Shown here: positions 1-45,947 of the stretch, one piece after another
Position numbering within the stretch: position 1 is the first letter of the stretch
Layout: every line of letters starts with the position of its first letter
Sequence record: OZ035778.1
Reading direction: 5' to 3' (one strand)
Length of the DNA stretch: 45,947 nt
Source of the DNA: Vectrevirus NIC06P3
The notes under the pieces: model-generated
Seen by the model: the letters and a program-made list of their open reading frames with translations, nothing else
Databases searched by the model: none
What the model was told of the DNA's origin: nothing
Program-made: the position numbers and the translations under genes

Positions 1-29
1 GACCCGAGTTATAGGATGGAGGGAGAAGC

Positions 30-329
30 GTGAGCGTACACAATAAACATGCAGCTACAGAGGATGAGGTTGGCATTCTGCATGGTGCTATTACCAAAAT
101 CTTCAATAAGAAGGCACAGGCTATACTGGACACTATAGAAGATGACCCAGATGCAGCACTGCATTTAGTATCTGGTAAAGACATTGGTGCTATGTGCAAA
201 TGGGTTCTTGATAATGGTATTACCGCTACACCTGCTGCACAGCAGGAAGAGTCCAAGCTGTCTAAGCGCCTCAAGGCTATCCGAGAGGCATCCAGTGGTA
301 AGGTAATTCAATTCACTAAGGAGGATTGA
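30..329 (+). CDS. terminase small subunit (T7 gp18-like), GTG start
   Basis: 99-aa ORF directly upstream of the large terminase, stop overlapping its ATG; RBS GGAGGGA at 17-23; size and position fit terS. Function is by position only. Confidence 0.5.
   Translation: MSVHNKHAATEDEVGILHGAITKIFNKKAQAILDTIEDDPDAALHLVSGKDIGAMCKWVLDNGITATPAAQQEESKLSKRLKAIREASSGKVIQFTKED
125..142 (+). promoter_or_regulatory. phage-promoter-like core ACTGGACACTATAGAAGA inside terS coding sequence
   Basis: 17/17 match to the promoter core used elsewhere in this genome; upstream half deviates from consensus. Confidence 0.35.
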
Positions 330-2227
330 TGGCTAAGGCAAGAGAATCACAAGCAGAGGCTCTTGCCAGATGGGAGATGCTACAGGAGTTACAGCAGACC
401 TTTCCTTACACAGCGGAAGGTTTGCTTCTCTTTGCAGACACAGTTATTCATAACTTGATTGCGGGCAATCCTCATCTGATTCGTATGCAGGCCGATATCT
501 TAAAGTTCCTTTTCTACGGACACAAGTATCGCCTCATAGAAGCGCCTCGTGGTATCGCTAAAACAACACTATCAGCAATCTATACGGTATTCCGTATCAT
601 CCATGAACCACATAAGCGTATCATGGTTGTATCCCAAAACGCCAAGCGAGCAGAGGAAATCGCTGGTTGGGTGGTGAAAATCTTCCGTGGATTAGACTTC
701 CTTGAATTTATGCTACCTGATATCTACGCTGGGGACCGTGCATCCGTTAAGGCATTCGAGATTCATTACACACTACGTGGTAGTGACAAGTCTCCTTCTG
801 TGTCTTGCTATTCAATTGAAGCAGGTATGCAGGGTGCTCGTGCGGATATTATCCTAGCGGATGACGTAGAGTCGATGCAGAATGCTCGTACCGCAGCAGG
901 TCGTGCACTACTTGAGGAATTAACCAAGGAGTTTGAATCTATCAACCAGTTTGGTGATATCATTTATCTTGGTACACCTCAGAACGTAAACTCTATCTAC
1001 AACAACCTGCCTGCTCGTGGTTACTCTGTTCGCATCTGGACTGCACGTTACCCTTCAGTGGAGCAGGAGCAATGCTATGGTGACTTCCTTGCACCTATGA
1101 TTGTTCAAGATATGAAGGACAACCCAGCACTGCGCTCAGGTTATGGCTTGGATGGCAACAGTGGTGCACCTTGTGCACCGGAAATGTACGATGATGACGT
1201 CCTGATTGAGAAGGAAATCTCGCAGGGTGCTGCTAAGTTCCAGCTCCAATTCATGCTTAACACTCGCATGATGGATGCTGACCGCTACCCTCTACGCCTG
1301 AATAACCTTATCTTCACCTCATTCGGTACGGAGGAAGTCCCTGTGATGCCTACATGGAGCAATGACTCTATTAACATCATTGGCGATGCACCTAAGTATG
1401 GCAATAAACCTACAGACTTCATGTATCGACCTGTTGCCAGACCCTATGAGTGGGGTGCTGTTACCCGCAAGATTATGTATATCGACCCGGCGGGTGGCGG
1501 TAAGAATGGGGACGAAACGGGCGTGGCTATCGTCTTCCTGCATGGCACATTCATTTACGTATATCAGTGCTTCGGTGTGCCGGGCGGATACCGCGAATCG
1601 TCCCTGAATCGCATTGTGCAGGCCGCAAAGCAGGCAGGCGTTAAAGAGGTATTCATTGAGAAGAACTTCGGTCATGGCGCGTTTGAGGCAGTAATTAAGC
1701 CATACTTTGAACGAGAGTGGCCCGTTACACTGGAAGAGGATTACGCCACCGGACAGAAAGAGTTGCGTATCATTGAGACGCTGGAGCCGCTCATGGCGGC
1801 GCACAGGCTCATCTTCAACGCCGAGATGGTCAAGTCTGATCTTGAGTCAGTACAGCACTACCCGCTTGAATTACGCATGTCCTATAGCCTTTTCAATCAA
1901 ATGTCGAACATCACGACTGAGAAGAATAGCCTCCGGCATGATGACCGCTTAGACGCCCTGTATGGCGCTATACGGCAATTAACTTCTCAGATAGACTATG
2001 ACGAGGTTACACGGATTAATCGCCTCAGAGCGCAGGAGATGCGCGATTACATCCAAGCCATGAACACACCTCACCTCCGAAGGGCAATGCTCTATGGGGA
2101 CTATGGCACTGAGCGAAGAGTGACCAACACTTCTGTAGCGATGCAGCAGCGGGTTTACGGTCAGAATTACCGGAATAAGTCTTCCAATAGAAATACTATT
2201 TCTGCAAGGATTTCAAGGACTTATTAA
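329..2227 (+). CDS. terminase large subunit (T7 gp19-like)
   Basis: Motifs FRGIGKS-like APRGIAKTT, RADIILADDVE, IYLGTPQN, FQLQFMLN and HDDRLDAL match T7 gp19; RBS AAGGAGGA at 318-325. Confidence 0.9.
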   Translation: MAKARESQAEALARWEMLQELQQTFPYTAEGLLLFADTVIHNLIAGNPHLIRMQADILKFLFYGHKYRLIEAPRGIAKTTLSAIYTVFRIIHEPHKRIMVVSQNAKRAEEIAGWVVKIFRGLDFLEFMLPDIYAGDRASVKAFEIHYTLRGSDKSPSVSCYSIEAGMQGARADIILADDVESMQNARTAAGRALLEELTKEFESINQFGDIIYLGTPQNVNSIYNNLPARGYSVRIWTARYPSVEQEQCYGDFLAPMIVQDMKDNPALRSGYGLDGNSGAPCAPEMYDDDVLIEKEISQGAAKFQLQFMLNTRMMDADRYPLRLNNLIFTSFGTEEVPVMPTWSNDSINIIGDAPKYGNKPTDFMYRPVARPYEWGAVTRKIMYIDPAGGGKNGDETGVAIVFLHGTFIYVYQCFGVPGGYRESSLNRIVQAAKQAGVKEVFIEKNFGHGAFEAVIKPYFEREWPVTLEEDYATGQKELRIIETLEPLMAAHRLIFNAEMVKSDLESVQHYPLELRMSYSLFNQMSNITTEKNSLRHDDRLDALYGAIRQLTSQIDYDEVTRINRLRAQEMRDYIQAMNTPHLRRAMLYGDYGTERRVTNTSVAMQQRVYGQNYRNKSSNRNTISARISRTY

Positions 2228-2250
2228 TTACTGGACACTATAGAAGGAAG
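2223..2250 (+). promoter_or_regulatory. SP6-type phage promoter
   Basis: ATTAATTACTGGACACTATAGAAGGAAG; overlaps the terL stop codon. Confidence 0.7.
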
Positions 2251-2389
2251 ACCCAGAGGATAAGAGAAGTAATAAGGATAATATAGGTTAACCTAGGTTA
2301 TATAGGTATGCCTTAGTATGGGTGTACTCCTGTACACCCTATTCCTTACTTCCTTACTATATTTACATAATAGGAGAGAGAGAGAGACA

Positions 2390-2665
2390 ATGGCTAATGA
2401 TTATAGTAGTCAACCATTAACAGGTAAGTCTAAGAGAAAGCAGGTACAACCTGTAAGTGAAGAACTAATGCTTCCGGTAATCAAAAAAGAGGAAGCTAGT
2501 AAGAAAAGCAATGTTATTAATGATGCCACCAAATCAGGTAAACAGAAAGGGGCCATGGTATGCCTTGAAGTGGACGGTGCATTGAAGATTGCTATCGCTG
2601 TTGATGGCAAAGAAGATTCAGAGTGGAAGTTAGTGACAGGGGAACCTACTATTACCCCAGTTTAA
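2390..2665 (+). CDS. hypothetical protein, paralog family member 1
   Basis: ATG with RBS AGGAGAGAG; shares a roughly 45-aa motif (SGKQ.GAMV ... W) with the next two ORFs. Confidence 0.5.
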   Translation: MANDYSSQPLTGKSKRKQVQPVSEELMLPVIKKEEASKKSNVINDATKSGKQKGAMVCLEVDGALKIAIAVDGKEDSEWKLVTGEPTITPV

Positions 2666-2683
2666 GAGAAGGAGGAAGATTAC

Positions 2684-2971
2684 ATGGCTAAATATGGTAC
2701 TACAGGTTCTGTTACGGGTCAGGCTTTTCGAGTGAAAGCAGTACAAACTATTGCAACGGCAATTCCTATGCCTGTTGTTGCTGAAGAAGACCTTAAGAAG
2801 AAAGATCATCCTATCAACATCAAACATTTATCAGGTAAACAGAGAGGTGCAATGGTTGTTATTTCGAGAGCGGACACAACCGTGCATATTGCTGTTGCAC
2901 GTGGTAGTGAGCCCACCGACGTTTGGGATGTAACTACTATGGACCCCCTTGCTGTTACACCAGGGGAGTGA
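2684..2971 (+). CDS. hypothetical protein, paralog family member 2
   Basis: RBS GAAGGAGGAAG; motif LSGKQRGAMVVI ... TDVWD shared with neighbours. Confidence 0.55.
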   Translation: MAKYGTTGSVTGQAFRVKAVQTIATAIPMPVVAEEDLKKKDHPINIKHLSGKQRGAMVVISRADTTVHIAVARGSEPTDVWDVTTMDPLAVTPGE

Positions 2972-2978
2972 TATTATC

Positions 2979-3656
2979 GTGTTAGGTATTACAGGACAAC
3001 GAAGTGTAAGTCATCAAGCTAAGGTTGCCACGGAAGTGGCTCCTATCGTTGATATCTCAGATGTGTCTGACGTTAACTCTTATCTAAACCAAAAGTACCT
3101 ATCAGGTAAACAGGAAGGATATACTGTTCTGGCTAAGAAAGGTTCACGTTATTCATTGTATGCTGCAACAGGTTCTAAGCCAGAAGATAAGTGGTTGCCT
3201 TTAGAGCAAGCAACCTTACCTGATTCGAGTGCATTAGAGCTAATTGACACCATCGATGTTGAAGTTGCAAGTGCAAGCGACACAGTAGAGGTTAATGTAA
3301 CCAAAGAGAGGACTGTGTGCATCCAGACGCCTATGAAGGACTTAGCAGGTGATACAGTTTACCGGCAAGAATTGACTGCCAACATTAACCTTACCATTAA
3401 TGAAAACGGAAGCCCAAGCGATACGGTTAAATTAAACATATCAATTCCTAATTTGCCAGGAACATCTAGTGGGTCTTACTATACAGTTGACAATGTGCTG
3501 TGTACTTCTTTTGGAGACGACAGTCCTGTTATTGCCAATATAGATGTCGATAAGGCTACCACTAACTTGATTGCTGTTACACTTCGTAAAGAGACGGCAA
3601 CAGATATTAAGCTGTCTCTTGTAATTAGGTGGTCAATGCCAGTGGAGGTTGTATAA
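2979..3656 (+). CDS. hypothetical protein, paralog family member 3 with C-terminal extension
   Basis: Motif YLSGKQEGYTVL ... EDKWLP; start uncertain (GTG 2979 or TTG 2949); stop overlaps the endolysin ATG (TAATG). Confidence 0.45.
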   Translation: MLGITGQRSVSHQAKVATEVAPIVDISDVSDVNSYLNQKYLSGKQEGYTVLAKKGSRYSLYAATGSKPEDKWLPLEQATLPDSSALELIDTIDVEVASASDTVEVNVTKERTVCIQTPMKDLAGDTVYRQELTANINLTINENGSPSDTVKLNISIPNLPGTSSGSYYTVDNVLCTSFGDDSPVIANIDVDKATTNLIAVTLRKETATDIKLSLVIRWSMPVEVV

Positions 3657-4000
3657 TGCTTAACAAATACTTCAAGCGTAAAGAGTTTGCTTGCCGTTGT
3701 GGGTGCGGCACATCTACTGTTGATGCTGAGTTACTACAGGTAATCACAGATGTGCGTGAGCACTTTGGTTCTCCTGTAGTTATCACTTCTGGGCATCGCT
3801 GCGCCAAGCACAATGCTAATGTAGGTGGAGCTAAAAACTCCATGCATCTTACTGGTAAGGCTGCTGACATTAAGGTACGAGGCATCTTACCATCTGAAGT
3901 GCATAAGTATCTTACTGATAAGTACCAAGGCAAATATGGGATTGGTAAGTACAACTCCTTCACCCACATTGATGTACGGGATGGGTGTGCACGATGGTAG
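3656..4000 (+). CDS. endolysin, peptidase M15-type zinc peptidase
   Basis: KEFACRCGCG ... SGHRC.KHN ... SMHLTGKAAD motif set typical of M15 endolysins; RBS GGAGG at 3644-3648. Confidence 0.75.
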   Translation: MLNKYFKRKEFACRCGCGTSTVDAELLQVITDVREHFGSPVVITSGHRCAKHNANVGGAKNSMHLTGKAADIKVRGILPSEVHKYLTDKYQGKYGIGKYNSFTHIDVRDGCARW

Positions 4001-4108
4001 GTTGTGTTGCATGGTGTGAACGCATGGTTGCTAAGGCTTCAGAGGAAGGTAACTATGAGGATTGGCAGAACTACTCAACTTTATTAGCTCAATGGAAAGG
4101 GAGGTGCA

Positions 4109-4258
4109 ATGAAAAAGCTGTTCAAGTCTAAGAAGGTTGTAGGTGCACTAGTTGCATTGGCAATTGCTCTTGTTTCTGTAGGTCTTGGCGTAGACCTTGG
4201 CTCTGGCACGGAATCCTCTGTGACAGATGTGGTCTGCCAAGTGATCACCTGTGAATAA
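4109..4258 (+). CDS. small single-pass membrane protein (49 aa), possible holin-like lysis accessory
   Basis: MKKLFKSKKVVGALVALAIALVSVGLGV...; RBS GGGAGG; below the 60-aa ORF-track cutoff; position in lysis cassette. Confidence 0.4.
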   Translation: MKKLFKSKKVVGALVALAIALVSVGLGVDLGSGTESSVTDVVCQVITCE

Positions 4259-4472
4259 GTTTCTAGAAGTGCTGGCAGGTCTTATTGGCCTGCTTGTCTC
4301 TGCTAAGAAGAAACAAGAAGAGAAGGAGGCACAAAGTGAGGCGAATCGTGCTAGCGACAATCCTGCTGATTGGTTCGCTGATCATTTCCGGGTGTCAGAA
4401 GGCGTTACCAGAGAATCAAAAGGTGAAGCCACTGAGGCCGACGCTGACGGCAGTTTACGAAGTGGACGATAA
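4251..4472 (+). CDS. i-spanin (Rz-like), GTG start
   Basis: N-terminal TM helix LEVLAGLIGLLVSA followed by a charged periplasmic domain; sits after the endolysin and contains the o-spanin gene in another frame. Confidence 0.5.
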   Translation: MNKFLEVLAGLIGLLVSAKKKQEEKEAQSEANRASDNPADWFADHFRVSEGVTRESKGEATEADADGSLRSGR

Positions 4473-4545
4473 GGTATGCTTTAGTAAGCCGGATGCTACA
4501 CAACTTGGGTTGTACATTTTATCGCTAGAACGCGGTTACAAATAA
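4336..4545 (+). CDS. o-spanin (Rz1-like outer-membrane lipoprotein), GTG start
   Basis: Signal peptide plus lipobox LIISGC; RBS AGAAGGAGG at 4321-4329; overlaps Rz in the +1 frame as in classical Rz/Rz1 pairs. Confidence 0.5.
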   Translation: MRRIVLATILLIGSLIISGCQKALPENQKVKPLRPTLTAVYEVDDKVCFSKPDATQLGLYILSLERGYK

Positions 4546-4574
4546 TACATAGCTTTATGTATCAATCACCTATG

Positions 4575-4597
4575 ATTTAGGTGACACTATAGAAGAG
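4575..4597 (+). promoter_or_regulatory. SP6-type phage promoter (exact SP6 consensus)
   Basis: ATTTAGGTGACACTATAGAAGAG. Confidence 0.85.
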
Positions 4598-4669
4598 ATA
4601 GAGCGGCGATCGTTTGGTCGCCCTTTACTCAAGGTGCTCATGGTGGGCGCTTTAAGTAAAGGAGGAAAC

Positions 4670-5923
4670 ATGGCTCTAACGAGGCTTAGTTCTGATTTAG
4701 TCCGTGACGCAAAAGATGGTGGCACGTTGGGAGAGTGCCTACACGGATTTATGTCATTCTCTCAAGCAAAAGAAATAACAGGCTCTGATCAAGCTGCAAT
4801 GGAGTACCTCTTCTCTAACGCAAAAGTTATCTACATCAACGAGTCTTTGACACTAACAGAGAAGATAACCACAGACAGAAGTTCCGAGGTTACGGTACTT
4901 ACAAAGCCAGGTGTTGTAATAAATAACCTAGGATACATGCCAACAACAAGAACAAACCCCAATCACGTGGTTTCTGGTTTGTCTGTTAGAAACAAATTCA
5001 AACAAGATAATCAGTCTATTAATGGCAGGGTTTATAGTAAGCAAGCTGCATCATTTGAAGCAGCGGTTCATGATGCTGTTAGCAACGGTGGTACTTCTTC
5101 ATCTGAAAACTTTGTTGCACTTTATTCTGGGATAGAGTTCTTTAATTCCACGCTGCAAAGAGGTTGGGCCTTCAACTCTGTAACCAACTGCCATGGTATG
5201 AATACCGGAGATGAGATGTATGGTTATGAGTTGGACTTCAACGTAGATGGCAACCTAGATGGTGGCGGTCAAGCAGTTGGCTTGTACATTGCAGGTATTG
5301 GTGATTTGCGTCAGTGTGCAAACTCTGATGGCATTCGTGTACAACGGACACGTGACCTTGGTGGATTGTATAAGTGGAACCATGGTATTCGAGTTTTTGA
5401 CTCTATGACAGGCCTTGCCGTGATAGATTCAGCTACATATTCCATATTCGCACAAGGTTCTGCCCCTATAGTAAGGCGTAAGGCTGTGCAGGATGGAGGT
5501 TGGAGCTACATCCATAGTCTTAGCCCTACTAATATAACTTGGGGTGTTGATGATTATGGCTACACTTACTCGCCTCGTCTGTATCTTGGGTCTGGTTCTG
5601 GTAAGTCTAAGAACAGGGTTAATCTAGAAGGTGGTGTTTCATTTTACACCACTAACAAACCTGTTGGTTGGGGTGACATTGCTGCTGGGGCTTCTGTAAC
5701 TAAAAACTTCACAGAGTTGTTTGGTCTTGAAGAAGGCGACTACTCTAAGGCGGTGTTTACTGTAGGTGAGTTCCGTGTGGCTAACTCTTACGGAAGTTTG
5801 TTTGTCACTGTCTACACTAACTCAGCAAAAACTCAGGGGTATGTTAAGGTTACTAACCTAGGCTCAACTACTGTAACAGGCGTTGGGATAGGGATCAACC
5901 TGTCAATCCAAAAGGCGGGATAA
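4670..5923 (+). CDS. tailspike / receptor-binding protein 1
   Basis: 418-aa ORF with its own promoter, RBS AAAGGAGGAAAC, MALT N-terminus and leader shared with the next tailspike; Gly/Ser/Thr-rich beta-type composition. Specificity unknown. Confidence 0.55.
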   Translation: MALTRLSSDLVRDAKDGGTLGECLHGFMSFSQAKEITGSDQAAMEYLFSNAKVIYINESLTLTEKITTDRSSEVTVLTKPGVVINNLGYMPTTRTNPNHVVSGLSVRNKFKQDNQSINGRVYSKQAASFEAAVHDAVSNGGTSSSENFVALYSGIEFFNSTLQRGWAFNSVTNCHGMNTGDEMYGYELDFNVDGNLDGGGQAVGLYIAGIGDLRQCANSDGIRVQRTRDLGGLYKWNHGIRVFDSMTGLAVIDSATYSIFAQGSAPIVRRKAVQDGGWSYIHSLSPTNITWGVDDYGYTYSPRLYLGSGSGKSKNRVNLEGGVSFYTTNKPVGWGDIAAGASVTKNFTELFGLEEGDYSKAVFTVGEFRVANSYGSLFVTVYTNSAKTQGYVKVTNLGSTTVTGVGIGINLSIQKAG

Positions 5924-6011
5924 TAGGTATGTGCGGCGTAAGCCGCACTTTACGCGAACTTTCTTTCTTCATAGGCACTCATGGTGGGTGTCTATAAACA
6001 AAGGAGGTTAC

Positions 6012-8006
6012 ATGGCTTTAACCAAAGCTACAACAGTTAATGCATATCAGGGGCGTCCACCCGTTGTAATCACTGATAGCGTCGAAGATAAGTTAATGGA
6101 TGGACGTGCTGGTCTTCGTAAGCACTTTGGTGCTGTTGGGGACGGGCAACATGATGATACAGACGCCTTTGAAAAATGGATGGATTGCCTAACAGATGCA
6201 ACATATAAGCGTTTAGGGGCATTTTCGGACGAACACCCATATATGCTACAGAAAGGGCCACAGCTCATGTTAGAAGATGGGGCTTTCGTGTATGCTGGCA
6301 AAGGTTTGAACATCCCTACCCATCATGCCTTTGTTCTAAACATAATTGGACAAAGTTCCTTATCTACAAAAATTATCCTACCAGAAGATGTGTACTTCTT
6401 GGATTTAGATAACAACCCTGTGTTTTCTTATATGTCAGGTATTACGTTCCATGGTGGACTAGGTGCTGTACGCATGAAGTCTAAGTCATGCAATGCAACA
6501 AGTATGCACATATTTGAGCGTCTACGTATGTCTAGGTATAAGCAGTGTGCCTTTAGTAACAACTCAATAGATATGCCTTACGTTAAAATCAGAGACTCAG
6601 TGTTTATGGGAGATGTATCCAGAGAGACAATTGGACTGTGCTTATCTGGCCTGTCTGCTGGTAGTGATATCACAGGGAATCAGTTCACTGATAACAGGTA
6701 TAATCTCAAGTTAGCTGTTGCAGACAATGGTGTAGAACGTAATGGACCACCAACGCCTCTAAACATAGTAGGTAATGATTTCTATCGGACAGGACACCGC
6801 TCAGGTGCATCTTATGATATTTGGATTGAACCAGGTAAAACAGCTACAAACTCAGGACGGGGACTTGTTTTACAACGTAATAAGTTTGGGCAGGAGAACC
6901 TAAAGAGTCCAGATGCACACATTCTCATTGCAGATAGTGGGACAGGGCAAGGTGGTGATTTAAATGGGGACAGAATGCATGTAGAGACAAAATCTTCTGG
7001 ATTTGTGTCAGGCATTCTTTCAGAAGGCAACAATGTTAACTCTATCAATGGAAGTTACACTGCACCATACATCCGTAGCTTCACACCTAACTTTGGTAAC
7101 AATAAGATCCATGATATTTATGACAATGGAATGCCGTCTCGTATAGTAGAGTTCGCAGGTGGTATTACGCAAAGTGAAGTGGTTAATATATCTCGCACTA
7201 ATATGCTTGAGATTGATCAGTCTCTTGCCCTCCAGAAAGGGGATGTACCTAATTTATTGTCTAACCTAGATGGTGTGTTTCGTGTAAGGGATGATTTGGG
7301 TCTGTTGGCAGGACACCCTCAAGTGCACGACACACCAACCGGTTCTCAGATGTCAGATTTTCTGCATGTATATAAAGGACCAACATCTAGTCTTGCTGTT
7401 GCAGAAGCAACGCGCTTGGCTATTGATAACTCCTATGGAGGTAAAAATGAGGCAGCAGAGTTCACTATGACAACGGAAGATGGACGTGCAGTTGCAACGG
7501 TGACAGGGCTTGTTGCTGGTGATACTTTCTGGTTAGATTTTGAGGTAAAGAGATCTGCTGACAATGCGGCCCCTCGTGTGCTCTTCGAGGTACTAGATTC
7601 AAGTGCGAGTACCTTACTTCTTCGAAGGACTATACTGTTAGATGCGAAGCAGAGATGGCAGAAAGTTGTGCTACCTTTTGTGCCAAACAGTTCTGGTAGT
7701 ATCTTTGTTCGCTTTAAGGCGAAAGGTTGGACACCTTCTAATAAGAAGTTTCAAGTAGGAAACCTTAATGTATACCGCAACCATACACCAGTTAACACTG
7801 GACATAATGGAGGTTTATCTTCCTCTTGGAGTTCACAGCACATCCTTATTGGGTCTTACCACTTATGGGTAGATGCAACTGGCGCATTGCGTATCAAAGA
7901 TGGCGCACCTACGTCTGTTAACGATGGTGTCATCGTTGGCAGTCAGTCAGAAAGTGTTAGCCAACAAGTATCGGGTGATGGTATACAAACCATTGATAGT
8001 GTCTAA
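6012..8006 (+). CDS. tailspike 2, pectate-lyase-like beta-helix (probable polysaccharide depolymerase)
   Basis: HFGAVGDGQHDDTDAFEKW motif typical of right-handed beta-helix tailspikes; RBS AAAGGAGG; MALT N-terminus. Confidence 0.65.
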   Translation: MALTKATTVNAYQGRPPVVITDSVEDKLMDGRAGLRKHFGAVGDGQHDDTDAFEKWMDCLTDATYKRLGAFSDEHPYMLQKGPQLMLEDGAFVYAGKGLNIPTHHAFVLNIIGQSSLSTKIILPEDVYFLDLDNNPVFSYMSGITFHGGLGAVRMKSKSCNATSMHIFERLRMSRYKQCAFSNNSIDMPYVKIRDSVFMGDVSRETIGLCLSGLSAGSDITGNQFTDNRYNLKLAVADNGVERNGPPTPLNIVGNDFYRTGHRSGASYDIWIEPGKTATNSGRGLVLQRNKFGQENLKSPDAHILIADSGTGQGGDLNGDRMHVETKSSGFVSGILSEGNNVNSINGSYTAPYIRSFTPNFGNNKIHDIYDNGMPSRIVEFAGGITQSEVVNISRTNMLEIDQSLALQKGDVPNLLSNLDGVFRVRDDLGLLAGHPQVHDTPTGSQMSDFLHVYKGPTSSLAVAEATRLAIDNSYGGKNEAAEFTMTTEDGRAVATVTGLVAGDTFWLDFEVKRSADNAAPRVLFEVLDSSASTLLLRRTILLDAKQRWQKVVLPFVPNSSGSIFVRFKAKGWTPSNKKFQVGNLNVYRNHTPVNTGHNGGLSSSWSSQHILIGSYHLWVDATGALRIKDGAPTSVNDGVIVGSQSESVSQQVSGDGIQTIDSV

Positions 8007-8356
8007 AAGTAGATAGGCTGTACGGCAGAATACGCAGGAACTTATTGCTTCATATCGTAACGTGAAGAAATAATTTTGCATCGTCTGCGTAGCAGTTAGT
8101 ATCTTAGTGTAACAAAGGGCTGACCTAGGTTGGCTCTTCATGAAGGAGGCAACATGATTTGGATTCACACGTATGGTGTAGGGCCGTTCAAGAAGAAGGT
8201 ACTCAGGAAGATTCATGAGTCCGAGGAATCAGCCTTAGCCAGCCAGAAGGTACTTGGTGGTACTGTCCAGTGCTACATGAAGAAGCCACAAGGCTTTAGC
8301 TTAGTATAATACAATAGTTAATATGAAAGGTTAGGTGTATGTTGTAGGGAGGTTTA

Positions 8357-8620
8357 ATGGTCATTGTCTCTAGTAAGAAGAAGAAGCAGAGTGAAATGGA
8401 TAAGATAGTGCAGACAGGTCTTGCTGCTAAGTCTGGTCAGCCACTCAATACTGGCACTAGTTCAATGGACAAGATCGTTGAAACAGGGAAACAGGCAATG
8501 TCTGGTGGGTTGGACAAGGGTGCACGGAAGCAGGCTGAGTTCAATAAGATTATTGATTTCGGTAAGGAAGCTAAGAGGGAATTCTTAAGACCATCTGCGG
8601 TAGAACCAGTAAGACACTAG
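8357..8620 (+). CDS. hypothetical protein with internal repeat MDKIV(Q/E)TG
   Basis: 87-aa ORF, Lys-rich; location in the genome right-end region; coding status uncertain. Confidence 0.3.
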   Translation: MVIVSSKKKKQSEMDKIVQTGLAAKSGQPLNTGTSSMDKIVETGKQAMSGGLDKGARKQAEFNKIIDFGKEAKREFLRPSAVEPVRH

Positions 8621-8670
8621 GTAGATTCTTAGTCCTGTACAAGGATTAACCAAAGTCAAAATTTTGATAT

Positions 8671-9590
8671 AGGCGTGTGTGAGCTCTCTCGCCCTCGCCC
8701 TCGCCGGGTTGCCCCCCCCCCCCCCCGCCCCCCCCCGCCGCGCCGGGGGCCGGGGGGGGGGCGGGGGGCGGGGGGGGGGCCGGGCCCGCCGCGCGCCGCC
8801 ACCCGGGAGGAGGCCCCCGCGGCCGTAGACGCGCTGTGCCTGAGCGTCCCCGCCGCGGCCGAGACGGCCCTGCGGCGTCTCCTGGTCGGGGAGGCCGCGG
8901 CGCCTCAGCGCGAGGACGCCGGGTCGACGGCGGCGGCGCCGGCCGGACCGGGCTCCTCCTCGGGCGAGCCCGGCGAGGGCGCGCTCACGGACCAGGCCAG
9001 CCAGAGCCCCAGCGCGTAGAGCGGCAGACCCATCACGAGACGGGCGACGCCCAGGGCCGTCGCCGCGTCCGCGAGGTAGAGCGGCACCTGCACGCCCAGC
9101 CGCAGCGCGAAGACGGCCGCCATCACCCAGGTGGCCGCCGCGTAGGCGCGCCGGCGGCGGGGGTCCGCACGCCATGCGGTCCCCTCCCCGCGCACGAGGC
9201 CGAGGATCAGGCCCACCACGGGCCAGCCCGCGAGGATCGAGACGAGGAACGCGAGGCCGTAGCCGGCGTTCGTGATGAAGCCCCAGAGGTAGTAGTCCCG
9301 GGCCTGCCCCGTGGTCAGGGCCACCGCCACCGAGAGCACGACGACGACGAGCCCGGCCAGGACCTGCGCGGGCGACTGGCGCTGCGCGAGCCGGACCACG
9401 CCCATGAGGACGGCCACGCCCGCGGCGGCCACGCCCGAGGGCCACACCTGCTGGGCCCCCGTGGTTTGGGGGGGTCGTTGTGGTCTGAATCCGCGCGTTT
9501 TCACAATGTAAATTTTTTTTTTTGAGGGGTGGTTGTGCCCGCCCCCCCCGCCCCCCGGGGGGGGCCCCCCCCCCCCCCCCCCCCCCATAT
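8671..9590. other. foreign high-GC block bounded by C/G homopolymer tracts (probable chimeric/artefactual insert)
   Basis: Abrupt composition shift; C16/C8/G10-type runs at 8711-8790 and a C22 run at 9565-9586; T11 run at 9514-9524; minus-strand frame reads like a truncated polytopic membrane protein. Confidence 0.6.
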
Positions 9591-9659
9591 GGGTGGCCTT
9601 GGTGATTGGCTTAGGAATTGGGCTGGGCGGGGCCGTCTTCGACGGGTTGGCTGGGGGGC

Positions 9660-10236
9660 TTGCCTTGTACTATCTTAGTGATACACAAGGGAGGACGCCT
9701 AGGAAGCGCTAGGGCACGCCTTAGTATTGGACAAGGTGATTGCCTTAGTGCAACCACTTTGGGCTTACACAGGCCGTTTTAGGGCCATTCTGGGCTATTG
9801 ACAGGGTGGGCGTGGGTGGGCTATCTGTTCGTTTCGTTCACTCCGCTTGCGCTACGTTCACTCGCTCACGTGTACCTTAGGTTATTGCTTGATGGGTAGC
9901 TTAAGTTAACCTTAGTGGATTGCCTTAGTTAAAGCCTTAGTGCTTCACTTAGTATCAGCTTAGTAGTGTACCTTAGTTGGTCTTAGTTCCTTATCTTAGT
10001 GATTGCACATGCAAGCATATAAGATGCCAATAGGTCGCGGTCGGTAGACCGCTAAAGAAAGAGAATAGTAATAAGATGCAGCAGGAGGAACACCAGAAAC
10101 CTAGCCAACCTAACCTATCCTAGCCTTGTATCTATTGCTTATCCTTAGTCTCACACGTTAGACAACCTAGGTTTATATTAGTAGTTGTGACCTGTATCAC
10201 ATAAATAATCTATCTTAGTGAAACTTAGTGTTGACA
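9660..10236. repeat. array of short CTTAGT(G) repeats in the genome left-end non-coding region
   Basis: At least 15 copies of (C)CTTAGT(G), eight of them within about 100 bp (9900-10010); analogous to the short repeat arrays near T7 termini. Confidence 0.55.
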
Positions 10237-10259
10237 CAGGCAATCAACAGGTGTACATT
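10231..10259 (+). promoter_or_regulatory. host sigma70-like early promoter
   Basis: TTGACA, 17-bp spacer, TACATT. Confidence 0.55.
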
Positions 10260-10410
10260 AGCAATCACTGAGGCGGACCTAGCAAGCTGCCTCAGGTTAT
10301 AAGCAGGAGAATTGATGCGTAAGCCATAGCTAATGGATGTAGTCGCATGAAGGCTTGAGTAAGGGGCCGTTTAATACCTTCTTCCTCTGGAGACAAAGCT
10401 TATAGCACTG

Positions 10411-10424
10411 CTCTTTAACAATTT
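10411..10424 (+). promoter_or_regulatory. conserved early-leader motif CTCTTTAACAATTT (candidate RNase III processing site)
   Basis: Identical 16-mer GCTCTTTAACAATTTG recurs at 11026-11041; resembles my recollection of the T7 R0.3 region (CTCTTTAACAATCTGG). Confidence 0.35.
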
Positions 10425-10741
10425 GCTTAGTGTAACCTATGTATGCCGTGGTTAATTACTTATTGAATGAGGAATTAGCTATGAATTACGAAGAAATGTA
10501 TGAAGCCTACTTCAATGCACTTGATGAAGGAGAAGAAGCATTATCTTTCGCTGAGTTTGTGGAGGCTTTATCATGACATTAAATAACCGTGAGCTATCCG
10601 TTCTCTTCACTCTGTTATGCTACATGATCCGTAACAACGAATTGCTTACAGATGACGAGTTGGCACTATATCACCGCTTTCTGAATGAAGGTTGGACCGA
10701 TACAGTTAACCAGAAACGTGATTTGATTAAGGAGTTAAGCA

Positions 10742-10966
10742 ATGTTTAAACATGAAATCTTCTTCGAGGCAGGAAGTGAAGCACTACGACTACTAGAAGA
10801 GATGGAACAAGCTGGTGTAGCTGTTGACATCACAACCTTTCTTCTGGATTACAACAGAGACTATTATAGTGTTACCTTAGTGACTGAGTATGATAATCAG
10901 GTAATTACCGAGTATCTGGGTAGTGAAGATTATGATTACGATGAAGTAATCACAACAAACTTCTAA
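10742..10966 (+). CDS. hypothetical early protein, strongly acidic
   Basis: 74-aa ORF with RBS AAGGAG; D/E/Y-rich C-terminal half. Confidence 0.45.
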   Translation: MFKHEIFFEAGSEALRLLEEMEQAGVAVDITTFLLDYNRDYYSVTLVTEYDNQVITEYLGSEDYDYDEVITTNF

Positions 10967-10974
10967 ATTAACCA

Positions 10975-11003
10975 TTGACAACCACGGCATACAAGGTTAC
11001 ATT
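10975..11003 (+). promoter_or_regulatory. host sigma70-like early promoter
   Basis: TTGACA, 17-bp spacer, TACATT; upstream of ocr. Confidence 0.55.
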
Positions 11004-11132
11004 AAGCACATAGCCGAAAGGCAACGCTCTTTAACAATTTGGATAAAGCTTCTTAGTCTGGCGAGGTTAGACCTAGGGTATTCTTTTGAGTACCCTATAA
11101 TGTAACCTAACTAACTAATGAGGATTAATAAC

Positions 11133-11486
11133 ATGGCTATGTCTAACATGACTTACTCTCAGGTTTACAACACTGCTCATGCTGCACTGGTTGAACGCGT
11201 ATGGGATGATGCCATTGATTGTATTGATAACGCACATGATGCAATCCATGAGGTAGCGGATGGTGCTGTACCAGTCTATTATGCTAACATCTTCTCAGTG
11301 ATGGCGAGTGAAGGTATTGATCACTTCTTCGAAGACTCCGGCCTGATGCCAGACACTAAAGATGTGACGGTAGTATTGCAAGCCCGTATCTATGAGCAAC
11401 TTACAATCGACCTGTGGGAATGTGTACAGGATATGATTGATGCGTACATCGACTCAGCCGAATACTCAGAAGAAGAGGAAGAATAA
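11133..11486 (+). CDS. ocr: Ocr (gene 0.3) DNA-mimic anti-restriction protein
   Basis: MAMSNMTY..., [31 protein letters not shown] and [15 protein letters not shown], with acidic EEEEE tail, closely match T7 Ocr as I recall it. Confidence 0.85.
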
Positions 11487-11592
11487 AGATGGAAAAGCAA
11501 TACAACTTTATCTTTTCCGACGGCGTAACCCTGAAGTGTTCCTTGCGATTCGCACAGATTCGCGAGGAAGTGCTAGGCACTACATACAAACT

Positions 11593-11616
11593 ATTTAGCT
11601 GACACTATAAGAGAAG
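11593..11616 (+). promoter_or_regulatory. variant phage promoter (ATTTAGCTGACACTATAAGAGAAG)
   Basis: Three mismatches to the SP6 consensus; strength unknown. Confidence 0.4.
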
Positions 11617-11683
11617 ATTTAACAGGGCGTTACTTGTTAGCGCCCGATTAAGTTTATCTCAATAAACCAAATAGGTGATTATT

Positions 11684-12568
11684 ATGACTACTGAAAACAC
11701 CCTCGTTTCTGTTCGTGAAGCTGCAACCGCTGAGATCAAGCAACACTTAGACAATATCGGCACTTCCTATATCAAGATTGGGGCTTGTCTGAATGAGCTA
11801 CGCGGTGACTTTGAAGGTCAAAAAGAGTTTTTAGCTTATGTAGAAGCTGAATTTGCCATTAAGAAGGCACAATGTTACAAGCTGATGAGTGTTGCCCGTG
11901 TCTTTGAAGGAGATGAACGCTTTAAAGGTGTGGCGATGCGTGTAATGCTGGCTCTTGTTCCTTTCGCTGATGAGAATATCATCATGGAAAAGGCTGCGGA
12001 ACTTGCCGCAGATGGCAAGTTGGACACTAACGCTGTAAACGCCCTGATTGAGCCTAAGAAAGAGACAAAGGCCGAGATGGTACAACCTAAGCCTGCGCCA
12101 GTAAAACCGCAGGAGAACGCGACTGGGGCCGCAGAAACACAGGAAACGCAAGCGCCGCAGGCAGTGCCACCAGTTAGCGAGACAGAGGCTGATGAATCAG
12201 CACCGTGGGAAGAGGAAAGCAAGCCGGAAGCTACAAAGGCCGCGCCACTGGATAACACGGCTAACACTGAGAATGCCGCTATCGCTGGCCTACTGGCACA
12301 GATTAAGGCACTGACTGAGCAACTACAGGCAGCTAATGACCGCATCGCATCTTTGAGCAGTGCACGCGAAAGCAAGAAGGCAGCCGCGCCTATGCTTCCA
12401 CAGTTTAAATCTTCTTGTTTTTACGCTCGCCTAGGGTTGAGCGCTGAGGAAGCAACTAAGAAAACGGCTGTTAACAAAGCTCGCCGCGAATTGGTTAAAC
12501 TGGGATATGGTGAAGGCCATGAGGCATGGGCTTTAATCTCTGAGGCAGTAGAAGAATTAACTAAGTAA
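11684..12568 (+). CDS. hypothetical early protein (N-terminal domain, P/E/A/T-rich linker, C-terminal helical domain)
   Basis: 294-aa ORF with RBS GGTGA; occupies the slot of T7 gene 0.7 but has no kinase motifs. Confidence 0.6.
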   Translation: MTTENTLVSVREAATAEIKQHLDNIGTSYIKIGACLNELRGDFEGQKEFLAYVEAEFAIKKAQCYKLMSVARVFEGDERFKGVAMRVMLALVPFADENIIMEKAAELAADGKLDTNAVNALIEPKKETKAEMVQPKPAPVKPQENATGAAETQETQAPQAVPPVSETEADESAPWEEESKPEATKAAPLDNTANTENAAIAGLLAQIKALTEQLQAANDRIASLSSARESKKAAAPMLPQFKSSCFYARLGLSAEEATKKTAVNKARRELVKLGYGEGHEAWALISEAVEELTK

Positions 12569-12631
12569 CCTTATCGGTGGCATCTTCTTAGGTGTCACCT
12601 ATTAAGGTTTCTTTCACTAGGAGTAAACAAG

Positions 12632-15259
12632 ATGCAAGATTTACATGCTATCCAGCTTCAATTAGAAGAAGAAATGTTTAACGGTGGCATTCGTCGCTTT
12701 GAAGCAGACCAACAGCGCCAAATTGCATCCGGTAACGAATCCGATACAGCTTGGAATCGCCGCTTATTATCCGAGTTAATCGCGCCAATGGCTGAAGGTA
12801 TTCAGGCTTATAAGGAAGAGTACGAAGGTAAAAGAGGCCGTGCACCGCGTGCATTAGCTTTCATTAACTGTGTAGAAAACGAAGTGGCAGCATATATCAC
12901 GATGAAAATCGTTATGGATATGCTGAACACGGATGTAACCTTGCAAGCGATAGCCATGAATGTAGCGGACCGCATCGAAGACCAAGTCCGCTTTAGCAAG
13001 CTGGAAGGTCACGCCGCAAAATACTTTGAGAAAGTTAAGAAGTCACTTAAGGCAAGTAAGACTAAAGCCTATCGCCATGCGCATAATGTAGCGGTAGTTG
13101 CTGAAAAGTCAGTGGCTGACCGTGACGCAGACTTCTCCCGCTGGGAGGCGTGGCCTAAAGATACCTTGCTGCAAATAGGCACTACCCTGCTTGAAATCTT
13201 AGAGAATAGTGTGTTCTTCAACGGTCAGCCTGTTTTCCTCCGCACCTTGCGCACTAATGGCGGCAAGCATGGCGTTTACTACTTACAGACTAGTGAACAC
13301 GTTGGCGAGTGGATAACTGCATTTAAAGAGCACGTAGCGCAGCTTAGTCCTGCCTATGCGCCTTGCGTTATCCCTCCGCGTCCGTGGGTGTCACCATTTA
13401 ACGGTGGTTTTCACACTGAGAGAGTGGCTAGTCGTATCCGTCTAGTTAAAGGCAACCGCGAGCACGTCCGCAAGCTAACCAAAAAGCAAATGCCAGCGGT
13501 TTACAAGGCTGTTAACGCTTTGCAGGCGACCAAGTGGCAGGTTAATAAGGAAGTGTTGCAGGTTGTTGAGGATGTTATCCGCCTAGACCTTGGTTATGGT
13601 GTGCCTTCCTTTAAGCCACTCATCGACCGCGAGAATAAGCCAGCTAATCCGGTTCCGCTTGAGTTCCAGCACCTGCGCGGTCGTGAACTGAAAGAAATGT
13701 TAACACCGGAACAATGGCAAGCCTTCATCAACTGGAAGGGTGAATGTACTAAGCTGTATACCGCAGAGACTAAGCGTGGCAGTAAGTCGGCGGCAACCGT
13801 TCGCATGGTCGGGCAAGCCCGTAAATACAGCCAGTTTGACGCTATTTATTTTGTATATGCACTGGATAGCCGTTCACGCGTTTATGCGCAATCTAGCACG
13901 CTCTCGCCGCAGTCAAACGACCTAGGCAAGGCATTGCTACGATTTACCGAAGGGCAGCCGCTAAACAGCTCTGAAGCGCTTAAATGGTTTTTGGTGAACG
14001 GGGCAAATAACTGGGGTTGGGATAAGAAAACCTTCGACGTCCGCACCGCTAATGTGCTGGATGGCGAATTTCAGGACATGTGCCGCGATATTGCAGCCGA
14101 TCCTCTGACCTTCACTCAATGGGTAAATGCCGATTCACCTTATGGGTTTCTTGCATGGTGCTTTGAGTACGCTCGCTATTTGGATGCACTGGAGGAAGGC
14201 ACACAAGATCAGTTCATGACACACCTGCCAGTACACCAAGACGGTAGCTGTTCCGGCATTCAGCACTATAGCGCGATGTTACGCGATGAAGTAGGTGCGA
14301 AAGCGGTAAACCTTAAGCCGTCCGATGAGCCGCAAGATATTTATGGGGCCGTTGCGCAAGTAGTTATCCAGAAGAACTATGCTTACATGAATGCAGATGA
14401 TGCAGAGACTTTCACGTCTGGCAGCGTCACCCTTACAGGTGCGGAATTGCGTAGCATGGCTAGCGCGTGGGATATGATAGGAATCACTCGCGGCTTAACC
14501 AAAAAGCCAGTGATGACCTTGCCTTACGGCTCCACCCGCTTAACCTGCCGTGAGTCGGTGATCGATTATATCGTTGATTTAGAAGAAAAAGAGGCACAAA
14601 GAGCTATTGCAGAAGGGCGGACGGCTAACCCTGTTCATCCCTTTGATAATGACCGTAAAGATTACTTAACTCCGGGCGCGGCGTATAACTATATGACCGC
14701 TCTTATCTGGCCTTCAATCTCTGAGGTTGTGAAAGCTCCGATAGTTGCCATGAAGATGATTAGGCAACTTGCACGCTTTGCAGCTAAAAGGAATGAAGGG
14801 TTAGAATACCCTCTGCCTACTGGCTTCATATTGCAACAAAAGATAATGGCTACCGATATGCTCCGCGTATCCACTTGTTTGATGGGTGAAATCAAGATGA
14901 GTCTACAGATTGAAACCGATGTGGTGGATGAAACGGCAATGATGGGTGCGGCTGCTCCTAACTTTGTGCATGGTCATGATGCTAGTCACCTTATCCTGAC
15001 TGTATGTGACCTCGTGGATAAAGGTATTACATCCATTGCAGTTATTCATGACTCTTTCGGCACTCATGCAGGACGTACCGCAGACTTGCGTGACAGCTTA
15101 AGGGCAGAAATGGTTAAGATGTATCAAAACCATAATGCCTTGCAAAACCTGCTGGATGTGCACGAAGAACGTTGGTTAGTAGACACCGGAATCCAAGTAC
15201 CCGAGCAAGGGGCGTTTGACCTTAACGAAATCTTAATATCTGACTATTGCTTCGCATAA
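12632..15259 (+). CDS. single-subunit DNA-dependent RNA polymerase, SP6-like
   Basis: 875 aa; near-colinear with the SP6 RNA polymerase as I recall it ([32 protein letters not shown]..., [15 protein letters not shown], ... FA C-terminus). Confidence 0.97.
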
Positions 15260-15331
15260 TATTGATAGGCCATTCCTTCGGGAGTGGCCTTTTCTTTACC
15301 TACTACCTGTAACATTTCATTAACATAAAGT

Positions 15332-15347
15332 GTCTCACATGTGAGAC
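15332..15347. promoter_or_regulatory. 16-bp perfect palindrome GTCTCACATGTGAGAC, copy 1
   Basis: Exact core also at 15518, 18599, 24792 and 41458, with a one-base variant at 20024; all intergenic. Confidence 0.5.
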
Positions 15348-15350
15348 TTA

Positions 15351-15373
15351 TATTTACCGGACACTATAGGATA
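15351..15373 (+). promoter_or_regulatory. phage promoter
   Basis: TATTTACCGGACACTATAGGATA. Confidence 0.7.
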
Positions 15374-15517
15374 AACCATCGGAGATGGGAAAGAGAAGGG
15401 AAGATAAAGGATATAAAGGAAGTAATAGGTATTAAAGGTTATATAGGTTTACCTAGGAATACCTATTACCTTCTTCCTTCCTCCTCTTACTACTTAGAGG
15501 AAGGGCAGACCTATGTT

Positions 15518-15533
15518 GTCTCACATGTGAGAC
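15518..15533. promoter_or_regulatory. 16-bp palindrome GTCTCACATGTGAGAC, copy 2
   Basis: Exact repeat of the core. Confidence 0.5.
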
Positions 15534-15537
15534 TTCG

Positions 15538-15560
15538 TATTTACCGGACAATATAGATAA
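15538..15560 (+). promoter_or_regulatory. variant phage promoter (GTATTTACCGGACAATATAGATA)
   Basis: Two core mismatches; second of a tandem pair downstream of the RNA polymerase gene. Confidence 0.5.
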
Positions 15561-15586
15561 GACTAACTCACTTTGGAGATTTAAAG

Positions 15587-15715
15587 ATGCGTAACTTTGA
15601 GAAGATGACCTGTAAAGCTAACCGTTTTGACATGGAAGAAGGGCAGAAGAAAGGCAAGAAGCTGAATAAACCTGTCCGTGACCGTGCATCCAAACGCGCA
15701 GCGTGGGAGTTCTAA
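15587..15715 (+). CDS. small basic protein, T7 gp1.1-like
   Basis: 42 aa starting MRNFEKMT, as T7 gp1.1 does by my recollection; position right after the RNA polymerase gene. Confidence 0.5.
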   Translation: MRNFEKMTCKANRFDMEEGQKKGKKLNKPVRDRASKRAAWEF

Positions 15716-15718
15716 GTT

Positions 15719-15937
15719 ATGGCTAAATATAGAATTAAGACACACATGGATTGCAGCGGTGTGGAACGTTATACAGTTCAGCGTAAAATACTAGGATTAT
15801 TATGGGTAGATTGCATCATACCGTTTGGATATGTAGATGGCCCTGCTATCTTCTCTCATGAAGAAGATGCCAAGGCATTTATATCAAAAAGAAAGAAGAT
15901 TGATTCCTATAAGTCTAAAGTTATTAAGGTGAACTAA
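15719..15937 (+). CDS. hypothetical protein
   Basis: 72-aa ORF with RBS GGGAG; stop overlaps the primase/helicase start. Confidence 0.4.
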   Translation: MAKYRIKTHMDCSGVERYTVQRKILGLLWVDCIIPFGYVDGPAIFSHEEDAKAFISKRKKIDSYKSKVIKVN

Positions 15938-17916
15938 TGGCTATTATTAATAACATCCCGTGCCCTGCCTGCCAGAAGAATGGACACGATAAATCCGGCA
16001 ATCATCTTATGATATTTGATGATGGTGCTGGCTATTGTAACCGTGGTCACTTCCACGATAATGGCAGACCTTACTACCATAAGCCTGAAGGCGGCATCGA
16101 GATAACCGAGTTGCCTATCACAGGTAACATCAAATACACCCCTTCCCAATTCAAAGAGATGGAGAAGGAAGGGAAGATTAGCGACCCTAAACTACGCGCC
16201 ATCGCACTTGGTGGTATGCGTATGAAAGACCGTTGGGAGGTCATGAATGAGCAAGAAAGGGCAGACCAAGAAGCAGAGTGGAAACTTGATGTTGAATGGT
16301 TCCTCACGCTTAAGCGTAAGAACCTTGTTTCCCGACACATTCGCGGCGACATTTGCGCATTGTATGATGTACGTGTCGGACACGATGAAGAAGGTAGAGT
16401 CTCGCGGCATTATTATCCACGCTTCGAAAAAGGTGAGTTAGTAGGCGCTAAGTGTCGCACATTACCTAAAGACTTTAAGTTTGGTCACTTAGGCAAGCTC
16501 TTTGGTATGCAAGACCTTTTCGGGATGAACACTTTGTCTCACGTGTTAGACAAGGGAAGACGAAAGGATTGCTTACTTATTGTAGGCGGTGAACTTGATG
16601 CACTAGCAGCGCAGCAGATGCTTCTTGATTCTGCCAAAGGCACTAAGTGGGAAGGCCAACCCTACCATGTATGGTCTGTCAACAAGGGGGAGTCTTGCCT
16701 TGAAGAGATAGTGCAAAACCGTGAGCACATCGCCCAATTCAAGAAGATTATTTGGGGCTTTGATGGAGATGAGGTAGGGCAGAAGCAGAACCAGCAAGCG
16801 GCTCGCCTGTTTCCCGGCAAATCCTATATCCTTGAGTACCCTTCTGGTTGCAAAGATGCTAACAAGGCATTGATGGCTGGCAAGTCTAAAGAGTTTGTGG
16901 ATGCATGGTTTAATGCCAAGTCCTCTGATGAAGTCTTTGGTAGCCAGATTAAATCTATCGCATCTCAAAGGGACAAGCTCAAAGCTGCACGCCCAGAGCA
17001 AGGGTTGTCATGGCCTTGGCCTAAGCTGAACAAGGTAACGCTAGGTATTCGTAAGAATCAGCTTATCATTGTAGGTGCAGGCTCTGGTGTGGGTAAGACT
17101 GAGTTCCTTCGTGAAGTAGTTAAGCATCTCATTGAAGAGCATGGAGAATCTGTAGGCATCATTTCTACAGAAGACCCGATGGTCAAGGTATCCCGTGCCT
17201 TTATCGGTAAGTGGATTGATAAGCGTATTGAACTACCGCCAACCAACGATCCGAAAGAGGATGGATACCGTGAGGTGTTCGACTACACAGAGGAAGAAGC
17301 TAATGCTGCCATTGATTATGTAGCTGACACAGGGAAGCTATTTGTGGCTGACCTAGAAGGTGACTATTCAATGGAGAAGGTGGAGCAAACTTGCCTTGAG
17401 TTTGAGGCTATGGGTATTTCTAATATCATCATTGATAACTTAACGGGGATTAAATTAGATGAGCGTGCTTTTGGTGGGAAGGTTGGTGCACTTGATGAAT
17501 GCGTCAAGCGGATTGGTACTATCAAAGACCGACACCCAGTTACTATATTCCTTGTATCACACCTTACACGCCCTGCGGGAAATAGAGTCCAGCACGAAGA
17601 AGGTGGCGAGGTTATCCTTTCTGACTTCCGAGGCTCAGGCGCTATCGGATTCTGGGCATCTTACGCCTTGGGGATTGAGCGTAATACAAGAGCTGAAACG
17701 CTTGATGAAAGGACTACCACGTACATCTCATGTGTCAAAGACCGTGACCAAGGTGTGTGGACTGGCACTAAAGTGAAACTTAAAGGTGATATGACCACAG
17801 GGAGGTTGTTGGAATGGGAAGATCGTGTTTCTAGATTTGACACAGGTATCCCTAAGGAGCAAAGTGTACCTGATGAAAACACAGGAGAGTTGAATGAAGA
17901 AACTTCAGAGTTTTGA
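15937..17916 (+). CDS. DNA primase/helicase (T7 gp4-like)
   Basis: N-terminal zinc ribbon CPACQ ... CNRGH; Walker A GAGSGVGKT; 659 aa. Confidence 0.93.
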   Translation: MAIINNIPCPACQKNGHDKSGNHLMIFDDGAGYCNRGHFHDNGRPYYHKPEGGIEITELPITGNIKYTPSQFKEMEKEGKISDPKLRAIALGGMRMKDRWEVMNEQERADQEAEWKLDVEWFLTLKRKNLVSRHIRGDICALYDVRVGHDEEGRVSRHYYPRFEKGELVGAKCRTLPKDFKFGHLGKLFGMQDLFGMNTLSHVLDKGRRKDCLLIVGGELDALAAQQMLLDSAKGTKWEGQPYHVWSVNKGESCLEEIVQNREHIAQFKKIIWGFDGDEVGQKQNQQAARLFPGKSYILEYPSGCKDANKALMAGKSKEFVDAWFNAKSSDEVFGSQIKSIASQRDKLKAARPEQGLSWPWPKLNKVTLGIRKNQLIIVGAGSGVGKTEFLREVVKHLIEEHGESVGIISTEDPMVKVSRAFIGKWIDKRIELPPTNDPKEDGYREVFDYTEEEANAAIDYVADTGKLFVADLEGDYSMEKVEQTCLEFEAMGISNIIIDNLTGIKLDERAFGGKVGALDECVKRIGTIKDRHPVTIFLVSHLTRPAGNRVQHEEGGEVILSDFRGSGAIGFWASYALGIERNTRAETLDERTTTYISCVKDRDQGVWTGTKVKLKGDMTTGRLLEWEDRVSRFDTGIPKEQSVPDENTGELNEETSEF

Positions 17917-18385
17917 GGAAGCAGGATATGTCGTCAAGGAAGACGGCACGATCTTAAACCCAAAAGGTTTGGTCAGAAAACCATCCTTCGCAGGTAGGAA
18001 TGTTAAATACTATGTAGTATCTTGGAGGGATAAACACTCTAAGAAAACAATCATAGATTTAGTTCACAGATTGGTTGCTAAGAAGTACATACCTAACCCA
18101 TATGGTTTACCAGAAGTTCATCATAAAGACTTTAATCCTCTTAATTGTCATAAAGACAATCTTGAATGGACAGATGGTAAGTCTAACTGTGAGTACAGTT
18201 ATGCAAGGGTAAAGGCTTCACTTGCACGTCGTGCTACTTTGTTGTCACCTGATGGCACTAAGTACGACATATTTAATGTTCGTAAATTCTGCCGTGAGCA
18301 TAACCTCAATCCACCCAGCATATTTGAAGTGCTTAGTGGTAAGCGTAAATCTCACAAAGGGTGGACTATTTACCGGACACTATAG
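17894..18385 (+). CDS. HNH homing endonuclease
   Basis: VHHKDFNPLNCHKDNLEW HNH motif; overlaps the primase/helicase 3' end and runs into the downstream promoter. Confidence 0.75.
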   Translation: MKKLQSFEEAGYVVKEDGTILNPKGLVRKPSFAGRNVKYYVVSWRDKHSKKTIIDLVHRLVAKKYIPNPYGLPEVHHKDFNPLNCHKDNLEWTDGKSNCEYSYARVKASLARRATLLSPDGTKYDIFNVRKFCREHNLNPPSIFEVLSGKRKSHKGWTIYRTL

Positions 18386-18390
18386 AAGAG
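18367..18390 (+). promoter_or_regulatory. phage promoter
   Basis: CTATTTACCGGACACTATAGAAGAG. Confidence 0.8.
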
Positions 18391-18419
18391 ACAACCTTTG
18401 ATGATGAACAGGAGTTTTA

Positions 18420-18581
18420 ATGGAAATTATTAAACCACTATTGAATATCGGCGTTGACATCCTATTCATGCTTATGCTGGCAAATTATGCTTCACGATAC
18501 GGCTTCAAGCCAGCAGTGAAACTTATCGTTGCATCTGGTTTTATTATGTCAGCATTCTTTGTTGTAACACGTCTTATCTAG
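18420..18581 (+). CDS. small hydrophobic protein (53 aa)
   Basis: Two predicted hydrophobic segments; RBS AGGAG; below the ORF-track cutoff. Confidence 0.35.
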   Translation: MEIIKPLLNIGVDILFMLMLANYASRYGFKPAVKLIVASGFIMSAFFVVTRLI

Positions 18582-18598
18582 TGTATTTATCAGGGCTT

Positions 18599-18614
18599 GT
18601 CTCACATGTGAGAC
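18599..18614. promoter_or_regulatory. 16-bp palindrome GTCTCACATGTGAGAC, copy 3 (extended stem GCTTGTCTCAC/GTGAGACAGGC)
   Basis: Exact core; flanks extend the stem. Confidence 0.5.
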
Positions 18615-18652
18615 AGGCTCTTATTAAGTACATTAATAACTGGAGATTGATT

Positions 18653-19336
18653 ATGTGTAAATTAGTATTGAATGCAGGTGATTATGTTCGTAACATCAAT
18701 GAGATCTCACGTCGCTATCGTTGCCGTGGCGTTGTTAGCGATGTAAGTGAGAATATGTACCACGTAGTATATAGCAATGGTATCAGTCAGTCTTATCACA
18801 AGAAGTCAGCACACAACTACCTTGAGAAGATTGGAGAGGCAAGCAATCAATGTAAGTGTGTACACGATGAGGTTTGCGATAAGTGTGCTCGCCAGATGCA
18901 GAAGGTGGTATTGCATCACCACCTGTACAGAGGTGGTATTCAAACCTTAGCAGAGGCGTGTGGCACAACTAAGACTACTCTCAAGAAAGAGCGCCGCAAT
19001 GTAATCACTGGTAAGACTCAGAGTGAAATGATTAAGCAATGTGGCACTGCATTAGGTGTATCACAGTTTAACACTCGTGCATTGGGTAAATCCACAGGGC
19101 AAGCTATGGTTAAGATTGGTGAAGCCATGATGCACCCAAATGTACCTGTGCGAATCATGGATGTTGACCATGCAATCACAGAACATGGTACACCACGACG
19201 TGTAGCTAATAAGCATTTTGCCGACACTATAGAAGGTATTATTCGTAAGCAAGGGTTGAAAGGTCTTCACCTCTTGAATGGTGAAGAATTACTGTACCTT
19301 CCTATCGTTACTGAAGAAACCTACGTGAATATCTAA
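18653..19336 (+). CDS. hypothetical protein
   Basis: 227 aa from ATG 18653 with RBS TGGAG; Cys-rich segment CKCVHDEVCDKC; contains an internal promoter-like core at 19213-19236. Confidence 0.5.
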   Translation: MCKLVLNAGDYVRNINEISRRYRCRGVVSDVSENMYHVVYSNGISQSYHKKSAHNYLEKIGEASNQCKCVHDEVCDKCARQMQKVVLHHHLYRGGIQTLAEACGTTKTTLKKERRNVITGKTQSEMIKQCGTALGVSQFNTRALGKSTGQAMVKIGEAMMHPNVPVRIMDVDHAITEHGTPRRVANKHFADTIEGIIRKQGLKGLHLLNGEELLYLPIVTEETYVNI

Positions 19337-19346
19337 GGAGTTAATC

Positions 19347-19562
19347 ATGACTAAAGTTCTAATTATCAGAGACTGCGGTGAAAAGTTTTATGGTATTGTA
19401 TCACCAAATGGTGTTAAAGTGGTGAGCCATAAACCTAATGCAATACGAGGTGCTGGTAGGTCAGCTAGTTTTCAAATGGTCCTATATGGTAATCTTACTG
19501 AGAAACAATTCCGTAATAAGTGGAAGGTTATCGGCAGCTTTATGGTGGAGACTAAACAATGA
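19347..19562 (+). CDS. hypothetical protein
   Basis: RBS AAGGAG; 71 aa. Confidence 0.45.
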   Translation: MTKVLIIRDCGEKFYGIVSPNGVKVVSHKPNAIRGAGRSASFQMVLYGNLTEKQFRNKWKVIGSFMVETKQ

Positions 19563-19813
19563 AGCAACGTGCAATCAAACGCTGTATCAAGCGTGCTCAA
19601 AAGCAGTTACGTCGTGGTACATTTAAAGGGCGTATGCGTATTGTAAGTTTTAATGCCAAAGGTATTGTCTTTGTTAGATCTTATAAAGAAGGCCGAACTA
19701 TTTATGTGAATGATAATGGTATTGGCTGGGGCGTAGGTGCTGCACTAAGTAAGTGTGGTGGTCATGGTCATTGGGTAGGTAACAAAGTAGAGGTAGCAAT
19801 TTCTTATGTCTAA
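19559..19813 (+). CDS. hypothetical protein
   Basis: 84 aa; start overlaps previous stop (ATGA). Confidence 0.4.
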   Translation: MKQRAIKRCIKRAQKQLRRGTFKGRMRIVSFNAKGIVFVRSYKEGRTIYVNDNGIGWGVGAALSKCGGHGHWVGNKVEVAISYV

Positions 19814-20012
19814 ACACAGCCTTAAGATGTTTGATGGTCACGAAGACCTGCAAGCACACATCACTAATCAAGCCTTCCTGTTTGCACAGCTAACTATGGC
19901 TGAAGCAAAGAAGAATAGCCTGACGCGTGAGCAGGTTATCAAGGAGGCAACTTGGGAGCCACACCAAGGGAAATACATGGGCCATAAATTAACTGTAACA
20001 CGCAGTCGATAA
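19806..20012 (+). CDS. hypothetical protein
   Basis: 68 aa; overlapping gene arrangement. Confidence 0.35.
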   Translation: MSKHSLKMFDGHEDLQAHITNQAFLFAQLTMAEAKKNSLTREQVIKEATWEPHQGKYMGHKLTVTRSR

Positions 20013-20023
20013 GTCAAGGGTTG

Positions 20024-20039
20024 TCTCACACGTGAGACA
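20024..20039. promoter_or_regulatory. palindrome variant GTCTCACACGTGAGAC, copy 4
   Basis: One symmetric change (CACGTG centre), keeps perfect dyad symmetry. Confidence 0.45.
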
Positions 20040-20136
20040 GCCTTTCATCATGTTGATTGGAGGTGCATTATGCCACGTGATTATGATTCTGATTGGGACT
20101 ACTATGACTCAATGAATCCAAAACCCGAACGTTCAG

Positions 20137-22710
20137 ATGATTACTACGAAACAGAGGCAATGTATGAAGATTACTGATTGGAAGAAGGAGGCAAAAGGCC
20201 GTATCCTAGTAATGGATGCGGAGGCTAAAGGCTTGCTTGATGCTATCCGATATGGACACCGCGAAGATGTGCACATCATTTGCTGCATGGATTTGCTTAC
20301 TACCGAGGAGTTCCTCTTCTTTGACCCGTATGAGATGCGTGACCCTGAAGCAAGGGAGCGCCTGAAGGAATGGGAAGGGCATCAAGACGGTGACTTGGTT
20401 GACGGTGTTAACTTCCTGAAGCACTGTGAAGCTATCGTGTCACAGAACTTCCTAGGTTATGACGGCCTTCTCTTTGAGAAAGCATTCCCTACTATCTGGA
20501 AAGGCTTTAACTATACCGAGAGGCGCGGCAAGGGCAGACTCCGCGCCGACCTGTGTCCTGTGCGAGTCATGGACACGCTGGTGATGAGTCGCCTGTTAAA
20601 CCCCGATAGACGCCTTCCTCCGCAAGCATATGCCAAAGGTATGGGTAACGTCGCCCCTCACTCAATTGAGGCGCACGGCATCCGTATAGGCCGCTATAAA
20701 CCGGAGAACAAGGACTGGTCTAAGCTGACCGACCACATGGTTCACCGTGTACGTGAGGACGTGGCGATTGGTCGTGACTTTTTCCTGTGGCTGTATAACG
20801 GGGAGTGGGTGGAGCACAAACGCCGTGGCGTGAATAAACGTACTGGCCTAGGCATTGAGACAGCCTTCCACATGGAGTCCATTGTGGCGCTGGAGATGAG
20901 CCGTCAGGCCGAGCGCGGATTCCGTCTGGACATCGACAAGGCTTTGTCCCGATGCGAAGAACTGGACGCTAAGATTGATGAGACAGTCGCAGCGTTCCGC
21001 CCGCACATGCCTATGCGTATCAAGTCTAAACCTTTTAAACCGGAAGAAAAGAATGAAGTATGCCAACGCGCAAATGAGTATGGAGCTAGCAACAATATAC
21101 CTACTATCCTGGACCCCTCACACTTTCTTCATGCCGAGAGACGAGGAGATCGCAAGACAGTATGGAGTGTCACTACTAAGTCTGGTGATTGGTCGGCTAG
21201 TGTCAAGAAAGACTTTCCTCACCTTAGAGGAAACCGTAATGACACGCCAAGCATCAAGTGGATTGGCGCTTACTCTCCTGTTACGTTTGAAGAGATTCCC
21301 TTGGGAAACCGTGACACCGTTAAGCAAGTGCTCTACGAATATGGCTGGAAAGGTGTGGAGTTCAACGACACAGACCAAGCCTATCTTGATGAAAATGGTG
21401 TCCTACCTAAGCCTTGGAGTGGTAAGATAAATGAGAAATCCCTTACTTTATGGCAAGAAAGAGCAGCACGTGAAGGTAAAACAGTCCCTGATTGGTGCTT
21501 GGGTATCGCTGCATGGTACATACTCGTATCCCGTCGTGGTCAGATCCTCAACCGTGGTGACGTTGAAGTCTTCAACGAGAAAGGTACGTGGCCCTCGCAG
21601 GCTGGTGTACGAAAGTGTCGCGGCCTTGTACCTGTAGCCTTTAACAAGGAGCTAGGAATCAATGCACAGCAATACTACGAGAGGTATGGGTGTTGGCCCA
21701 CGTCTGACAAGGATGACGGAGAGTGGCGTGTACCAGCTATTGCTATTAGCATTGGCACTTCTACGTTCCGTATGCGTCATCGTAACGTGGTTAATATTCC
21801 TGCCCGTGGCTTGTATCCTTTACGTGATTTATTCATAGCAGGTAAAGGTAAGCTAATCCTAGGCTGTGATGGTGCAGGTCTGGAACTACGTGTACTCTCT
21901 CACTTCATGAATGACCCTGAGTACCAAGATATTGTACTGCACGGTGACATCCATACGCATAACCAGATGAAGGCAGGTCTTCCTAAGCGTGATATGGCGA
22001 AGACATTTATATATGCTTTCCTCTACGGCTCTGGTATAGCAAACCTTGCAGCAGTATGTGGTGTTACTGAGGAAGAGATGAAAGAAGTTGTGGCAAGATT
22101 TGAGATTGAGCTACCATCTCTTGCACGTCTTCGTGAGAATGTTATTGCACAAGGTAACAAATTTGGCTACCTACAAGCACCTGATGGACATTGGGGTCGA
22201 ATCCGTATGTCTGGTGGGGAACTTAAAGAGCACACTATGCTTAACGTGTTACTCCAGATGACTGGCTCTTTGTGTATGAAATACGCATTGGTTAAGGCGT
22301 TTGCAGTGATGCGCAAGGAAGGTGTAGCTCTAGATAGCATGGGAAATCCTTGTGGTGTAGCTAACGTGCACGATGAAATCCAGATGGAAGTACCCGAAGA
22401 TGAGGTCTTGTATCTTAACTACGACTTACCTTTCACCTTAGAAGGGTTTGAAACAGAGAAGGCTGCTGTGAAAGCAGTGTTCGATGCAGAGGAGAAACGT
22501 GTTCATGTTGACTCTGAGGGACGTATGTGGTCGGCTGCAAATCTCGTTAGCGTTGATGCTGATGCTGGTGTACTTCATTGCCAGCGCCGTTATCACCGTG
22601 CAGGGCATATCATTGCCGACGCCATGACTTGGGCTGGTCAGTATCTGAAGATGCGTTGCCCGATGGCTGGCGAGTATAAGATTGGTGCAAGTTGGAAGGA
22701 AACACACTGA
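20137..22710 (+). CDS. DNA polymerase (T7 gp5-like, family A)
   Basis: DGAGLELRVLSHFM, KTFIYAFLYGSG and VHDEIQMEV match T7 DNA polymerase motifs; start codon uncertain (20137 or 20164). Confidence 0.93.
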   Translation: MITTKQRQCMKITDWKKEAKGRILVMDAEAKGLLDAIRYGHREDVHIICCMDLLTTEEFLFFDPYEMRDPEARERLKEWEGHQDGDLVDGVNFLKHCEAIVSQNFLGYDGLLFEKAFPTIWKGFNYTERRGKGRLRADLCPVRVMDTLVMSRLLNPDRRLPPQAYAKGMGNVAPHSIEAHGIRIGRYKPENKDWSKLTDHMVHRVREDVAIGRDFFLWLYNGEWVEHKRRGVNKRTGLGIETAFHMESIVALEMSRQAERGFRLDIDKALSRCEELDAKIDETVAAFRPHMPMRIKSKPFKPEEKNEVCQRANEYGASNNIPTILDPSHFLHAERRGDRKTVWSVTTKSGDWSASVKKDFPHLRGNRNDTPSIKWIGAYSPVTFEEIPLGNRDTVKQVLYEYGWKGVEFNDTDQAYLDENGVLPKPWSGKINEKSLTLWQERAAREGKTVPDWCLGIAAWYILVSRRGQILNRGDVEVFNEKGTWPSQAGVRKCRGLVPVAFNKELGINAQQYYERYGCWPTSDKDDGEWRVPAIAISIGTSTFRMRHRNVVNIPARGLYPLRDLFIAGKGKLILGCDGAGLELRVLSHFMNDPEYQDIVLHGDIHTHNQMKAGLPKRDMAKTFIYAFLYGSGIANLAAVCGVTEEEMKEVVARFEIELPSLARLRENVIAQGNKFGYLQAPDGHWGRIRMSGGELKEHTMLNVLLQMTGSLCMKYALVKAFAVMRKEGVALDSMGNPCGVANVHDEIQMEVPEDEVLYLNYDLPFTLEGFETEKAAVKAVFDAEEKRVHVDSEGRMWSAANLVSVDADAGVLHCQRRYHRAGHIIADAMTWAGQYLKMRCPMAGEYKIGASWKETH

Positions 22711-22721
22711 GTTATACTCAA

Positions 22722-22745
22722 GGTCACTTACGAGTGGCCTTTATG
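22722..22745 (+). terminator. candidate intrinsic terminator
   Basis: GGTCACT-TACG-AGTGGCC hairpin (UACG tetraloop, one G-U pair) followed by TTTATGG. Confidence 0.4.
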
Positions 22746-22777
22746 GATAACTTATCCCTGCTTATTTTGTCTAACAT

Positions 22778-22800
22778 GATTTACTGGACACTATAGAAGG
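22778..22800 (+). promoter_or_regulatory. phage promoter
   Basis: ATTTACTGGACACTATAGAAGG. Confidence 0.8.
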
Positions 22801-22865
22801 AAAGCCTAGGTAATCTAGGTTTATAAGGTAGTATACTTAATTAAGTAAATATAGGAGGTGTAAAT

Positions 22866-23243
22866 ATGTCTATGGTAACTACTCTGGTATACGTAGCTCG
22901 ATGCTTTCGTGGTCTGGCTTATAAATTCAAGTTAAAGGCTATCACAGCTATTAAGTTTCGCATCGAAGCAGTACAGGCAGAACAAGTCAAAGTTGAAGAA
23001 CACCGTAGTTCTCAAATGATTGACTGCCATAATCGCTACTATGCATCTCGTGATGACCTGAATGCACGTCAAGTCAAAGAGGTTGAAGAGATGTTAGCAC
23101 GTCACCAGCAAGAGCGTGACAACCTGAAAGCCGCCTTCGAAGAGAACAAGGCAGTCATTGCCCTTGTACATCAAGCTGCATCTGACAGTCTGAAGAAAGA
23201 GATTGTTATGCTGGAGATTGAACTGGACAACCTGACCAAGTAA
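22866..23243 (+). CDS. hypothetical protein (coiled-coil)
   Basis: RBS TAGGAGG; 125 aa. Confidence 0.5.
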   Translation: MSMVTTLVYVARCFRGLAYKFKLKAITAIKFRIEAVQAEQVKVEEHRSSQMIDCHNRYYASRDDLNARQVKEVEEMLARHQQERDNLKAAFEENKAVIALVHQAASDSLKKEIVMLEIELDNLTK

Positions 23244-23252
23244 GGAGGTATT

Positions 23253-23549
23253 ATGGAAGAGGTTATTCAAGCTAAACATGTAGGTGTCATCTTTCGTGAT
23301 TTAGAGCAGTGTAAGGTTGCAGGTCACACTCGTCTGGCTAAAGAGGAAGACACAGCAATCACTACTGTGGAGCAAGCAGATACTTATCGTGGTCCAGAGT
23401 TCACCCAAGGTGAAACCTGTCACCAATTGAGTCTGTCACTTTGTGACACTATGGCTAGTGTAAATGTGCAAGAAGTTGAAGGTGGTGAATGTGTTAGTTA
23501 CGTCTACCCTCTAGATACTATTGCACGCATTAAGGTAATTCATAAATAA
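23253..23549 (+). CDS. hypothetical protein
   Basis: RBS AAGGAGG; 98 aa. Confidence 0.5.
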   Translation: MEEVIQAKHVGVIFRDLEQCKVAGHTRLAKEEDTAITTVEQADTYRGPEFTQGETCHQLSLSLCDTMASVNVQEVEGGECVSYVYPLDTIARIKVIHK

Positions 23550-23570
23550 TTACTGGACACTATAGAACAA
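23547..23570 (+). promoter_or_regulatory. phage promoter
   Basis: AATTACTGGACACTATAGAACAA. Confidence 0.7.
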
Positions 23571-23755
23571 TAGGGCGTGGGTTTGTCAGAGACAGTAAAT
23601 CCAAGGTGCTCAGTGAGCGTAAAGCCTAAGCACGTCCTATGATTGTAAAGTGTTGAACCTATTGTGCATATTGCACAACCCGATACTATCGGGCTTTCTA
23701 GTGAGTACATGCTTGTGCTCAGTACAAAGCTAACTGACAATAGGAGACTAAATAA

Positions 23756-24562
23756 ATGGCACGTGGTGATTTTGATTTTGGTGCTCAGGTTACTAAAGCT
23801 GAAGGTAAAGTATTTAAGAACCCTGAAGTTGGTGATCATGAAGCAGTAATCTCTGGTATCATTCATGTGGGTTCCTTCCAAGATATCTTTAAGAAAGGTA
23901 ATACCACTGAAGTTAAGAAGCCAGCAAACTTTGTTCTGGTTAAGATTGTCCTGATGGGTGACGATGACAAGAACGAAGATGATTCTCGCATGGAACAGTG
24001 GATGGCTGTACCTCTGAAGTCTGGTGACAAGGCAACACTGACTAAGTTCCTGAATGCAGTTGACCCTAAAGAGTTGCTTGGCGGTTTCGATGACTTCATC
24101 GGTGAATGCTTGACTGCAACTATGGTTGGCTCTGGCGACAAGAATGACGATGGCTCATTCAAGTATGTTAACTGGAAGGGCTTTGGTGGTATGCCGGACA
24201 AGCTGAAGAAACTTGTCATTGCTCAGGTTGAAGAGGAAGGTCTGTCTATGACAGGTCACATTACCTTCGACAAGCTGACCAAAGAAATCATTGATGACAT
24301 CCCTGCTAATCTGGTACGTCAATACCTCTTGAATGAGACGCCTCGTGGTAAGAACCTGTCTGTTGCTGGCTCTCACGTAGAGGCAATCATTAAAGCTGCT
24401 CGTGAAGAAGACCCAGAATGGAAGAAGGCTAAGAAGAAAGACGACGATGATGCTACTCCAGCTAATCGTAAGTCTCTGGATACTGGTGAGTCTGTTCCAC
24501 AGGAAGTTCCAGAAGCAGACAATGCTCCTGCACCGGAAATGGATGAGGACGCGGAATATTAA
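23756..24562 (+). CDS. acidic-tailed protein, possible ssDNA-binding protein
   Basis: 268 aa with strongly acidic C-terminus (... EMDEDAEY); own promoter and about 185-nt structured leader; function by analogy only. Confidence 0.35.
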   Translation: MARGDFDFGAQVTKAEGKVFKNPEVGDHEAVISGIIHVGSFQDIFKKGNTTEVKKPANFVLVKIVLMGDDDKNEDDSRMEQWMAVPLKSGDKATLTKFLNAVDPKELLGGFDDFIGECLTATMVGSGDKNDDGSFKYVNWKGFGGMPDKLKKLVIAQVEEEGLSMTGHITFDKLTKEIIDDIPANLVRQYLLNETPRGKNLSVAGSHVEAIIKAAREEDPEWKKAKKKDDDDATPANRKSLDTGESVPQEVPEADNAPAPEMDEDAEY

Positions 24563-24571
24563 GGAGGACTG

Positions 24572-24790
24572 GTGAAAGTACAAATCGTAACCCTGCATTG
24601 TAAGAAGGGCGTCACAACGCTTGGCGGCACAACTTTTCACTCCTTCTCTGAAGGGGATACCTATGCCGACCTGCACTACATCTGGCGCGATGGGCAGCAC
24701 GTGGTGAACTACAGCGACCCCGCTACGGGGAAACGCCACGGCGTATCGCTTCCGGCGCACGACATCGCTCAGGTGAACACAGTTTTATAA
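24572..24790 (+). CDS. hypothetical protein, GTG start
   Basis: RBS AAGGAGG; 72 aa. Confidence 0.35.
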   Translation: MKVQIVTLHCKKGVTTLGGTTFHSFSEGDTYADLHYIWRDGQHVVNYSDPATGKRHGVSLPAHDIAQVNTVL

Positions 24791-24791
24791 A

Positions 24792-24807
24792 GTCTCACAT
24801 GTGAGAC
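24792..24807. promoter_or_regulatory. 16-bp palindrome GTCTCACATGTGAGAC, copy 5
   Basis: Exact core, directly upstream of a phage promoter. Confidence 0.5.
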
Positions 24808-24821
24808 GAATCGGTGTCCGG

Positions 24822-24846
24822 TATTTACTGGACACTATAGAAGAGA
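24822..24846 (+). promoter_or_regulatory. phage promoter
   Basis: GTATTTACTGGACACTATAGAAGAG. Confidence 0.8.
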
Positions 24847-24894
24847 AGAATTTTAATCGGCGATAATGCCACAACTAACAAAGGAGAATTTAAT

Positions 24895-25260
24895 ATGTTC
24901 AAGATTGAAACTATCGTAAACCGTGTTGTTAAAGGTGCTGCTCTGGTGTCCGTTGAGTCTTTCATTATCGTCGATGAAGCTGATCAATTGGTAGCTGGCA
25001 CTAAGGCTTATGATACCCGTGAAGAAGCTCAGGCTAAGATTGACAGCATGGGTAACTTTGCTGCTGGTCTGGAGTTCGCACGTGCTTGCTTCCCGGAGCA
25101 GGCTGACAAAGCACAGATCGGTAAGGCTAACATCGTAGCTGAGTATCTGGATTGGATTGCCGCTGGTAAACCAGCGAAAGAAGCTAAGGCTGAAGAAGCT
25201 GAAGTAGTAGAAGACGTAGCTGCACCGGAAGTACCGGTAAGCGAAGAAGAAGAGTTTTAA
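24895..25260 (+). CDS. hypothetical protein with acidic C-terminal tail ending -EEEEF
   Basis: 121 aa; RBS AAAGGAG; flanked by its own promoter and terminator. Confidence 0.5.
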   Translation: MFKIETIVNRVVKGAALVSVESFIIVDEADQLVAGTKAYDTREEAQAKIDSMGNFAAGLEFARACFPEQADKAQIGKANIVAEYLDWIAAGKPAKEAKAEEAEVVEDVAAPEVPVSEEEEF

Positions 25261-25266
25261 TTGATG

Positions 25267-25299
25267 CCCTGTCTGCCTTAGTGTAGGCAGGGTCTTTTG
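25267..25299 (+). terminator. intrinsic terminator
   Basis: CCCTGTCTGC / GTAGGCAGGG 10-bp stem with two G-U pairs, then TCTTTTG. Confidence 0.55.
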
Positions 25300-25542
25300 C
25301 GTAATAGTTATTGGAGAATGAATTATGCCGACTATTGAATCTCGTTTAGTAGCAGACTATGTGTATGGTCATGATGCAAGATCACGGCAAGATTATTTCA
25401 AAGTTATTATCTTGCTTGATAGAAGTGTCTTTCACACTAAAACCTTTACTCGTAATGAGCTGGTTGCCTCAGGGTTTTGGGGTTGGAGCTATCAGGCTAT
25501 AGCAGATAGAGTGCTACTCAATGTATTAAAGGAGTGGCCTAC

Positions 25543-26571
25543 ATGCGACCAAACTTCGACTTCGGAGCTACAGTATCGGAAGACAATAATCTCATCCTGT
25601 GGCCAACTGAAGGTAATCGAATCGCTTTAATAGACGCTGATATGCTACCCTACATCGTAGGCTATACAGTCAGTGACATGACTTATGTACGAGCCACAAC
25701 TCGTGTTAAGTCAGGACAAGTCCCATCAATCAAAGATACACCTGAGTGTAAGCAAGCGTGTGACCGTGTGAACTCCTTGCTTAACTCTTGGGTGTATGCA
25801 GCAGAGTGTGATGCAGCCAAGTTATTCATGACGAAATCAGAAGCTAACTTCCGTGTTCGCCTAGCATTCACCAAGCCCTATAAGGGTCAACGTAAGACCG
25901 AGAAGCCTCCATTCTTCTATGAATTGCGAGAGCATCTCTTAGAGGTTCACGGTGCAATCTTGGCAGATGGAGAAGAGGCAGATGACCTCATGAGCATCGC
26001 CCAATGGGACAGCCACCGCCGCTTCCAGCAAGACACAGGTAACGAGTTTCCTATCGGTAGTCCAGAGCATAAAGCATTCTCTGATACTTGCATCGTGTCC
26101 TTAGATAAGGATTTGATGATTGTTCCCGGTTGGCATCTTCAGCCGGGTCAAGAGAAGAAATGGGTAGATCCTATGGGTTGGCTTGAGTTACGCCGTAAGG
26201 CTAATGGTCAGGTCAAAGACCTCAAAGGTGCTGGCCTCATGTTTCATTATGCACAGATGATTATCGGTGATGATATTGATAACTATGCTGGCATACCAGG
26301 ACGTGGCGCTAAGTATGCCTATGATCTTCTCAAGGGTTGTAAGACAGAGAAAGATTTGTACATGGCAGTGCTTGGTGCTTACAAGGCTAAGTTTGGACAT
26401 GGACAAGTTAAGATTAAGAATTACCGAGGTGGTTATCGTATCGGCAAAGCCTTTGACTTGATGCTTGAATGTGGTCGCCTAGCACACATGGCAAGATTCA
26501 AGGGTGATATATGGCGAGCCGATAAGAACCCAATCTTGTGGGGAGATGATGCGGAATGGTTAGCAAATTAA
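25543..26571 (+). CDS. 5'-3' exonuclease (T7 gp6-like, FEN family)
   Basis: LIDADMLPY, GEEADDLMS, SLDKDLMIVPG and IGDDIDNYAGIPG motifs; RBS AAGGAG at 25528-25533. Confidence 0.8.
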   Translation: MRPNFDFGATVSEDNNLILWPTEGNRIALIDADMLPYIVGYTVSDMTYVRATTRVKSGQVPSIKDTPECKQACDRVNSLLNSWVYAAECDAAKLFMTKSEANFRVRLAFTKPYKGQRKTEKPPFFYELREHLLEVHGAILADGEEADDLMSIAQWDSHRRFQQDTGNEFPIGSPEHKAFSDTCIVSLDKDLMIVPGWHLQPGQEKKWVDPMGWLELRRKANGQVKDLKGAGLMFHYAQMIIGDDIDNYAGIPGRGAKYAYDLLKGCKTEKDLYMAVLGAYKAKFGHGQVKIKNYRGGYRIGKAFDLMLECGRLAHMARFKGDIWRADKNPILWGDDAEWLAN

Positions 26572-26966
26572 AATCATCGGAGGTGGCAGCTTATAAGAAG
26601 GAATTACTAGAGAAGCAAGGGTGGAAGTGTCCACTCTGCGGTGGTAGTCTCAAGGCTGTTACCCCTGTAAACCGTGTACTTGACCACGACCATGAGACAG
26701 GTTTCTGCCGCGCTGTTGTATGCCGAGGCTGCAATGGTGCAGAAGGGAAGATTAAGGGTGTTATCTCTGGTTATGGCAAGGCAGGTAATAACCGTTACTT
26801 CCAGCTTCAATGGCTAGAGCGGCTATATGAATATTGGAAGTTACATAGTACGCCTCAGACAGATAAGTTGTATCACAAACATCAAACGGAGGCAGAGAAG
26901 CGCGAGGCTAAGAACCGTAAGGCACGCCTTGCTTATGCAAGAAAGAAGGGGGTTAAAGTTGGGTAA
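26556..26966 (+). CDS. endonuclease VII-like Holliday junction resolvase
   Basis: CPLCGG ... LDHDHETG ... CRGCN zinc/HNH-type motif set characteristic of the endonuclease VII family. Confidence 0.75.
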   Translation: MVSKLKSSEVAAYKKELLEKQGWKCPLCGGSLKAVTPVNRVLDHDHETGFCRAVVCRGCNGAEGKIKGVISGYGKAGNNRYFQLQWLERLYEYWKLHSTPQTDKLYHKHQTEAEKREAKNRKARLAYARKKGVKVG

Positions 26967-27966
26967 GCTTCGCAGCTTGTACAAAGACTCCGAGGTACTT
27001 GATGCAATCGAGCAAGCTACCGACGAGAAAGGTAATGTTAATTATAAGGAGATGGCACGGGTGCTATCGTGTCACCCTGTGGGTAAGAAGATTACCCGCC
27101 AGTTGGCTCGATACTGGCATGGTCAATTCAAGAAGACCAAGAAGAATGGTGATTATTACCAGACCCTTCTGCAAGAGGATAAGCGTATCAAAGAAGAGCG
27201 TAGGCTCAGGACTCCTGACCGCTACGAGGATTTGGCTATTGTACCATTGCCTGACTCGCCTCATAGAAGTGTACTGGTAATCCCCGACACCCATGCACCC
27301 TATGAGCATCCAGATACTTTAGAGTTCCTTGCAGCAGTGGCAGCACGTTATCGTCCAGACACAGTGGTACATCTGGGTGACGAGGCAGACAAACATGCCT
27401 TGTCATTCCACGACTCTGACCCCAATCTGGATAGTGCTGGAGTGGAGTTAGAGAAGGCTCGTGTATTCATGCACAAATTGCACAAGATGTTTCCTGTGAT
27501 GCGCCTGTGTCATTCTAACCACGGCTCTATGCACTTCCGCAAGGCAAGCGCTAAGGGCATCCCTGTGCAATATCTACGTACCTATCGTGAGGTCTTCTTC
27601 CCGAATGGAGGTGGCGATCAGTGGGATTGGCAGCATACGCATGTACTTGAGTTGCCGAATGGCGAACAGGTAGCGTTCAAGCATCAACCTGCTGGCGCTG
27701 TCCTAGCAGATGCAGCGCATGAGCGTATGAATCTTGTGTGTGGTCATCTGCATGGTAAGATGTCTGTGGAGTATGCACGTAATACTCATGAGCAGTATTG
27801 GGCTGTGCAGGGTGGCTGTCTGATTGATGAGTCGTCTCGTGCATTTGCCTATGGTCGTGAGTCTAAGTACAAGCCAGCATTAGGCTGTGTGGTTATTCTG
27901 GAGGGTGTACCACACATTGTCCCGATGCAGACCAATAGCGACAATCGCTGGGTTGGTAAGATTTAG
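26959..27966 (+). CDS. calcineurin-like metallophosphoesterase (phosphatase or SbcD/Mre11-like nuclease)
   Basis: IPDTHAPYEH, HLGDEAD, CHSNHGS and GHLHG metallophosphatase motifs; start uncertain (TTG 26959 after RBS GAAGGGGG). Confidence 0.65.
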   Translation: MGKLRSLYKDSEVLDAIEQATDEKGNVNYKEMARVLSCHPVGKKITRQLARYWHGQFKKTKKNGDYYQTLLQEDKRIKEERRLRTPDRYEDLAIVPLPDSPHRSVLVIPDTHAPYEHPDTLEFLAAVAARYRPDTVVHLGDEADKHALSFHDSDPNLDSAGVELEKARVFMHKLHKMFPVMRLCHSNHGSMHFRKASAKGIPVQYLRTYREVFFPNGGGDQWDWQHTHVLELPNGEQVAFKHQPAGAVLADAAHERMNLVCGHLHGKMSVEYARNTHEQYWAVQGGCLIDESSRAFAYGRESKYKPALGCVVILEGVPHIVPMQTNSDNRWVGKI

Positions 27967-27983
27967 TTGACACTATAGAACAA
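27961..27983 (+). promoter_or_regulatory. phage promoter
   Basis: ATTTAGTTGACACTATAGAACAA; followed by a 5' stem-loop AAGGGTA ... TACCCTT (27983-28006). Confidence 0.7.
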
Positions 27984-28033
27984 AGGGTAGGTGCTAGCTT
28001 ACCCTTGATTGTATAGTGAATGGAGGAATTAAT

Positions 28034-28573
28034 ATGTCACACTATGTATGTAAGAAATGCCATAATCGCTATGATAATTGCACCTGTGATTATAGTAAAG
28101 GTGAAAGAATTAAAGCAGGTGATTATGTTATACGACGTGCTGGCTGCCGCACTTTAGAGTGGAATAAGGTATGTAACCAATTAGGAAAGAAAGGGGATGC
28201 AACATTCAAAGTTACAAAGGATGAGCCTGTCAGCAGCGCTATTATGCTTGAAGGTATCGAAAATAGAGAATGGTATGCACCTTATTTCGAGCGAGTAGCT
28301 GCTCCCCAAGTTGTATCTGAGTCCAACATGTTGGAAAACAATATGGTTACTCAGCCTAAGCACTACGAGTTCTTCGAAGGTGTAGAAGCAATCACTATCA
28401 TTGCCCGTAGTATGACCGAGAAGCAATTCGCTGGCTATTGCATGGGTAACGCCTTGAAGTACCGCCTGCGTGCAGGTAAGAAGTTCAACACTGAAGAAGA
28501 CCTGAAGAAAGCAGATTACTACAAAGAGTTATTCCAGAAGCATCGTCACGAATGTATTGATGAGGACATTTGA
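28034..28573 (+). CDS. hypothetical protein with N-terminal Cys cluster (possible zinc ribbon)
   Basis: CKKCH ... CTCDY; RBS GGAGG at 28022-28026; C-terminal region loosely resembles a phage domain of unknown function. Confidence 0.5.
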   Translation: MSHYVCKKCHNRYDNCTCDYSKGERIKAGDYVIRRAGCRTLEWNKVCNQLGKKGDATFKVTKDEPVSSAIMLEGIENREWYAPYFERVAAPQVVSESNMLENNMVTQPKHYEFFEGVEAITIIARSMTEKQFAGYCMGNALKYRLRAGKKFNTEEDLKKADYYKELFQKHRHECIDEDI

Positions 28574-28748
28574 TATGGAAGGTAAATTGTATCGAGGTTA
28601 TTTCGGAAATCTATATAAGGTTAGCAGTAGAGGCTTTGTATTGGCTTCCAATGATGAAGGTGCAACGTGGTATTTAAGTGCTTACGGTTCTAACTTAGCA
28701 TACTTTAAAGATGCAATATACAAAGGTGTTATGAAGGGGGTTGGATGA
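28557..28748 (+). CDS. hypothetical protein
   Basis: 63 aa; start uncertain (28557 or 28575). Confidence 0.3.
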   Translation: MMRTFDMEGKLYRGYFGNLYKVSSRGFVLASNDEGATWYLSAYGSNLAYFKDAIYKGVMKGVG

Positions 28749-29692
28749 ACATCTTCCAATTCTTAGGTCTTCCAGAAGACCACCGCAATCACCCATTCAT
28801 GCTGGTGAAACATCGTGGTGAAGTACCTGAGAAGAAACTAACCTTTCCATGTTATGCACAGGTGAAACGTGATGGAATATTTAGTGCTGTTGTGGTACGT
28901 AATGATGGTGCTGTTGCCATCTTTGGTCGTACTGGTAAGAAGCTCGCAAATGTTGAAGACTTGGAAAAGTTATTTAGTGTATTTCCTGTCGGGTTGTATC
29001 TTGGTGAGTTGCAATCTATGGCTGTTGATATATATCTTGAAGCTCTATCAGGGGTAGTAAATCCCAATCGCACTGAGCCACTTGATTTCATAGGCCAGCA
29101 GATTAAAGACAACCTGTATATCGACTTCTTCGATATGTTAACTATTAAGGCATTCCATGATGGATTCACTGATGTTTCTTATCTCAAACGTTACGATGCT
29201 TTACATCGTCGCATCGGCGCTCATCTTAGCGGGAACAACGCTATCCTCCCTATTACTCCTTGCCATAATGAGCGAGAAGTTGAAGCGTTTGCGCAAGAGC
29301 AAATAGATGCAGGCCGAGAGGGTGCTGTGTTTAAACTTGACGTGGAGTATGAAAGTGGGCACAAGGGCTATCGTCAAACGAAGATCGTTCGTATGGTATC
29401 TTACGACCTCACCTGTATCGGGTGGGAGGAGGGAAAGGGTAAGTATAAAGGTAAAGTAGCTAACCTCATTTTCAAATGGAAAGGGGGCAAGCCTATTAAG
29501 GCTATGCTGGGTCGTGGCTGGTCACATGAGGCTGCAGCCCAAATGTATCACGATATTAAACACGGTGGCGAACTGAACGTCATTGGGAAAATCTTCGCTG
29601 TCAAGGCGTTGCAGGAATCTAGCAAGGGAGTCCTGAGACTTCCCAAGGTTTCTGAGTTGCGCCACGATAAGGAGGTTCCTGATGTCTATTGA
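28745..29692 (+). CDS. ATP-dependent DNA ligase
   Basis: Putative adenylation motif QVKRDGIF (KxDG); size and position fit T7-type ligases. Confidence 0.7.
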   Translation: MNIFQFLGLPEDHRNHPFMLVKHRGEVPEKKLTFPCYAQVKRDGIFSAVVVRNDGAVAIFGRTGKKLANVEDLEKLFSVFPVGLYLGELQSMAVDIYLEALSGVVNPNRTEPLDFIGQQIKDNLYIDFFDMLTIKAFHDGFTDVSYLKRYDALHRRIGAHLSGNNAILPITPCHNEREVEAFAQEQIDAGREGAVFKLDVEYESGHKGYRQTKIVRMVSYDLTCIGWEEGKGKYKGKVANLIFKWKGGKPIKAMLGRGWSHEAAAQMYHDIKHGGELNVIGKIFAVKALQESSKGVLRLPKVSELRHDKEVPDVY

Positions 29693-29807
29693 TTTGAACA
29701 AAGAGCAATTGGAATTGTTAATAGAAGCTATTGAGCAATACTATTACATGTGTGGCTATCAATCAGAAGAACTAGACTCCTTATATTCACAATTAAAAGG
29801 AGGTTAA
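29682..29807 (+). CDS. small hypothetical protein (41 aa)
   Basis: RBS AAGGAGG at 29669-29675; below ORF-track cutoff. Confidence 0.3.
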   Translation: MSIDLNKEQLELLIEAIEQYYYMCGYQSEELDSLYSQLKGG

Positions 29808-29809
29808 TT

Positions 29810-30007
29810 ATGTCTTTTGATAGCATGAAGGCAACTCGTGTCGTTGAGGTAGCAGAAGCCATCTTCGAAACTTTATCCTGCGGCATGGAAGTGCCATATA
29901 CTTTACTGGCTGATGCAGAAGAACTTGGTCTTTCTGTAGAAGCTATCCAAGAGAAGGTTGAAGAACTCTATGGTACAGACGAAGAAGAAACCGACGATTT
30001 CATTTGA
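29810..30007 (+). CDS. hypothetical acidic protein
   Basis: RBS AAAGGAGG; 65 aa. Confidence 0.45.
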   Translation: MSFDSMKATRVVEVAEAIFETLSCGMEVPYTLLADAEELGLSVEAIQEKVEELYGTDEEETDDFI

Positions 30008-30011
30008 GGGG

Positions 30012-30140
30012 ATGGAGATGCTTGAGATGATCCTCAAGCCTTCCTCTCCGAAAGTGACTAAGACTCATGAAGAGTTAATCGTAGATGAAGTGAAGCGTTA
30101 CATTATGGATTGTGTTAGAGCACAACTGGTGGTTCAATGA
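30012..30140 (+). CDS. small hypothetical protein
   Basis: RBS GAGGGGA; 42 aa; overlapping gene arrangement. Confidence 0.3.
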   Translation: MEMLEMILKPSSPKVTKTHEELIVDEVKRYIMDCVRAQLVVQ

Positions 30141-30598
30141 TACGTCCAGCTTCCTTCCTAGATATCCCTGAGATTATAAATCTTGGGAATAAGTATGTGG
30201 AAGAGGAAGTCAAGGTGGTTGCCCACCACTCATCCTCATGGAGTGCAGAACAAAGCGCACATAACCTTTGCGCATCTCTTAGTAGAGAAGATTTATTCCT
30301 ATGGGTGGCTGTAGATGAAGGGCAGATTGTAGGTTTTCTGTGGGCTGGCTATCATGAGTTAGCACCTTGGACACCTGTAAGAGTTGCCTCTGATATTCTC
30401 TTCTACATTGTACCAGAGAGGCGAGGGACACTGCTTGGTATGCGCCTTATCAAAGCATTAAAGCAATGGGCCAGTGAAAGCAAGTGTGCCGAGGTTCGCC
30501 TGTCTATCGCCTCTGGTATTAATGAAGAACGTGTCGGACGTATGTATAAGCGACTTGGCTTTGAACCGTTTGGCACTGTGTATAACCTGAAGTTCTAA
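30137..30598 (+). CDS. GNAT-family N-acetyltransferase (putative)
   Basis: IVGF ... VPERRGTLLGMRLIKAL ... YKRLGFEP resembles the GNAT acetyl-CoA-binding motif A region. Confidence 0.5.
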   Translation: MIRPASFLDIPEIINLGNKYVEEEVKVVAHHSSSWSAEQSAHNLCASLSREDLFLWVAVDEGQIVGFLWAGYHELAPWTPVRVASDILFYIVPERRGTLLGMRLIKALKQWASESKCAEVRLSIASGINEERVGRMYKRLGFEPFGTVYNLKF

Positions 30599-30607
30599 GG
30601 AGATAAC

Positions 30608-30814
30608 ATGGGTGTTGTAAAGAAAGCATTTAAGGCTGTAGGTCTTGCTCAAGATGCACCACGTATTGAAGCTAAAGTACCAGCGCAGCAGCTTGAGCGT
30701 CAACCTGAAACTGAAGCAGAAGATATCCAGATTGGTGCAGGGGATGATGCCACTGCCTCTGCAAAAGGTAAGCGCGGCCTTGTCCGTCCAGTGGCCTCTA
30801 GCCTGAAGGTGTAA
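30608..30814 (+). CDS. small virion protein, T7 gp6.7-like
   Basis: 68 aa; RBS AAGGAG; position immediately before the portal gene; weak composition similarity to gp6.7. Confidence 0.4.
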   Translation: MGVVKKAFKAVGLAQDAPRIEAKVPAQQLERQPETEAEDIQIGAGDDATASAKGKRGLVRPVASSLKV

Positions 30815-30815
30815 T

Positions 30816-32366
30816 ATGAAACAGAGCACAGATTTGGAGTATGGAGGTAAGCGGTCTAAGATACCTAAGCTATGGGAGAAGTTCTCCAATAAACGTAGCT
30901 CTTTCCTTGATAGGGCAAAGCATTACTCCAAATTAACCTTGCCCTATCTGATGAATGACAAAGGTGATAACGAGACTTCGCAGAATGGATGGCAGGGTGT
31001 AGGTGCTCAGGCAACTAATCATCTGGCCAACAAGCTAGCGCAAGTGCTATTCCCTGCGCAGCGTTCCTTCTTCCGTGTAGACTTAACTGCACAAGGTGAG
31101 AAGATTCTTAACCAGCGTGGCCTGAAGAAGACAGAACTAGCTACTATCTTTGCTCAAGTAGAAACACGGGCGATGAAAGAGTTAGAGCAACGTCAATTCC
31201 GTCCTGCTGTAGTAGAAGCATTCAAGCATCTTATTGTTGCTGGTAGCTGTATGCTATACAAGCCGAGTAAGGGTGCAATCAGTGCTATCCCAATGCATCA
31301 CTACGTAGTTAACCGTGACACCAATGGCGACCTGTTAGACATTATCTTACTGCAAGAGAAAGCCTTACGTACATTTGACCCAGCTACACGTGCTGTAGTG
31401 GAGGTAGGCTTGAAAGGTAAGAAGTGCAAGGAAGATGACAGCATTAAGCTGTACACACATGCTAAGTATCGTGGTGATGGCTTTTGGGAACTTAAGCAAT
31501 CTGCTGATGATATTCCTGTAGGTAAGGTGAGTAAAATCAAATCAGAAAAGCTACCTTTCATTCCACTGACTTGGAAGCGAAGCTATGGTGAGGATTGGGG
31601 TCGCCCTCTTGCAGAGGATTACTCCGGTGATTTGTTCGTTATCCAATTCCTATCTGAAGCAGTTGCCCGTGGTGCTGCACTGATGGCAGACATTAAGTAC
31701 CTGATTCGTCCGGGTGCTCAGACTGATGTTGACCACTTTGTTAACTCTGGCACTGGTGAAGTTGTAACTGGTGTAGAAGAAGACATCCATATTGTACAGT
31801 TAGGTAAGTACGCAGACCTCACACCTATTAGCGCGGTCCTAGAGGTGTACACTCGCCGTATTGGTGTTGTCTTCATGATGGAGACAATGACACGCCGTGA
31901 CGCCGAACGTGTTACTGCTGTAGAAATCCAGCGAGATGCGTTAGAGATTGAGCAGAACATGGGTGGTGTATATTCCCTCTTCGCTACTACTATGCAATCG
32001 CCAGTAGCGATGTGGGGTCTGCTGGAGGCAGGAGAGTCCTTCACTAGTGACCTAGTGGACCCTGTGATTATCACAGGTATTGAAGCTTTAGGACGCATGG
32101 CTGAGTTGGATAAACTGGCTAACTTCGCTCAGTATATGTCACTGCCATTACAATGGCCTGAGCCTGTCATAGCTGCCGTGAAGTGGCCTGACTATATGGA
32201 TTGGGTTCGTGGTCAAATCTCTGCTGAACTGCCATTCCTTAAATCGGCTGAAGAGATGGCACAAGAACAGGAAGCACAGATGCAAGCACAGCAAGCACAG
32301 ATGCTTGAAGAAGGTGTGGCTAAGGCTATACCGGGTGTAATTCAACAAGAACTTAAGGAGGCGTAA
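30816..32366 (+). CDS. portal (head-tail connector) protein, T7 gp8-like
   Basis: 516 aa; WQGVGAQATNHLANKLAQVLFP and ERVTAVEIQRDALEIEQNMGGVYS parallel T7 gp8 segments. Confidence 0.9.
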   Translation: MKQSTDLEYGGKRSKIPKLWEKFSNKRSSFLDRAKHYSKLTLPYLMNDKGDNETSQNGWQGVGAQATNHLANKLAQVLFPAQRSFFRVDLTAQGEKILNQRGLKKTELATIFAQVETRAMKELEQRQFRPAVVEAFKHLIVAGSCMLYKPSKGAISAIPMHHYVVNRDTNGDLLDIILLQEKALRTFDPATRAVVEVGLKGKKCKEDDSIKLYTHAKYRGDGFWELKQSADDIPVGKVSKIKSEKLPFIPLTWKRSYGEDWGRPLAEDYSGDLFVIQFLSEAVARGAALMADIKYLIRPGAQTDVDHFVNSGTGEVVTGVEEDIHIVQLGKYADLTPISAVLEVYTRRIGVVFMMETMTRRDAERVTAVEIQRDALEIEQNMGGVYSLFATTMQSPVAMWGLLEAGESFTSDLVDPVIITGIEALGRMAELDKLANFAQYMSLPLQWPEPVIAAVKWPDYMDWVRGQISAELPFLKSAEEMAQEQEAQMQAQQAQMLEEGVAKAIPGVIQQELKEA

Positions 32367-33286
32367 TGTCTTTCTCATTTACTGAACCAACAACCACTCA
32401 CCCTACTACTGAAGGTAGTCCGGTAGAAACCAAGGAGGTAACAACTGATGCTGCTACTACTGATATTCCTGCTGACACTGGCACTGATGTACAAGATGAC
32501 AATGCTAGTGCGCAACCTACTGAAGACACCAGAGGAGAAGATTCTGGACAGCCTTCAGAAGAAGGAGACAATGGCGGAGAGAATGGTGAATCTAAGCCAG
32601 ATGATACCGAAACCGACGCTGAGGAAGTGCAATACTTCTTCGGAGAACATGAAGTAACAGTAGACATCCCACAGGATGTAACTGATAGCCTTAAAGAGAA
32701 AGGTATTGATGCTAAACAGGTTGCCAAGGAACTATATTCCAAAGATGGCAAGTTTGAACTGTCCGATGCAACCAAGCAGAAGCTGTATGATGCTTTTGGT
32801 AAGTTTGCAGTAGATGCATACCTGTCAGGCCTTAAAGCACAGAATGAGGCTTTCTTCCTGAAGGAAGCCAACGCAGCTAAAGAACGGGAAGCAGCTAACA
32901 CTCAGCGATTCTCTGATGTTTCTAAGGAAGTTGGTGGTGAAGAGGGTTGGTCCCGTCTTGAGGCGTGGGCGCTTGAAGCTTTGTCCGATGAGGAACTCAC
33001 AGCCTTCAATGCTGTGATGGAGTCGGGCAACCAGTATCTCCAGCAATACGCTGTGCGCGAACTGGAGAGCCGCCGTAAGGCAGCACAAGGTGATGACAAG
33101 CCAAACCTGATTGAGCCAACTTCACCCGCTGCCGCATCGGAAGACAACGGCCCACTCTCTCGTGAGCAATACATCCGTGAGATGATGACTCTTAGTACCC
33201 GCTTTGGTAAGGATAAGAAGGCGGCAGCCGAATATCAGGCTAAGCTGGATGCTCGCCGCCGTGCGGGTATGGCTCGCGGCCTCTAA
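32366..33286 (+). CDS. scaffolding protein
   Basis: Acidic low-complexity N-terminus, helical C-terminus; between portal and capsid genes. Confidence 0.7.
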   Translation: MSFSFTEPTTTHPTTEGSPVETKEVTTDAATTDIPADTGTDVQDDNASAQPTEDTRGEDSGQPSEEGDNGGENGESKPDDTETDAEEVQYFFGEHEVTVDIPQDVTDSLKEKGIDAKQVAKELYSKDGKFELSDATKQKLYDAFGKFAVDAYLSGLKAQNEAFFLKEANAAKEREAANTQRFSDVSKEVGGEEGWSRLEAWALEALSDEELTAFNAVMESGNQYLQQYAVRELESRRKAAQGDDKPNLIEPTSPAAASEDNGPLSREQYIREMMTLSTRFGKDKKAAAEYQAKLDARRRAGMARGL

Positions 33287-33290
33287 CCAT

Positions 33291-33316
33291 TATTTACTGG
33301 ACACTATAGAAGGGAG
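33291..33316 (+). promoter_or_regulatory. phage promoter (capsid)
   Basis: TATTTACTGGACACTATAGAAGGGAG; followed by 5' stem-loop AGGGAGA-AATA-TCTCCCT. Confidence 0.8.
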
Positions 33317-33364
33317 AAATATCTCCCTAAATTATCAATTTGATTTATAAGGAGATCATAATAC

Positions 33365-34570
33365 ATGTCTACACCGAATACTCTGACTAACGTTGCTGTA
33401 TCCGCATCCGGTGAGGTTGACAGCCTTCTCATTGAGAAGTTTAACGGTAAGGTTAATGAGCAGTACCTGAAAGGTGAGAACATTCTTTCCTATTTTGATG
33501 TACAGACCGTAACGGGTACAAACACGGTTAGCAATAAATACTTAGGTGAGACTGAATTGCAGGTGTTAGCACCGGGTCAGTCTCCTAATGCTACACCAAC
33601 TCAGGCAGATAAAAACCAGTTGGTAATTGATACTACGGTTATTGCCCGTAACACTGTAGCTCATATCCATGATGTGCAGGGTGACATTGATAGCCTGAAA
33701 CCTAAGCTGGCTATGAACCAAGCCAAACAACTGAAGCGACTGGAAGACCAGATGGCAATCCAGCAGATGCTGTTAGGCGGTATCGCTAATACCAAAGCCA
33801 AACGCACTAAGCCGCGTGTTAAAGGTCACGGTTTCTCTATCAACGTTAACATCACCGAGAGTGAAGCACTTTCTAACCCTCAGTATGTTATGGCAGCAGT
33901 GGAGTACGCTCTGGAACAACAGCTTGAGCAGGAAGTAGACATCTCTGATGTAGCTGTCCTGATGCCGTGGAAGTTCTTCAATGCTCTGCGTGATGCAGAC
34001 CGTATTGTAGATAAGACTTACACCATTAGCCAGTCAGGCAGCACGGTACAAGGTTTTGTATTGTCTTCTTACAATTGCCCTGTTATCCCGTCTAACCGAT
34101 TCCCGACTTTTGCACAGAATGCACCTCACCACCTGTTATCTAACGCAGATAACGGATACCGCTATGACCCGACAGCAGAAATGAATGGTGCAGTTGCTGT
34201 ACTGTTTACAGCGGATGCCCTGCTCGTGGGTCGTACCATTGATGTAACTGGTGATATCTTCTATGAGAAGAAAGAGAAGACCTACTACATCGACACCTTC
34301 ATGGCAGAAGGTGCAATCCCTGACCGTTGGGAGGCTGTGTCTGTAGTTACAACCAAACGCAACACCACCACTGGTGATGTGGATGTAGGTGCAGGCACTG
34401 ACCACGCTACTGTCCTGTCTCGTGCACAGCGTAAGGCGGTGTATGTCAAGAGCGCTAGCCCGGCAGGTGCTGCCGCTGCTGCTAGCCTGCAAGCGGAAGA
34501 CTTGGTTGCTGCTGTACGTGCTGTAATGGCAAATGACATTAAGCCGACTGCAATGAAACCTGCTGAGTAA
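33365..34570 (+). CDS. major capsid protein
   Basis: 401 aa; strong RBS; own promoter and downstream terminator; position between scaffold and tail tube genes. Confidence 0.85.
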   Translation: MSTPNTLTNVAVSASGEVDSLLIEKFNGKVNEQYLKGENILSYFDVQTVTGTNTVSNKYLGETELQVLAPGQSPNATPTQADKNQLVIDTTVIARNTVAHIHDVQGDIDSLKPKLAMNQAKQLKRLEDQMAIQQMLLGGIANTKAKRTKPRVKGHGFSINVNITESEALSNPQYVMAAVEYALEQQLEQEVDISDVAVLMPWKFFNALRDADRIVDKTYTISQSGSTVQGFVLSSYNCPVIPSNRFPTFAQNAPHHLLSNADNGYRYDPTAEMNGAVAVLFTADALLVGRTIDVTGDIFYEKKEKTYYIDTFMAEGAIPDRWEAVSVVTTKRNTTTGDVDVGAGTDHATVLSRAQRKAVYVKSASPAGAAAAASLQAEDLVAAVRAVMANDIKPTAMKPAE

Positions 34571-34577
34571 TACCTAT

Positions 34578-34612
34578 GCCCTATCTACCTTGCGTAGGTA
34601 GGGTTCTTTTTG
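34578..34612 (+). terminator. intrinsic terminator after the capsid gene
   Basis: CCCTATCTAC / GTAGGTAGGG stem with one G-U pair, then TTCTTTTT. Confidence 0.6.
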
Positions 34613-34624
34613 TTAGGAGGATTC

Positions 34625-35362
34625 ATGCCTGTAATTAGACAAACAAGTAAAGTAGGCAACCTGATGGAAGGTGTTGCCTTCCAGATTATTGATAGTAAAC
34701 TTGAAGCGGTCAACTTATGTATGCGAGCTATTGGTCGTGAGGGTGTGGATTCTCTCGACTCAGGGGATCTCGATGCAGAAGATGCAAGCAAGATGATTGA
34801 TATCGTGTCCCAGCGATTCCAGTACAATAAGGGTGGTGGTTGGTGGTTCAACCGCGAACCTAACTGGCAACTTGCACCAGACACCAACGGTGAGGTTAAC
34901 CTCCCTAATAACTGCCTTGCTGTATTGCAATGTTATGCTTTAGGTGAGAAGAAAGTACCCATGACTATGCGTGCAGGTAAATTGTACTCTACTTGGAGTC
35001 ACACCTTTGATATGCGCAAGCATGTTAATGCAAATGGTATGCTGCGACTTACCTTACTTACACTACTCCCTTATGAGCACCTCCCTACAAGTGTAATGCA
35101 AGCAATTGCATATCAAGCTGCGGCAGAGTTTATTGTATCTAAGGATGCAGACAAAACTAAACTGACTACAGCACAGCAGATTGCGACCCAGCTTCTTATG
35201 GATGTGCAGTCTGAACAAATGTCGCAGAAGAGGTTGAACATGCTAGTACATAACCCGACGCAGCGACAGTTTGGCATCATGGCTGGTGGCTCTCAGAATG
35301 TACCTGCTTACTCTCATTCACCTTATGATAGTTGGGCGCTCCGTCCGTGGGAGGACCGTTAA
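34625..35362 (+). CDS. tail tubular protein A (T7 gp11-like)
   Basis: RBS AGGAGG; size and gene order; stop overlaps next start (TAATG). Confidence 0.8.
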   Translation: MPVIRQTSKVGNLMEGVAFQIIDSKLEAVNLCMRAIGREGVDSLDSGDLDAEDASKMIDIVSQRFQYNKGGGWWFNREPNWQLAPDTNGEVNLPNNCLAVLQCYALGEKKVPMTMRAGKLYSTWSHTFDMRKHVNANGMLRLTLLTLLPYEHLPTSVMQAIAYQAAAEFIVSKDADKTKLTTAQQIATQLLMDVQSEQMSQKRLNMLVHNPTQRQFGIMAGGSQNVPAYSHSPYDSWALRPWEDR

Positions 35363-37764
35363 TGGAAGTACAAGGTTCATTAGGTAGACAAATCCAAGGG
35401 ATTAGCCAGCAGCCGCCAGCGGTACGCTTGGATGGTCAGTGCACAGCTATGGTTAATATGATACCTGATGTAGTGAATGGCACTCAATCCCGCATGGGTA
35501 CAACTCATATTGCAAAGTTACTTGATGCGGGGACTGATGATATGGCCACACACCATTATCGCAGAGGTGATGGTGATGAAGAGTATTTCTTCACATTGAA
35601 GAAAGGACAAGTCCCTGAGATATTCGATAAGTATGGGCGCAAATGTAATGTGACCTCACAAGATGCACCTATGACTTATTTGGCTGAGGTGATAAACCCA
35701 AGAGAAGATGTGCAATTTATGACGATAGCTGATGTTACTTTCATGCTTAACCGCAGGAAGGTAGTTAAAGCTAGTAACAGAAAGTCACCCAAAGTTGGAA
35801 ACAAAGCCATTGTGTTTTGTGCATATGGTCAATACGGTACATCTTATTCCATTATAATTAATGGTGTCAACGCTGCTAGTTTTAAAACACCAGATGGTGG
35901 AAGCGCAGAGCAGGTTGAACAAATTCGAACGGAACATATCACTTCGGAATTGTACTCTAAGTTGCAGCAATGGAGTGGAGTTGGTGATTATGAAATACAA
36001 AGAGACGGTACAAGTATATTTATAGAAAGACGTGATGGTGCAAGTTTTACAGTAACAACCACCGATGGTGCAAAGGGGAAAGACTTAGTGGCTATCAAGA
36101 ATAAGGTCAGCTCTACCGACCTCCTTCCTTCTCGTGCACCTGAAGGTTATAAGGTGCAAGTATGGCCTACTGGAAGCAAACCCGAGTCTCGTTATTGGTT
36201 GGAAGCAGAGCCAAAAGAGGGTAACTTAGTATCTTGGCAAGAGACGGTTGCTGCTGACGTATTGCTTGGTTTTGATAAAGGCACTATGCCTTATATCATT
36301 GAGCGTACGGGCATTATCGATGGTATTGCTCAATTTAAGATTAGGCAAGGCGATTGGGAAGATCGCAAGGTAGGTGATGACCTCACTAACCCTATGCCGT
36401 CTTTCATTGATGAAGAAGTACCTCAGACAATTGGCGGGATGTTCATGGTGCAGAACCGTTTATGCTTTACAGCAGGTGAGGCAGTCATTGCATCTCGTAC
36501 TTCCTACTTCTTTGACTTCTTTCGTTACACAGTGATCTCAGCTTTAGCTACTGACCCGTTTGACATCTTCTCAGATGCGAGTGAAGTTTACCAATTGAAA
36601 CATGCAGTGACTTTAGACGGTGCTACTGTGCTGTTCTCTGATAAATCTCAATTTATCTTGCCTGGAGATAAGCCTCTGGAGAAATCTAATGCCTTACTCA
36701 AACCTGTAACTACATTTGAGGTGAACAACAAAGTTAAGCCAGTTGCCACTGGTGAATCCGTAATGTTCGCTACAAACGATGGAGCATACTCTGGTGTACG
36801 AGAGTTCTATACAGACTCTTATAGTGATACTAAGAAGGCACAGGCAATCACAAGCCATGTGAATAAACTCATCGAAGGTAACATTATTAACATGGCAGCA
36901 AGCACTAATGTCAACCGCCTGCTTGTCACCACTGATAAGTATCATAATATAATTTACTGCTATGATTGGTTATGGCAGGGAACAGAACGTGTTCAATCAG
37001 CTTGGCACGTGTGGAAGTGGCCTTTGGGTACAAAGGTGAGAGGTATGTTTTATTCTGGTGAATTACTTTACCTGCTTCTGGAGCGAGGCAATGGTGTATA
37101 TCTGGAGAAGATGGATATGGGAGATGCACTGACCTATGGTTTAAATGACCGTATCCGAATGGACAGGCAGGCAGAGTTAACCTTCAAGCATTTCAAAGCA
37201 GAAGATGAGTGGGTATCTGAACCACTCCCTTGGGTTCCTACTAACCCAGAACTCTTGGATTGCATCTTAATAGAAGGCTGGGATTCATATATTGGCGGCT
37301 CTTTCTTATTCAAGTACAACCCCGGTGATAACACCTTATCTACAACTTTTGATATGTATGATGATAACCACGTAAAAGCAAAGGTCATTGTTGGTCAGAT
37401 TTACCCTCAAGAGTTTGAACCTACACCTGTGGTTATCAGAGACAATCAAGACCGTGTATCCTATATTGATGTACCAGTTGTTGGATTGGTCCACCTTAAC
37501 CTCGACATGTACCCTGATTTCTCCGTAGAAGTTAAGAACATTAAGAGTGGTAAAGTACGTAGAGTGTTAGCATCAAACCGCATAGGTGGTGCTCTAAACA
37601 ATACGGTAGGTTATGTTGAACCAAGAGAAGGTGTCTTCAGATTTCCACTGAGAGCTAAGAGTACGGATGTTGTTTATAGTATTATTGTAGAGTCACCTCA
37701 CACATTCCAGCTTCGTGATATTGAGTGGGAAGGAAGCTACAATCCAACCAAAAGGAGGGTCTAA
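35362..37764 (+). CDS. tail tubular protein B (T7 gp12-like)
   Basis: About 800 aa; gene order after tail tube A. Confidence 0.8.
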   Translation: MEVQGSLGRQIQGISQQPPAVRLDGQCTAMVNMIPDVVNGTQSRMGTTHIAKLLDAGTDDMATHHYRRGDGDEEYFFTLKKGQVPEIFDKYGRKCNVTSQDAPMTYLAEVINPREDVQFMTIADVTFMLNRRKVVKASNRKSPKVGNKAIVFCAYGQYGTSYSIIINGVNAASFKTPDGGSAEQVEQIRTEHITSELYSKLQQWSGVGDYEIQRDGTSIFIERRDGASFTVTTTDGAKGKDLVAIKNKVSSTDLLPSRAPEGYKVQVWPTGSKPESRYWLEAEPKEGNLVSWQETVAADVLLGFDKGTMPYIIERTGIIDGIAQFKIRQGDWEDRKVGDDLTNPMPSFIDEEVPQTIGGMFMVQNRLCFTAGEAVIASRTSYFFDFFRYTVISALATDPFDIFSDASEVYQLKHAVTLDGATVLFSDKSQFILPGDKPLEKSNALLKPVTTFEVNNKVKPVATGESVMFATNDGAYSGVREFYTDSYSDTKKAQAITSHVNKLIEGNIINMAASTNVNRLLVTTDKYHNIIYCYDWLWQGTERVQSAWHVWKWPLGTKVRGMFYSGELLYLLLERGNGVYLEKMDMGDALTYGLNDRIRMDRQAELTFKHFKAEDEWVSEPLPWVPTNPELLDCILIEGWDSYIGGSFLFKYNPGDNTLSTTFDMYDDNHVKAKVIVGQIYPQEFEPTPVVIRDNQDRVSYIDVPVVGLVHLNLDMYPDFSVEVKNIKSGKVRRVLASNRIGGALNNTVGYVEPREGVFRFPLRAKSTDVVYSIIVESPHTFQLRDIEWEGSYNPTKRRV

Positions 37765-38492
37765 TGGCTATAGGTTCAGCCGTTATGTCTGGTATGTCCT
37801 CTCTGGGTAGTATGTTTGCAGGTAGCGGTGCAGCAGCCGCTGCAGGTGGTACTGCCGCCGCAGCAGGTGGTGGAGGTTTACTAGGTTCCGTGGGAAGTTT
37901 CCTAAGTGGTTCCACTGGTGGCTTCTCCAATACAGGCTTGCTTAGTGCAGGTATGCAAGGTCTTGGTCTTCTAGGTAATCTTTTTGGTGGAAGTGATGAA
38001 GCCAAAGCTATGAAGAAAGCTCAGGAGGAGCAATGGCGGCAGCAGTTAATTGCTACACAAGAGGCATACAAAACGGTAGCAGATGCAGAACGCTCTGCTG
38101 CTAAACAGTACCATGCAGACGCAATAAGCAATCAGGCTTCACTACTACAGCAGCGAGCACAGGTTGCATTACTTGCAGGTGCTACGGGAACTGGTGGTAA
38201 CTCTGTGTCTTCTATGCTGAATGATTTGGCAGCAGAGGGAGGGAGGAATCAGAGTACAATTATTGATAACTATGAGAATCAGAAGATTAATTTCACCAAC
38301 CAGCTTAAGTCCATTCAACGTGGTGGACAGATGCAGATGCGTGAGTTTAGGAAACCTTCTGCCGTAAGTACCTTGGTTCAAGGTATTCCAAGTCTTGCAT
38401 CTGCCTATGTAATGGGTAGCAAGTCTGGTACGGCATTAGGTAAAGCCTTAACTGATTCTCGTACATATTCATCTGGAACAAGAGGTATTTAA
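37764..38492 (+). CDS. internal virion protein (Gly/Ala-rich N-terminus)
   Basis: RBS AAAGGAGGG; first of three internal core genes by order. Confidence 0.6.
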   Translation: MAIGSAVMSGMSSLGSMFAGSGAAAAAGGTAAAAGGGGLLGSVGSFLSGSTGGFSNTGLLSAGMQGLGLLGNLFGGSDEAKAMKKAQEEQWRQQLIATQEAYKTVADAERSAAKQYHADAISNQASLLQQRAQVALLAGATGTGGNSVSSMLNDLAAEGGRNQSTIIDNYENQKINFTNQLKSIQRGGQMQMREFRKPSAVSTLVQGIPSLASAYVMGSKSGTALGKALTDSRTYSSGTRGI

Positions 38493-41440
38493 TGGCAATT
38501 GAGCGACAAGCAGTACAAGGTCTGCCACAAGTGCAGGCCACTTCTCCTAATGTCATGACCTTTGCACCTCAGCAAGTTGGAGGTGTGGAGACTGGCGTAG
38601 CTTCTACCTCCGGTAGTCGATTTATCGAAGACCTTATTCGAGCAGCCAGCAGTGTAGCTGATGTAACTACTGGTATCCTTAATCAAAAGATTGAGGAAGA
38701 TAAGGTTGTTCAAATGGAAAGGGCATATAATGGATTAATGCCTTCTGAGGATGCAACTCGTGGTGGCGCTCGTGCTAACATGCTTGTCAAAGCTCAACTG
38801 CTGGCTAATGATGAAGCAGCACGAATGAAAGACATGGCTACTCGTTTCCAAGGAACGGATGACGAGTGGACGCAACTCATGGTCGATTCTCGTAATGAGA
38901 TGCAGAATAAGCTGTTCCAGCAATACCCAGAGTTGCAAGGTGACAAAGATACAATGCGTATGGTCACTAACGTATTTCAGGAACAGCAGCCTCAGATTTG
39001 GGCCACACGTACCCAGCACAAACTGGACCGTGAACAGGCAGACCGTGAAGATACCTTTGACGGGCGAGTAGCTTCTACTTGGGACTCTAGTATTGACCCT
39101 GAAGCCTCTGGTTATGCTTTACAGGAACGAATCCGAGAAGGTCTGACGCAAGGTTTACTGCCTGAGCAGATGCACAAGAAGCTGGTAGAGCGAGCCATCT
39201 CGCTTGCTCAAGGCGGTGACATTAGTATGGCTGAAGCCTTGAAGTATGTGAAAGATGATAAAGGTGTTTCTGTCTATGCTAAGAACCCCCAGCTTATCAC
39301 AGCTATCACTAATGGTAATGCAGTTTGGGCTAGGAATAATGTTGCTGATGTAACGCGTATGTCTTTTGAAGTCAAAGAGTCTTACCTTGCAGGTGACTTG
39401 ACTGATGAAGAATTACTTGAGCGAGCACAGCACATTAATAGCCTGACAGGGAACTCTGTCTTCTCTAATCCAGAACTAGAAGCATTGATGCGCCAACGAG
39501 CTAAGCAGAATGCAGAGCTAGGTGCAATGCAGGATATGCGACGTGAACTTTACTCTGATCGTATGATTGGTCTTCAAGGTAAGTCGGATAAAGAAAAGAA
39601 AGCCTACGTTGATCTTATCAAACAAGATAGTCAACTCTACATAGACCAGCAAATCAAGCAGCGAGGAGTAGACCCTTACAGCCAAGAGGCCGAAGCTATA
39701 CGTGGTGCAGTAGAAGTACAGCGCCTGCAATTCATGAACTCCAAAGGTTTAGTGGATGATACCTTTGAATCTCGTATCAAGGCTATGGAATCCATGCTAT
39801 CACCTGAGCACTTTGCTAAAGGTGAACCACAGGAGTTAATGACCATTCGTCAGTTGTGGGAGCAGTTACCCGAAGAAAGTCGAGGTGTCTTTGGTGACAC
39901 TGTGAACAGCTATATGGATAACTACAATACTGCATTGCAAATGGGTGAAACACCTTTGCAGGCTGCAAGGTTTGCCCGTGAAGCACAGCAGAAATTCTCT
40001 CGTACCGAGAAAGAGACTAAGAAGTTCAACTCAGCTATTGGAGATGCATTGGATGAAGTATCTGGTGCTGGCTGGTTCGACGGTAAGACAGAAGTGTCTG
40101 ACTTAGGTAAAGCTATTGCAGAAGAAGAACTACGGGCTAAGGCCAATATGTTGTGGTCTAGCGGCATGCGTAACATGGATTCCATCAAGAAGGCTTTAAT
40201 TACTTGGGGCAACAAACGCTACACTCAATCAGAGGATGCAAAGACTTCCGGTGGCTATTTCATTAAAGGCGATTACACTTCTGCATCTGACATGCTTATG
40301 TCAGTTGGGAAAGGTGTAAACCCTACCGATGTACCTCTGGCACTTGGTAGGTATGTAGAAACACAGATGCCAGAATTGAAGAAGGAACTTCAAGAGTGGG
40401 AAACTAAAGATGATATATACATTGATTACAATGAACAGAAAGGTACTTTCGTGATTCGTGCTGGTGCAGCAGGTCGCCCTCTTTCTGGAGTAATCCCTGT
40501 AACCTCTTTAGATACCACTTCACTACTAGATTCTGCCTATCAGAAGAAAGTAGAGGAACGAGATAAAGGCGAGTACGTTCACCCGTATCGTACAGATATT
40601 GGTGCACAAGAGCCTATGCCAGCTAAACCAACTGCCAAAGATATTGGTAAATTTGGACTAGCTAACTTCCTCATGTCTTCTGCTTTTGCTTCTGGTGAGA
40701 ATCTACCTTCTAACTTCGAGATTAACTATCGAGGCAATATGCAACAATTCTATGACAAGCTAGCTATGGATGAGAATAAAGATAAAGTTGGCTTTAATAA
40801 GGCAACTGGAACCTTTACTCCATATAAAGACGCTCACGGTGAGTCTATCGGTTACGGTCATTTCTTAACAGAAGAAGAGAAGCGAAACGGGTATATTAAG
40901 ATTGGCGATGAACTAGTTCCCTATCGAGGGTCTATGTCTCAGCTTACAGAGAGTAAGGCTCGCGCTCTTATGGAGCAAGATGCCAAGAAGCATGTGCCCC
41001 CTACTCGTGACTGGAAGATTCCGTTTGAGCAGATGCACCCTGCACAGCAACGTGGTTTGATGGATTTAACCTACAACCTAGGTAAAGGTGGAATCCAAAA
41101 TGCACCACGTGCTCTTGCTGCATTCAAGGCGGGTAAACTTACTGAAGGCTTTATCGAAATGCTTGGTACTGCATCAAGTGAAGGTAAGCGTATTCCCGGC
41201 TTACTGAAGCGACGTGCTGAGGCTTACAACATGGCATCTGCTGGAGGTGTTCCTAAGATTACCGAAGTAGAAACTCGTGAGGATGGCTCTATGTGGGTTA
41301 AGTTTGGCGGTCCTATGCCAGCAGGCTCTGTCTCTGCGTGGACCCATAAGCGTATTGGTGCGGATGGCTGGTATCAAGTTTATGAGGCTGCACCTACCAA
41401 GTTAGCTAAAGGCTCTAAAGTAGGTAAAGTTAAGTTGTAG
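38492..41440 (+). CDS. internal virion protein with C-terminal T4-lysozyme-like (GH24) domain
   Basis: 982 aa; TFTPYKDAHGESIGYGHFLT and QRGLMDLTYNLGKGG parallel the T4 lysozyme YKDTEGYYTIGIGHLLT and INMVFQMGETG segments. Confidence 0.75.
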   Translation: MAIERQAVQGLPQVQATSPNVMTFAPQQVGGVETGVASTSGSRFIEDLIRAASSVADVTTGILNQKIEEDKVVQMERAYNGLMPSEDATRGGARANMLVKAQLLANDEAARMKDMATRFQGTDDEWTQLMVDSRNEMQNKLFQQYPELQGDKDTMRMVTNVFQEQQPQIWATRTQHKLDREQADREDTFDGRVASTWDSSIDPEASGYALQERIREGLTQGLLPEQMHKKLVERAISLAQGGDISMAEALKYVKDDKGVSVYAKNPQLITAITNGNAVWARNNVADVTRMSFEVKESYLAGDLTDEELLERAQHINSLTGNSVFSNPELEALMRQRAKQNAELGAMQDMRRELYSDRMIGLQGKSDKEKKAYVDLIKQDSQLYIDQQIKQRGVDPYSQEAEAIRGAVEVQRLQFMNSKGLVDDTFESRIKAMESMLSPEHFAKGEPQELMTIRQLWEQLPEESRGVFGDTVNSYMDNYNTALQMGETPLQAARFAREAQQKFSRTEKETKKFNSAIGDALDEVSGAGWFDGKTEVSDLGKAIAEEELRAKANMLWSSGMRNMDSIKKALITWGNKRYTQSEDAKTSGGYFIKGDYTSASDMLMSVGKGVNPTDVPLALGRYVETQMPELKKELQEWETKDDIYIDYNEQKGTFVIRAGAAGRPLSGVIPVTSLDTTSLLDSAYQKKVEERDKGEYVHPYRTDIGAQEPMPAKPTAKDIGKFGLANFLMSSAFASGENLPSNFEINYRGNMQQFYDKLAMDENKDKVGFNKATGTFTPYKDAHGESIGYGHFLTEEEKRNGYIKIGDELVPYRGSMSQLTESKARALMEQDAKKHVPPTRDWKIPFEQMHPAQQRGLMDLTYNLGKGGIQNAPRALAAFKAGKLTEGFIEMLGTASSEGKRIPGLLKRRAEAYNMASAGGVPKITEVETREDGSMWVKFGGPMPAGSVSAWTHKRIGADGWYQVYEAAPTKLAKGSKVGKVKL

Positions 41441-41457
41441 TACCTAACTCAAGGCTT

Positions 41458-41473
41458 GTCTCACATGTGAGAC
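41458..41473. promoter_or_regulatory. 16-bp palindrome GTCTCACATGTGAGAC, copy 6 (extended stem)
   Basis: Exact core with flanks GCTTGTCTCAC / GTGAGACAGGTC. Confidence 0.5.
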
Positions 41474-41504
41474 AGGTCTTTATGATAGGCACTATGGAGG
41501 AACT

Positions 41505-44500
41505 ATGGAACAAGATATTAAGACTAATTGGGCTGGATATGTCCAGTCTACTCCTGAGCCGTTTTCTATTGAGGCGGCTCCGGTATCGGCTCCTACGATA
41601 CGCCAGCGTAATGAGTTACAAGAGCAAGTTCTTGAAGCTAAAGCGGACGCGGATATCTTAGGGGCCGTAGGTGCTGCCTTCCAGAATGAGTGGTTGGCAT
41701 TCGGAGGTAAGAGGTGGTATGACCGTGCCACTGCTGATTTCCCACCTCAGCCTGACTTTGAAATCCAGCCAGATCGACGTGAAGCACTCCGCTTCAAATA
41801 TGGCACAGATATGATGCAGAAAATCACAGAAGGGGTCAGATCCGAGGATGAGCTAAACTTCCGTATTCAGAATGCAGATGATGACCTTGAGCGTAACAAA
41901 CGTATCGCTCAGGCAGGCTGGGTAGGATCTGTGGCAACGATTGGCGCTGCTGTGCTTGACCCTGTGGGATGGGTTGCCTCTATCCCAACTGGCGGTGCAG
42001 CTAAGGTTGGACTTGTAGGGCGTGCTGTACGTGGTGCTGTCGCTGCTGGTGTGAGTAATGCCGCTATTGAGTCCGTATTAGTCCAAGGCGACATGACCCG
42101 TGATTTAGATGACATTATGGTAGCACTAGGATCAGGTATGGCTATGGGTGGCGTCATTGGCGCTGTAGCGCGTGGTAGGGCCACTAAGCTCAGTGAGCAA
42201 GGGGATGACAGAGCGGCAAGCGTTGTGCGCAGTGCAGATGCAGGGGACCGCTATGTTCGTGCCGTTGCCGATGACAGCATCGGTGCGATGCGTGTTAAGG
42301 GCGCAGAGGTTCTCACTGAGGGTGCATTCGATATCTCCAGCAAAGGTGAAGATTTACTGAAAACCTTGCAGCGAGAAGGTAATGCGATTGATATGACACC
42401 TCGCCGCTGGGCTGGAACTATGTCTGCCCTTGGTACTGTCGTTCATTCGTCTCAGGATGCAAGTGTGCGTGGCCTAGGTGCTCGCCTGTTTGAGTCTCCG
42501 CAAGGCTTAGGTATGCAGAAGGCATCGGCTAGTCTCATGCAGAATACTAACTTGAATCGTCTGAAATCTGCGGATATGAACCGTTTCAATGATGGGTTCG
42601 ATTTATGGCTCAAAGAGAATAATATCAATCCGGTTGCAGGTCATACTAACTCTCACTATGTGCAGCAATATAATGAGAAGGTATGGGAAGCTGTACGCAT
42701 CGGTATGGATGAGTCTACGCCTAAGTCTATCCGTATGGCAGCAGAGGGGCAGCAAGCTATGTATCGTGAAGCATTAGCATTACGTCAACGCTCTGGTGAA
42801 GCTGGGTTTGAAAAGGTTAAAGCAGATGATAAGTACATGCCTGATATTTTTGACAGCATGAAGGCTCGTCGTCAATTCGGTATGCACGATAAAGAGGACA
42901 TCATTGAGCTATTCTCTCGTGCATACCAGAATGGTTCTCGTAAGGTTCCAAAGGAAGTGGCTGATGAGATTGCACGTGCACAAGTAAACCGTGTTGTGGA
43001 TGCCACTCTGACAGGACGTATGAGTTTCGAAAAGGCTATGTCTGGTCAAACTAAAGCAGAGTATGAAGCAATAATGCGCAAGGCAGGCTTCAGTGATGAA
43101 GAAATTGAAAAGATGGTAGAAGCTCTGGATAATAAAGAAACCAGAGATAATATCTCTAACCGAGCTAAGATGAGTTTAGGCTTAGATGTTACTCAAGAGT
43201 ACAAAGGCATTCGTATGCGTGATTTTATGAATACTAACGTGGAAGAGTTAACAGATAACTACATGAAGGAAGCGGCAGGTGGTGCTGCATTGGCTCGTCA
43301 AGGTTTCTCTACCTATCAGGCTGCACTTAATGCAATTGACCTTGTAGAGCGAAATGCACGAAATGCAGCTAAAGATACAAAAGCACACGCACAATTTGAA
43401 GCGGAGTCTGCTAAGATTCGTCAATCAGAGCCTGATTACAAGAAGGCACAAGAGCAGATTGAAGAGTTAAAGAAGCGACTTAAATTGAAAGAGAAAGATG
43501 AAGCAGCAGGTCTGGCTATTGATGAAGAAATACGTCAGATGCGAGAAGGGCTTCGCTTGATTATGGGTAAATCTATCGATGCAGACCCACAAGCCTTGTC
43601 TACTAAAATGCTGCGTCGTGGTCGTGACATCACAGGTGTACTTCGTTTAGGTCAGATGGGCTTCGCACAGCTAGGTGAACTTGCTAACTTCATGGGTGAG
43701 TTTGGTATTGCTGCAACCACTATAGCTTTAGGTAAGCAATTCCGCTTCACCTCTAAGGCTTTGCGTAATGGCGATGGCTTCTTCCGAGATAAGAACTTGG
43801 CAGAAGTAGAGCGAATGGTAGGCTACATTGGTGAGGATAACTGGTTAACAACCAAGGGTGCACGCCCCGATGAGTTTGGTGATGTAACCACAGTGCGAGG
43901 GATGATGGCTCACTTTGACCAATCCATGAACTCAATACGCCGTGCTCAGACAAACCTATCACTCTTCCGCATGGCTCAAGGTTCTCTGGAGCGAATGACT
44001 AATAGGCAAATAGCCCTATCTTTCATCGACCACCTTGAAGGTAAGAAGGTTATTCCTCAGAAGAAACTGGAGGAACTTGGTCTTACTCAAGAGTTCATGT
44101 CTAGTCTACAGAAGCACTACGATGCTAATTCTAAGGGTTCTGGTCTGCTTGGCTTCGATACCATGCCTTATGCAATGGGTGAGACTTTAGCTAATGCTAT
44201 CCGTCGTAAGTCTGGTTTAATCATTCAGCGTAACTTCATTGGTGATGAAGGTATCTGGATGAACAAAGCACTAGGTAAGACGTTTGCACAGCTTAAGTCA
44301 TTCTCTCTGGTATCTGGTGAGAAGCAATTCGGCCGAGGTATCCGGCATGATAAGATCGGTCTAGCTAAGAAGACAGCCTTTGGCTTTGCTTTGGGTTCAA
44401 TGGTGTATGCAGCGAAAGCCTATGTGAACTCTATCGGACGAGAAGACCAAGATGAATATCTGGAAGAGAAGTTATCGCCTAAAGGGTTAGCCTTTGGTGC

Positions 44501-44813
44501 AATGGGCATGATGAGTACAACTGCTGTATTTAGCCTAGGTGGAGATTTCTTAGGGGGCTTAGGTGTTTTACCTTCCGAACTCATTCAATCACGTTATGAA
44601 GCGGGTTTCCAAAGCAAAGGACTGATTGACCAGATACCGCTAGTTGGCGTTGGTGCAGATGCAGTTAATCTGGCTAACTCAATTAAGAAGTATGCAGAAG
44701 GTGACACAGAAGGCGTAGATATTGCTAGGCGAGCACTACGTCTTGTGCCACTTACCAATGTAATAGGTGTCCAGAACGCATTGCGTTATGGCTTAGATGA
44801 ACTGGAGGACTGA
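41505..44813 (+). CDS. large internal virion/core protein (T7 gp16-like)
   Basis: 1102 aa; last of three consecutive internal-protein genes before the tail-fibre adaptor. Confidence 0.7.
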   Translation: MEQDIKTNWAGYVQSTPEPFSIEAAPVSAPTIRQRNELQEQVLEAKADADILGAVGAAFQNEWLAFGGKRWYDRATADFPPQPDFEIQPDRREALRFKYGTDMMQKITEGVRSEDELNFRIQNADDDLERNKRIAQAGWVGSVATIGAAVLDPVGWVASIPTGGAAKVGLVGRAVRGAVAAGVSNAAIESVLVQGDMTRDLDDIMVALGSGMAMGGVIGAVARGRATKLSEQGDDRAASVVRSADAGDRYVRAVADDSIGAMRVKGAEVLTEGAFDISSKGEDLLKTLQREGNAIDMTPRRWAGTMSALGTVVHSSQDASVRGLGARLFESPQGLGMQKASASLMQNTNLNRLKSADMNRFNDGFDLWLKENNINPVAGHTNSHYVQQYNEKVWEAVRIGMDESTPKSIRMAAEGQQAMYREALALRQRSGEAGFEKVKADDKYMPDIFDSMKARRQFGMHDKEDIIELFSRAYQNGSRKVPKEVADEIARAQVNRVVDATLTGRMSFEKAMSGQTKAEYEAIMRKAGFSDEEIEKMVEALDNKETRDNISNRAKMSLGLDVTQEYKGIRMRDFMNTNVEELTDNYMKEAAGGAALARQGFSTYQAALNAIDLVERNARNAAKDTKAHAQFEAESAKIRQSEPDYKKAQEQIEELKKRLKLKEKDEAAGLAIDEEIRQMREGLRLIMGKSIDADPQALSTKMLRRGRDITGVLRLGQMGFAQLGELANFMGEFGIAATTIALGKQFRFTSKALRNGDGFFRDKNLAEVERMVGYIGEDNWLTTKGARPDEFGDVTTVRGMMAHFDQSMNSIRRAQTNLSLFRMAQGSLERMTNRQIALSFIDHLEGKKVIPQKKLEELGLTQEFMSSLQKHYDANSKGSGLLGFDTMPYAMGETLANAIRRKSGLIIQRNFIGDEGIWMNKALGKTFAQLKSFSLVSGEKQFGRGIRHDKIGLAKKTAFGFALGSMVYAAKAYVNSIGREDQDEYLEEKLSPKGLAFGAMGMMSTTAVFSLGGDFLGGLGVLPSELIQSRYEAGFQSKGLIDQIPLVGVGADAVNLANSIKKYAEGDTEGVDIARRALRLVPLTNVIGVQNALRYGLDELED

Positions 44814-45787
44814 TGGGTTATACTTTCACAGAACACACAGCCAACGGTACGCAAGTGACTTATCCTTTTAGGTTTGCTGGTAGGGATAAGGGTTATCTTC
44901 GTGCCTCAGATGTAAGAGTGGATACTCTTCAAGGGGAGACTTGGACCAAGGTCACATCTGGCTGGCAATTAACTGGTACAAACCAGATTACTTTTGATGT
45001 AGCACCAGCAGCAGGTTTGAGGATCCGTATTCGAAGGGAAGTGCCAAAAGAAAACCCATATGCAGAGTTTGACCGTGGTGTCACCCTTGATATGAAATCT
45101 TTGAATGGTTCCTTTATTCACAACCTAGAGGCAACCCAAGAGCTTCTAGATGGGTTTTACCCTGAAGGTTATTATATCAAGCAAAATGTATCATGGGGTG
45201 GTAATAAGATCACTGACCTTGCAGATGGCACAGCACCGAATGATGCAGTGAATAAAGGACAGATGGACGCCCTTGATAAGAAACACACAGACTGGAATAA
45301 GACGCAAGATGAGCAGATTGATGGTATCATTCGTAGCTTCGTCAGTAACATATCTCACCGTTCTGCACCTTGGACTTATTTAGCTGTGGGTGGTGAAGAT
45401 AAGGTAAAACCTCCTTTCGTCTTCCGAGCAGCACTAGTGTGGCGCGATGGTGTATATCAGGATGAGCAAGCTGGTGCTTTTGAAATTAGAGATAATACTA
45501 TATTTCTAGCTAAGCCTTTGCTTAGAAAAGGCGAGCGCGTGTCTGTTCTCCTTGGTTCTCGTGTAGCAGTACCAGACAAAGGTGAGGTTCTCCAGCTTGA
45601 GTTCAACACAGTGGCAGGCTATACGGAGATAAATCTAGGTATGCGTGTATCAGAGGTGTCTGTCTTTCTTGATGGGCTTCTCCAATCTCTAGGCTCTTAC
45701 GAACTTATAGATGACAATAAGTTGGTATTTAGTGAGCCACTACCAGATTGCACCGTGCTGGTTCAAGTTAAATCTGATACAAAGTAG
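44813..45787 (+). CDS. tail-fibre-like adaptor protein (homolog of the T7 gp17 N-terminal domain)
   Basis: TYPFRFAGRDKGYLRASDV and GNKITDLADGTAPNDAVNKGQMDAL parallel the T7 gp17 N-terminal segments; 324 aa with no long fibre shaft. Confidence 0.7.
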   Translation: MGYTFTEHTANGTQVTYPFRFAGRDKGYLRASDVRVDTLQGETWTKVTSGWQLTGTNQITFDVAPAAGLRIRIRREVPKENPYAEFDRGVTLDMKSLNGSFIHNLEATQELLDGFYPEGYYIKQNVSWGGNKITDLADGTAPNDAVNKGQMDALDKKHTDWNKTQDEQIDGIIRSFVSNISHRSAPWTYLAVGGEDKVKPPFVFRAALVWRDGVYQDEQAGAFEIRDNTIFLAKPLLRKGERVSVLLGSRVAVPDKGEVLQLEFNTVAGYTEINLGMRVSEVSVFLDGLLQSLGSYELIDDNKLVFSEPLPDCTVLVQVKSDTK

Positions 45788-45798
45788 GAGGTGTATTT

Positions 45799-45947
45799 GT
45801 GGTAGACTCAGATATCATCAATGATACGCTGAAGTGGGTTCCGGGTGGTATCGTAACCAGTACAACCCTCTTAGGTATCAGTTGGGAAAACTGGGTTTAC
45901 ATCTTAACCGCAATCTATACTATGTTGCAGATTGGGGAATGGGTATG
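45799..45947 (+). CDS. holin-like membrane protein, 3'-truncated by the window edge
   Basis: GTG start after RBS AGGAGG; hydrophobic segments; frame stays open to the last base and, if joined to position 1, continues to a TAA at 44-46. Confidence 0.45.
   Translation, partial: MVDSDIINDTLKWVPGGIVTSTTLLGISWENWVYILTAIYTMLQIGEWV

Follow-up and report, generated by a model that had tools for sequence, protein, structure and literature searches.

The gene analyzed here lies in the circularly permuted genome of a K1E/SP6-like podophage, Vectrevirus NIC06P3 (sequence record OZ035778.1), whose 45,947 nucleotides, taken as a whole, are called the window below and show 88-90% identity (megablast) to Escherichia phages of the genus Vectrevirus. 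It runs on the plus strand from an ATG at 11684 to a TAA at 12566-12568 and codes for 294 amino acids (Table 1). The protein is 66% identical over its full length to gp7 of phage SP6 (NP_853567.1) and matches phrog_4571, a group of "unknown function", over residues 1-294; judged from its sequence, it is the ortholog of SP6 gp7 and belongs to the PHROG 4571 group, and we will refer to it as gp7, although in the GenBank records of K1-5 and SP6 (AY370674 and AY370673) the ortholog appears as gene 6. As an earlier, sequence-only reading of this DNA had stated, the gene is located between ocr and the RNA polymerase gene, with an Ocr homolog upstream and an SP6-type RNA polymerase downstream. The same reading called it unannotated, which must be corrected, as many records already list the gene as a hypothetical protein (SP6 gp7, NP_853567.1, for instance). 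What holds is that no function is assigned to it, either in PHROG 4571 or in the other sources searched. In fact, the literature searched contained nothing relevant on the function of SP6 gp7, PHROG 4571 or DUF3102 (a domain to which we return below), and the paper describing Vibrio phage phi-A318 calls the function of its gp7 homolog unidentified. In a few records the ortholog bears the name of an endolysin (or 'andolysin'), of a 'periplasmatic protein' or of a prolipoprotein diacylglyceryl transferase (e.g., MN384978, NC_047807, OQ729742, OQ291025), and neither the sequence nor the structural model gave any support to these names.

Table 1. Position of gp7, its parts and its neighbors in the window (aa, residues of the gp7 protein)
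Feature	Position	Strand	Basis or remark
Ocr homolog, upstream of the gp7 ortholog	11136-11486		Pfam ocr, E 4e-41
Phage (SP6-type) promoter-like site	11593-11613	+	ATTTAGCTGACACTATAAGAG, compared with the window's own consensus
Long stem-loop in the 5' leader of gp7	11610-11660	+	core hairpin 11625-11645
Shine-Dalgarno AGGTGA	11673-11678	+	5 nt 5' of the ATG, from sequence
CDS, ortholog of SP6 gp7 / PHROG 4571	11684-12568	+	phrog_4571, E 9e-129
Predicted N-terminal six-helix domain, aa 10-122 (DUF3102, ParB/KorB-type HTH fold)	11711-12049	+	
Disordered acidic Pro/Ala/Thr-rich tether, aa 123-195	12050-12268	+	pLDDT about 50
Linker motif EADESAPWEEE, aa 168-178	12185-12217	+	acidic run, P, F/W, D/E
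Amphipathic helix, aa 196-230, zipper-like heptads	12269-12373	+	DSSP, pLDDT
Predicted C-terminal J-like domain, aa 235-294	12386-12565	+	helix I preceded by P-x-L-P-Q-F (aa 236-241)
Loop L273-A281 (LGYGEGHEA), where J domains have the HPD loop	12500-12526	+	HMMER and MAFFT alignments
SP6-type RNA polymerase gene (875 aa), downstream of the gp7 ortholog	12632-15259		

Other open reading frames were noted around the gene. A 37-aa ORF (11490-11603; MEKQYNFIFSDGVTLKCSLRFAQIREEVLGTTYKLFS) lies between ocr and gp7, and its 3' end overlaps the promoter-like site. Two minus-strand ORFs that overlap gp7 (11831-12151 and 11875-12375) were treated as chance occurrences, because all the called genes of the region are on the plus strand and the homologs keep the plus-strand frame. 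Further upstream, the stretch 8670-9600 (about 0.9 kb) has a GC content of 57-65% and long poly-C/poly-G flanks, is located at the genome-end junction, is missing in related phages and contains a minus-strand ORF (8905-9588) matching DUF3159 (Pfam E 1e-50). This stretch looks like foreign DNA, derived from a chimeric assembly or a library artefact, and not like phage sequence.

The promoter-like site in front of gp7 agrees from -17 to -1 with the consensus of the window, ATTTAC(T/C)GGACACTATAGAAG, and carries an A instead of a G at +1. An equivalent element is present in SP6 at 2111, in front of gp6-gp7-RNAP. The leader that follows is predicted to be strongly folded (-25 kcal/mol for 11610-11690; z = -5.0 versus shuffles). 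As there is no T-run after the hairpin, it is not a terminator; it may act in RNase III-type processing or in stabilisation, ahead of gp7 and the RNA polymerase gene. These observations bear on the early timing that had been assigned to the gene: it does lie in the early region, but, with the 37-aa ORF and the promoter-like site standing between it and ocr, it is probably not expressed as a purely early gene. The host RNA polymerase probably transcribes gp7 from the early promoters, and the phage enzyme then does so again.

The gene had also been described as occupying the slot of T7 gene 0.7 while coding for no kinase. The second statement stands, as BLASTP produced no significant alignment between the window protein and the T7 gp0.7 kinase, and no kinase family was matched; a kinase activity of gp7 can be discarded on the grounds of sequence and fold. 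The first is true of position and of nothing else, since phi-A318 has both genes, in the order gp7 homolog, T7 gp0.7 kinase homolog (39% identity to T7 gp0.7, E 5e-33) and RNA polymerase gene. Thus, the two are coexisting genes and not alternatives. When T7 proteins were searched for with tblastn, homologs of gp0.3, 1, 1.1, 1.7, 4 and 5 were present in the window, and none were found there for gp0.4, 0.7, 1.2, 2, 3.5, 5.5, 5.7 and 5.9. As their T7 counterparts are not found, the takeover proteins of Vectrevirus NIC06P3 are largely unassigned.

Homologs of gp7 are numerous. A set of 5.8 billion proteins contained 333 of them, and tblastn against a phage collection returned 205-213 matching records (213 phage records with a homolog, at least 80% of the protein being covered in each; the examples listed are 42.5-48 kb long), whose names point to Escherichia, Salmonella, Klebsiella, Proteus, Erwinia, Pectobacterium, Pseudomonas, Vibrio and related hosts. 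When 1.84 billion cluster representatives were searched exhaustively with HMMER, only 132 clusters were matched, and a profile-based homolog search again recovered mainly close relatives. Among 121 close relatives, the share of non-consensus residues rises from 1.6% in the C-terminal domain to 3.0% in the N-terminal one and 10.2% in the linker. This domain-wise constraint, together with the 333 homologs and 213 phage records, shows that the ORF is a real gene. Its position is also maintained, as it lies upstream of a phage RNA polymerase gene in the window, in SP6, in phi-A318 and in the metagenomic contigs L006 and L007. A distant relative of 512 aa, on a 47-kb contig, precedes the genes for RNA polymerase, primase-helicase and DNA polymerase. 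Some members, this relative among them, are longer, with 70-250 extra N-terminal residues that have no Pfam match. These long forms appear, from the sequences compared, to be confined to metagenomic contigs, as no isolated phage was matched over the extension. Relatives with such extensions were noted on the contigs L005 (116-547), L006 (1560-2096) and L007 (2967-4505). In L005 and L006 the gene upstream of the gp7 relative codes for an S-AdoMet lyase (T3-type anti-restriction) and is not ocr; the RNA polymerase gene lies downstream in L006. Overall, gp7 belongs to the small number of early genes kept across the whole SP6-like group.

When the window protein alone was compared with Pfam, NCBIfam, PDB sequences and PADLOC, the searches returned coiled-coil noise or nothing. 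The architecture was approached through the family, with an alignment of 126 diverse members (the query and 125 relatives) on which an AlphaFold2 model was built. The model bears out the three modules proposed in the sequence-only reading, namely an N-terminal domain, a P/E/A/T/Q-rich linker and a helical C-terminal domain. Residues 10-122 form six helices with pLDDT above 90, residues 125-195 are disordered and residues 240-294 form a compact domain with pLDDT of 92-98. No significant match was found in the PDB for the whole model (Foldseek), and ParB-family entries were enriched among the weak ones. No housekeeping or structural family emerged as a clear homolog; what appeared instead was remote homology to two known folds, the DUF3102/ParB-type HTH and the J domain, a combination that suggests a DNA-associated adaptor with a conserved partner.

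The tether is the most variable segment of gp7 among the 121 close relatives, and its composition (A13 E12 P10 T8 K7 Q5) gives a net charge of -7 over 71 residues. Within it, P174 is invariant in those relatives. This residue belongs to an acidic-P-[FW]-[DE] motif that is present in 41 of the 126 family members, for instance as EDEDDIPFDVD in P0129. The motif resembles the C-terminal tip of SSB, DDDIPF, and the Asp that follows P-[FW] might substitute for the terminal carboxylate of SSB, both points being resemblance only. The helix that follows the tether was delimited by DSSP and has a pLDDT of about 92 over residues 201-220. Its conserved hydrophobic positions (L203, L210 and 217) are seven residues apart, and the model suggests that it is probably a dimerisation element, the oligomeric state of gp7 being deduced from this helix.

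The N-terminal domain was identified through relatives. The window protein has no match to PF11300 (DUF3102) at E values up to 1; 41 of the 126 family members match this family at the equivalent place, with a best E of 1.3e-8, and some exceed its 24.4-bit cut-off (e.g., P0165, at 26.7 bits). Additionally, a Foldseek search of viral models (BFVD) retrieved DUF3102 proteins at E 3.8e-4. We regard residues 10-122 as a probable DUF3102 domain, an assignment that draws on transitive homology and on the predicted fold. This fold appears to be that of the ParB/KorB-superfamily HTH DNA-binding domains, the transcriptional repressors KorB and VirB being its best structural matches. These matches have moderate scores, and the helical domain of Raf1 scores similarly. 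The helices 46-57 and 61-74 follow the HTH pattern, and K61, Q63, K69 and R86 are conserved polar residues of the domain. The domain is acidic (pI 4.8, net charge -6), which is unusual among DNA-binding domains. No Pfam match to a ParBc or ParB-Srx-type CTP-binding (CTPase) domain was found in the window protein or in the 126 aligned members, and tblastn of the N-terminal domain against plasmids produced no match.

The C-terminal domain was also recognized through the family, as the Pfam DnaJ model (PF00226) does not match the window protein. When the family profile was compared with the PDB sequence set, about 30 J-domain chains were retrieved (best E 1.5e-4), and 13 of the 126 relatives match PF00226 at the corresponding place with E values of 0.01 or lower (best E 1e-5), the best score, 26.0 bits, being below the gathering cut-off of 27.8 bits. 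In the AlphaFold2 model, this region appears to adopt the J-domain fold, with the helix II/helix III hairpin and a short helix I, and the J signature LGL...KAYRxLxK...EAFxxLxxA is retained in the family. DnaJ contacts the nucleotide-binding domain and the linker of DnaK through Y25, K26, H33, D35 and F47 (PMC13012618), and some of these positions have equivalents in the HMMER alignment. Position 267, aligned with Y25, is Y or F in 72% of the members (R in the window protein); R268, aligned with K26, keeps R or K in 87%; and at position 282, aligned with F47, 51% have an aromatic residue, W in the case of the window protein.

By contrast with a canonical J domain, the HPD tripeptide is replaced. 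Both HMMER and MAFFT align it with Y275-G276-E277 of the window protein, and the other clades show NPD, TPE, KPE, TAA or NAK in this column. The HPD-His column lacks histidine in all 126 aligned sequences, and the position equivalent to P34 is rarely P. The distant member P0251 has an FHPD nearby, in a place where the alignment is unreliable. Helix IV of the J domain is also absent from the AlphaFold2 model. As HPD has become YGE, the His is missing and helix IV is absent, alignment and model concur in that the C-terminal domain is J-like and not a canonical J domain. In canonical J domains, loss of the HPD His abolishes the functional interaction with Hsp70, and an H-to-Q change alone is inactivating (PMC3486835). 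The replaced loop is itself strongly conserved: LGYGEGHEA and most of the J-like domain are invariant in the 121 close relatives, and GYG-x-GHE is kept in phages whose proteins are only 35-40% identical overall to that of the window, Vibrio and Pseudomonas phages among them. The P-x-L-P-Q-F stretch before helix I is family-specific and is the most conserved part of gp7. As far as we have found, no core early phage gene that joins a DUF3102 HTH to an HPD-less J-like domain has been described.

The reading that we prefer, with a probability of roughly 0.35, is that gp7 is a non-enzymatic, probably dimeric, DNA-tethered adaptor whose pseudo-J domain docks a conserved partner, DnaK being the prime candidate. 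According to this model, gp7 would be made at the start of infection and probably also once the phage RNA polymerase is active. Its HTH heads would hold it on DNA, most plausibly on the incoming phage genome, and the helix 196-230 would dimerise it, while the pseudo-J domain would dock a partner conserved across gamma-proteobacterial hosts or across phages, perhaps with the help of the tether and its acidic P-[FW]-[DE] motif. That there is a conserved partner is argued by the invariant loop and by the persistence of GYG-x-GHE at 35-40% identity. By homology, the prime candidate would be the J-site of the host Hsp70, DnaK, since the contact residues of helices II and III are partly retained. 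There are precedents, as the phage J-protein Rki acts on DnaK (PMC3486835) and CbpA of E. coli is a DNA-binding J-protein (PMC4063869). With neither His nor Pro at the HPD position, binding without triggering ATP hydrolysis would be expected, and the pseudo-J domain would sequester, block or relocate its partner and not act as a co-chaperone. However, as the loss of the HPD His abolishes the interaction between J domains and Hsp70, the partner may not be DnaK at all. Regarding a dependence of SP6 on chaperones, nothing relevant was found in the literature searched, and a Salmonella RB-TnSeq study that included SP6 does not mention them.

A conserved, operator-like palindrome was also sought as a DNA target for gp7, and no candidate site emerged. 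The left end of the genome carries an array of CTTAGT(G) (9674-10426), with 15 copies, of which eight recur about every 12 bp (9911-9995). This CTTAGT array also occurs in SP6 (260-569), and it was not seen in the left-end stretches of phi-A318 and of two metagenomic relatives. T7, which lacks gp7, has an analogous array, with 11 copies of CCTAAAG at its left end. As the array is not family-wide and T7 has its own analog, it lends no support to a gp7 site.

The alternative that survives best, which we nevertheless consider unlikely, is that gp7 is a KorB-like regulator. Its HTH would act on phage operators or host promoters, in an early-to-middle switch or in host shut-off, and the J-like domain and the tether would contact the host or phage RNA polymerase instead of a chaperone. 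The structural similarity of the N-terminal domain to the KorB and VirB repressors would be explained in this way, and the gene directly precedes that of the RNA polymerase and follows a phage-type promoter, an arrangement that suggests that the two are expressed together. Additionally, homologs of T7 gp0.7, gp2, gp3.5 and gp5.7 are not detectable in the window, so that no protein is assigned to host shut-off or to the regulation of RNA polymerase in this phage. Against it, the search for an operator-like palindrome or another conserved target was negative, the N-terminal domain is acidic, and we know of no link between J-like domains and RNA polymerase.

Rather more doubtful is the possibility, raised in the sequence-only reading, of a host-takeover or anti-defence effector, here understood as one with no role on DNA, whose folded domains would bind protein and whose tether would be a decoy. 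This would agree with an early gene that adjoins the anti-restriction gene ocr and that, in metagenomic relatives, has an S-AdoMet lyase gene as neighbor, as well as with the acidity of the tether and with the Raf1-type helical similarity, by which the N-terminal fold is seen not to be exclusive to DNA binders. However, anti-defence genes usually have a patchy distribution, and gp7 is conserved nearly universally, and over its full length, in SP6-like phages of many host genera, a pattern that, on the sequences available, is more in keeping with a core function than with an anti-defence gene particular to some strains. PADLOC had no match for the window protein, and over its 71 residues the tether has a net charge of just -7.

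Our adaptor model can be extended to a more specific proposal, which we regard as improbable as a whole. In it, gp7 would be a virus-encoded effector whose ParB-type HTH holds an HPD-less J domain on the entering phage DNA. There, it would occupy the J-site of DnaK or, in the manner of Tim16 with Tim14, pair with J proteins of the host, so that the Hsp70 system is switched off or relocated; alternatively, it would supply the host shut-off or RNA polymerase control that is missing from SP6-like phages, in which gp0.7, gp2, gp3.5 and gp5.7 of T7 have no homologs. If true, this would be a new viral way of addressing the Hsp70 system. In any case, the proposed assignment of a ParB-type HTH and an HPD-less J-like domain would turn a hypothetical protein into a testable idea of its role, in a group of phages that includes the source of the SP6 RNA polymerase, widely used in the laboratory, and K1-capsule and Klebsiella phages employed in therapy work.

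The chances are slimmer still for gp7 as an organiser of replication or recombination. In SSB of E. coli and in T7 gp2.5, contacts with the replisome are made through acidic tails that end in Phe, and the P-[FW]-[DE] motif of a gp7 bound to phage DNA could mimic the SSB tip internally, recruiting or blocking the proteins that bind this tip, or engaging the phage replisome. Its occurrence in 41 of the 126 members (including DDIPFD in P0129) and the invariance of P174 in close relatives would be accounted for. However, two thirds of the family lack the motif, recognition of the SSB tip normally requires a free C-terminal carboxylate, and what links the two is a resemblance.

A canonical J co-chaperone that stimulates the ATPase of DnaK has a phage precedent in Rki of phage RB43 (PMC3486835) and would explain the J-domain fold and the helix II/III signature. 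It is, however, very improbable, as YGE stands in place of HPD, His is found in 0 of the 126 aligned members, the H-to-Q change by itself inactivates J domains (PMC3486835) and helix IV is missing. Finally, the idea that gp7 replaces the kinase or shut-off function of T7 gp0.7, which has its position in favor, is barely conceivable for a protein with no sequence similarity to gp0.7 and no kinase family match, whose homolog coexists with a true 0.7 homolog in phi-A318.

Comparison with known systems helps to delimit what is particular to gp7. SP6 gp7 shares with the window gene the same slot between ocr and the RNA polymerase gene, and there is no substantial difference between them. T7 gp0.7 is likewise coded just upstream of the RNA polymerase gene and has no homology to gp7. 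The similarity to the DNA-binding domains of KorB, ParB, SopB and VirB is one of fold, with a sequence identity of a mere 10-15% to the N-terminal domain of gp7. No ParB N-terminal CTPase domain was found in gp7 with Pfam, its DNA binding is a prediction and the domain concerned is acidic.

Regarding the combination of modules, E. coli CbpA and the large T antigen of polyomaviruses also join a J domain to DNA binding, through parts that are unrelated to DUF3102. Both keep the HPD and act through stimulation of the Hsp70 ATPase. An HPD-less J-like protein is known in Tim16/Pam16, whose partner at the import motor of mitochondria is a true J protein. Beyond the J fold there is no sequence relationship between Tim16 and gp7, and, unlike in Tim16, the J-like domain of gp7 lacks helix IV and is joined to an HTH within a single phage protein. 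The closest parallel among phages is Rki of RB43, which, like gp7, is a phage-encoded J fold and whose target is the host DnaK (PMC3486835). By contrast with the YGE of gp7, a functional J domain has been reported for Rki, with H38Q in its HPD as the inactive control (PMC3486835), and Rki, unlike gp7, is devoid of a DNA-binding-type domain.

Follow-up and report, generated by a model that had tools for sequence, protein, structure and literature searches.

Organization of the region between the RNA polymerase gene and the gene 1.1 homologue

The window analysed here, that is, the whole 45,947-nt stretch of record OZ035778.1 (Vectrevirus NIC06P3), is a circularly permuted Vectrevirus genome of the K1E/K1-5/SP6 group. 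Downstream of the gene for the phage single-subunit RNA polymerase, we found in this order a terminator-like hairpin, a palindrome, a first promoter (P1), a non-coding stretch some 150 nt long, a second copy of the palindrome, a second promoter (P2) and a homologue of T7 gene 1.1 (Table 1). The polymerase gene carries the annotation RNA polymerase at the equivalent position in all matching Vectrevirus and Zindervirus records, and the 42-aa product of the downstream ORF matched the Pfam family PF08200 Phage_1_1 (T7 gp1.1) with an E value of 1.7e-15 and 57.6 bits (cut-off 21). The genes flanking the element encode RNA polymerase, gp1.1 and the primase/helicase. The same architecture was present in 31 out of 31 distinct homologues, some of them from lineages in which the promoter consensus is a different one.

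Table 1. Features of the locus and of the two sister elements, with window coordinates
Feature	Coordinates	Strand	Details and basis
Sister element 1	2226..2381	+	Promoter 2226-2243, AGG array, inner hairpin and pyrimidine arm; promoter and periodic-AGG scans
Phage single-subunit RNA polymerase gene (T7 gene 1 equivalent)	12632..15259	+	875 aa; ORF list
Terminator-like hairpin	15267..15298	+	AGGCCATTCC-TTCG-GGAGTGGCCT, then T-rich run; terminator scan
Conserved block	15305..15325	+	ACCTGTAACATTTCATTAACA; alignment of relatives
Palindrome copy 1	15332..15347	+	GTCTCACATGTGAGAC, GTCTCAC-AT-GTGAGAC, short stem-loop; 4 nt upstream of P1
Promoter P1	15352..15373	+	ATTTACCGGACACTATAG, match 15352-15369; 0 mismatches to the promoter family of the window
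5' stem-loop of the P1 transcript	15376..15388	+	CCATC-GGA-GATGG; RNAalifold consensus helix
Periodic AGG array (purine arm)	15397..15457	+	7 AGG triplets, ending in CCTAGG 15452-15457; periodicity scan
Pyrimidine tract, complementary to the AGG array	15458..15492	+	20% purine; composition and inverted-repeat search
Alternative 3' hairpin and block	15476..15511	+	CCTTCCTC / GAGGAAGG, 15476-15483 with 15497-15504, plus block GGAAGGGCAGAC; inverted-repeat search
Palindrome copy 2	15518..15533	+	GTCTCACATGTGAGAC, short stem-loop, then TTCGTATTT; 5 nt upstream of P2
Promoter P2	15539..15560	+	ATTTACCGGACAATATAG, match 15539-15556; 1 mismatch to the promoter family of the window
T7 gene 1.1 homologue	15587..15715	+	42 aa; Pfam PF08200 Phage_1_1
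Sister element 2	22779..22865	+	Promoter 22779-22796 and 4-unit AGG array 22798-22828; promoter and periodic-AGG scans

The terminator scan gave the hairpin behind the polymerase gene a 10-pair stem with six G-C pairs, and record MK373771 annotates its equivalent as a terminator. All relatives carried a G+C-rich hairpin plus a T-run after the polymerase gene, with stem sequences that differed among them, and this hairpin is probably the end point of early transcription by the host RNA polymerase. The conserved block ACCTGTAACATTTCATTAACA was almost invariant in the Vectrevirus, Zindervirus and Klebsiella-phage lineages and was missing from the most divergent loci (L028-L033).

Two tandem rightward phage promoters are predicted between the polymerase gene and the gene 1.1 homologue. 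Matching to the promoter family of the window, which has 13 matches vs 0.02 expected, confirmed both promoter sequences that the initial annotation had proposed (15351-15373 and 15538-15560), and a palindrome indeed preceded each of them at the short distances listed in Table 1. The start of P1, which we take from the known start of SP6 promoters, would be G15369. None of the 31 homologues lacked P1, including those with a changed promoter consensus. P2 is the variant ACAATATAG, with a predicted start at G15556 that would give the gene 1.1 homologue a 30-nt leader. It was off consensus in every lineage, reading ACAGTATAG in other Vectrevirus and CACTATTG in SP6 and the Klebsiella phages.

The palindrome GTCTCACATGTGAGAC was present in eight copies in the window when up to two mismatches were allowed (0.17 expected). 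Copy 1 has syntenic counterparts in SP6 (6093) and K1E (6805), and copy 2 was missing from the loci L028-L033. According to the terminator scan, both copies form a 6-pair stem with three G-C pairs followed by TTATATTT or TTCGTATTT, and at the copies located at 18599, 20023 and 41458 the stems are lengthened to about 11 pairs and carry T-rich tails. RNAalifold recovered copy 2 as a helix in which two pairs show compensatory changes (U-A to C-G in eight sequences and C-G to A-U in ten). Six out of the eight SP6 copies read GTCTAAC..GTTGGAC, a form that requires a U-G wobble and works in the sense strand only. Copy 2 could possibly act as a weak terminator or as a 3' hairpin for the P1 RNA. Seven putative terminators have been reported in SP6 (PMC11347151), the nearest of them 14 bp from a start site, and may correspond to the palindromes. 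The palindrome was rejected as an origin-specific feature because its eight syntenic copies are distributed across the genome, mostly just upstream of gene starts; judging from this distribution, it is a genome-wide punctuation signal.

A periodic AGG array is followed by a complementary pyrimidine tract

The initial annotation had described the non-coding element as having a purine arm and a pyrimidine arm centred on CCTAGG, and base composition bore this out, with 73% purine at 15370-15452 and 20% at 15458-15492 on either side of the CCTAGG at 15452-15457. The G+C content was 0.38 in the element, vs 0.46 in the genome, and 0.35 in the 110 nt after P1. The AGG triplets of the purine arm are spaced by 11, 9, 10, 9, 9 and 10 nt, a period of about 9.6 nt, and they form the only chain of at least five copies of any trinucleotide at 9-11 nt spacing on either strand of the window. 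A genome-wide scan for periodic AGG found arrays at 15408-15457, 2275-2306 and 22798-22828 only, against a null expectation of 0.035 arrays per genome. All three were located directly 3' of a phage promoter, on the sense strand only and inside 5' leaders.

Conservation analyses showed that the first AGG was placed at +27 to +31, about 29 nt past the P1 start, in nearly every Molineuxvirinae lineage examined, with an extra AGG at +18/+19 in 3 out of 13 lineages. The 9-10 nt period was kept in all lineages examined. In the MAFFT alignment the AGG columns were the invariant positions and the spacers varied, a pattern to which the anchoring of G in AT-rich sequence may contribute. Outside Vectrevirus, the base after AGG was T in most units, so that the conserved core is AGGT, not GGA, and the core AGGT(A) was retained even in lineages without purine richness. 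Since the arrays of the three most distant lineages contained 48-54% purine (64-74% in most lineages), purine richness is not the conserved feature. Rfam gave no match at the gathering score for the whole window and, at the locus, nothing but plant microRNA precursors below the threshold, matches attributable simply to the presence of a long hairpin. A CsrB/RsmZ-type sponge of GGA repeats for CsrA was considered and rejected in view of the AGGT core, the presence of GGA in a loop only at the 5' stem-loop and the lack of an Rfam match. A CRP site or NarL heptamers were also considered and discarded for unsuitable spacing or orientation.

A pyrimidine-rich stretch followed the array in every lineage (purine 0.23-0.40). 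The inverted repeat that had been noticed between the promoters was recovered as the pair 15416-15433 with 15458-15475 (18 nt, 89% complementary), the best of the search, and its arms form the predicted main hairpin, in which a 17/2 internal loop separates helices of 12 and 8 pairs. A long hairpin could be formed in every lineage; it comprises 12 + 8 pairs in this genome, and in the loci L029-L031 it has 12-13 perfect pairs. The fold of this one sequence only mildly exceeded its shuffles (z = -1.4 to -2.2), and 31 out of 31 distinct homologues folded better than their own shuffles (z = -0.9 to -5.3). Across genera, RNAalifold recovered only two short stem-loops and the register of the central pairing was not conserved; within Vectrevirus, no compensation was seen among the few changes in the 5' arm. 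Both strands folded about equally well, with slightly more G-U pairs in the sense folds (53 out of 628 vs 32 out of 590 in the antisense folds) and a more stable sense fold in 12 out of 16 lineages. As the strands behaved almost alike and the sense excess of G-U pairs was small, folding does not decide between the RNA and the DNA level.

In the 5' stem-loop of the P1 transcript, three of the five pairs are maintained by substitutions on both sides, for example G-C to A-U, and the variants CCGTC/GACGG, CCATC/GATGG, CCTTC/GAAGG and CCCTC/GAGGG were found. Together with those of the palindrome, these compensatory changes indicate a function at the RNA level, and the comparison of homologues points to RNA-level selection on these two short stem-loops. 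Further downstream, the inverted repeat of the alternative 3' hairpin is 100% complementary, and SP6 carries CCTTCCTATT/AATAGGAAGG at the position of CCTTCCTC / GAGGAAGG. The block GGAAGGGCAGAC is common to Vectrevirus and Zindervirus and missing from the Klebsiella-phage lineages. It includes a GCA at 15505-15507, presumably the recognition triplet of the SP6 primase, which was reportedly described by Tseng et al. in 2000; a trinucleotide is too short to carry weight.

Sister elements downstream of two other promoters

Sister element 1 follows a 633-aa ORF (326-2227) that aligns with the large terminase genes of K1E, according to the K1E map and annotation. Its 4-unit AGG array (2275-2306) contains CCTAGG at 2292 and is followed by a pyrimidine arm at 2340-2360. 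The perfect inner hairpin GGGTGTAC-TCCT-GTACACCC at 2320-2339, already reported in the initial annotation, was found as described. Syntenic arrays were detected in SP6 at 37792-37851 (seven units, 3' of the terminase gene) and in K1E at 40082-40113. Sister element 2, which corresponds to a 5-unit array of K1E (13944-13983), lacks a long pyrimidine arm, and no long hairpin was found at 22796-22870. Elements similar to the P1/P2 locus had been proposed at 2251-2389 and 22801-22865, and both sites carry an AGG array after a promoter.

Both sister arrays resemble the T7 secondary origins phiOR and phi6.5 in that they follow phage promoters, and the larger one lies 3' of the terminase gene, as phiOR does in T7. 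In contrast, the T7 secondary-origin regions have no periodic array, and the promoter of the larger element is followed by genes of the tail-spike module, whereas phiOR is followed by the genome end.

Comparison with the T7 primary origin

The replication origins named in T7 are phi1.1A/B, phiOR and phi6.5, of which phi1.1A/B is the primary one, and no T7 origin can do without a phage promoter (PMC8373140). In the T7 genome (NC_001604), phi1.1A and phi1.1B are found at 5848 and 5923, respectively, between gene 1 and gene 1.1. The P1/P2 locus occupies the same slot, with the RNA polymerase gene upstream and the gp1.1 homologue downstream, and also contains two tandem rightward promoters. Mapping to K1E, in which the equivalent region is at 6.8-7.0 kb of 45.25 kb, placed it about 15% from the left end, close to the T7 position (5.9 of 39.9 kb). 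The primase/helicase and the DNA polymerase are encoded nearby in both phages. G+C content is low in both as well (0.35 after P1 vs 0.31 after phi1.1B). Among the T7 promoter regions that we took as mapped origins, a set in which we presumed phiOL to belong, G+C was 0.31-0.33 at phi1.1B and phi6.5 and 0.34-0.37 at phiOL and phiOR, the lowest values in T7; several other promoters of the window had an equally low downstream G+C.

The two regions differ in their internal layout. The AT-rich zone follows the second promoter in T7 but lies between the promoters here, and the distance from the P2 start to the gene is only 30 nt. The AGG array with its complementary pyrimidine tract is absent from T7, and a palindromic stem-loop precedes each promoter here. 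Moreover, the T7 early terminator is placed after gene 1.3, whereas the terminator-like hairpin of this locus comes before P1. No periodic array was found at the T7 origin, and a local alignment with T7 5801-6010 scored 23 vs 18.4 ± 2.4 for shuffled sequences (maximum 31), which is not significant. The initial idea that the region mirrors the T7 primary origin is partly supported: the slot, the tandem promoters and the position in the genome agree, and the placement of the AT-rich zone and the array differ. On synteny, the positional analogy holds and is stronger than the initial annotation knew.

Transcription from P1 and P2 as a candidate primer of DNA replication

Because the element sits where T7 has its main replication origin, the P1/P2 locus is, by analogy, a good but unproven replication-origin candidate. 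We give somewhat less than an even chance to the reading that the locus is the SP6-group counterpart of the T7 gene 1/gene 1.1 control region and that transcription there also primes the first DNA synthesis. Early transcription would stop at the hairpin 3' of the polymerase gene, and freshly made phage polymerase would then start at the tandem P1 and P2 promoters, driving the gene 1.1 homologue and the primase/helicase gene. P1 would first transcribe the conserved non-coding module of about 150 nt, consisting of the 5' stem-loop, the seven AGG repeats, the fold-back pyrimidine tract and the palindromic stem-loop, while P2 would yield the same message with the 30-nt leader. As in T7, the first round of DNA synthesis would also be primed by transcription from P1/P2. 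Across the array, the purine-rich P1 RNA could stay paired with the pyrimidine-rich template and then be passed to the DNA polymerase, and the displaced strand could fold on itself and offer a primase site. The anatomy, the conservation, the synteny with T7 and the RNA-level selection on the two short stem-loops are observations made here, whereas we infer every replication step.

Transcription-primed origins with a persistent RNA-DNA hybrid are known from ColE1 RNA II and from the mitochondrial light-strand promoter, where CSB II is transcribed by a T7-like polymerase. As in these systems, a promoter is followed here by purine and G clusters on the non-template strand, and the transcript could stay hybridised as a primer. 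However, the G clusters of the locus are no longer than GG or GGG and lie in AT-rich sequence, the hybrid is putative and purine richness has been lost in the most distant lineages.

Origin function draws its support only from the synteny, the low G+C and an ambiguous GC-skew minimum. Raw GC skew was positive throughout, without a sign change, and uninformative. After detrending, the cumulative GC skew of SP6, K1E and this genome reached its global minimum 0.55-0.8 kb to the right of P1; this minimum was broad, SP6 and K1E showed a second trough at 11-12 kb, and the shift coincided with the early/middle gene boundary. In the literature, we found no mapped replication origin for the SP6/K1E group. 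Counting against the locus, the DNA polymerase gene is given in a secondary source (PMC4837284) as the place where Dobbins et al. (2004) suggested that an SP6 origin lies.

Possible alternative roles of the P1 transcript and of the AGG array

The covarying 5' stem-loop, the near-fixed offset from P1, the sense-only arrays and the units similar to ribosome-binding sites fit a purely RNA-level role equally or better. The P1 transcript could be a structured 5' leader or a short non-coding RNA with no special replication role, in which an RNase III-type processing or stability hairpin, or AGG units mimicking ribosome-binding sites and paired with a pyrimidine tract similar to an anti-Shine-Dalgarno sequence, would tune how stable the mRNA of gene 1.1 and the primase/helicase is or how well it is translated; this is a serious possibility, although we hold it tentatively, with the balance tilting against it. 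It agrees with the two-sided changes that preserve pairing in the 5' stem-loop and the palindrome, with the sense-only wobble of the SP6 palindrome, with the near-constant onset of the array and the position of all arrays in 5' leaders, with the long hairpin available in every lineage and with the slight sense bias in G-U pairs and stability. In addition, the array units ATAGG, TAAGG and AAAGG resemble the 5' half of the phage ribosome-binding sites AATAGGAG, TAAGGAG and TATAGGAGG, and the pyrimidine tract of SP6 contains ACCTCCTT, which we take to match the 3' end of the 16S rRNA. However, the central hairpin was not recovered across genera, the few 5'-arm changes within Vectrevirus were uncompensated, the two strands folded about equally well and a strict 9-10 nt period is not expected from a hairpin or from ribosome binding. 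Since the element at 22796-22870 has an array without a long hairpin, RNase III cleavage cannot explain all three arrays.

The same intergenic slot of T7, between genes 1.0 and 1.1, harbours the RNase III site R1.1, an irregular hairpin of a 60-nt RNA (PMC6121014). The main hairpin of the locus is also irregular, lies downstream of the first tandem promoter, from which it is predicted to be transcribed, and comprises about two helical turns broken by an asymmetric internal loop. In contrast, this loop has 17/2 nt here and 4/5 nt in R1.1, the register of the stem varies from genus to genus and cleavage is putative; neither an Rfam match nor significant similarity to R1.1 was found. The upper stem of R1.1 was best resembled by GGCCATTCC...GGAGTGGCC, which belongs to the terminator-like hairpin upstream of P1 and not to the inverted repeat. 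We regard this resemblance of the hairpin at 15267-15290 as an anecdote.

A rather unlikely reading is that the periodic AGG arrays are an undescribed promoter-proximal element of the SP6 subfamily acting through the nascent transcript, either by nucleating phased RNA-DNA hybrids (R-loops) that make the three promoters origins or by offering ribosomes or an RNA-binding protein a decoy or landing pad with multiple sites. Such an action would explain why the period (about 9.6 nt) is strict, why the phase relative to the transcription start is fixed and why the arrays persist amid sequence turnover. A full-text literature search for the palindrome or for an origin in the subfamily returned nothing, and the AGG array looks new when judged apart from the genome papers on SP6 and K1-5 by Dobbins et al. 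(2004) and Scholl et al. (2004), which may already describe the repeats or discuss the locus as an origin. Phages of the SP6/K1E group are widely used, the SP6 polymerase in the laboratory and K1-specific phages in therapy, and the locus provides a concrete and narrowly bounded origin candidate, for which the two sister sites serve as internal comparisons. Were the array required for initiation, a T7-type transcription-primed origin could carry a specific sequence element beyond AT-richness. A role confined to RNA would make it a new leader motif of genes transcribed by a phage polymerase, and it could then serve SP6-based expression systems. If neither applied, the locus would be an ordinary homologue of the well-known T7 control region.

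It is improbable that the AGG units are DNA-level iterons, bound cooperatively on one face of the helix by a phage or host origin-binding or promoter-regulating protein, perhaps also at the two smaller arrays. Invariant AGG columns between variable spacers, a 9-10 nt period that approaches one helical turn and is kept in all lineages, a core AGGT(A) that survives the loss of purine richness and an array unique in the genome would suit such sites, but the invariant G columns may partly come from the MAFFT anchoring mentioned above. With 9-11 nt and only AGG (usually AGGT) conserved, the units are far shorter and more degenerate than the conserved repeats of about 17-22 bp in iteron-type origins of plasmids or lambda-like phages, and neither an initiator gene nor a candidate iteron-binding protein was identified. 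Moreover, the arrays are strictly sense-strand and tied to transcription starts, neither of which a DNA-binding site needs, and the flanking hairpins show RNA-level selection.

Finally, it is very improbable that the region holds nothing beyond its promoters, with the repeats as a neutral product of slippage in an AT-rich spacer, or that it encodes the 71-aa ORF spanning it (15341-15556): slippage can generate short tandem repeats, but this reading is already disfavoured by the comparative data, given that the ORF has no Pfam match and its frame is broken by one-base indels in close relatives, that such arrays are expected by chance at 0.035 per genome, and that lineages with different promoters, and with polymerases sharing only 71-85% identity, have retained the array with its offset and the pyrimidine tract.

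A periodic AGG array lies between two tandem phage promoters

We are confident that the locus after the RNA polymerase gene is homologous to the T7 gene 1/gene 1.1 control region and represents it in the SP6 group. The initial annotation had described it as an origin-like region in which two phage promoters (P1 and P2), each preceded by a palindrome, bracket a purine/pyrimidine-skewed inverted repeat, and this description was borne out. The promoter-like family that includes the two 18-mers has 13 matches, compared to 0.02 expected by chance, and the palindrome GTCTCACATGTGAGAC is located 4-5 nt upstream of both promoters. Between the promoters, the purine content is 73% in the first arm and 20% in the second, with CCTAGG (15452-15457) at their centre, while the best inverted repeat pairs 15416-15433 with 15458-15475 (18 nt, 89% complementary). 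The G+C content of this stretch is 0.38, compared to 0.46 for the genome.

The P1 transcript carries AGG at +29, +40, +49, +59, +68, +77 and +87, with spacings of 11, 9, 10, 9, 9 and 10 nt. When every trinucleotide was scanned on both strands of the whole window for at least five copies spaced by 9-11 nt, the array at 15397-15457 was the sole chain, the reverse-strand CCT chain being its mirror image. AGG chains of at least four units at 9-10 nt occurred in three places only (15408-15457, 2275-2306 and 22798-22828), all on the + strand and each directly 3′ of a phage promoter, compared to 0.035 per genome in random sequences of the same composition. This objective scan recovered the similar promoter-proximal elements that had been proposed elsewhere in the window, and both sister regions, together with the hairpin at 2320-2339, were present as described. 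All three arrays exist in K1E, and SP6 carries 6 units after its P1 equivalent (6163-6213) and 7 (37792-37851) after the promoter downstream of the terminase gene. T7 presented no comparable periodic array, either at the origin or elsewhere in its genome; the array is the one feature of the locus without a T7 counterpart and lifts it above the routine. The gene next to the sister element at 2275-2306, on its 3′ side, has a GA run, AATAGGAGAGAGAGAGAGACA-ATG (2362-2381), as its ribosome-binding region.

Features of the P1/P2 locus and copies of the palindrome in the window
Feature	Position	Strand	Remarks
RNA polymerase gene	end 15259	+	
Terminator-like hairpin, 10 pairs, T-run	15267-15298	+	second-best terminator-like site in 16-kb scan
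Conserved 21-nt block ACCTGTAACATTTCATTAACA	15305-15325	+	between terminator-like hairpin and palindrome 1
Palindrome 1, then P1	15332, 15352-15369	+	3′ of 21-nt block
P1 transcript start	G15369	+	by analogy with SP6 promoter
5′ stem-loop of P1 transcript, CCATC-GGA-GATGG	15376-15388	+	
Purine arm, then pyrimidine tract	15370-15452, 15458-15492	+	73% and 20% purine, respectively
Alternative 3′ hairpin CCTTCCTC/GAGGAAGG, then conserved block GGAAGGGCAGAC		+	3′ of pyrimidine tract
Palindrome 2, then P2, then 30-nt leader	15518, 15539-15556	+	
42-aa ORF, T7 gp1.1 family		+	Pfam Phage_1_1, E = 1.7e-15
Palindrome copies, GTCTCAC-NN-GTGAGAC	10148, 15332, 15518, 16536, 18599, 20023, 24792, 41458		

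The terminator-like hairpin is annotated as a terminator in the record of one relative. A 71-aa ORF spanning the element had no Pfam family match and was rejected as coding, its frame being interrupted in closely related phages by insertions and deletions of a single base. ACTTAGAGGAAGGGCAGA (15492-15509), at the element's 3′ end, is 83% identical to ACATGGAAGAAGGGCAGA (15630-15647) in the gene 1.1 homologue, and CCTTCTTCC of the pyrimidine tract (15469-15477) has a perfect complement in the same gene, GGAAGAAGG (15634-15642); long-range pairing or a relic duplication could account for both.

The order of the elements is conserved across the subfamily

For 15200-15700, 79 phage records matched at 90-96% identity, nearly all of them Vectrevirus (K1E, K1-5 and relatives), and SP6, UAB_Phi78 and a group of Klebsiella phages at 67-72%. 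We gathered 34 homologous loci (31 distinct sequences) from annotated phage records and IMG/VR contigs, with polymerases down to 71% identical to that of the window. All of them kept the same order of terminator-like hairpin, palindrome, P1, 5′ stem-loop, AGG array, pyrimidine tract, P2 and next gene, even when the promoter consensus had changed, as with AATTGTGGCGAGTATAG in L031, a locus from a distant lineage. Arrays comprised 3-9 units, about 80% of their internal spacings were 9 or 10 nt, and in every lineage examined the array itself began with an AGG at +27 to +31; a single extra AGG at +18/+19, at the base of the 5′ stem-loop, was present in 3 out of 13 lineages. T follows AGG in about three quarters of the units, and the purine content of the array, 64-74% in most lineages, was only 48-54% in the three that are most distant. 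The AGG columns were invariant in the alignment, a kind of position that MAFFT may favour in AT-rich sequence.

The 21-nt block ACCTGTAACATTTCATTAACA was the most conserved intergenic stretch across Vectrevirus, Zindervirus and the Klebsiella phages. The module also has variants. In the Salmonella phage SE29 (L009, 573-840) there is a third promoter, likewise accompanied by a palindrome, and HNH endonuclease genes lie between P2 and the gene 1.1 homologue in UAB_Phi78 (L007, 893-1303) and between gene 1.1 and the primase gene in LL11 (L001, 2016-2453). Insertions are thus tolerated 3′ of P2 and not inside the P1 element.

The locus occupies the slot of the T7 primary origins

In T7, phi1.1A (5848) and phi1.1B (5923) sit between gene 1 and gene 1.1, and therefore the positional match to the P1/P2 locus is exact. 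These promoters are the T7 primary origins, phiOR and phi6.5 being examples of secondary ones that take their place when they are deleted, and every T7 origin requires a phage promoter (PMC8373140). The likeness to the T7 primary origin proposed in the initial annotation stood as regards the genomic slot. The internal arrangement differs: the low-G+C element sits between P1 and P2, not 3′ of the second promoter. Like phiOR in T7, the larger sister array comes after the terminase gene. The G+C content after P1 is 0.35, compared to 0.31-0.33 (phi1.1B, phi6.5) and 0.34-0.37 (phiOL, phiOR) in four T7 promoter regions that have the lowest downstream G+C in T7 and that we take to be the mapped origins. 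Three of these, all but phiOL, are named as origins (PMC8373140). Other promoters of the window are equally AT-rich downstream, and sequence alignment revealed no significant similarity to the T7 region.

The T7 stretch between phi1.1A and phi1.1B folds as a 10-pair hairpin (5861-5884), taken to be the upper stem of R1.1, an RNase III site from the gene 1/gene 1.1 intergenic region (PMC6121014). The hairpin at 15267-15290, AGGCCATTCC-TTCG-GGAGTGGCCT-TTT, resembles this T7 hairpin, AAGGTCATTC-GCAA-GAGTGGCCTT-TAT (L039, the T7 locus); the alignment score of the two was not above that of shuffles, and the resemblance is therefore a lead at most.

Raw GC skew was positive throughout. Detrended cumulative skew, computed for SP6, K1E and the window with its foreign insert removed, dropped in all three from the left end onward and reached its global minimum 0.55-0.8 kb right of P1, which is the expected direction if an origin were located there. 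The trough was broad, with a second dip at 11-12 kb in SP6 and K1E, and the change coincided with the early/middle gene boundary. An origin in the DNA polymerase gene was suggested by Dobbins et al. 2004, according to a secondary source (PMC4837284). On analogy and weak compositional evidence, that the locus is also the primary origin is our best single mechanistic guess, a tentative one that falls just short of an even chance.

The conserved features also fit a possible RNA-level role

The main rival, a structured leader with a purely RNA-level role, is possible although on the doubtful side, and it would account for the features that are in fact conserved no worse than the origin does. RNAalifold, run on 23 sequences, recovered two helices: the 5′ stem-loop, in which three out of five pairs stay paired through two-sided changes, and the palindrome, with U-A replaced by C-G in 8 sequences and C-G by A-U in 10. 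The long central hairpin was not recovered across these sequences because its pairing register varies between genera; it forms in every lineage folded singly. All 31 sequences folded better than dinucleotide shuffles (z = -0.9 to -5.3). The antisense strand folded about as well as the sense strand, G-U pairs amounted to 53 out of 628 in sense and 32 out of 590 in antisense folds, and the sense fold was stabler in 12 out of 16 lineages; this G-U excess and sense-strand stability, both from predicted folds, would lean weakly toward an RNA-level role. Rfam returned no family match.

Most phage promoters of the window have a short G+C-rich stem-loop within 10-40 nt on their 3′ side (4592-4662, 11610-11645, 27978-28010 and 33309-33335), such as GGGAGA-AATA-TCTCCC after the promoter at 33292, and CAAGGTGCTCA is common to the stretches after the promoters at 4575 and 23548. 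T7 late transcripts carry 5′ stem-loops, which these match.

The palindrome belongs to a genome-wide family

At up to two mismatches, GTCTCACATGTGAGAC has eight copies in the window, compared to 0.17 expected. All eight are syntenic in SP6 (as GTC(T/C)AAC-NN-GTTGGAC) and K1E, and the palindrome was thus rejected as a feature special to the P1/P2 locus. Its arms show symmetric compensatory changes around a variable centre of 2-3 nt. Three copies directly precede a promoter (P1, P2 or the one at 24823), and another three (18599, 20023 and 41458) directly precede a gene start and are part of longer stems followed by T-rich runs. The copy at 16536 is inside the primase/helicase gene in SP6, K1E and the window alike, and that at 10148 is near the genome left end. 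In SP6, six out of eight read GTCTAAC..GTTGGAC, requiring a U-G wobble, and therefore pairing works in the sense strand only. The palindromes resemble punctuation signals in the RNA, either weak terminators or hairpins that stabilize a 3′ end. SP6 is reported to have seven putative terminators, the nearest 14 bp from a start site (PMC11347151); t5, the sole terminator sequence given there, is a hairpin other than the palindrome.

Genome ends and assembly

Mapping to K1E indicated that the window is a complete, circularly permuted genome with its physical left end near 8690-9590, and that the studied locus has its K1E equivalent at 6.8-7.0 kb, about 15% into the genome. In the alignment to K1E, the stretch 8711-9582 (~870 bp, roughly 75% G+C, with long poly-C and poly-G runs at its flanks) splits the terminal repeat somewhere between its positions 22 and 27 (approximate values). 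A DUF3159 protein (PF11361, E = 1e-50), of a family we take to be actinobacterial, is encoded on the minus strand of this insert, which resembles a chimeric artefact of assembly at the genome-end junction and not phage DNA. Near the left end, 9911-10000 holds eight CTTAGT copies spaced by 10-13 nt, which differ from the AGG arrays in motif and period and are similar to the short repeat arrays beside the T7 terminal repeats.

Follow-up and report, generated by a model that had tools for sequence, protein, structure and literature searches.

The genome of Vectrevirus NIC06P3 contains a repeated 16-bp palindrome made of two abutting 8-bp half-sites, and it seems probable that a dimer of the early protein gp6 uses this element as its operator. 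There are no binding data, and binding by gp6 is inferred. The stretch analysed comprised 45,947 nucleotides (sequence record OZ035778.1; hereafter the window) and derives from a circularly permuted K1E/K1-5-like Vectrevirus.

The exact 16-mer GTCTCACATGTGAGAC was observed five times (at 15332, 15518, 18599, 24792 and 41458), just as an earlier note on this DNA had described. The sixth copy of that note, a one-mismatch variant GTCTCACACGTGAGAC, occupies positions 20023-20038; the start given for it, 20024, was off by one, and, although described there as symmetric, it is not strictly so, because its centre is AC. Two further copies with two mismatches had been missed, GTCTCACACGTTAGAC at 10148-10163 and GTCTCACGTGTTAGAC at 16536-16551. 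When up to two mismatches were allowed, 8 matches were found in the window versus 0.01 expected, and 8 was reached in none of 100 shuffles. The stand-alone copies and the promoters beside them are:

10148-10163, no strand assigned: left end of the genome, degenerate copy GTCTCACACGTTAGAC, 5' of the early host-type promoters
15332-15347, no strand assigned: exact 16-mer, with the early terminator on one side and the first phage promoter on the other, at about -37 to -22
15352-15369, plus strand: first phage promoter after the RNA polymerase (RNAP) gene, ATTTACCGGACACTATAG
15518-15533, no strand assigned: exact 16-mer, 5' of the second phage promoter
15539-15556, plus strand: phage promoter ATTTACCGGACAATATAG
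16536-16551, no strand assigned: copy GTCTCACGTGTTAGAC within the primase/helicase CDS, coding for LSHVLD
24792-24807, no strand assigned: exact 16-mer, 5' of the gene-18 phage promoter
24823-24840, plus strand: phage promoter ATTTACTGGACACTATAG

Three copies thus precede phage promoters ATTTACYGGACAMTATAG at 15352, 15539 and 24823 by 4, 5 and 15 nt, respectively, in agreement with the earlier description. The six copies listed there are all intergenic, as was claimed, but the copy at 16536-16551 is inside a coding sequence, and therefore not all members of the palindrome family lie between genes. This copy has TTAGAC in place of TGAGAC, which is a stop codon in that frame. The motif and its positions were sought in SP6-like relatives, as had been proposed, and all eight positions were kept in K1E, KAW1A4500 and K1-5; the position of the copy at 10148 was kept in all relatives, and SP6 has GTCTAACATGTTGGAC at the sites orthologous to the palindrome copies. 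Rfam gave no match in the window at gathering thresholds, and a literature search with the 16-mer strings gave no paper.

Judged from sequence alone, the core appears to behave as a symmetric DNA site, a conclusion that is supported by several observations. Its two 8-bp half-sites, GTCYMACR (GTCTCACR in the window), are arranged symmetrically. At loci that had not been chosen by the motif, 2-nt centres were R-Y in 178 of 178 cases and 3-nt centres R-N-Y in 15 of 15, and no other spacing was seen. The pairs of the core are Watson-Crick, and G.U pairs accumulate in the flanks only. The palindrome is kept in a wide clade of Autographiviridae (Molineuxvirinae, Colwellvirinae, Vibrio phages and many metagenomic contigs), whose core proteins are only 25-55% identical to those of the window and whose promoters and hosts differ; T7 lacks both the palindrome and gp6. 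Coding copies lie in variable loops of helicase and RNAP, where S[HN][VA]LD is present only if the DNA motif is present, and their synonymous sites match the palindrome variant of their own genome. Of the 115 IMG/VR stretches that carry the motif, about 47 were on unrelated contigs, roughly what chance would give. Versions of 16 and 17 bp coexist in single genomes (PM116, Alpheus), and this counts against an operator, because a rigid dimer would not tolerate such coexistence.

Three copies, at 18599, 20023 and 41458, also have extended complementary flanks, where only two had been reported. It is supported that they cap T7-type RNase III-like hairpins, cleavage by RNase III being inferred only, and the earlier idea of a layered hairpin function is borne out for these copies. 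One more hairpin of this type has no palindrome, so the RNA and DNA layers are separable:

18579-18636, plus strand: T7-type RNase III-like bipartite hairpin 5' of gene 10, apex the exact 16-mer 18599-18614 (64.6 bits, E 8e-16)
20003-20060, plus strand: T7-type RNase III-like bipartite hairpin 5' of gene 12, apex the variant GTCTCACACGTGAGAC 20023-20038 (50 bits)
22707-22756, plus strand: T7-type RNase III-like hairpin ACUCAAGGUCACUUACGAGUGGCCUUUAUGGAU, without the palindrome (29.4 bits, E 2e-5)
41438-41495, plus strand: T7-type RNase III-like bipartite hairpin 5' of gene 36, apex the exact 16-mer 41458-41473 (82.5 bits)

The three capped hairpins folded with -29 to -31 kcal/mol on the plus strand, compared with -16 to -23 on the minus strand. 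Bipartite hairpins were 97.8-99.5% paired, as against 30-45% with slid pairing, with 6-10 compensatory pairs, and their score was reached in none of 500 shuffles. A covariance model (R1) built solely from SP6-like sites (n = 10) matched six sites in T7, all on the plus strand (853-902, 1428-1480, 5848-5899, 13854-13904, 18502-18575 and 36817-36868), with E-values of 1e-8 to 1e-5. We take these to be the experimentally defined sites R0.3, R0.5, R1.1, R4.7, R6.5 and R18.5, whose coordinates are reported by Dunn & Studier 1983. The three hairpins and the T7 RNase III sites have the flanks ACUCAAGG…CCUUUAUGAU in common, and the hairpin at 41438-41495 has ACUCAAGG…UCUUUAUGAU, as in T7 R sites. At the stand-alone copies (15332, 15518, 24792, 10148 and 16536) model R1 matched the 16-nt core only (15.5 bits, E 0.25); the extended flanks were absent, leaving a 6-bp hairpin with a 4-nt loop and about -7 kcal/mol.

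These structures could suggest that the motif acts purely at the RNA level, every copy being a hairpin of the sense strand that serves as RNase III site, stabilises 3' ends or insulates the 5' UTR. The copies would then be held identical by gene conversion between repeats and not by a sequence-reading protein. T7-like phages recombine efficiently, and in distant relatives the motif often follows a stop codon and precedes the next Shine-Dalgarno sequence. Besides the three copies that are clearly within RNase III-type hairpins, G.U pairs favour the sense strand, by 303 to 131 in the flanks and, as U.G versus C.A, by 22 to 7 at core pair 4; the SP6-type site GTCTAAC…GTTGGAC allows U.G pairing in sense RNA only. 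The excess at core pair 4 suggests that the core, too, is under some selection in RNA. As the whole explanation, however, we consider RNA function unlikely. RNase III needs a much longer stem than a stand-alone copy provides, and structure alone cannot explain the invariance of the motif across so divergent a clade, its R-Y or R-N-Y centre, the copies in coding DNA and upstream of the first promoter, or the residue-by-base co-variation with gp6 described below, blind predictions included. Gene conversion, for its part, is unable to hold one sequence across genera.

It is highly improbable that the copies serve the phage or host RNAP as intrinsic terminators or pause sites. The PM116 record annotates the orthologous gene-10 hairpin as a Rho-independent terminator, some copies are followed by U-rich stretches, and seven SP6 RNAP terminators have been counted in the literature (PMC11347151). 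There is, however, no consistent U-run 3' of the copies, the 3' flank being A in 190 of 253 contexts; the SP6 t5 terminator, which has been tested, differs in sequence, and copies are present within the RNAP and helicase genes. In distant relatives a separate canonical GC-rich terminator adjoins the motif, which is therefore not the terminator itself. An intrinsic (class I) terminator of the phage RNAP was rejected in particular, the copies failing the criterion of a stable GC-rich hairpin with a U-run straight after it. Promoter mimicry, considered for the resemblance of the right arm to promoter positions -12 to -5, was likewise dismissed, since promoters differ between genera and the motif is constant.

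The protein that we propose as the binder of the palindrome, gp6, is encoded by a conserved early gene of unknown function which adjoins the RNAP gene:

11684-12568, plus strand: early gene 6 (K1E gp6 / SP6 gp7, phrog_4571), proposed palindrome binder

The predicted model comprises an N-terminal KorB/ParB-like helix-turn-helix (HTH), a disordered linker, a long helix and a J-like C-domain, and it bears out a KorB/ParB/SopB-like HTH fold of the ParB superfamily for the N-terminal domain. Its predicted recognition helix spans K61-F74. On the second HTH helix, the co-varying residues Q63, K66 and S69 stand at i, i+3 and i+6; K66 varies together with position 5 of the half-site. The gp6 of the window had no Pfam match; for DUF3102 (PF11300), the Alpheus homolog of gp6 scored 15.5 bits, below the gathering cutoff of 24.4. 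No match was obtained when PDB sequences were searched with gp6, with gp16 or with the N-domain profile, a profile query for homologous proteins yielded just three, and a locus search with the gene-36 N-terminus found close relatives only. UniRef names two Vibrio-phage homologs of gp6 DUF3102 domain-containing. As another candidate binder, gp16 (23756-24562) was set aside; its acidic C-terminal tail with a final aromatic residue resembles single-stranded DNA-binding proteins of the T7 gp2.5 type, by inference only.

The half-site was found to change together with the predicted recognition helix. YKLM occurred with GTCTCAC and YNLM or YHLM with GTC[CT]AAC, concordantly in 46 of 46 loci, so that residue 66 is K with GTCTCAC and N or H with GTCYAAC. 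Further helices had their own half-sites: ASKLM with GTTTCAC, KAYVYRLM with GTCTACA, KAWAYRLM with GTCTAGT, KAWAFKLM with GTCTCYT and GKSSVSEWCK with GTTCGAG. At least four independent concordant switches between K and N/H were placed on the RNAP tree, and three of three blind predictions of the half-site from the helix were right. In one gp6-bearing contig (L169) a repeated palindrome was not found, and part of the co-variation could come from common ancestry of the left arm of the genome. Co-evolution of the half-site with this putative recognition residue is supported; that it reflects binding is inferred.

A different protein might read the sites, such as primase/helicase at origin GTC sites, an endonuclease VII or HNH nuclease, or the phage RNAP, with gp6 co-varying through shared ancestry. 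The sites cluster around the RNAP-helicase-DNA polymerase region, and both arms of the palindrome begin with GTC, the core of T7 primase recognition. Two sites flank an AT-rich segment that has inverted repeats and tandem promoters and is reminiscent of the T7 primary origin as its layout is generally described. We nevertheless give this explanation little credence. Co-variation was neither found nor sought for primase/helicase, the nucleases or RNAP, and the correlation with gp6 concerns one predicted recognition-helix residue that has switched back and forth at least four times. Phage promoters change between genera and the motif does not, which speaks against RNAP; HNH genes are sporadic, and a nuclease, one of the readers suggested in the earlier note, finds no support. 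The dimeric sequence-specific reader also suggested there is supported computationally by the symmetric core, the coding copies and the co-evolution with the gp6 helix, binding remaining an inference.

If the palindrome is the operator of gp6, the approximately eight sites per genome would form a small regulon-like set, in which one site precedes the early host promoters, the first two phage promoters after the RNAP gene and the gene-18 promoter each have one directly beside them, the primase/helicase gene contains one, and three lie between genes. Palindromes in transcribed spacers would fold in the mRNA, and the copies 5' of genes 10, 12 and 36 may be harmless at the tip of pre-existing T7-type RNase III hairpins, where they would lengthen the stem. 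Most likely gp6 would modulate nearby promoters in the manner of KorB and/or mark the region near the origin; this effect of binding is inferred as well. More speculatively, and we doubt it more than we believe it, gp6 and its operators might constitute an unrecognised KorB-like system of global control or DNA marking, kept throughout a large lytic clade of the T7 supergroup, in which K or R at residue 66 reads G:C and N or H reads A:T at half-site position 5, and the J-like C-domain couples to host Hsp70, for example in timing the hand-over from host to phage RNAP or in marking the origin region.

About half of the genes of SP6, K1E and K1-5, phages that serve as models and are relevant to therapy, have no known function. 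Our analysis offers an explanation for a conspicuous genome-wide repeat and gives a conserved early gene beside the RNAP gene a testable role, that of a sequence-specific DNA binder with defined sites, as far as binding can be inferred. A natural specificity swap is on offer, K66N versus C-to-A in the half-site. The sites illustrate how, in a compact genome, the same nucleotides may serve both as an operator, here an inferred one, and in a hairpin for RNA processing, and the database annotation of these hairpins as Rho-independent terminators is corrected. Lamassu/DdmABC defence is known to be triggered by palindromes of this kind (PMC11707656), so the sites may burden the phage with a fitness cost that it accepts.

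Similar sites were also found outside these phages. Clusters of the exact 16-mer, parS-like in arrangement, are present on two high-GC contigs, beside parA and a gene for a protein in the ParB position. The ParB-position protein of one (L122) aligned to gp6 residues 9-73 (BLASTP E 3e-5), and that of the other (L125) was not significant (E 0.5). A third unrelated contig, with two copies of the 16-mer, encodes a gp6-like domain (E 1e-6). Similarity of the gp6 N-domain to the ParB-position proteins is weak and is revealed only by pairwise BLASTP and profile comparison (14 bits against the profile, E 0.12 in the full ORF set); phmmer with the two proteins found no ParB homolog in the window.

The known systems closest to this arrangement are the T7 R sites, the KorB/ParB family and the PeSL cassettes. 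Like T7 R sites, the structures at 18599, 20023 and 41458 are intergenic sense-strand bipartite hairpins with an internal loop, shortly 5' of a ribosome-binding site. Their upper stem is 13 bp with an invariant palindrome at its tip, whereas in T7 it is 9-10 bp and variable in sequence, and the palindrome also stands alone where no RNase III substrate is possible. Much as with the class I-III KorB operators (OB sites) of IncP-1 plasmids (RK2), some of the copies described here adjoin promoters and others are promoter-distant or intragenic. As with KorB/OB and ParB/SopB/VirB, the site is a short perfect palindrome with about 8-12 copies per replicon of about 45-60 kb, and the chromosomal parS half-site GTTTCAC is one base from GTCTCAC and is itself present in Vibrio phage Vc1. 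Unlike those systems, the replicon is a strictly lytic T7-like phage, and the half-sites abut or are 1 bp apart, which is not the geometry of parS. The C-terminus of gp6 resembles a J-domain without HPD, and its sequence similarity is under the family thresholds. In contrast to ParB, gp6 has no N-terminal CTPase (Srx-like) domain, as the predicted model begins at the HTH; since there is also no Pfam ParB-type match and no window ORF of at least 40 aa with the deviant Walker A motif of ParA (KGGxGK[ST]), gp6 is not a canonical ParB. PeSL (promoter-early stem-loop) cassettes of T4-type phages are thought to be recombination modules and are not known to be tied to a DNA-binding protein. They share with our sites a repeated stem-loop beside a promoter, at gene boundaries of a plastic genome region, but the palindrome described here is kept across genera, is found within coding sequences as well and changes in step with a protein.

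The palindrome GTCTCACATGTGAGAC is a real repeat in this genome, a circularly permuted K1E/K1-5-like Vectrevirus that shares about 90% identity with K1E across 12 kb (K1E position + 8528 approximates the window position). Eight matches with at most two mismatches were found in the window, against 0.01 expected:

15332, 15518, 18599, 24792 and 41458: exact copies
20023: variant copy, GTCTCACACGTGAGAC
10148 and 16536: copies with two mismatches

The earlier note had placed the variant at 20024, but it starts at 20023. All copies had been described as lying between genes, which holds for the five exact copies and the one at 20023, although an additional copy of the motif lies within the primase/helicase gene. 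As had been proposed, three copies, at 15332, 15518 and 24792, lie just upstream of phage promoters (gaps of 4, 5 and 15 nt; 3 of the 13 phage promoters in the window). A search of relatives, suggested at the same time, showed that all eight positions are also filled in K1E, KAW1A4500 and K1-5, and that the motif belongs to a family in the wider clade.

Extended complementary flanks had been claimed for two copies; the flanks are real, but they are found at three, 18599, 20023 and 41458. There the sense strand folds as a bipartite hairpin, with a 13-bp upper stem tipped by the 16-mer, an internal loop and a lower stem of about 9 bp, and the sense fold (−29 to −31 kcal/mol) is more stable than the antisense fold (−16 to −23 kcal/mol) because several pairs are G.U. 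When orthologous sites from 10–13 diverse phages were aligned, 97.8–99.5% of cells were paired, compared with 30–45% when the partners were slid; compensatory changes occurred at 6–10 pairs, and no shuffle reached the covariation score. The flanks of the 41458 copy (ACUCAAGG…UCUUUAUGAU) are those of the T7 RNase III sites R0.3, R0.5, R1.1, R4.7 and R18.5. A covariance model trained on SP6-like gene-36 sites alone matched six T7 stretches, on the sense strand only (E 1e-8 to 1e-5). These coincide with R0.3, R0.5, R1.1, R4.7, R6.5 and R18.5 (site coordinates of Dunn & Studier 1983). Judged by this sequence kinship, the three copies lie within T7-type RNase III processing signals, an ordinary and known kind of element, cleavage itself being inferred. 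At least one database record mislabels such a hairpin as a Rho-independent terminator. The model also matched a fourth hairpin in the window:

22707-22756: T7-type RNase III-like hairpin without the palindrome, ACUCAAGGUCACUUACGAGUGGCCUUUAUGGAU, directly after the DNA polymerase gene

This hairpin, together with the stand-alone palindromes, shows that the RNA-processing and palindrome functions are independent.

The conservation of the core far exceeds what structure needs. The most that a stand-alone copy can form is a stem of 6 bp closed by a 4-nt loop (about −7 kcal/mol), and the covariance model matched such copies over the core only. The core is Watson-Crick paired, with G.U pairs common in the flanks alone. 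Every Molineuxvirinae genome examined carries 5–10 sites of a family GTC[CT][AC]AC-(RY or RNY)-GT[GT][AG]GAC, as do Vibrio phage BD5 and Alpheus, a member of the Colwellvirinae; the phage promoters of these genomes all differ. The motif is absent from the T7 genome. Scanning IMG/VR with GTCTCACRYGTGAGAC returned 115 stretches, about 60% of them on contigs with SP6-type core proteins only 25–55% identical to those of the window, the rest being close to chance expectation. Within genomes, 16- and 17-bp forms occur together, a weak point for recognition by a dimer. Of 253 distinct motif contexts, 58 fall in long ORFs. A terminator role was ruled out, since in distant relatives the motif adjoins separate canonical terminators. 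In SP6-type sites U.G occurs in the sense RNA only (22 vs 7 at core pair 4), suggesting that RNA pairing has helped to shape the core as well.

At loci chosen independently of the motif, all 178 two-nucleotide centres were R-Y and all 15 three-nucleotide centres R-N-Y, from which the unit is read as a symmetric pair of 8-bp half-sites (GTCYMACR) that either abut or are separated by 1 bp. Asymmetric centres were found in either orientation relative to transcription. The coding copies, in the primase/helicase and RNAP genes, sit in loops that vary among phages, T7 having a deletion at this place, and the residues S[HN][VA]LD are present only where the DNA motif is. Their synonymous positions match the motif variant of their own genome, as does the central codon (Val GTG vs Ala GCG in BD5), and in genomes with the half-site GTCTCAC the coding right arm reads TTAGAC, as TGAGAC would put a stop codon in frame. 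Coding copies thus bear the marks of selection or conversion acting on the DNA sequence, not on the protein.

The motif-bearing clade has a common early gene directly upstream of the RNAP gene (window 12632-15259), with no homolog in T7:

11684-12568: gp6 gene (K1E gene 6 / SP6 gene 7, phrog_4571), function unknown

The exact 16-mer GTCTCAC(GC/AT)GTGAGAC was also clustered on L122 and L125, two high-GC, actinobacterial-type contigs (viral or plasmid) unrelated to these phages, in parS-like positions adjoining a parA gene and a gene in the ParB position:

L122:2061-2159: four copies within 100 bp
L125:964-1019 and 3004-3019: three copies

The ParB-position protein of L122 aligns to gp6 residues 9–73 (BLASTP E 3e-5), while that of L125 gave no significant match (E 0.5); a gp6-like domain (E 1.4e-6) is encoded on a third unrelated contig that has the 16-mer twice. 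In an AF2 model made from a 40-sequence alignment, the gp6 N-domain (residues 10–122) is all-helical and confident (pLDDT >90), with a helix-turn-helix of helix 46–57, a turn and helix 61–74, followed by a disordered linker (127–192), a long helix (193–231) and a small, J-like C-domain. Fold and sequence similarities of gp6 are only moderate. K1E gene 2.5 (L001:1716-1928) and its homologs encode a 70-aa early protein weakly similar to the N-terminal HTH (E about 0.003), which may be a small gp6 paralog; no homolog was detected in the window.

The signature F.IKKAQ.Y[K/N]LM.V is shared between gp6 and its relatives. The residue following the conserved Tyr (window K66) tracks half-site position 5, C or A, and the two were concordant at 46/46 loci in the first tabulation. 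More divergent helices were paired with other dispersed palindromes.

Residue at gp6 position 66 or helix, half-site, and source
K; GTCTCAC; Vectrevirus, Eracentumvirus, Alpheus, MJG, VP-HS15, contigs L064, L070, L099, L171, L172
R (equivalent position); GTCTCAC; high-GC contigs
N; GTC[CT]AAC; Kp7-like, POP72, PM116, L016-L029, Vibrio BD5
H; GTCTAAC; SP6, L170
KAQASKLM; GTTTCAC (the chromosomal parS half-site); Vibrio Vc1
KAYVYRLM; GTCTACA; L031
KAWAYRLM; GTCTAGT; Pseudomonas MR4
KAWAFKLM; GTCTC[CT]T; Ralstonia Reminis
GKSSVSEWCK; GTTCGAG; Marinomonas CB5A

In direct read-out, Lys and Arg usually pair with G:C, and Asn and His with A:T. The site-tracking Q63, K66 and S69 share one face of the second HTH helix in the AF2 model. 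On the RNAP tree the K/C type is widespread, the N/A type is that of BD5 and the enteric Molineuxvirinae, and K/C-type Vectrevirus and L172 are nested separately among N/H relatives, so that at least four independent concordant switches took place. Half-sites were also predicted blind from the helices of four further homologs before their contigs were retrieved; the predicted palindromes (GTCCAAC, GTCTCAC and GTTTCAC) were present in all three contigs long enough. Against the proposed pairing, no repeated palindrome was found on L169, another gp6-bearing contig. Independent comparative evidence supports the earlier suggestion of sequence-specific recognition layered on a hairpin function. The pairing of gp6 with its proposed operator appears to be new, and it is inferred without binding data. 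Our literature search did not find the palindrome sequences, an earlier mention of the hairpins in two 2004 genome papers not being excluded, and found no function assigned to DUF3102.

Other features of the window were as follows:

4575-4592: exact classical SP6 promoter, ATTTAGGTGACACTATAG, upstream of 429-aa and 691-aa ORFs (4634-8006)
8905-9588, minus strand: DUF3159 protein (Pfam E 1e-50)
17894-18385: HNH/NUMOD-like homing endonuclease ORF, 163 aa, directly after the primase/helicase gene
23756-24562: gene 16, 268-aa protein, function unknown

The two ORFs had no Pfam match and are probably tail-spike genes; the remaining phage promoters are of K1E type, ATTTACYGGACACTATAG, which suggests that a module was acquired here from an SP6-type phage. 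Near the genome ends or concatemer junction, a segment of about 0.9 kb (8700-9600), which encodes the DUF3159 protein, has 70–97% G+C within a 45% G+C phage. Related phages lack this segment, and it has the look either of inserted foreign DNA or of a chimera made in assembly. The endonuclease ORF is absent from K1E at the corresponding place. The tail of the gene 16 protein is acidic and its last residue is aromatic (…EMDEDAEY), as in T7 gp2.5, and by this analogy the protein may be the single-stranded DNA-binding protein of the clade.

We propose that gp6, an early product of transcription by the host polymerase, would bind the palindromes as a dimer. The promoter-adjacent sites suggest a KorB-like modulation of transcription: a left-end site lies 11–40 nt from the −35 box of early promoters in several relatives, two sites lie at about −22 to −38 relative to the first phage promoters, and another adjoins the gene-18 promoter. 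At the three intergenic sites that precede genes 10, 12 and 36, the palindrome and an RNase III hairpin have nucleotides in common. Between the tandem motif and promoter units (15370-15517) there is a long purine-rich/pyrimidine-rich inverted repeat with an AT-rich centre (−53 kcal/mol for 15365-15560), resembling the T7 primary replication origin (phi1.1A/B) in position and layout. It would also be compatible with the data if this cluster of sites, promoters and inverted repeat after the RNAP gene marked a T7-like origin region, and the data do not decide between origin marking and transcription modulation. As for gp6 as the proposed reader, it lacks the CTPase domain of the ParB family, nor does the window encode a ParA-like Walker motif, which places gp6 outside the ParB family proper; it is KorB/ParB-like in its DNA-binding domain.

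Follow-up and report, generated by a model that had tools for sequence, protein, structure and literature searches.

We find that the window, meaning the whole 45,947-nucleotide stretch analysed here (OZ035778.1, Vectrevirus NIC06P3, a K1E/SP6-like podophage of the Autographiviridae), carries what is, with a probability of roughly 0.8, a gene that stands free of any intron, encodes a homing endonuclease of the I-HmuI branch of HNH enzymes and is mobile together with a variant tail of the primase/helicase gene. The mobile unit would be a cassette of about 0.6 kb, made up of the variant primase/helicase 3' end and the HNH gene, with its right edge falling exactly at position -17 of a promoter for the phage RNA polymerase. 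Selfish free-standing HNH genes of this sort are familiar mobile elements of phages. The features concerned are the following.

15937..17916, + strand: host gene invaded by the element, a primase/helicase gene of 659 aa; its homologues K1E gene 9 and SP6 gene 10 are both annotated DNA primase/helicase
17742..17916, + strand: variant ("inserted") primase 3' end, encoding ...GVWTGTKVKLKGDMTTGRLLEWEDRVSRFDTGIPKEQSVPDENTGELNEETSEF and the stop, delimited by the drop in identity to HNH-less phages
17883..17887, + strand: Shine-Dalgarno sequence AGGAG for the HNH ORF, within the primase coding sequence and 6 nt before the ATG
17894..18385, + strand: HNH ORF, 163 aa, ATG start, intact; putative free-standing I-HmuI-like HNH homing endonuclease gene
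18119..18187, + strand: HNH beta-beta-alpha-metal catalytic core, residues 76-98 (HHKDFNPLNCHKDNLEWTDGKSN), from the alignment to I-HmuI D74/H75/N87/N96, the AF2 model and conservation
18251..18367, + strand: predicted C-terminal NUMOD/helix-turn-helix-like DNA-binding region, residues 120-158, from PF22083, PHROG 925, the I-HmuI alignment and the model
18368..18390, + strand: phage-RNAP (SP6/K1E-type) promoter, -17 to +6, the 23-mer ATTTACCGGACACTATAGAAGAG; right insertion boundary and source of the HNH stop codon
18368..18420, + strand: vestige of the native primase C-terminus (in the K1E frame LPDTIEETTFDDEQEF and a stop), now promoter, 5' leader and ribosome-binding site of the next gene
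18420..18581, + strand: gp9.5 homologue, 53 aa, the first downstream gene; K1E gene 9.5 lies at the equivalent position

The first-pass annotation of this DNA had reported an ORF with an HNH motif at 17894-18385, and both are present: HHKDFNPLNCHKDNLEW occupies residues 76-92 of the product, which matches PHROG 59 ("HNH endonuclease") with E=5.5e-26. I-HmuI from Bacillus phage SPO1 (PDB 1U3E) was the sole PDB sequence match (E=1e-6), and a Foldseek search with an AF2 model of the protein (pLDDT 86.7) likewise returned it (1u3e_M) as the sole significant match, over the full length (176 alignment columns of 174 residues, E=6e-11, probability 1.00). The window protein and the 174-aa I-HmuI are about 26% identical and have in common a three-part layout, predicted here for the former, that begins with a beta-sheet DNA binder, continues with the HNH core and closes with a NUMOD/HTH-like region at the C-terminus. 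I-HmuI, a strand-specific nickase, differs in being encoded within a group I intron of a DNA polymerase gene.

The model contains a predicted beta-beta-alpha element at residues 74-109 (strand 74-77, strand 90-93 and helix 95-109), with His77 at the end of the first strand, the position of the catalytic general base. The catalytic His and Asn residues are retained on proper alignment, with His77, Asn89 and Asn98 corresponding to His75, Asn87 and Asn96 of I-HmuI. Across 21 homologues His77, Asn84 and Asn89 never vary, and conservation of Asn98 is 90% or more. The metal-binding Asp74 of I-HmuI is replaced by His76, and a His in place of this Asp is a common HNH variant. Further towards the C-terminus, residues 128-156 match PHROG 925 (HTH DNA-binding protein), the model has helices at 129-135 and 140-148, and the alignment extends up to I-HmuI residue 168. 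Both Pfam scores, 22.2 bits for HNH_3 (PF13392; curated gathering cut-off 24.8) and 18.1 bits for the I-HmuI NUMOD-like family PF22083 (cut-off 27; E=0.0021), are below their cut-offs, so that Pfam by itself would miss the HNH domain; precomputed PF13392 matches exist for several homologues. With catalytic residues and a predicted fold that match I-HmuI, the assignment of the ORF as a putative HNH endonuclease is far above chance.

The sub-threshold Pfam scores could also be read as those of an inert relic, that is, a decaying, non-cutting endonuclease whose frame stays open by chance or through its overlaps with the primase tail and the promoter. One related contig (L094) indeed has a +2-nt frameshift past the HNH motif and is possibly a decayed copy. 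This explanation is extremely improbable for the window, given that the overlaps cover just 23 + 18 of the 492 nt, that dN/dS among the orthologues is 0.04-0.21 over 150 codons outside the overlap, that the catalytic residues vary little or not at all and that the full-length fold is confidently predicted. The HNH gene is under purifying selection.

The position of the ORF was described correctly at its 5' end: it overlaps the last primase/helicase codons by 23 nt in a different frame, the primase TGA being at 17914-17916. The HNH genes of BP12B and PDP21P3 have an equivalent GGAGG with GTG or TTG starts. At the 3' end, the final 18 nt do lie inside the promoter, with the TAG stop at promoter positions -2 to +1, but the promoter begins at 18368 and not at 18367 as first given. 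The window holds seven promoter-like sites, all on the + strand, where 0.00 are expected from shuffled sequences. The description of the endonuclease as lying between primase/helicase and promoter needs a similar amendment, since the ORF adjoins both but the promoter belongs to the primase coding sequence in phages with an empty site. In these phages it is embedded in the primase ORF, with GACACTATAGAAGAG encoding DTIEE. For annotation, this means that the promoter is read as primase-tail codons in this group, and that primase end and promoter are not separate features.

In K1E, CrRp3 and ULINTec7, the sequence equivalent to the vestige forms the final 17 codons of the primase and its stop, while in the window this native-tail sequence sits downstream of the HNH ORF. 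The filled allele therefore has two acidic tails that end ...EF-stop, one used and one vestigial, which gives the polarity of the event as insertion. Judged by these sequences, the element lies inside the primase 3' coding region, where it interrupts the primase end and brings a replacement acidic tail ending in EF and a stop. Insertion would sever the native acidic tail from the primase and leave it downstream as promoter and leader, and the substitute tail, ending Glu-Phe-stop, would overlap the HNH start with its last codons. The orthologue of the primase/helicase in the metagenomic contig L090 has a Pfam DnaB_C match. The C-terminal tails of the T7 helicase are strongly negative and bind DNA polymerase, and their removal lowers processivity threefold (PMC8472574); a substitute primase tail would be needed because of this support for polymerase binding and processivity. 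A tblastn search with the 54-aa variant tail found it elsewhere in ULINTec6 only (100%), the next best match being at most 59%.

Mobile insertion into a replication module, as initially proposed, is supported by empty sites in relatives, mosaic backbones and a shared right junction. The ORF is not universal: at a minimum of 80% query coverage, the 575-bp cassette DNA was found in 6 of 50,697 phage records (ULINTec6, PDP21P3 in two records, BP12B in two records, and GRNsp03), representing four phages in two genera, against 118-140 phage records with the homologous flanks. Clean empty sites were seen in directly read sequence of K1E, CrRp3, ULINTec7, P433.1 and SP6, and K1E homology ends at window position 17792 and resumes exactly at 18368. 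The right junction, GGACT followed by ATTTA, is identical in all five copies read (window, ULINTec6, PDP21P3, BP12B and L094) and is common to Vectrevirus and Zindervirus copies. A scan of IMG/VR gave one close relative, BP12B itself, the others being distant HNH homologues in unrelated contexts. P433.1 was considered as an intermediate with the inserted tail but without the HNH gene; this was rejected, as its sequence is an ordinary K1-5-type empty site.

The orthologues share the placement of the window gene, overlapping the primase stop and terminating inside the promoter. The "putative HNH homing endonuclease" of ULINTec6 (UCR91822.1) is the same gene at the same junction with 92.6% amino acid identity; the PDP21P3 orthologue is 77.9% identical, and those of BP12B (gp11) and GRNsp03 (GRNsp03_220) 74-75%, again at the same junction. 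Unlike the window gene, the Zindervirus copies stop three codons earlier, at the TAG contained in the ATTTAGG of their SP6-type promoter. BP12B further differs from the window in that a deletion between two GTGACACTATAGG repeats has removed its homologue of SP6 gp11. The ULINTec6 paper makes no mention of the HNH element, and we found no discussion of it in the full-text literature on homing endonucleases in Vectrevirus, SP6 or K1-5, or on ULINTec6. A tblastn search of the whole window with the HNH ORF returned only the ORF itself and no paralogue.

Comparison of backbones argues that tail and gene move as one. From 17742 onward, window identity to the HNH-less K1E and CrRp3 drops from 96-100% to 78/52/58%, whereas identity to the HNH-positive ULINTec6 and L090 is 84-98% over the same tail, and this drop was seen in all HNH-positive versus HNH-negative pairs tested, in both genera. 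The left edge of the variant tail is approximate, because the crossover may be at any point within block 17592-17741, which is 96-100% conserved, or beyond it. The primase body of ULINTec6 is K1E-like (dS 0.073, 96-100% identity up to window 17741), but its tail and the 5' half of its HNH gene are window-like (94-100%) and the HNH 3' half is PDP21P3-like. L090 matches CrRp3 at 90-100% identity as far as 17741 and is of the window type beyond that point, and PDP21P3, a Vectrevirus with a K1E-like primase body, has a tail nearer to that of the Zindervirus BP12B than to that of K1E. By these comparisons tail and HNH gene travel together, ULINTec6 being a K1E backbone plus cassette and L090 a CrRp3 backbone plus cassette. 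Filled and empty alleles differ by 40-50% at and to the left of the insertion point, and it is because of the cassette that primase 3' ends diverge this far among phages otherwise 90-100% identical.

That both genera have orthologues at this junction, with dS between them at saturation, would also be expected if the common ancestor of Vectrevirus and Zindervirus already carried the gene and most lineages then lost it, with no insertion at all; Era103-like phages, which carry a distant homologue (34.6% identity) directly after the primase, might be cited in the same sense. We consider such a history highly unlikely. It leaves the redundant vestigial tail downstream of the HNH gene in the filled allele to be accounted for, every loss would have to recreate exactly the promoter-in-tail frame common to K1E and SP6, and the ULINTec6 and L090 backbones share 90-100% identity with the HNH-less K1E and CrRp3 right up to the cassette edge. 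The Era103 gene, moreover, has a different point of insertion, past the stop of the primase.

Among the HNH orthologues dS ranges from 0.3 to >2.5, values that match or exceed those of the primase body, which indicates that the element is old at this site (the primase-body dN/dS of contig L095 was left out because an indel puts the comparison out of register). Ordinary modular recombination, in place of endonuclease-driven homing, could thus account for part of the patchy distribution. This long residence, together with the strong purifying selection, is what one would see if the enzyme had been domesticated, being kept for cutting co-infecting relatives or for the phage's own recombination or replication, without self-copying. 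Enzymes of the I-HmuI type are reportedly able to favour flanking markers in mixed infection, as described by Goodrich-Blair and Shub in 1996, which could be counted for a competition nuclease. We think this rather improbable, as the great majority of close relatives replicate without the gene and it moves between backbones as a discrete cassette; marker exclusion is in mechanistic terms homing, making this a matter of emphasis rather than a separate alternative.

The mobile homing gene that we favour is not accompanied by an intron. An Rfam scan of window positions 15000-21000 at E<=1 found no group I or group II intron, and the HNH ORF is thus free-standing; the primase ORF runs on uninterrupted. 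The positive control, which was the other insertion in the ULINTec6 primase gene, was recognized as Intron_gpI (38 bits, E=2.6e-7).

In phages, homing endonuclease genes are clustered close to essential genes or inside them, and they mark the boundaries of recombination (PMC10448857). The T4 seg/mob genes (e.g. mobE) and the homing endonuclease genes of ICP1 resemble the window gene as intron-less ORFs beside or within an essential replication gene, with patchy distribution, co-conversion of flanks and a recombination boundary (PMC2790892, PMC10448857). They are usually intergenic, however, whereas the window gene lies inside the 3' coding region of its host gene and comes with a substitute gene end. 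The identical architecture is known from mobile ORFs of fungal mitochondria (Allomyces atp6; Glomus atp6, atp9, cox2 and nad3), in which the gene core is followed by a foreign C-terminus, the endonuclease ORF and the displaced native C-terminus, the inserted C-terminus being more diverged than the native one (PMC3630166). The fungal elements are LAGLIDADG or GIY-YIG ORFs in organelle genomes, in contrast to an HNH gene in a phage, and the displaced tail in the window, presumably a live promoter and leader, is no dead pseudogene. The cassette would be a compact case of a homing element that enters the coding region of an essential gene without an intron or intein, by way of a substitute gene end. 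Recognizing it is of use chiefly when these phages are annotated and compared, and it separates a selfish add-on from the core replication machinery in the genome of a therapeutic-type K1/K5 coliphage.

How the cassette would spread is proposed by analogy with I-HmuI, T4 Seg/Mob and the HNH genes of the T3/T7 group; cleavage activity, target site and self-immunity of the enzyme are inferred as well. The HNH protein would be translated from its own AGGAG/ATG on the middle-class primase transcript. In a mixed infection it may then nick or cut an HNH-less relative at or near the junction of primase tail and promoter, and the damaged DNA would be repaired by recombination against the HNH-positive genome. 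Crossovers would probably fall on the left in the 96-100% conserved primase block and on the right in the promoter/leader, such that tail and HNH gene are copied together. The HNH-positive allele would be self-immune, the insertion and the diverged tail destroying the recognition site; the 40-50% difference between filled and empty alleles is a necessary condition for such immunity. If active, the enzyme would be a new nickase or cutter with sequence specificity, its target being set in part by an SP6/K1E-type promoter.

The promoter half of any junction-spanning target is present in at least seven copies per genome, so target specificity would have to rest on the primase-tail half. An extended proposal, which we regard as unlikely, is that the target is a composite of a promoter half that is immutable, being needed by the phage polymerase, and a primase-tail half, and that the carried tail is not neutral but alters helicase-polymerase coupling, such that the hybrid replisomes of a mixed infection give the HNH-positive genome an advantage. 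Were this so, a homing element would be linked to both transcription specificity and replisome compatibility, and the arrangement of foreign C-terminus plus mobile ORF, until now described in the mitochondria of fungi, would have its first example in a phage.

A second hot spot for HNH genes in Vectrevirus, upstream of the DNA polymerase gene, is empty in the window and occupied in LL11, ULINTec7 and the Sem phages.

The ORF that the first-pass annotation had placed at the end of the primase/helicase gene was recovered as described, including its overlap with that gene, in the following arrangement.

15937-17916, plus strand: primase/helicase ORF, whose end reaches 23 nt into the HNH ORF in a different frame
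6 nt 5' of the HNH ATG, plus strand: Shine-Dalgarno sequence AGGAG
17894-18385, plus strand: HNH ORF, ATG start, 163 aa
18368-18390, plus strand: SP6/K1E-type promoter ATTTACCGGACACTATAGAAGAG, a consensus match

The consensus of this promoter occurs seven times in the window, always on the plus strand (0.00 expected by chance). The copy at 18368-18390 contributes the final 18 nt of the HNH ORF, and the TAG stop codon occupies promoter positions -2 to +1. Hence the gene does end within a promoter, as first noted, although the promoter begins at 18368 and not 18367.

The HNH motif read from the sequence was borne out by comparison with PHROG 59 'HNH endonuclease' (E=5.5e-26) and with I-HmuI (PDB 1U3E), the HNH homing endonuclease of Bacillus phage SPO1, which was the sole PDB relative by sequence (E=1e-6). 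Pfam matches to HNH_3 (22.2 bits) and to an I-HmuI NUMOD-like domain (18.1 bits) fell below the curated cut-offs. The catalytic His and Asn are present on alignment, with His77, Asn89 and Asn98 corresponding to His75, Asn87 and Asn96 of I-HmuI, while Asp74 of I-HmuI is replaced by His76. His77, Asn84 and Asn89 are the same in all 21 homologues compared, and Asn98 is nearly invariant. An AlphaFold2 model built from this alignment (pLDDT 86.7) contains a predicted beta-beta-alpha unit (strands 74-77 and 90-93, helix 95-109), and a Foldseek search of the PDB returned I-HmuI as the only significant match, spanning the whole protein (E=6e-11). With the codons shared with the primase left out, pairwise comparison of six orthologues gave dN/dS values of 0.04-0.21, indicating that the protein is under purifying selection. 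Unlike its closest enzyme I-HmuI, which is intron-encoded, the HNH gene is free-standing, and no group I intron was detectable at its locus.

Compared with K1E over its whole length, the genome is complete, circularly permuted and collinear at 83-94% identity, a few replaced segments excepted. A 2.5-kb query around the HNH locus matched 118 phage records at approximately 90% identity, nearly all Vectrevirus, Zindervirus or allied Molineuxvirinae (K1E-, K1-5- and SP6-like Autographiviridae). Homology to K1E ends at 17792 and restarts at 18368, such that 575 bp in the window stand in place of 80 bp. The flanks of this cassette, comprising a variant primase 3' end and the HNH gene, are present in 118-140 records, and cassette DNA at 80% query coverage or more in only six, representing four phages (ULINTec6, PDP21P3, BP12B and GRNsp03); proteins more than 70% identical to HNH come from the same four. 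A K1E probe across the junction was unbroken among the matches listed, except in ULINTec6 and PDP21P3, where it aligned as two separate pieces, and in BP12B, where only the first 126 nt matched. Empty sites exist in relatives, with K1E, CrRp3, ULINTec7, P433.1 and SP6 lacking the gene. Metagenomes yielded about 14 more HNH protein clusters at 73% identity or above, and the four looked up all occupied this position in contigs resembling Vectrevirus or Zindervirus.

In these five HNH-less phages the promoter lies inside the primase coding sequence. The K1E primase gene ends GTG CCG GAT TTA CCG GAC ACT ATA GAA GAG ACA ACC TTT GAC GAT GAA CAG GAG TTT TAA, encoding the tail ...VPDLPDTIEETTFDDEQEF, with a stop codon that overlaps the start codon (ATG) of gene 9.5; in Proteus phage Pm5460, too, a 'promoter' is annotated beneath the 3' end of the primase gene. 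Every HNH-bearing genome retains this promoter-plus-tail sequence intact, although displaced 3' of the HNH ORF, and the primase ends in another acidic tail, as follows.

Window and ULINTec6: ...VPDENTGELNEETSEF, stop
BP12B: ...VPEEGEVTGADETQEF, stop
PDP21P3: ...VPEEVVDKGGFIADEVEEF, stop

In all copies the terminal Glu-Phe-stop of the substitute tail is embedded in the N-terminal codons of HNH (..SFE..). Because there are two acidic tails ending in Glu-Phe-stop, one used and one vestigial, the polarity of the event is insertion into an ancestral empty site. The description of a gene wedged between primase/helicase and promoter is therefore correct as to insertion and needs refining as to position, since the promoter consists of primase codons in HNH-less phages. 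The right junction reads GGACT/ATTTA in 5 of 5 junction sequences, and the promoter sets the HNH stop codon (in Vectrevirus the TAG at positions -2 to +1, in Zindervirus that within ATTTAGG). As the ORF reads into the promoter and ends at whatever stop occurs there, its last residues, YRTL, are an accident of the insertion site. In T7, the highly negatively charged helicase C-terminal tails contact basic patches on the polymerase, and their deletion lowers processivity threefold (PMC8472574), which offers an explanation of why the element has to bring a substitute tail with it.

Movement was assessed from sliding identity along the window and from dS. The ULINTec6 primase is K1E-like up to 17741 (dS 0.073, 96-100% identity), window-like (94-100%) across the tail and the 5' half of HNH, from 17742 to approximately 18130, and PDP21P3-like in the HNH 3' half (94-100%); 3' of the promoter it is 96-100% identical to K1E and PDP21P3 alike, which differ little there. 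Similarly, the metagenomic contig L090 matches HNH-less CrRp3 at 90-100% identity until 17741 and is window-type thereafter. The tail of PDP21P3, a Vectrevirus, is closer to that of the Zindervirus BP12B (85/70/73%) than to K1E (77/58/50%), despite a K1E-like primase body. A block at 17592-17741 is 96-100% identical in every genome, and in all pairs with and without HNH, in both genera, divergence starts right after it and stops at the promoter. Judged from this confinement, the exchanged unit is the variant tail plus HNH, and both bounding sequences are conserved enough for homologous recombination.

The HNH dS, from 0.3 to above 2.5, is at least equal to that of the primase, so the element has long resided here and ordinary modular recombination may also contribute to its distribution. 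In the metagenomic contig L094 (3001-3519, Logan SRR27143269), the element is found in a K1-5-type background that has no gene 9.5, and a 2-nt insertion in the A-run after the HNH motif puts the C-terminal half out of frame; this copy may be decaying, or the homopolymer may have been misassembled. Salmonella phage BP12B, with its HNH cassette, has lost most of the SP6 gp11 homologue (locus L005 2485-3000 versus locus L007 2414-3114), apparently by deletion between the primase-tail promoter core and the promoter-like GTGACACTATAGG inside gp11.

These comparisons establish that the I-HmuI-like gene is intact and under selection, that the polarity of the event is insertion, that the element is distributed sporadically and that recombination acts at the level of the cassette; the original observation is real and its interpretation supported. 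We envisage that HNH would be expressed from the primase transcript through its own ribosome-binding site, that the enzyme would nick or cut the HNH-less allele site-specifically, at or near the tail/promoter junction, and that recombinational repair would copy the cassette into the HNH-less genome, self-immunity presumably arising from the disrupted, diverged site. If the target spans the junction, its promoter half is present at least seven times per genome, and specificity would therefore have to lie in the primase-tail half. The same genomic behaviour is known from free-standing homing endonuclease genes next to essential phage genes (T4 mobE, PMC2790892; ICP1 HEGs, PMC10448857), and fungal mitochondrial mobile ORFs share the layout of gene core, foreign C-terminus, endonuclease ORF and displaced native C-terminus (PMC3630166). 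The kind of element is thus well known, and its architectural twist neat but precedented. The orthologue in ULINTec6 already carries the annotation 'putative HNH homing endonuclease', and none of the papers searched discusses it.

Two further homing sites are empty in the window. In ULINTec6 and ULINTec7 a separate insertion of approximately 790 bp, annotated 'HNH homing endonuclease # Phage intron', splits the primase/helicase gene (692-1479 in both loci, L001 and L004) and has a sub-threshold Intron_gpI match (38 bits, E=2.6e-7); its empty site is at 17090/17092. K1E gene 40.5, a 'putative homing endonuclease' (K1E 38556-39303), divides the terminase large subunit into 40A and 40B. It is absent from the window, where the terminase gene is continuous, making 1495/1496 another empty homing site.

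Elsewhere, a block of approximately 950 bp (8650-9600) has 71-89% GC against about 42-47% for the genome, is flanked by long poly-C/G runs and just precedes 9583, from which point both ends of the K1E genome show homology. On the minus strand of the block, ORF 8905-9588 has a match to DUF3159 (172.5 bits, E=1e-50), a mostly actinobacterial family. Rather than phage sequence, the block most likely represents foreign or chimeric DNA where the genome ends are joined, for example an artefact of assembly or of the library. An extra 235-aa ORF (2949-3656) without a Pfam match, in a 709-bp segment lacking a K1E counterpart, is flanked by the homologues of gene 42 and gene 43 (endolysin). At the head of the tailspike region (4601-9582) lies a promoter identical to the canonical SP6 sequence, ATTTAGGTGACACTATAGAAGAG (4575-4597), whereas the remaining promoters are K1E-type, ATTTAC(C/T)GGACACTATAG; since this region is also unrelated to the K1E endosialidase, a module imported together with its own promoter is suggested. 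Finally, the 16-nt palindrome GTCTCACATGTGAGAC occurs eight times (0.01 expected), as follows.

15332, 15518, 18599, 24792, 41458: exact copies
10148, 16536, 20023: variants

The copies at 15332, 15518 and 24792 lie 5-15 nt 5' of a phage promoter, and that at 18599 comes after gp9.5. The palindrome is conserved in K1E, PDP21P3 and ULINTec6, where it is recognisable from a self-inverted match; candidate roles are hairpin processing, termination or protein binding.

Follow-up and report, generated by a model that had tools for sequence, protein, structure and literature searches.

A probable GNAT-fold N-acetyltransferase encoded ahead of the portal gene in a K1E-like Vectrevirus

The locus and its genomic context

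The window analyzed here (the whole 45,947-nt stretch of Vectrevirus NIC06P3, OZ035778.1) comprises the entire genome, in permuted form, of a Vectrevirus resembling K1E, and carries at 30137..30598 on the plus strand an ATG-initiated ORF of 153 codons plus stop, exactly as delimited in the initial annotation, for a protein of 17.4 kDa. The three strings singled out there are all present in the translation (IVGF at residues 64-67, VPERRGTLLGMRLIKAL at 92-108 and RLGFEP at 139-144), and the lytic podovirus origin proposed there agrees with the ~93% DNA identity of the region to Escherichia phage K1E (Vectrevirus, Molineuxvirinae, Autographiviridae). The start codon overlaps the TGA of an upstream 60-codon ORF (ATGA at 30137-30140), with a GGTGG 4 nt 5' of the ATG. 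Evolutionarily, dN/dS is 0.10 against the K1E ortholog and 0.20 against the SP6 ortholog, which marks purifying selection on a genuine gene, far beyond a chance ORF. A tblastn search with the protein returned matches in 233 phage records, and its homologs amount to 1275 cluster representatives at E ≤ 1e-10. Contigs with the closer homologs do not exceed ~46 kb, a length typical of podovirus genomes. An antisense ORF of 143 codons overlapping the gene (30458..30889) was taken as mechanical, because the genes annotated in the corresponding K1E region all lie on the plus strand and the plus frame is the conserved one.

The upstream 60-codon ORF (29958..30140, plus strand) is a homolog of K1E gene 26 (PHROG 6507). 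Downstream, only 9 nt past the stop codon and with a GGAG of its own, begins a 68-codon gene (30608..30814, plus strand) for a small ejection ("wedge") protein of the T7 gp7.3 family (PHROG 1320, E 1.7e-10; for the role of these proteins see PMC11784390 and bioRxiv 10.64898/2026.05.18.726046). After the initial Met, its product begins GVVKKAFKAV. The gene is followed by the portal (head-tail connector) gene at 30816..32366 on the plus strand, the first large structural gene and the counterpart of K1E gene 29 (Pfam Head-tail_con, E 2e-88). Placing the acetyltransferase gene immediately before the structural module, as first described, is thus right in general, except that the gp7.3-family gene intervenes before the portal gene.

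A motif scan found 14 SP6/K1E-type phage promoter matches in the window, against 1.46 expected. The nearest one upstream of the gene (TAGTTGACACTATAG) lies at 27964..27978 on the plus strand, the next plus-strand match at 33295-33309, and a terminator-like hairpin at 34578-34604. The gene is therefore enclosed between SP6-type promoter matches together with the ligase, gp7.3-like, portal and scaffold genes, and the putative promoter at 27964..27978 probably drives gene 23, the ligase gene, genes 25-26, and the GNAT, gp7.3-like, portal and scaffold genes. A PADLOC search for similarity to defence systems returned nothing meaningful.

Orthologs, all assigned to PHROG 1249, are K1E gene 27 (YP_425004.1; ~94-95% protein identity, 8 of the 153 residues differing), K1-5 gp27 (YP_654128.1; 83%) and SP6p28 (NP_853588.1; 75%). 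The K1E and SP6 proteins share the length of 153 residues, whereas in K1-5 gp27 the alpha1-alpha2 loop is extended by a duplication-insertion of 22 residues, absent from the window protein; apart from this insertion, the three orthologs differ from it by point substitutions only. Their neighbours are also the same as in the window (ligase, two small ORFs, GNAT, a 68-69-residue protein and portal). All three are labelled "acetyltransferase" in RefSeq, as are their counterparts in dozens of related phages, so that the GNAT call is an ordinary one: it is already known, and as an annotation it adds nothing.

What is new here is the context, as the order GNAT, small gp7.3-like ejection protein and portal recurs across Autographiviridae. 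It was found in K1E, SP6, K1-5, Era103, phi-A318, Njord, ECBP5 and two metagenomic contigs, with -4 to +9 nt between the GNAT stop and the start of the small gene (16 small proteins compared), and the slot is fixed in phages of Molineuxvirinae, Colwellvirinae and Gajwadongvirus, which span many host genera. Family members in Zobellviridae lie inside the tail/internal-protein module. The distant member of Roseobacter phage CRP-4 (PHROG 1249, E 6e-23) sits directly after the tail nozzle gene and precedes large putative internal virion protein genes, and a further distant member (contig L017) likewise follows the nozzle gene, on a contig that ends 1 kb further. This slot after the nozzle is that of the acetyltransferase-like IVP-A genes of Hardies et al. 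(PMC4819975). Domain fusions gave no hint of function: the long proteins among the distant relatives are GNAT-GNAT duplications in tandem, and the N-terminal part of one could not be identified. The question raised is what role a GNAT plays at a fixed place where the virion genes begin, in several T7-like subfamilies whose hosts span many genera.

GNAT fold and candidate active site

The GNAT-like core proposed in the initial annotation is borne out by three Pfam models above their curated cut-offs (Acetyltransf_1, 39.2 bits vs. 20.7; Acetyltransf_7, 38.5 vs. 27; Acetyltransf_10, 26.8 vs. 23.6) and by the predicted structure. PHROG 1249 ("acetyltransferase") matches essentially the full length of the protein (residues 1-151, E 9e-54), and the significant PDB matches, by sequence as well as by family profile, are all GNAT acetyltransferases, including the diaminopropane acetyltransferase DpA (E 2e-9), 4j3g (E 7e-9), PA4866, PAT and AAC(6'). 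Profile searches, in which a placement outside the GNAT families would have counted against the call, thus favoured GNAT. The AlphaFold (AF2) model (pLDDT 93.3, pTM 0.88) has the element order beta1-alpha1-alpha2-beta2-beta3-beta4-alpha3-beta5-alpha4-beta6-beta7, that is, a canonical and complete GNAT domain. Foldseek matched this model to 832 PDB entries at E ≤ 0.001, and the 50 matches listed were all acetyltransferases, with TM scores of 0.7-0.81 to GNAT structures. We are confident that the product of 30137..30598 is a GNAT-fold protein whose general chemistry would be N-acetyltransfer, a confidence that concerns the fold and chemistry and leaves the target aside.

Textbook GNAT motif A reads Q/R-x-x-G-x-G/A, and the pyrophosphate contact within it runs through main-chain amides. 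In the window protein, family alignments, the model and alignment to 4j3g and PA4866 place the motif in the beta4-alpha3 loop at codons 93-101 (P-E-R-R-G-T-L-L-G; 30413..30439, plus strand), with R96-G97-T-L-L-G101 at the motif itself. The family keeps R96 and G97 without exception, and position 101 is Gly or Ala, with Ser in one sequence. The middle Gly is not kept, its position being variable in the family, a loss that may be tolerated since binding is through main-chain amides. The beta4-alpha3 loop should be the acetyl-CoA pyrophosphate binder.

Across 31 family sequences (down to 27% identity), D9, G66, R96, G97 and W111 are invariant, and D86, Y90, S123, S126 and G127 nearly so, with both D86 and Y90 in strand beta4. 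D86 (30392..30394, plus strand) is the candidate general base: its counterpart in PA4866 is the Glu of VEHSVYV, and it would be equivalent to the catalytic Glu of PAT/BAR enzymes. The candidate general acid is Y137 in helix alpha4 (RMYKRLGF; 30545..30547, plus strand), at the usual GNAT general-acid position, where most of the family has Tyr and a few members have Phe. Acetyl-CoA would thus sit in the cleft between beta4-alpha3 and beta5-alpha4 and its acetyl group would be passed to a primary amine, D86 acting through a water molecule as base and Y137 as acid. The conserved residues make it likely that the protein is catalytically active; it is not certain, given the variable middle Gly of motif A and the Phe found at position 137 in a few members. 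The acidic helix alpha1 (Y20-V-E-E-E-V) and Trp residues, both conserved, suggest a basic acceptor.

Candidate acceptors

We next consider which amine would be acetylated. Cellular small GNATs (DpA, PA4866/PAT/BAR/ArsN, SSAT, AAC(6'), Naa60, RimI) share the fold and the architecture of the cofactor site with the window protein (TM 0.7-0.8) and give the best sequence-profile matches of its family, at 15-24% identity. All substrate-specific NCBIfam models nevertheless scored far below their cut-offs: among the PAT/ArsN1 models, ArsN1 reached 26.7 vs. 170 and another 25.4 vs. 210, the best AAC(6') model 26 bits vs. 140 (other AAC(6') models being lower), RimI (TIGR01575) 23.4 vs. 86.4, and MshD and Sat3 were also sub-threshold. 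A substrate-specific assignment was accordingly rejected, and no substrate can be transferred from the cellular enzymes. Fold neighbours were set aside as a guide as well: the Foldseek matches spread over Naa60, PAT/BAR/ArsN, DpA, SSAT and AAC, and thus span enzymes acting on protein N-termini, amino acids, polyamines and aminoglycosides, so that the fold singles out no acceptor. The initial annotation had left the function open, and so it stands, with no substrate-specific NCBIfam family reached and no paper found that assigns a function to the SP6/K1E protein; a literature search on anti-defence GNATs likewise found no functional study of this family.

In our best reading, the gene encodes an active, probably non-virion, acetyl-CoA-dependent N-acetyltransferase, for which we rank phage ejection proteins ahead of host proteins, and these ahead of small amines, as targets. 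The leading candidates, though at well below even odds, are Lys-rich ejection or virion proteins from neighbouring genes, either the gp7.3-like protein or internal virion proteins (a 255-codon ORF with a GTG start at 37725..38492 matches PHROG 805, "internal virion protein"), and the link to virion assembly is drawn only from the gene neighbourhood; acetylating such proteins would give the enzyme a role in assembly or infectivity, like that ascribed to T7 gp13 (IVP-A). Alternatively, host proteins could be acetylated late in the middle phase to shut down host functions, as when host RNA polymerase is disabled through cleavage of its alpha subunit with Rac of phage LUZ19. Rac is the only characterized GNAT that likewise precedes a small virion protein gene and the portal gene; expressed alone, it causes RpoA cleavage and raised lysine acetylation, an effect abolished when its acetyl-CoA pocket is mutated (PMC7552054). 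The two families also meet at the profile level, and the Rac HMM finds only the GNAT ORF in the window. However, BLASTP against Rac is negative, the profiles are 14% identical and the PHROGs differ, and even within Krylovirinae the RpoA effect is genus-specific, the LKA1 homolog in the same place leaving RpoA intact (PMC7552054). Moreover, the Rac gene comes after the phage RNA polymerase gene in phiKMV-like phages whereas SP6-like phages have the polymerase early (in the window, the 875-codon ORF at 12632..15259 would be the polymerase gene), and the Zobellviridae family members within the tail/internal-protein module fit host takeover poorly. We therefore regard a Rac-like takeover as rather unlikely for this protein.

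An acetyltransferase of a small amine, universal or defence-related (a polyamine, an amino-acid analogue or an aminoglycoside-like compound), adjusting the putrescine/spermidine pool or inactivating an inhibitor, would be in line with DpA as the best PDB match of the family profile, followed by SSAT, PA4866, PAT/ArsN and AAC(6'), with ArsN1 and AAC(6') as the top NCBIfam matches, and with the conserved Y20, E23/E24, W69, W78 and D86, which would suit a cationic amine. Against this stand the scores of those same NCBIfam models, and the inactivation of an aminoglycoside-like molecule, as suggested in the initial annotation, is without specific support when AAC(6') models reach 26 bits against cut-offs of at least 140. 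PAT enzymes have substrate-binding arginines in the beta3-beta4 region, and R82, which lies in that region of the window protein, is not conserved in its family. A resistance function would also be expected to occur sporadically, yet this gene slot is fixed across subfamilies and host genera, with virion rather than metabolic genes as neighbours, all of which makes a small-amine target unlikely. Finally, the protein could have kept the GNAT fold and work by binding, as a non-catalytic assembly factor such as a chaperone for ejection proteins. T7 offers possible precedents in gp13, which has a GNAT fold but, in its family consensus, no recognizable motif A, and which is described as a morphogenesis protein outside the virion (PMC4819975), and in gp7, with D at the R position of motif A, and the middle Gly of the motif is lost in the window protein too. 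But R96-G97, D86, Y90 and S123...S126-G127 are kept down to 27% identity, and general GNAT models still score above threshold, a pattern typical of active enzymes, so that we consider a purely structural role very unlikely. Which target applies has some practical bearing, since phages of the K1E/K1-5 type are applied against E. coli with a K1 capsule, and a conserved enzyme modifying the host or the ejection machinery matters there.

Comparison with LUZ19 Rac, T7 gp7 and T7 gp13

Rac (LUZ19 gp28, PHROG 3986) is a GNAT of ~150 residues in the same slot, before a small gp7.3-like gene and the portal gene. A profile-profile alignment of the window family with the Rac family gave a probability of 96.6% (E 5e-10, 14% identity), with the beta4 Y-V/I and the motif A P-x-x-R aligned in both profiles, and the Rac-family HMM, run on 452 ORFs of the window, picked only the GNAT ORF (E 5e-6). 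BLASTP between the window protein and Rac detected no similarity (E 5.1), and a PHROG search with the window protein matched PHROG 1249 and not PHROG 3986. We thus rejected filing the protein as Rac, the similarity being at the profile (superfamily) level only: Rac is a different, very distant GNAT family in the same slot and its only characterized example, the one slot GNAT that has been studied, with an effect that is genus-specific. The virion proteome of phiPsa17 lacks the Rac-like "gp7" of that phage (PMC4517105), and T7 gp13 is described as needed for morphogenesis but absent from virions (PMC4819975). By analogy with these two, the window protein is probably produced during infection without entering the virion.

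The product of T7 gene 7 (PHROG 2746) occupies the same slot, before gene 7.3, and the T7 record labels both genes "host range". Rac-family proteins hit PHROG 2746 (J8-65 gp30, E 2e-12) and align with T7 gp7 in one BLASTP match (E 1e-4), and these cross-hits make it probable that gp7 belongs to the slot lineage as a diverged member. As a single sequence, T7 gp7 was not significant against the window GNAT and Rac family profiles and had no match in Pfam; a literature search on gene 7 found nothing on the molecular role of gp7.

T7 gp13/IVP-A (PF11090, PHROG 308) is another small GNAT-fold protein encoded beside ejection-protein genes: a protein 97% identical to it was modelled with a GNAT fold, and the 50 PDB matches listed for that model were all GNAT-type N-acetyltransferases. 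The distant members of the window family in CRP-4 and on contig L017 hold the slot equivalent to that of gp13. Homology between the window protein and gp13 was rejected, as hhalign gave a non-significant probability of 6.8% (the alignment spans the full length in a plausible register but is not counted as evidence), and the gp13 HMM found no gp13 homolog among the window ORFs. Since the R-G of motif A is absent from both T7 proteins, the roles of gp7 and gp13 may not be catalytic. Ghunaviruses carry both a slot GNAT and gp13, which are thus not simple substitutes for each other.

It is tempting to place all these proteins in one old podovirus lineage of GNAT-fold morphogenesis proteins, which would unite T7 gene 7, perhaps also T7 gp13/IVP-A, with the GNATs that fill the slot in SP6-, phiKMV- and gh-1-like phages, and would travel with ejection-protein genes. 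The window protein would then be a catalytically intact member, whose acetylation of the N-terminus or lysines of the Lys-rich gp7.3-like wedge or internal virion proteins would control their loading into the procapsid or their release during ejection. We consider this specific scheme quite unlikely; if true, it could explain why T7 gene 7 and gene 7.3 share a "host range" label.

Gene, neighbourhood and transcription unit

The initial annotation had placed a putative GNAT gene directly upstream of the structural module, and this ORF was recovered at the same position (30137..30598, + strand, ATG start, 153 codons), with the quoted motifs located at residues 64-67, 92-108 and 139-144. Its start codon lies in an ATGA (30137-30140) that overlaps the stop of an upstream 60-codon ORF and is preceded by GGTGG, while the downstream gene starts 9 nt past the GNAT stop with its own GGAG. 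The ATG start is supported because an MIRPA N-terminus is common to nearly all homologs. In length the window corresponds to an entire phage genome, and it is permuted with respect to the K1E record (GNAT gene at ~21.3 kb in K1E, 30.1 kb here). The 1.2 kb around the gene shares ~93% identity with Escherichia phage K1E and with many other Vectrevirus genomes, with at least 80% of this stretch covered in 76 of 78 matching records. Orthologs of the ORF are K1E gene 27, K1-5 gp27 and SP6p28, all three labelled “acetyltransferase” in RefSeq; relative to K1E gp27 the window copy has 8 substitutions in 153 residues. Neither the gene nor its family nor its annotation is new. An antisense ORF of 143 codons (30458-30889, - strand) overlaps the GNAT 3' end and the next gene, and was taken as mechanical since in the K1E region only the + strand carries annotated genes.

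SP6/K1E-type promoter matches (..GACACTATAG/A) numbered 14 in the window vs. 1.46 expected by chance, 12 of them on the coding (+) strand (124, 2229, 4578, 11596, 15355, 18371, 19218, 22782, 23551, 24826, 27964 and 33295). The match at 27964 is the nearest upstream of the GNAT gene and that at 33295 lies downstream, with a strong terminator-like hairpin after the capsid gene (34578-34604). From gene 23 (DUF3310) through the ligase gene, two small ORFs, the GNAT gene, the 68-codon gene (30608..30814) and the portal gene (30816..32366) to the scaffold gene no such match intervenes, and hence these genes are probably co-transcribed. Elsewhere, a 95-codon ORF after the terminase gene (2684-2971) is, from its position, the putative counterpart of K1E gp42, a homolog of which the UAB_Phi78 paper (PMC4837284) names “putative acetyl-CoA acetyltransferase”; this label looks unfounded for the ORF, as a Pfam search returned no match.

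Fold, conservation and predicted chemistry

The GNAT call itself also held, with Pfam, PHROG, PDB and fold searches all pointing to GNAT and no profile search placing the protein in another family. Three Pfam GNAT models scored above their curated thresholds, PHROG 1249 (“acetyltransferase”) matched at E 9e-54, and PDB sequence matches were exclusively GNAT enzymes (best 4j3g at 1e-6 for the single sequence; DpA at 2e-9 and 4j3g at 7e-9, then PA4866, PAT and AAC(6'), for a 31-sequence family profile). The AlphaFold2 model built from that alignment (mean pLDDT 93.3, pTM 0.88) has the predicted elements E2-4, H7-28, H37-49, E53-60, E63-76, E79-91, H100-114, E119-123, H130-139, E143-145 and E148-152, an order which, in the model, is the GNAT topology. 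Foldseek returned 832 PDB matches at E ≤ 0.001, the best 50 of which were all acetyltransferases (Naa60, PAT/BAR/ArsN, 4j3g, DpA, SSAT, AAC; TM 0.57-0.81). Substrate-specific NCBIfam models remained below cut-off (ArsN1, AAC(6'), RimI, MshD and Sat3 at 14-27 bits vs. 86-360) and PADLOC gave no defence-system match for the protein, so that no substrate can be transferred by homology.

A tblastn search with the window protein found matches in 233 phage records, with hosts including Escherichia, Klebsiella, Salmonella, Proteus, Erwinia, Pectobacterium, Vibrio, Pseudomonas syringae, Marinomonas, Shewanella, Aeromonas, Ralstonia and Roseobacter. When 1.84 billion cluster representatives were searched with a profile, 1275 proteins came up at E ≤ 1e-10, nearly all of ~150 residues, and contigs with the closer homologs reached at most ~46 kb, which, as expected, fits virulent podoviruses rather than bacterial chromosomes. 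The K1-5 ortholog (gp27, 1501-2028 of the K1-5 locus) is longer (175 residues) because 22 residues are inserted in its alpha1-alpha2 loop, the lowest-confidence part of the window-protein model; here HHSASWNAEQSA is repeated around a short unrelated stretch, ITFVHLLIET, resembling what the same DNA encodes in another frame (window ORF 30183..30314, ...HITFAHLLVEK...).

Nei-Gojobori dN/dS was 0.10 vs. K1E (23 synonymous and 9 non-synonymous differences) and 0.20 vs. SP6. Across 31 family members with identity down to 27%, D9, G66, R96, G97 and W111 are invariant, and R3, A5, Y20, E23, W69, W78, A84, D86, Y90, P93, L104, S123, S126, G127, L140 and G141 nearly so. The beta4-alpha3 loop, which in GNAT enzymes holds the acetyl-CoA pyrophosphate, carries R96-G97-x-x-x-G/A101, a deviation from the textbook Q/R-x-x-G-x-G/A motif in that the middle Gly is not kept. 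D86 aligns to the Glu in the VEHSVYV stretch of PA4866, a position which we take to be the general base of PAT/BAR enzymes, and Y137 (Phe in a few members) occupies the usual general-acid position. Judged from these residues, the protein is likely catalytic. Its predicted chemistry, acetyl-CoA-dependent N-acetyl transfer, is reasonably secure.

The pre-portal slot and its T7 counterparts

The order GNAT, 58-69-residue protein, portal recurs in K1E, SP6, K1-5 and Era103 (Molineuxvirinae), phi-A318 and Njord (Colwellvirinae), ECBP5 (Gajwadongvirus) and two metagenomic contigs, with -4 to +9 nt between GNAT stop and small-gene start in these PHROG 1249 genomes. A very distant GNAT family, PHROG 3986, fills the same pre-portal slot in LUZ19 (gp28, or Rac), phiNV3, MR5, J8-65 and the gh-1-like phage M1.1, overlapping the small gene by up to 35 nt. 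Two such families thus share one slot, at -35 to +9 nt from the small gene overall, and the order (window 30137-32366; L001-L009, L011-L014, L016 and L018 among the compared loci) is kept across Molineuxvirinae, Colwellvirinae, Gajwadongvirus, Krylovirinae, Bonnellvirus and Ghunavirus.

In T7 the slot is occupied by gene 7 (“host range”; 1631-2032 of its locus). The T7 gp7 PHROG (2746) was matched by Rac-family proteins (J8-65 gp30 at E 2e-12, phiNV3 at 1e-6, MR5 at 4e-6), and BLASTP of J8-65 gp30 vs. T7 gp7 gave E 1e-4, in an alignment that puts gp7 “NPEADSKG” on the motif A loop. T7 gp7 drew no Pfam match, and its comparison with the window family was not significant. From these alignments, gene 7 looks like a diverged GNAT-slot protein in which the motif A arginine has been replaced.

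T7 gp13 (IVP-A), described as a non-virion morphogenesis protein, matches acetyltransferases by HHpred, and phiRIO-1-like phages carry an acetyltransferase-like gene between tail nozzle and internal virion protein genes (Hardies et al., PMC4819975). The model of a protein 97% identical to gp13 (T7 gene 13, 3308-3724 of its locus) reached pLDDT 93.6 and all 50 listed PDB neighbours were GNAT-type N-acetyltransferases, RimI best, which confirms the GNAT fold in agreement with the HHpred remark. The gp13 HMM found no homolog among the window ORFs, and hhalign gave no significant sequence relation between gp13 and the window family. Distant members of this family nonetheless occupy the IVP-A slot after the tail or nozzle gene, not the pre-portal slot: CRP-4 gp41 (2489-2947 of its locus; PHROG 1249 at E 6e-23, TM 0.86 to the window-protein model) sits between a 714-residue tail protein gene and large putative internal virion protein genes, and on metagenomic contig L017 a pair of adjacent GNAT genes (2529-3430) follows the nozzle gene. 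Tandem GNAT-GNAT fusions also occur among metagenomic proteins (P0079, P0083, P0091, P0106). A targeted experiment on how slot GNATs are linked to T7 gene 7 and to IVP-A-type proteins would be worthwhile.

Candidate acceptors and comparison with Rac

Two independent gene arrangements hold the window family next to ejection-protein genes. The protein encoded by the 68-codon gene is a member of the T7 gp7.3 family (PHROG 1320, E 1.7e-10); such small proteins of the portal-nozzle channel are ejection or “wedge” proteins (PMC11784390; bioRxiv 10.64898/2026.05.18.726046). Both termini of this protein and of 15 counterparts are rich in Lys/Arg, and 15 of the 16 start with M-G, M-S or M-A, so that a small N-terminal residue would be exposed once Met is removed. 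The SP6-like set also keeps an acidic core, E-D-I/V-Q-x-G, and the basic C-terminal motif reads K/R-G-K-R-x-L-x-R-P in this set and RRR/RKK elsewhere. On the enzyme side, helix alpha1 is acidic and conserved (YVEEEV), which together with the conserved tryptophans suggests that the acceptor is basic. Given both gene arrangements, these enzyme features and the basic small neighbours, we tentatively place phage ejection proteins as the leading acceptor candidate, by association.

It is also conceivable, if rather doubtful, that the enzyme would acetylate host proteins, for which Rac sets the precedent. A polyamine-type substrate, suggested by small-amine enzymes as the best sequence neighbours, appears unlikely. 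That the window protein works without catalysis, as is suspected of gp13, seems improbable, as the cofactor loop is conserved in the window family. In phiPsa17, the sole virion proteome checked for a slot GNAT, this protein was absent from particles (PMC4517105), and from this one proteome the window protein is expected to be non-structural. Its function is a real, if modest, question for study.

Rac is the only characterised protein in the slot. When it was expressed alone, the alpha subunit of P. aeruginosa RNA polymerase was cleaved and lysine acetylation rose, an effect abolished by an acetyl-CoA-pocket mutation, and its LKA1 homolog caused no cleavage (PMC7552054). BLASTP detected no similarity between Rac and the window protein (E 5.1). 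At the profile level, four of five Rac-family proteins matched PHROG 1249 (E 1.5e-5 to 5e-4), their top PHROG being their own 3986 and PHROG 2746 ranking second for three; hhalign of the two family alignments gave 96.6% probability (E 5e-10, 115 columns, 14% identity), and a 5-sequence Rac HMM matched the GNAT ORF alone among 452 window ORFs (E 5e-6). With BLASTP empty and similarity at the profile level, we rejected Rac as the family of the window gene and kept it as the closest functional analogue: both are GNATs, related and positioned alike, yet from different families.

Follow-up and report, generated by a model that had tools for sequence, protein, structure and literature searches.

A GH24-type lysozyme domain near the C-terminus of a predicted internal virion protein in a K1E/K1-5-like coliphage

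The window, meaning the whole 45,947-nucleotide stretch of DNA that was analyzed (Vectrevirus NIC06P3, OZ035778.1), is the genome of a K1E/K1-5-like coliphage of Vectrevirus. The gene of interest (38492..41440, + strand) encodes a predicted internal virion (ejection) protein of 982 aa and 109.4 kDa, the orthologue of K1E gp35 and K1-5 YP_654136.1. It lies downstream of the tail tube/nozzle gene (35332..37764, Pfam PF25675) and between a gp14-like and a gp16-like gene, which is the gp15 position, and the gene order in K1E is the same. The upstream neighbor (37725..38492, + strand) encodes an internal virion protein of the T7 gp14 family (Pfam PF24072, T7_gp14, E = 3e-32; PHROG 805) and is a homologue of K1E gp34. 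In the ejectosome, the T7 gp14 family supplies the outer-membrane component. Translation of this ORF may actually start at an internal ATG. The downstream neighbor (41505..44813, + strand) encodes a 1102-aa internal virion protein of the T7 gp16 family (PHROG 342). The window also has a separate endolysin gene (3656..3997, Peptidase_M15_3, E = 3.7e-33) and a K1E gp44-type holin gene. Spanin and holin genes are present in K1E.

From end to end (aa 1-982 on profile positions 1-969), the 982-aa protein matched PHROG 4290, "lysozyme domain-containing protein". By position, its N-terminal body of about 750 residues (38492..40750, + strand) corresponds to the periplasmic tunnel protein of T7, gp15. 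This body is acidic (pI 5.0 and 83 kDa for aa 1-746), is kept among the homologues of ~900-990 aa and had no Pfam match (aa 1-775). Homology to T7 gp15 was not detected when a 23-sequence, full-length profile was compared with it by hhalign (probability 0.2%), and only lysozymes were found among the best 60 matches of the full-length profile in the PDB. According to the literature, including a recent preprint (bioRxiv 10.64898/2026.05.18.726046), sequence homology to T7 gp15 usually escapes detection in proteins of the gp15 position. The equivalence of the 982-aa protein to T7 gp15 is therefore positional and functional only. From its position, a review (PMC8954989) and structural work in other phages, we infer a gp15-like tunnel role for the N-terminal body.

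The body is followed by a predicted GH24, or T4-lysozyme-like, muramidase domain at aa ~754-917 (40751..41242, + strand), which is basic (pI 9.3 for aa 747-917). Pfam PF00959 (Phage_lysozyme) matched aa 776-910 with E = 7.8e-10 and 39.6 bits, against a curated cut-off of 22.3. When the 982-aa protein was searched against the PDB with phmmer, T4 lysozyme (T4L) was the sole return (aa 777-890, E = 0.0018), and BLASTP aligned the domain to T4L with 22% identity over 117 aa (E = 6e-7). A 153-sequence family profile aligned aa 754-899 to residues 4-144 of T4L by hhalign, with 98.5% probability and E = 2.7e-15. A search of the PDB with the family profile matched 568 distinct sequences, of which the best 60 were all T4L-type lysozymes or endolysins and the top match was 6et6 (E = 1.6e-23). 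The lysozyme match is far beyond chance.

A homologue search with a single sequence recovered only 2 proteins among 379 candidates. An AF2 model made from three sequences was poor at the catalytic N-lobe (pLDDT 69 overall, with the first 51 residues under 50), and its Foldseek matches to T4L were weak (E ~0.009). The AF2 model built from a 94-sequence alignment, which was obtained through the profile search, reached a pTM of 0.88 for the whole model. The two-lobed T4L-like fold was found in the domain. These data support the assignment of the domain as a GH24/T4L-type lysozyme. The same note had placed a T4-lysozyme-like domain at 40770-41240 and described it as the last ~160 residues of the protein. 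The location (aa 760-916) was right, but the domain is not at the extreme C-terminus: it ends at about aa 917 and is followed by another 65 residues.

The catalytic residues of T4L have counterparts in the domain. Glu761 (codon 40772..40774, + strand) is paired with T4L Glu11 by hhalign and is the predicted catalytic general acid. Its column contained Glu in 145 of the 146 non-gap homologues in a MAFFT --auto alignment, and it was invariant both in the 23 long homologues and in a MAFFT alignment with canonical endolysins. Ser785 (codon 40844..40846, + strand) occupies the position of T4L Thr26 in the phmmer, BLASTP and hhalign alignments, where the motif S-I-G-Y-G-H stands opposite T-I-G-I-G-H of T4L; among the homologues this column held Thr in 68 sequences and Ser in 40. 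Asp780 (codon 40829..40831, + strand) is the predicted equivalent of T4L Asp20. The phmmer and BLASTP alignments to T4L and the MAFFT alignment with canonical endolysins all matched Y778-K779-D780 to Y18-K19-D20 of T4L, whereas hhalign, one of the four alignments, shifted the neighboring insertion and put Lys770 opposite Asp20 instead. The Glu761-Asp780-Ser785 triad is therefore predicted to be intact, with Asp780 as the Asp20 site in three of the four alignments. The catalytic residues are identical in K1-5 and kept in SP6 gp36.

From this motif the domain is predicted to be a muramidase that hydrolyzes the MurNAc-GlcNAc beta-1,4 bond, an activity that reviews report for the orthologues. A different chemistry was considered, in which the domain would be a lytic transglycosylase that releases 1,6-anhydro-MurNAc products, like T7 gp16 and lambda R. 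The column equivalent to Asp20 is variable in the wider family (Ser in 64 sequences, a gap in 54 and Asp in only 12), and the product chemistry is not stated in reviews such as PMC5380687, both of which would fit a transglycosylase. However, the E / Y-K-D / S-I-G-x-G-H motif of the hydrolytic GH24 enzymes is complete in the window protein, and its best matches, both by structure and by profile, are to muramidases (P22, T4L, 6et6 and 8b2s). There was also no Pfam match to an SLT/GH23 domain. The SLT domain (PF01464) was absent from both the 982-aa and the 1102-aa proteins by Pfam search, while T7 gp16 (NP_042004.1), used as the positive control, gave SLT at aa 15-127 with E = 1.7e-31. We consider transglycosylase chemistry improbable for this domain and retain the hydrolytic muramidase.

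The domain has two additions relative to its canonical relatives. The first, situated between the catalytic Glu and Asp, is an insertion of ~10 residues (aa 765-775; 40784..40816, + strand), as seen in the MAFFT alignment with T4L and canonical GH24 endolysins; in the hhalign alignment it is 9 residues long. The AF2 model places short strands within and just after it (model residues 22-23, 28-29, 32-34 and 37-39). The second is the C-terminal module of 65 residues (aa 918-982; 41243..41437, + strand), which is modeled as four strands and one short helix with block-mean pLDDT values of 93-98. In the MAFFT alignment, the module was present in SP6-like and K1E-like homologues and absent from phiKMV-type proteins and free endolysins, and it is 58.5% identical to that of SP6 gp36. 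Neither the insertion nor the module had a Pfam match, and no description of them was found in the literature searched. It is conceivable, though we hold it only tentatively, that the insertion and the beta-rich module, both clade-specific, together form a regulatory or anchoring device. Such a device could be, for example, a murein-binding element, a tunnel-docking element or a latch that silences the enzyme inside the capsid.

The feature is already known in close relatives. K1-5 YP_654136.1 (gp35, locus tag EPKV1_gp38) and K1E gp35 (YP_425013.1) share 97.7% and 97.6% aa identity, respectively, with the window protein. Both are 982 aa long, occupy the same gene position, have an identical catalytic region and carry the RefSeq name "lysozyme domain-containing protein". 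The ~2.3-2.4% of residues that differ offer no functional distinction, and the window protein is another isolate's allele. Table 2 of PMC5380687, citing the study of Moak & Molineux 2004 on peptidoglycan hydrolases of virions, enters the K1-5 protein as a virion-associated lysozyme of 109 kDa. The table also contains SP6 gp36, given there as an internal head protein that has lysozyme activity, and phiKMV gp36. A second review assigns the lysozyme activity to gp35 in K1E/K1-5 and to gp16 in T7 (PMC8954989), and a third agrees with these two on the virion lysozymes (PMC4837284).

More distant relatives share this layout to different degrees. SP6 gp36 (AAP48775.1; Zindervirus, a Salmonella phage) has 978 aa and the same architecture, with PF00959 at aa 770-905, the 65-aa C-terminal module and the E/D/S motif. 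The whole protein is 42.9% identical to the window protein; identity falls to 36.7% for the N-terminal body and rises to 63.7% for the lysozyme domain, which suggests that selection has kept the domain better than the body. The phiKMV-like Pseudomonas phages phiKMV (gp36) and Ar-KM (gp42) also have an ejection protein of ~900 aa in the gp15 position with a C-terminal T4L-like lysozyme. The activity of phiKMV gp36 was demonstrated biochemically (PMC5380687), and the Ar-KM lysozyme domain is visible by cryo-EM and faces outward in the predicted tunnel (bioRxiv 10.64898/2026.05.18.726046). The phiKMV-type proteins are much more distant from the window protein, however. They end right after the lysozyme domain, without the 65-residue module, and have "PHKSxEGG" in the Asp region in contrast to "PYKD" in the window protein; no Pseudomonas phage was among the hits when the window protein was searched by tblastn at E<=1e-5. 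The fold and catalytic motif are also those of T4 lysozyme (gpe), the lysozyme domain of T4 gp5 and the GH24 endolysins of P22, phage 21 and DLP12. Those proteins are free endolysins or a myovirus tail-spike domain with ~17-24% identity to the window domain, which differs from them in the ~10-residue insertion and in its fusion to a long body.

T7 solves the same problem with a different protein. T7 gp16 has the same role, a murein-cleaving domain on an ejected core protein (PMC8954989), but its domain has the SLT/GH23 fold and transglycosylase chemistry, sits at the opposite terminus and is carried by gp16 rather than by the protein in the gp15 position. T7 gp16 transglycosylase mutants reportedly depend on this domain only if the murein is highly cross-linked (PMC8954989). 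The contrast with the N-terminal transglycosylase of T7 gp16 that the earlier note had drawn was correct in that the window domain is of the GH24 type and SLT is missing here; the carrier is the gp15 equivalent and not gp16, however, and the domain is subterminal. The 1102-aa gp16-like protein itself had no Pfam match at E<=0.01, and its alignment to PHROG 342 began only at profile position 162 and ran to 1227. With BLASTP it matched T7 gp16 significantly at the C-terminus (aa 922-1067 on T7 1100-1279, E = 7e-9) and weakly over aa 89-574 (on T7 275-794, E = 0.069).

Taken together, the 982-aa protein is very probably the middle ejection (internal core) protein, whose subterminal GH24 domain serves the virion as its peptidoglycan hydrolase during entry. 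Its presence in the virion core and its ejection would follow from PMC8954989 and from orthology to proteins of K1-5 and SP6 that PMC5380687 counts as virion-associated, and a murein-cutting role in entry is supported by reports on the orthologues, as given in reviews. That the ejected core protein probably cuts peptidoglycan had been proposed before this analysis, and the proposal gains support from the GH24 motif, the operon, the gp16 homologue without SLT and the listing of the K1-5 protein. By analogy to T7 and the phiKMV-like phage Ar-KM, the core proteins would exit the capsid by way of the portal-tail channel after adsorption, the gp14-like protein would build the outer-membrane pore, and the 982-aa protein would assemble into a periplasmic tunnel with its lysozyme domains level with the murein layer. 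A predicted tunnel assembly has the lysozyme domains facing outward at the height of the cell wall (bioRxiv 10.64898/2026.05.18.726046). Local hydrolysis of the MurNAc-GlcNAc bond by the domain would then allow the tunnel and the gp16-like inner-membrane complex to reach the cytoplasmic membrane.

Another possible explanation is that the domain is the phage's endolysin and acts from within, late in infection, instead of at entry. GH24 domains are common as endolysins, PHROG places the family under "lysis", and one record, that of H33, names the orthologue "putative endolysin". The genome has its own lysis genes, though, in the Peptidase_M15_3 endolysin and the K1E gp44-type holin described above, with a spanin in K1E. 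Moreover, the domain is fused to the 83-kDa body in the core-protein operon, and PMC5380687 places the K1-5 orthologue among the virion-associated lysins, so that a role as the endolysin is very unlikely. Several records annotate a "baseplate hub", and the family profile matches the lysozyme domain of T4 gp5 (E ~6e-12), but a hub like T4 gp5, or a catalytically dead, structural or peptidoglycan-binding relic, has a negligible chance of being correct, since the catalytic Glu is essentially invariant, the domain has changed less than other parts of the protein, the K1-5 and SP6 orthologues are credited with activity (PMC8954989, PMC5380687), and the phage is a podovirus (Autographiviridae) with the gene among the internal-virion genes. 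The simplest explanation of the "hub" label is that it was transferred because of the match with the lysozyme domain of T4 gp5. Both the "baseplate hub" and the "endolysin" readings of the 982-aa protein were rejected on the grounds of the podovirus identity, the core-protein operon and the separate lysis genes.

As an entry-associated lysozyme on an ejection protein, the feature carries little weight as a discovery, and its value is in annotation. The labels "baseplate hub", "endolysin" and "hypothetical protein" found in several GenBank records are unsuitable for this gene, and the proper name is internal virion/ejection protein with a GH24 lysozyme domain. The layout itself has already been tallied across Autographivirales, where 31 of 127 have a gp15-like tunnel protein with a C-terminal lysozyme (preprint bioRxiv 10.64898/2026.05.18.726046). 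The window adds a further case of the murein-cleaving module shifting between ejection proteins while the total length of the ejectosome is kept. Here, the lengths of the three ejection proteins total ~2324-2339 aa, inside the 2378 +/- 162 given in the same preprint (bioRxiv 10.64898/2026.05.18.726046).

The interval 40770-41240 lies in a single long ORF (38492..41440, + strand) encoding a 982-aa internal virion protein (calculated mass, 109.4 kDa), of which it covers aa 760-916. The earlier note had read a T4-lysozyme-like domain here by eye, and this domain was borne out in every test. PF00959 (Phage_lysozyme) matched aa 776-910 (E=7.8e-10, 39.6 bits; curated cut-off, 22.3 bits) and was the sole Pfam match across the protein. 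A phmmer search against all PDB sequences returned T4 lysozyme alone (aa 777-890, E=0.0018), and BLASTP against a wild-type T4 lysozyme sequence that agrees with the PDB matches gave E=6e-7 (117 residues aligned, 22% identical). When 1.84 billion representative proteins were searched exhaustively with HMMER, 287 relatives emerged at E<=1e-3. With a 153-sequence profile (the query and 152 relatives), hhalign paired aa 754-899 with T4 lysozyme residues 4-144 at 98.5% probability (E=2.7e-15). A 29-sequence profile matched 568 distinct PDB sequences, and the best 60 of the 568 were T4-lysozyme-type lysozymes or endolysins, among them T4 gp5, P22 lysozyme and T4 lysozyme; the top match was 6et6 (E=1.6e-23).

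Structure prediction, which the earlier note had proposed as a check, agreed with the profile searches. AlphaFold2 modelled the catalytic lobe poorly when given three sequences only; with 94 sequences, the mean pLDDT was 94.7 and the pTM was 0.88. All 50 of the top 50 Foldseek matches to the latter model were GH24 (T4-lysozyme-type) lysozymes or T4 lysozyme fusion constructs. The domain does not, as had been supposed, form the last roughly 160 residues of the protein. It stops near aa 917 and is followed by a separate, conserved, beta-rich module of 65 residues (aa 918-982; 41243-41437, + strand), confidently modelled with four strands and one helix and without a match in Pfam. This module is common to SP6/K1E-type homologues, whereas phiKMV-type proteins and free endolysins lack it. 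The protein is acidic over aa 1-746 (pI 5.0) but basic in the region flagged as lysozyme-like (pI 9.3).

Lysis is handled by separate genes: a Peptidase_M15_3 endolysin of 113-114 aa (3656..3997, E=3.7e-33; 83% identity to K1E gp43) and a holin of the K1E gp44 type. In K1E, a spanin gene is present as well. An endolysin role for the lysozyme domain, whose PDB matches include endolysins, is therefore unlikely. The M15 peptidase would serve exit and the glycosidase entry, giving one phage two distinct murein-degrading chemistries.

Upstream of the 982-aa-protein gene lie a nozzle gene (PF25675) and a gene for a T7_gp14-family internal virion protein (PF24072, E=3e-32); downstream lies a gene for a 1102-aa T7 gp16-family protein (41505-44813; PHROG 342). 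The PHROG 342 match starts only at profile position 162. Residues 922-1067 matched T7 gp16 1100-1279 significantly (E=7e-9), and aa 89-574 matched T7 gp16 275-794 weakly (E=0.069). A Pfam search of the 1102-aa protein gave no match, whereas T7 gp16, the positive control, gave its N-terminal lytic transglycosylase domain, SLT (aa 15-127, E=1.7e-31). The murein-cleaving module is thus on the protein in the gp15 position and not on that in the gp16 position. The interpretation that a core-protein lysozyme stands in for the SLT domain of T7 gp16 is supported, with two refinements: the protein that carries it sits in the gp15 position, and the domain lies just short of the C-terminus. Transglycosylase chemistry, that of the T7 SLT domain, is unlikely for a domain with GH24 lysozymes as its structural matches. 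Equivalence to T7 gp15 is positional, since hhalign detected no homology between the N-terminal body and T7 gp15 (probability 0.2%). The first 810 residues of SP6 gp37 had no Pfam match, despite the record label 'with endolysin domain'.

Glu761 was the hhalign partner of T4 lysozyme Glu11; its column held Glu in 145 of 146 ungapped homologues, and it was invariant across both curated alignments. Y778-K779-D780 ... S785-I-G-Y-G-H is the counterpart of T4 lysozyme Y18-K19-D20 ... T26-I-G-I-G-H. Relative to T4 lysozyme and canonical GH24 endolysins, an insertion of ~10 residues (aa 765-775; 40784-40816, + strand) separates Glu761 from Asp780. The predicted equivalence of Asp780 to Asp20 is supported by three alignments (phmmer, BLASTP, and MAFFT with canonical endolysins), whereas hhalign placed the 9-10-residue insertion elsewhere and paired Lys770 with Asp20. 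K1-5 has an identical triad region, and SP6 conserves it. Most members of the wider family have Ser or a gap in the column equivalent to Asp20, and some of these virion lysozymes may therefore lack a second catalytic carboxylate. The fold, catalytic motif, operon position, gp16 homologue without SLT and separate endolysin were all observed here. That the domain is an inactive relic, or the protein a 'baseplate hub', is unlikely given the near-invariant Glu761 and a gene position among internal virion proteins.

The gene was matched at 93% DNA identity by 64 Vectrevirus/K1E/K1-5-type records, and its product has 97.6% identity to K1E gp35 and 97.7% to K1-5 YP_654136.1. Against SP6 gp36, overall identity is 42.9%, the lysozyme domain (63.7%) being closer than the N-terminal body (36.7%). 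The protein matched PHROG 4290 ('lysozyme domain-containing protein') from end to end, and RefSeq gives the K1E, K1-5 and SP6 orthologues that same product name. GenBank names for the orthologues are inconsistent ('baseplate hub', 'putative endolysin', 'hypothetical protein', 'lysozyme domain-containing protein'). By tblastn, the C-terminal 236 residues were matched in 165 phage records, with hosts including Escherichia, Klebsiella, Salmonella, Proteus, Erwinia, Vibrio and others.

The lysozyme domain is already known, in these very orthologues as well as in the wider class. Orthologues are listed as virion-associated lysins in Table 2 of PMC5380687, namely K1-5 YP_654136.1 (109 kDa, lysozyme) and SP6 gp36 (107 kDa), together with phiKMV gp36 (sources: Moak & Molineux 2004; Lavigne 2004 / Briers 2006). 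K1E/K1-5 gp35, which is gp15-like, holds the lysozyme activity borne by gp16 in T7 (PMC8954989), the SP6 gp36 C-terminus is similar to lysozyme (PMC4837284), and tail lysozyme domains are in general variably hosted by internal virion proteins (PMC4819975). A 2026 preprint (10.64898/2026.05.18.726046) resolved a T4-lysozyme-like domain in a phiKMV-like phage, where the gp15-like protein carries it; among 127 Autographivirales, the preprint distinguished three layouts, namely gp16-like N-terminus (86), gp15-like C-terminus (31) and central (10). It also reported a constrained total ejectosome length of 2378 +/- 162 aa; the three ejection proteins here total ~2324-2339 aa. By analogy with T7 and the phiKMV-like Pseudomonas phage Ar-KM, the 982-aa protein would very probably be ejected via the tail and build a periplasmic tunnel with its lysozyme domains level with the murein, where local hydrolysis of glycan strands would let the channel reach the inner membrane.

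Elsewhere, the tail-fibre/adaptor protein (44813-45787) has merely 61.6% identity to K1E gp37, compared with ~97% for the adjoining core proteins. Two probable tailspike ORFs encode 429 aa (4634-5923; no Pfam match) and 691 aa (5931-8006; a faint pectate-lyase-like match as the sole Pfam trace). Together these suggest a swap of the receptor-specificity module. The window resembles a circular permutation of a complete ~45.9 kb genome, and a K1E gp38-like holin ORF spans the junction, with 45799-45947 at the 3' end joined in frame to 1-~35 (…MLQIGEWVW|TRVIGWREKRERTQ*). The large terminase subunit (326-2227) is one intact 633-aa ORF, whereas in the K1E reference a homing-endonuclease gene (40.5) interrupts it, leaving 40A and 40B.
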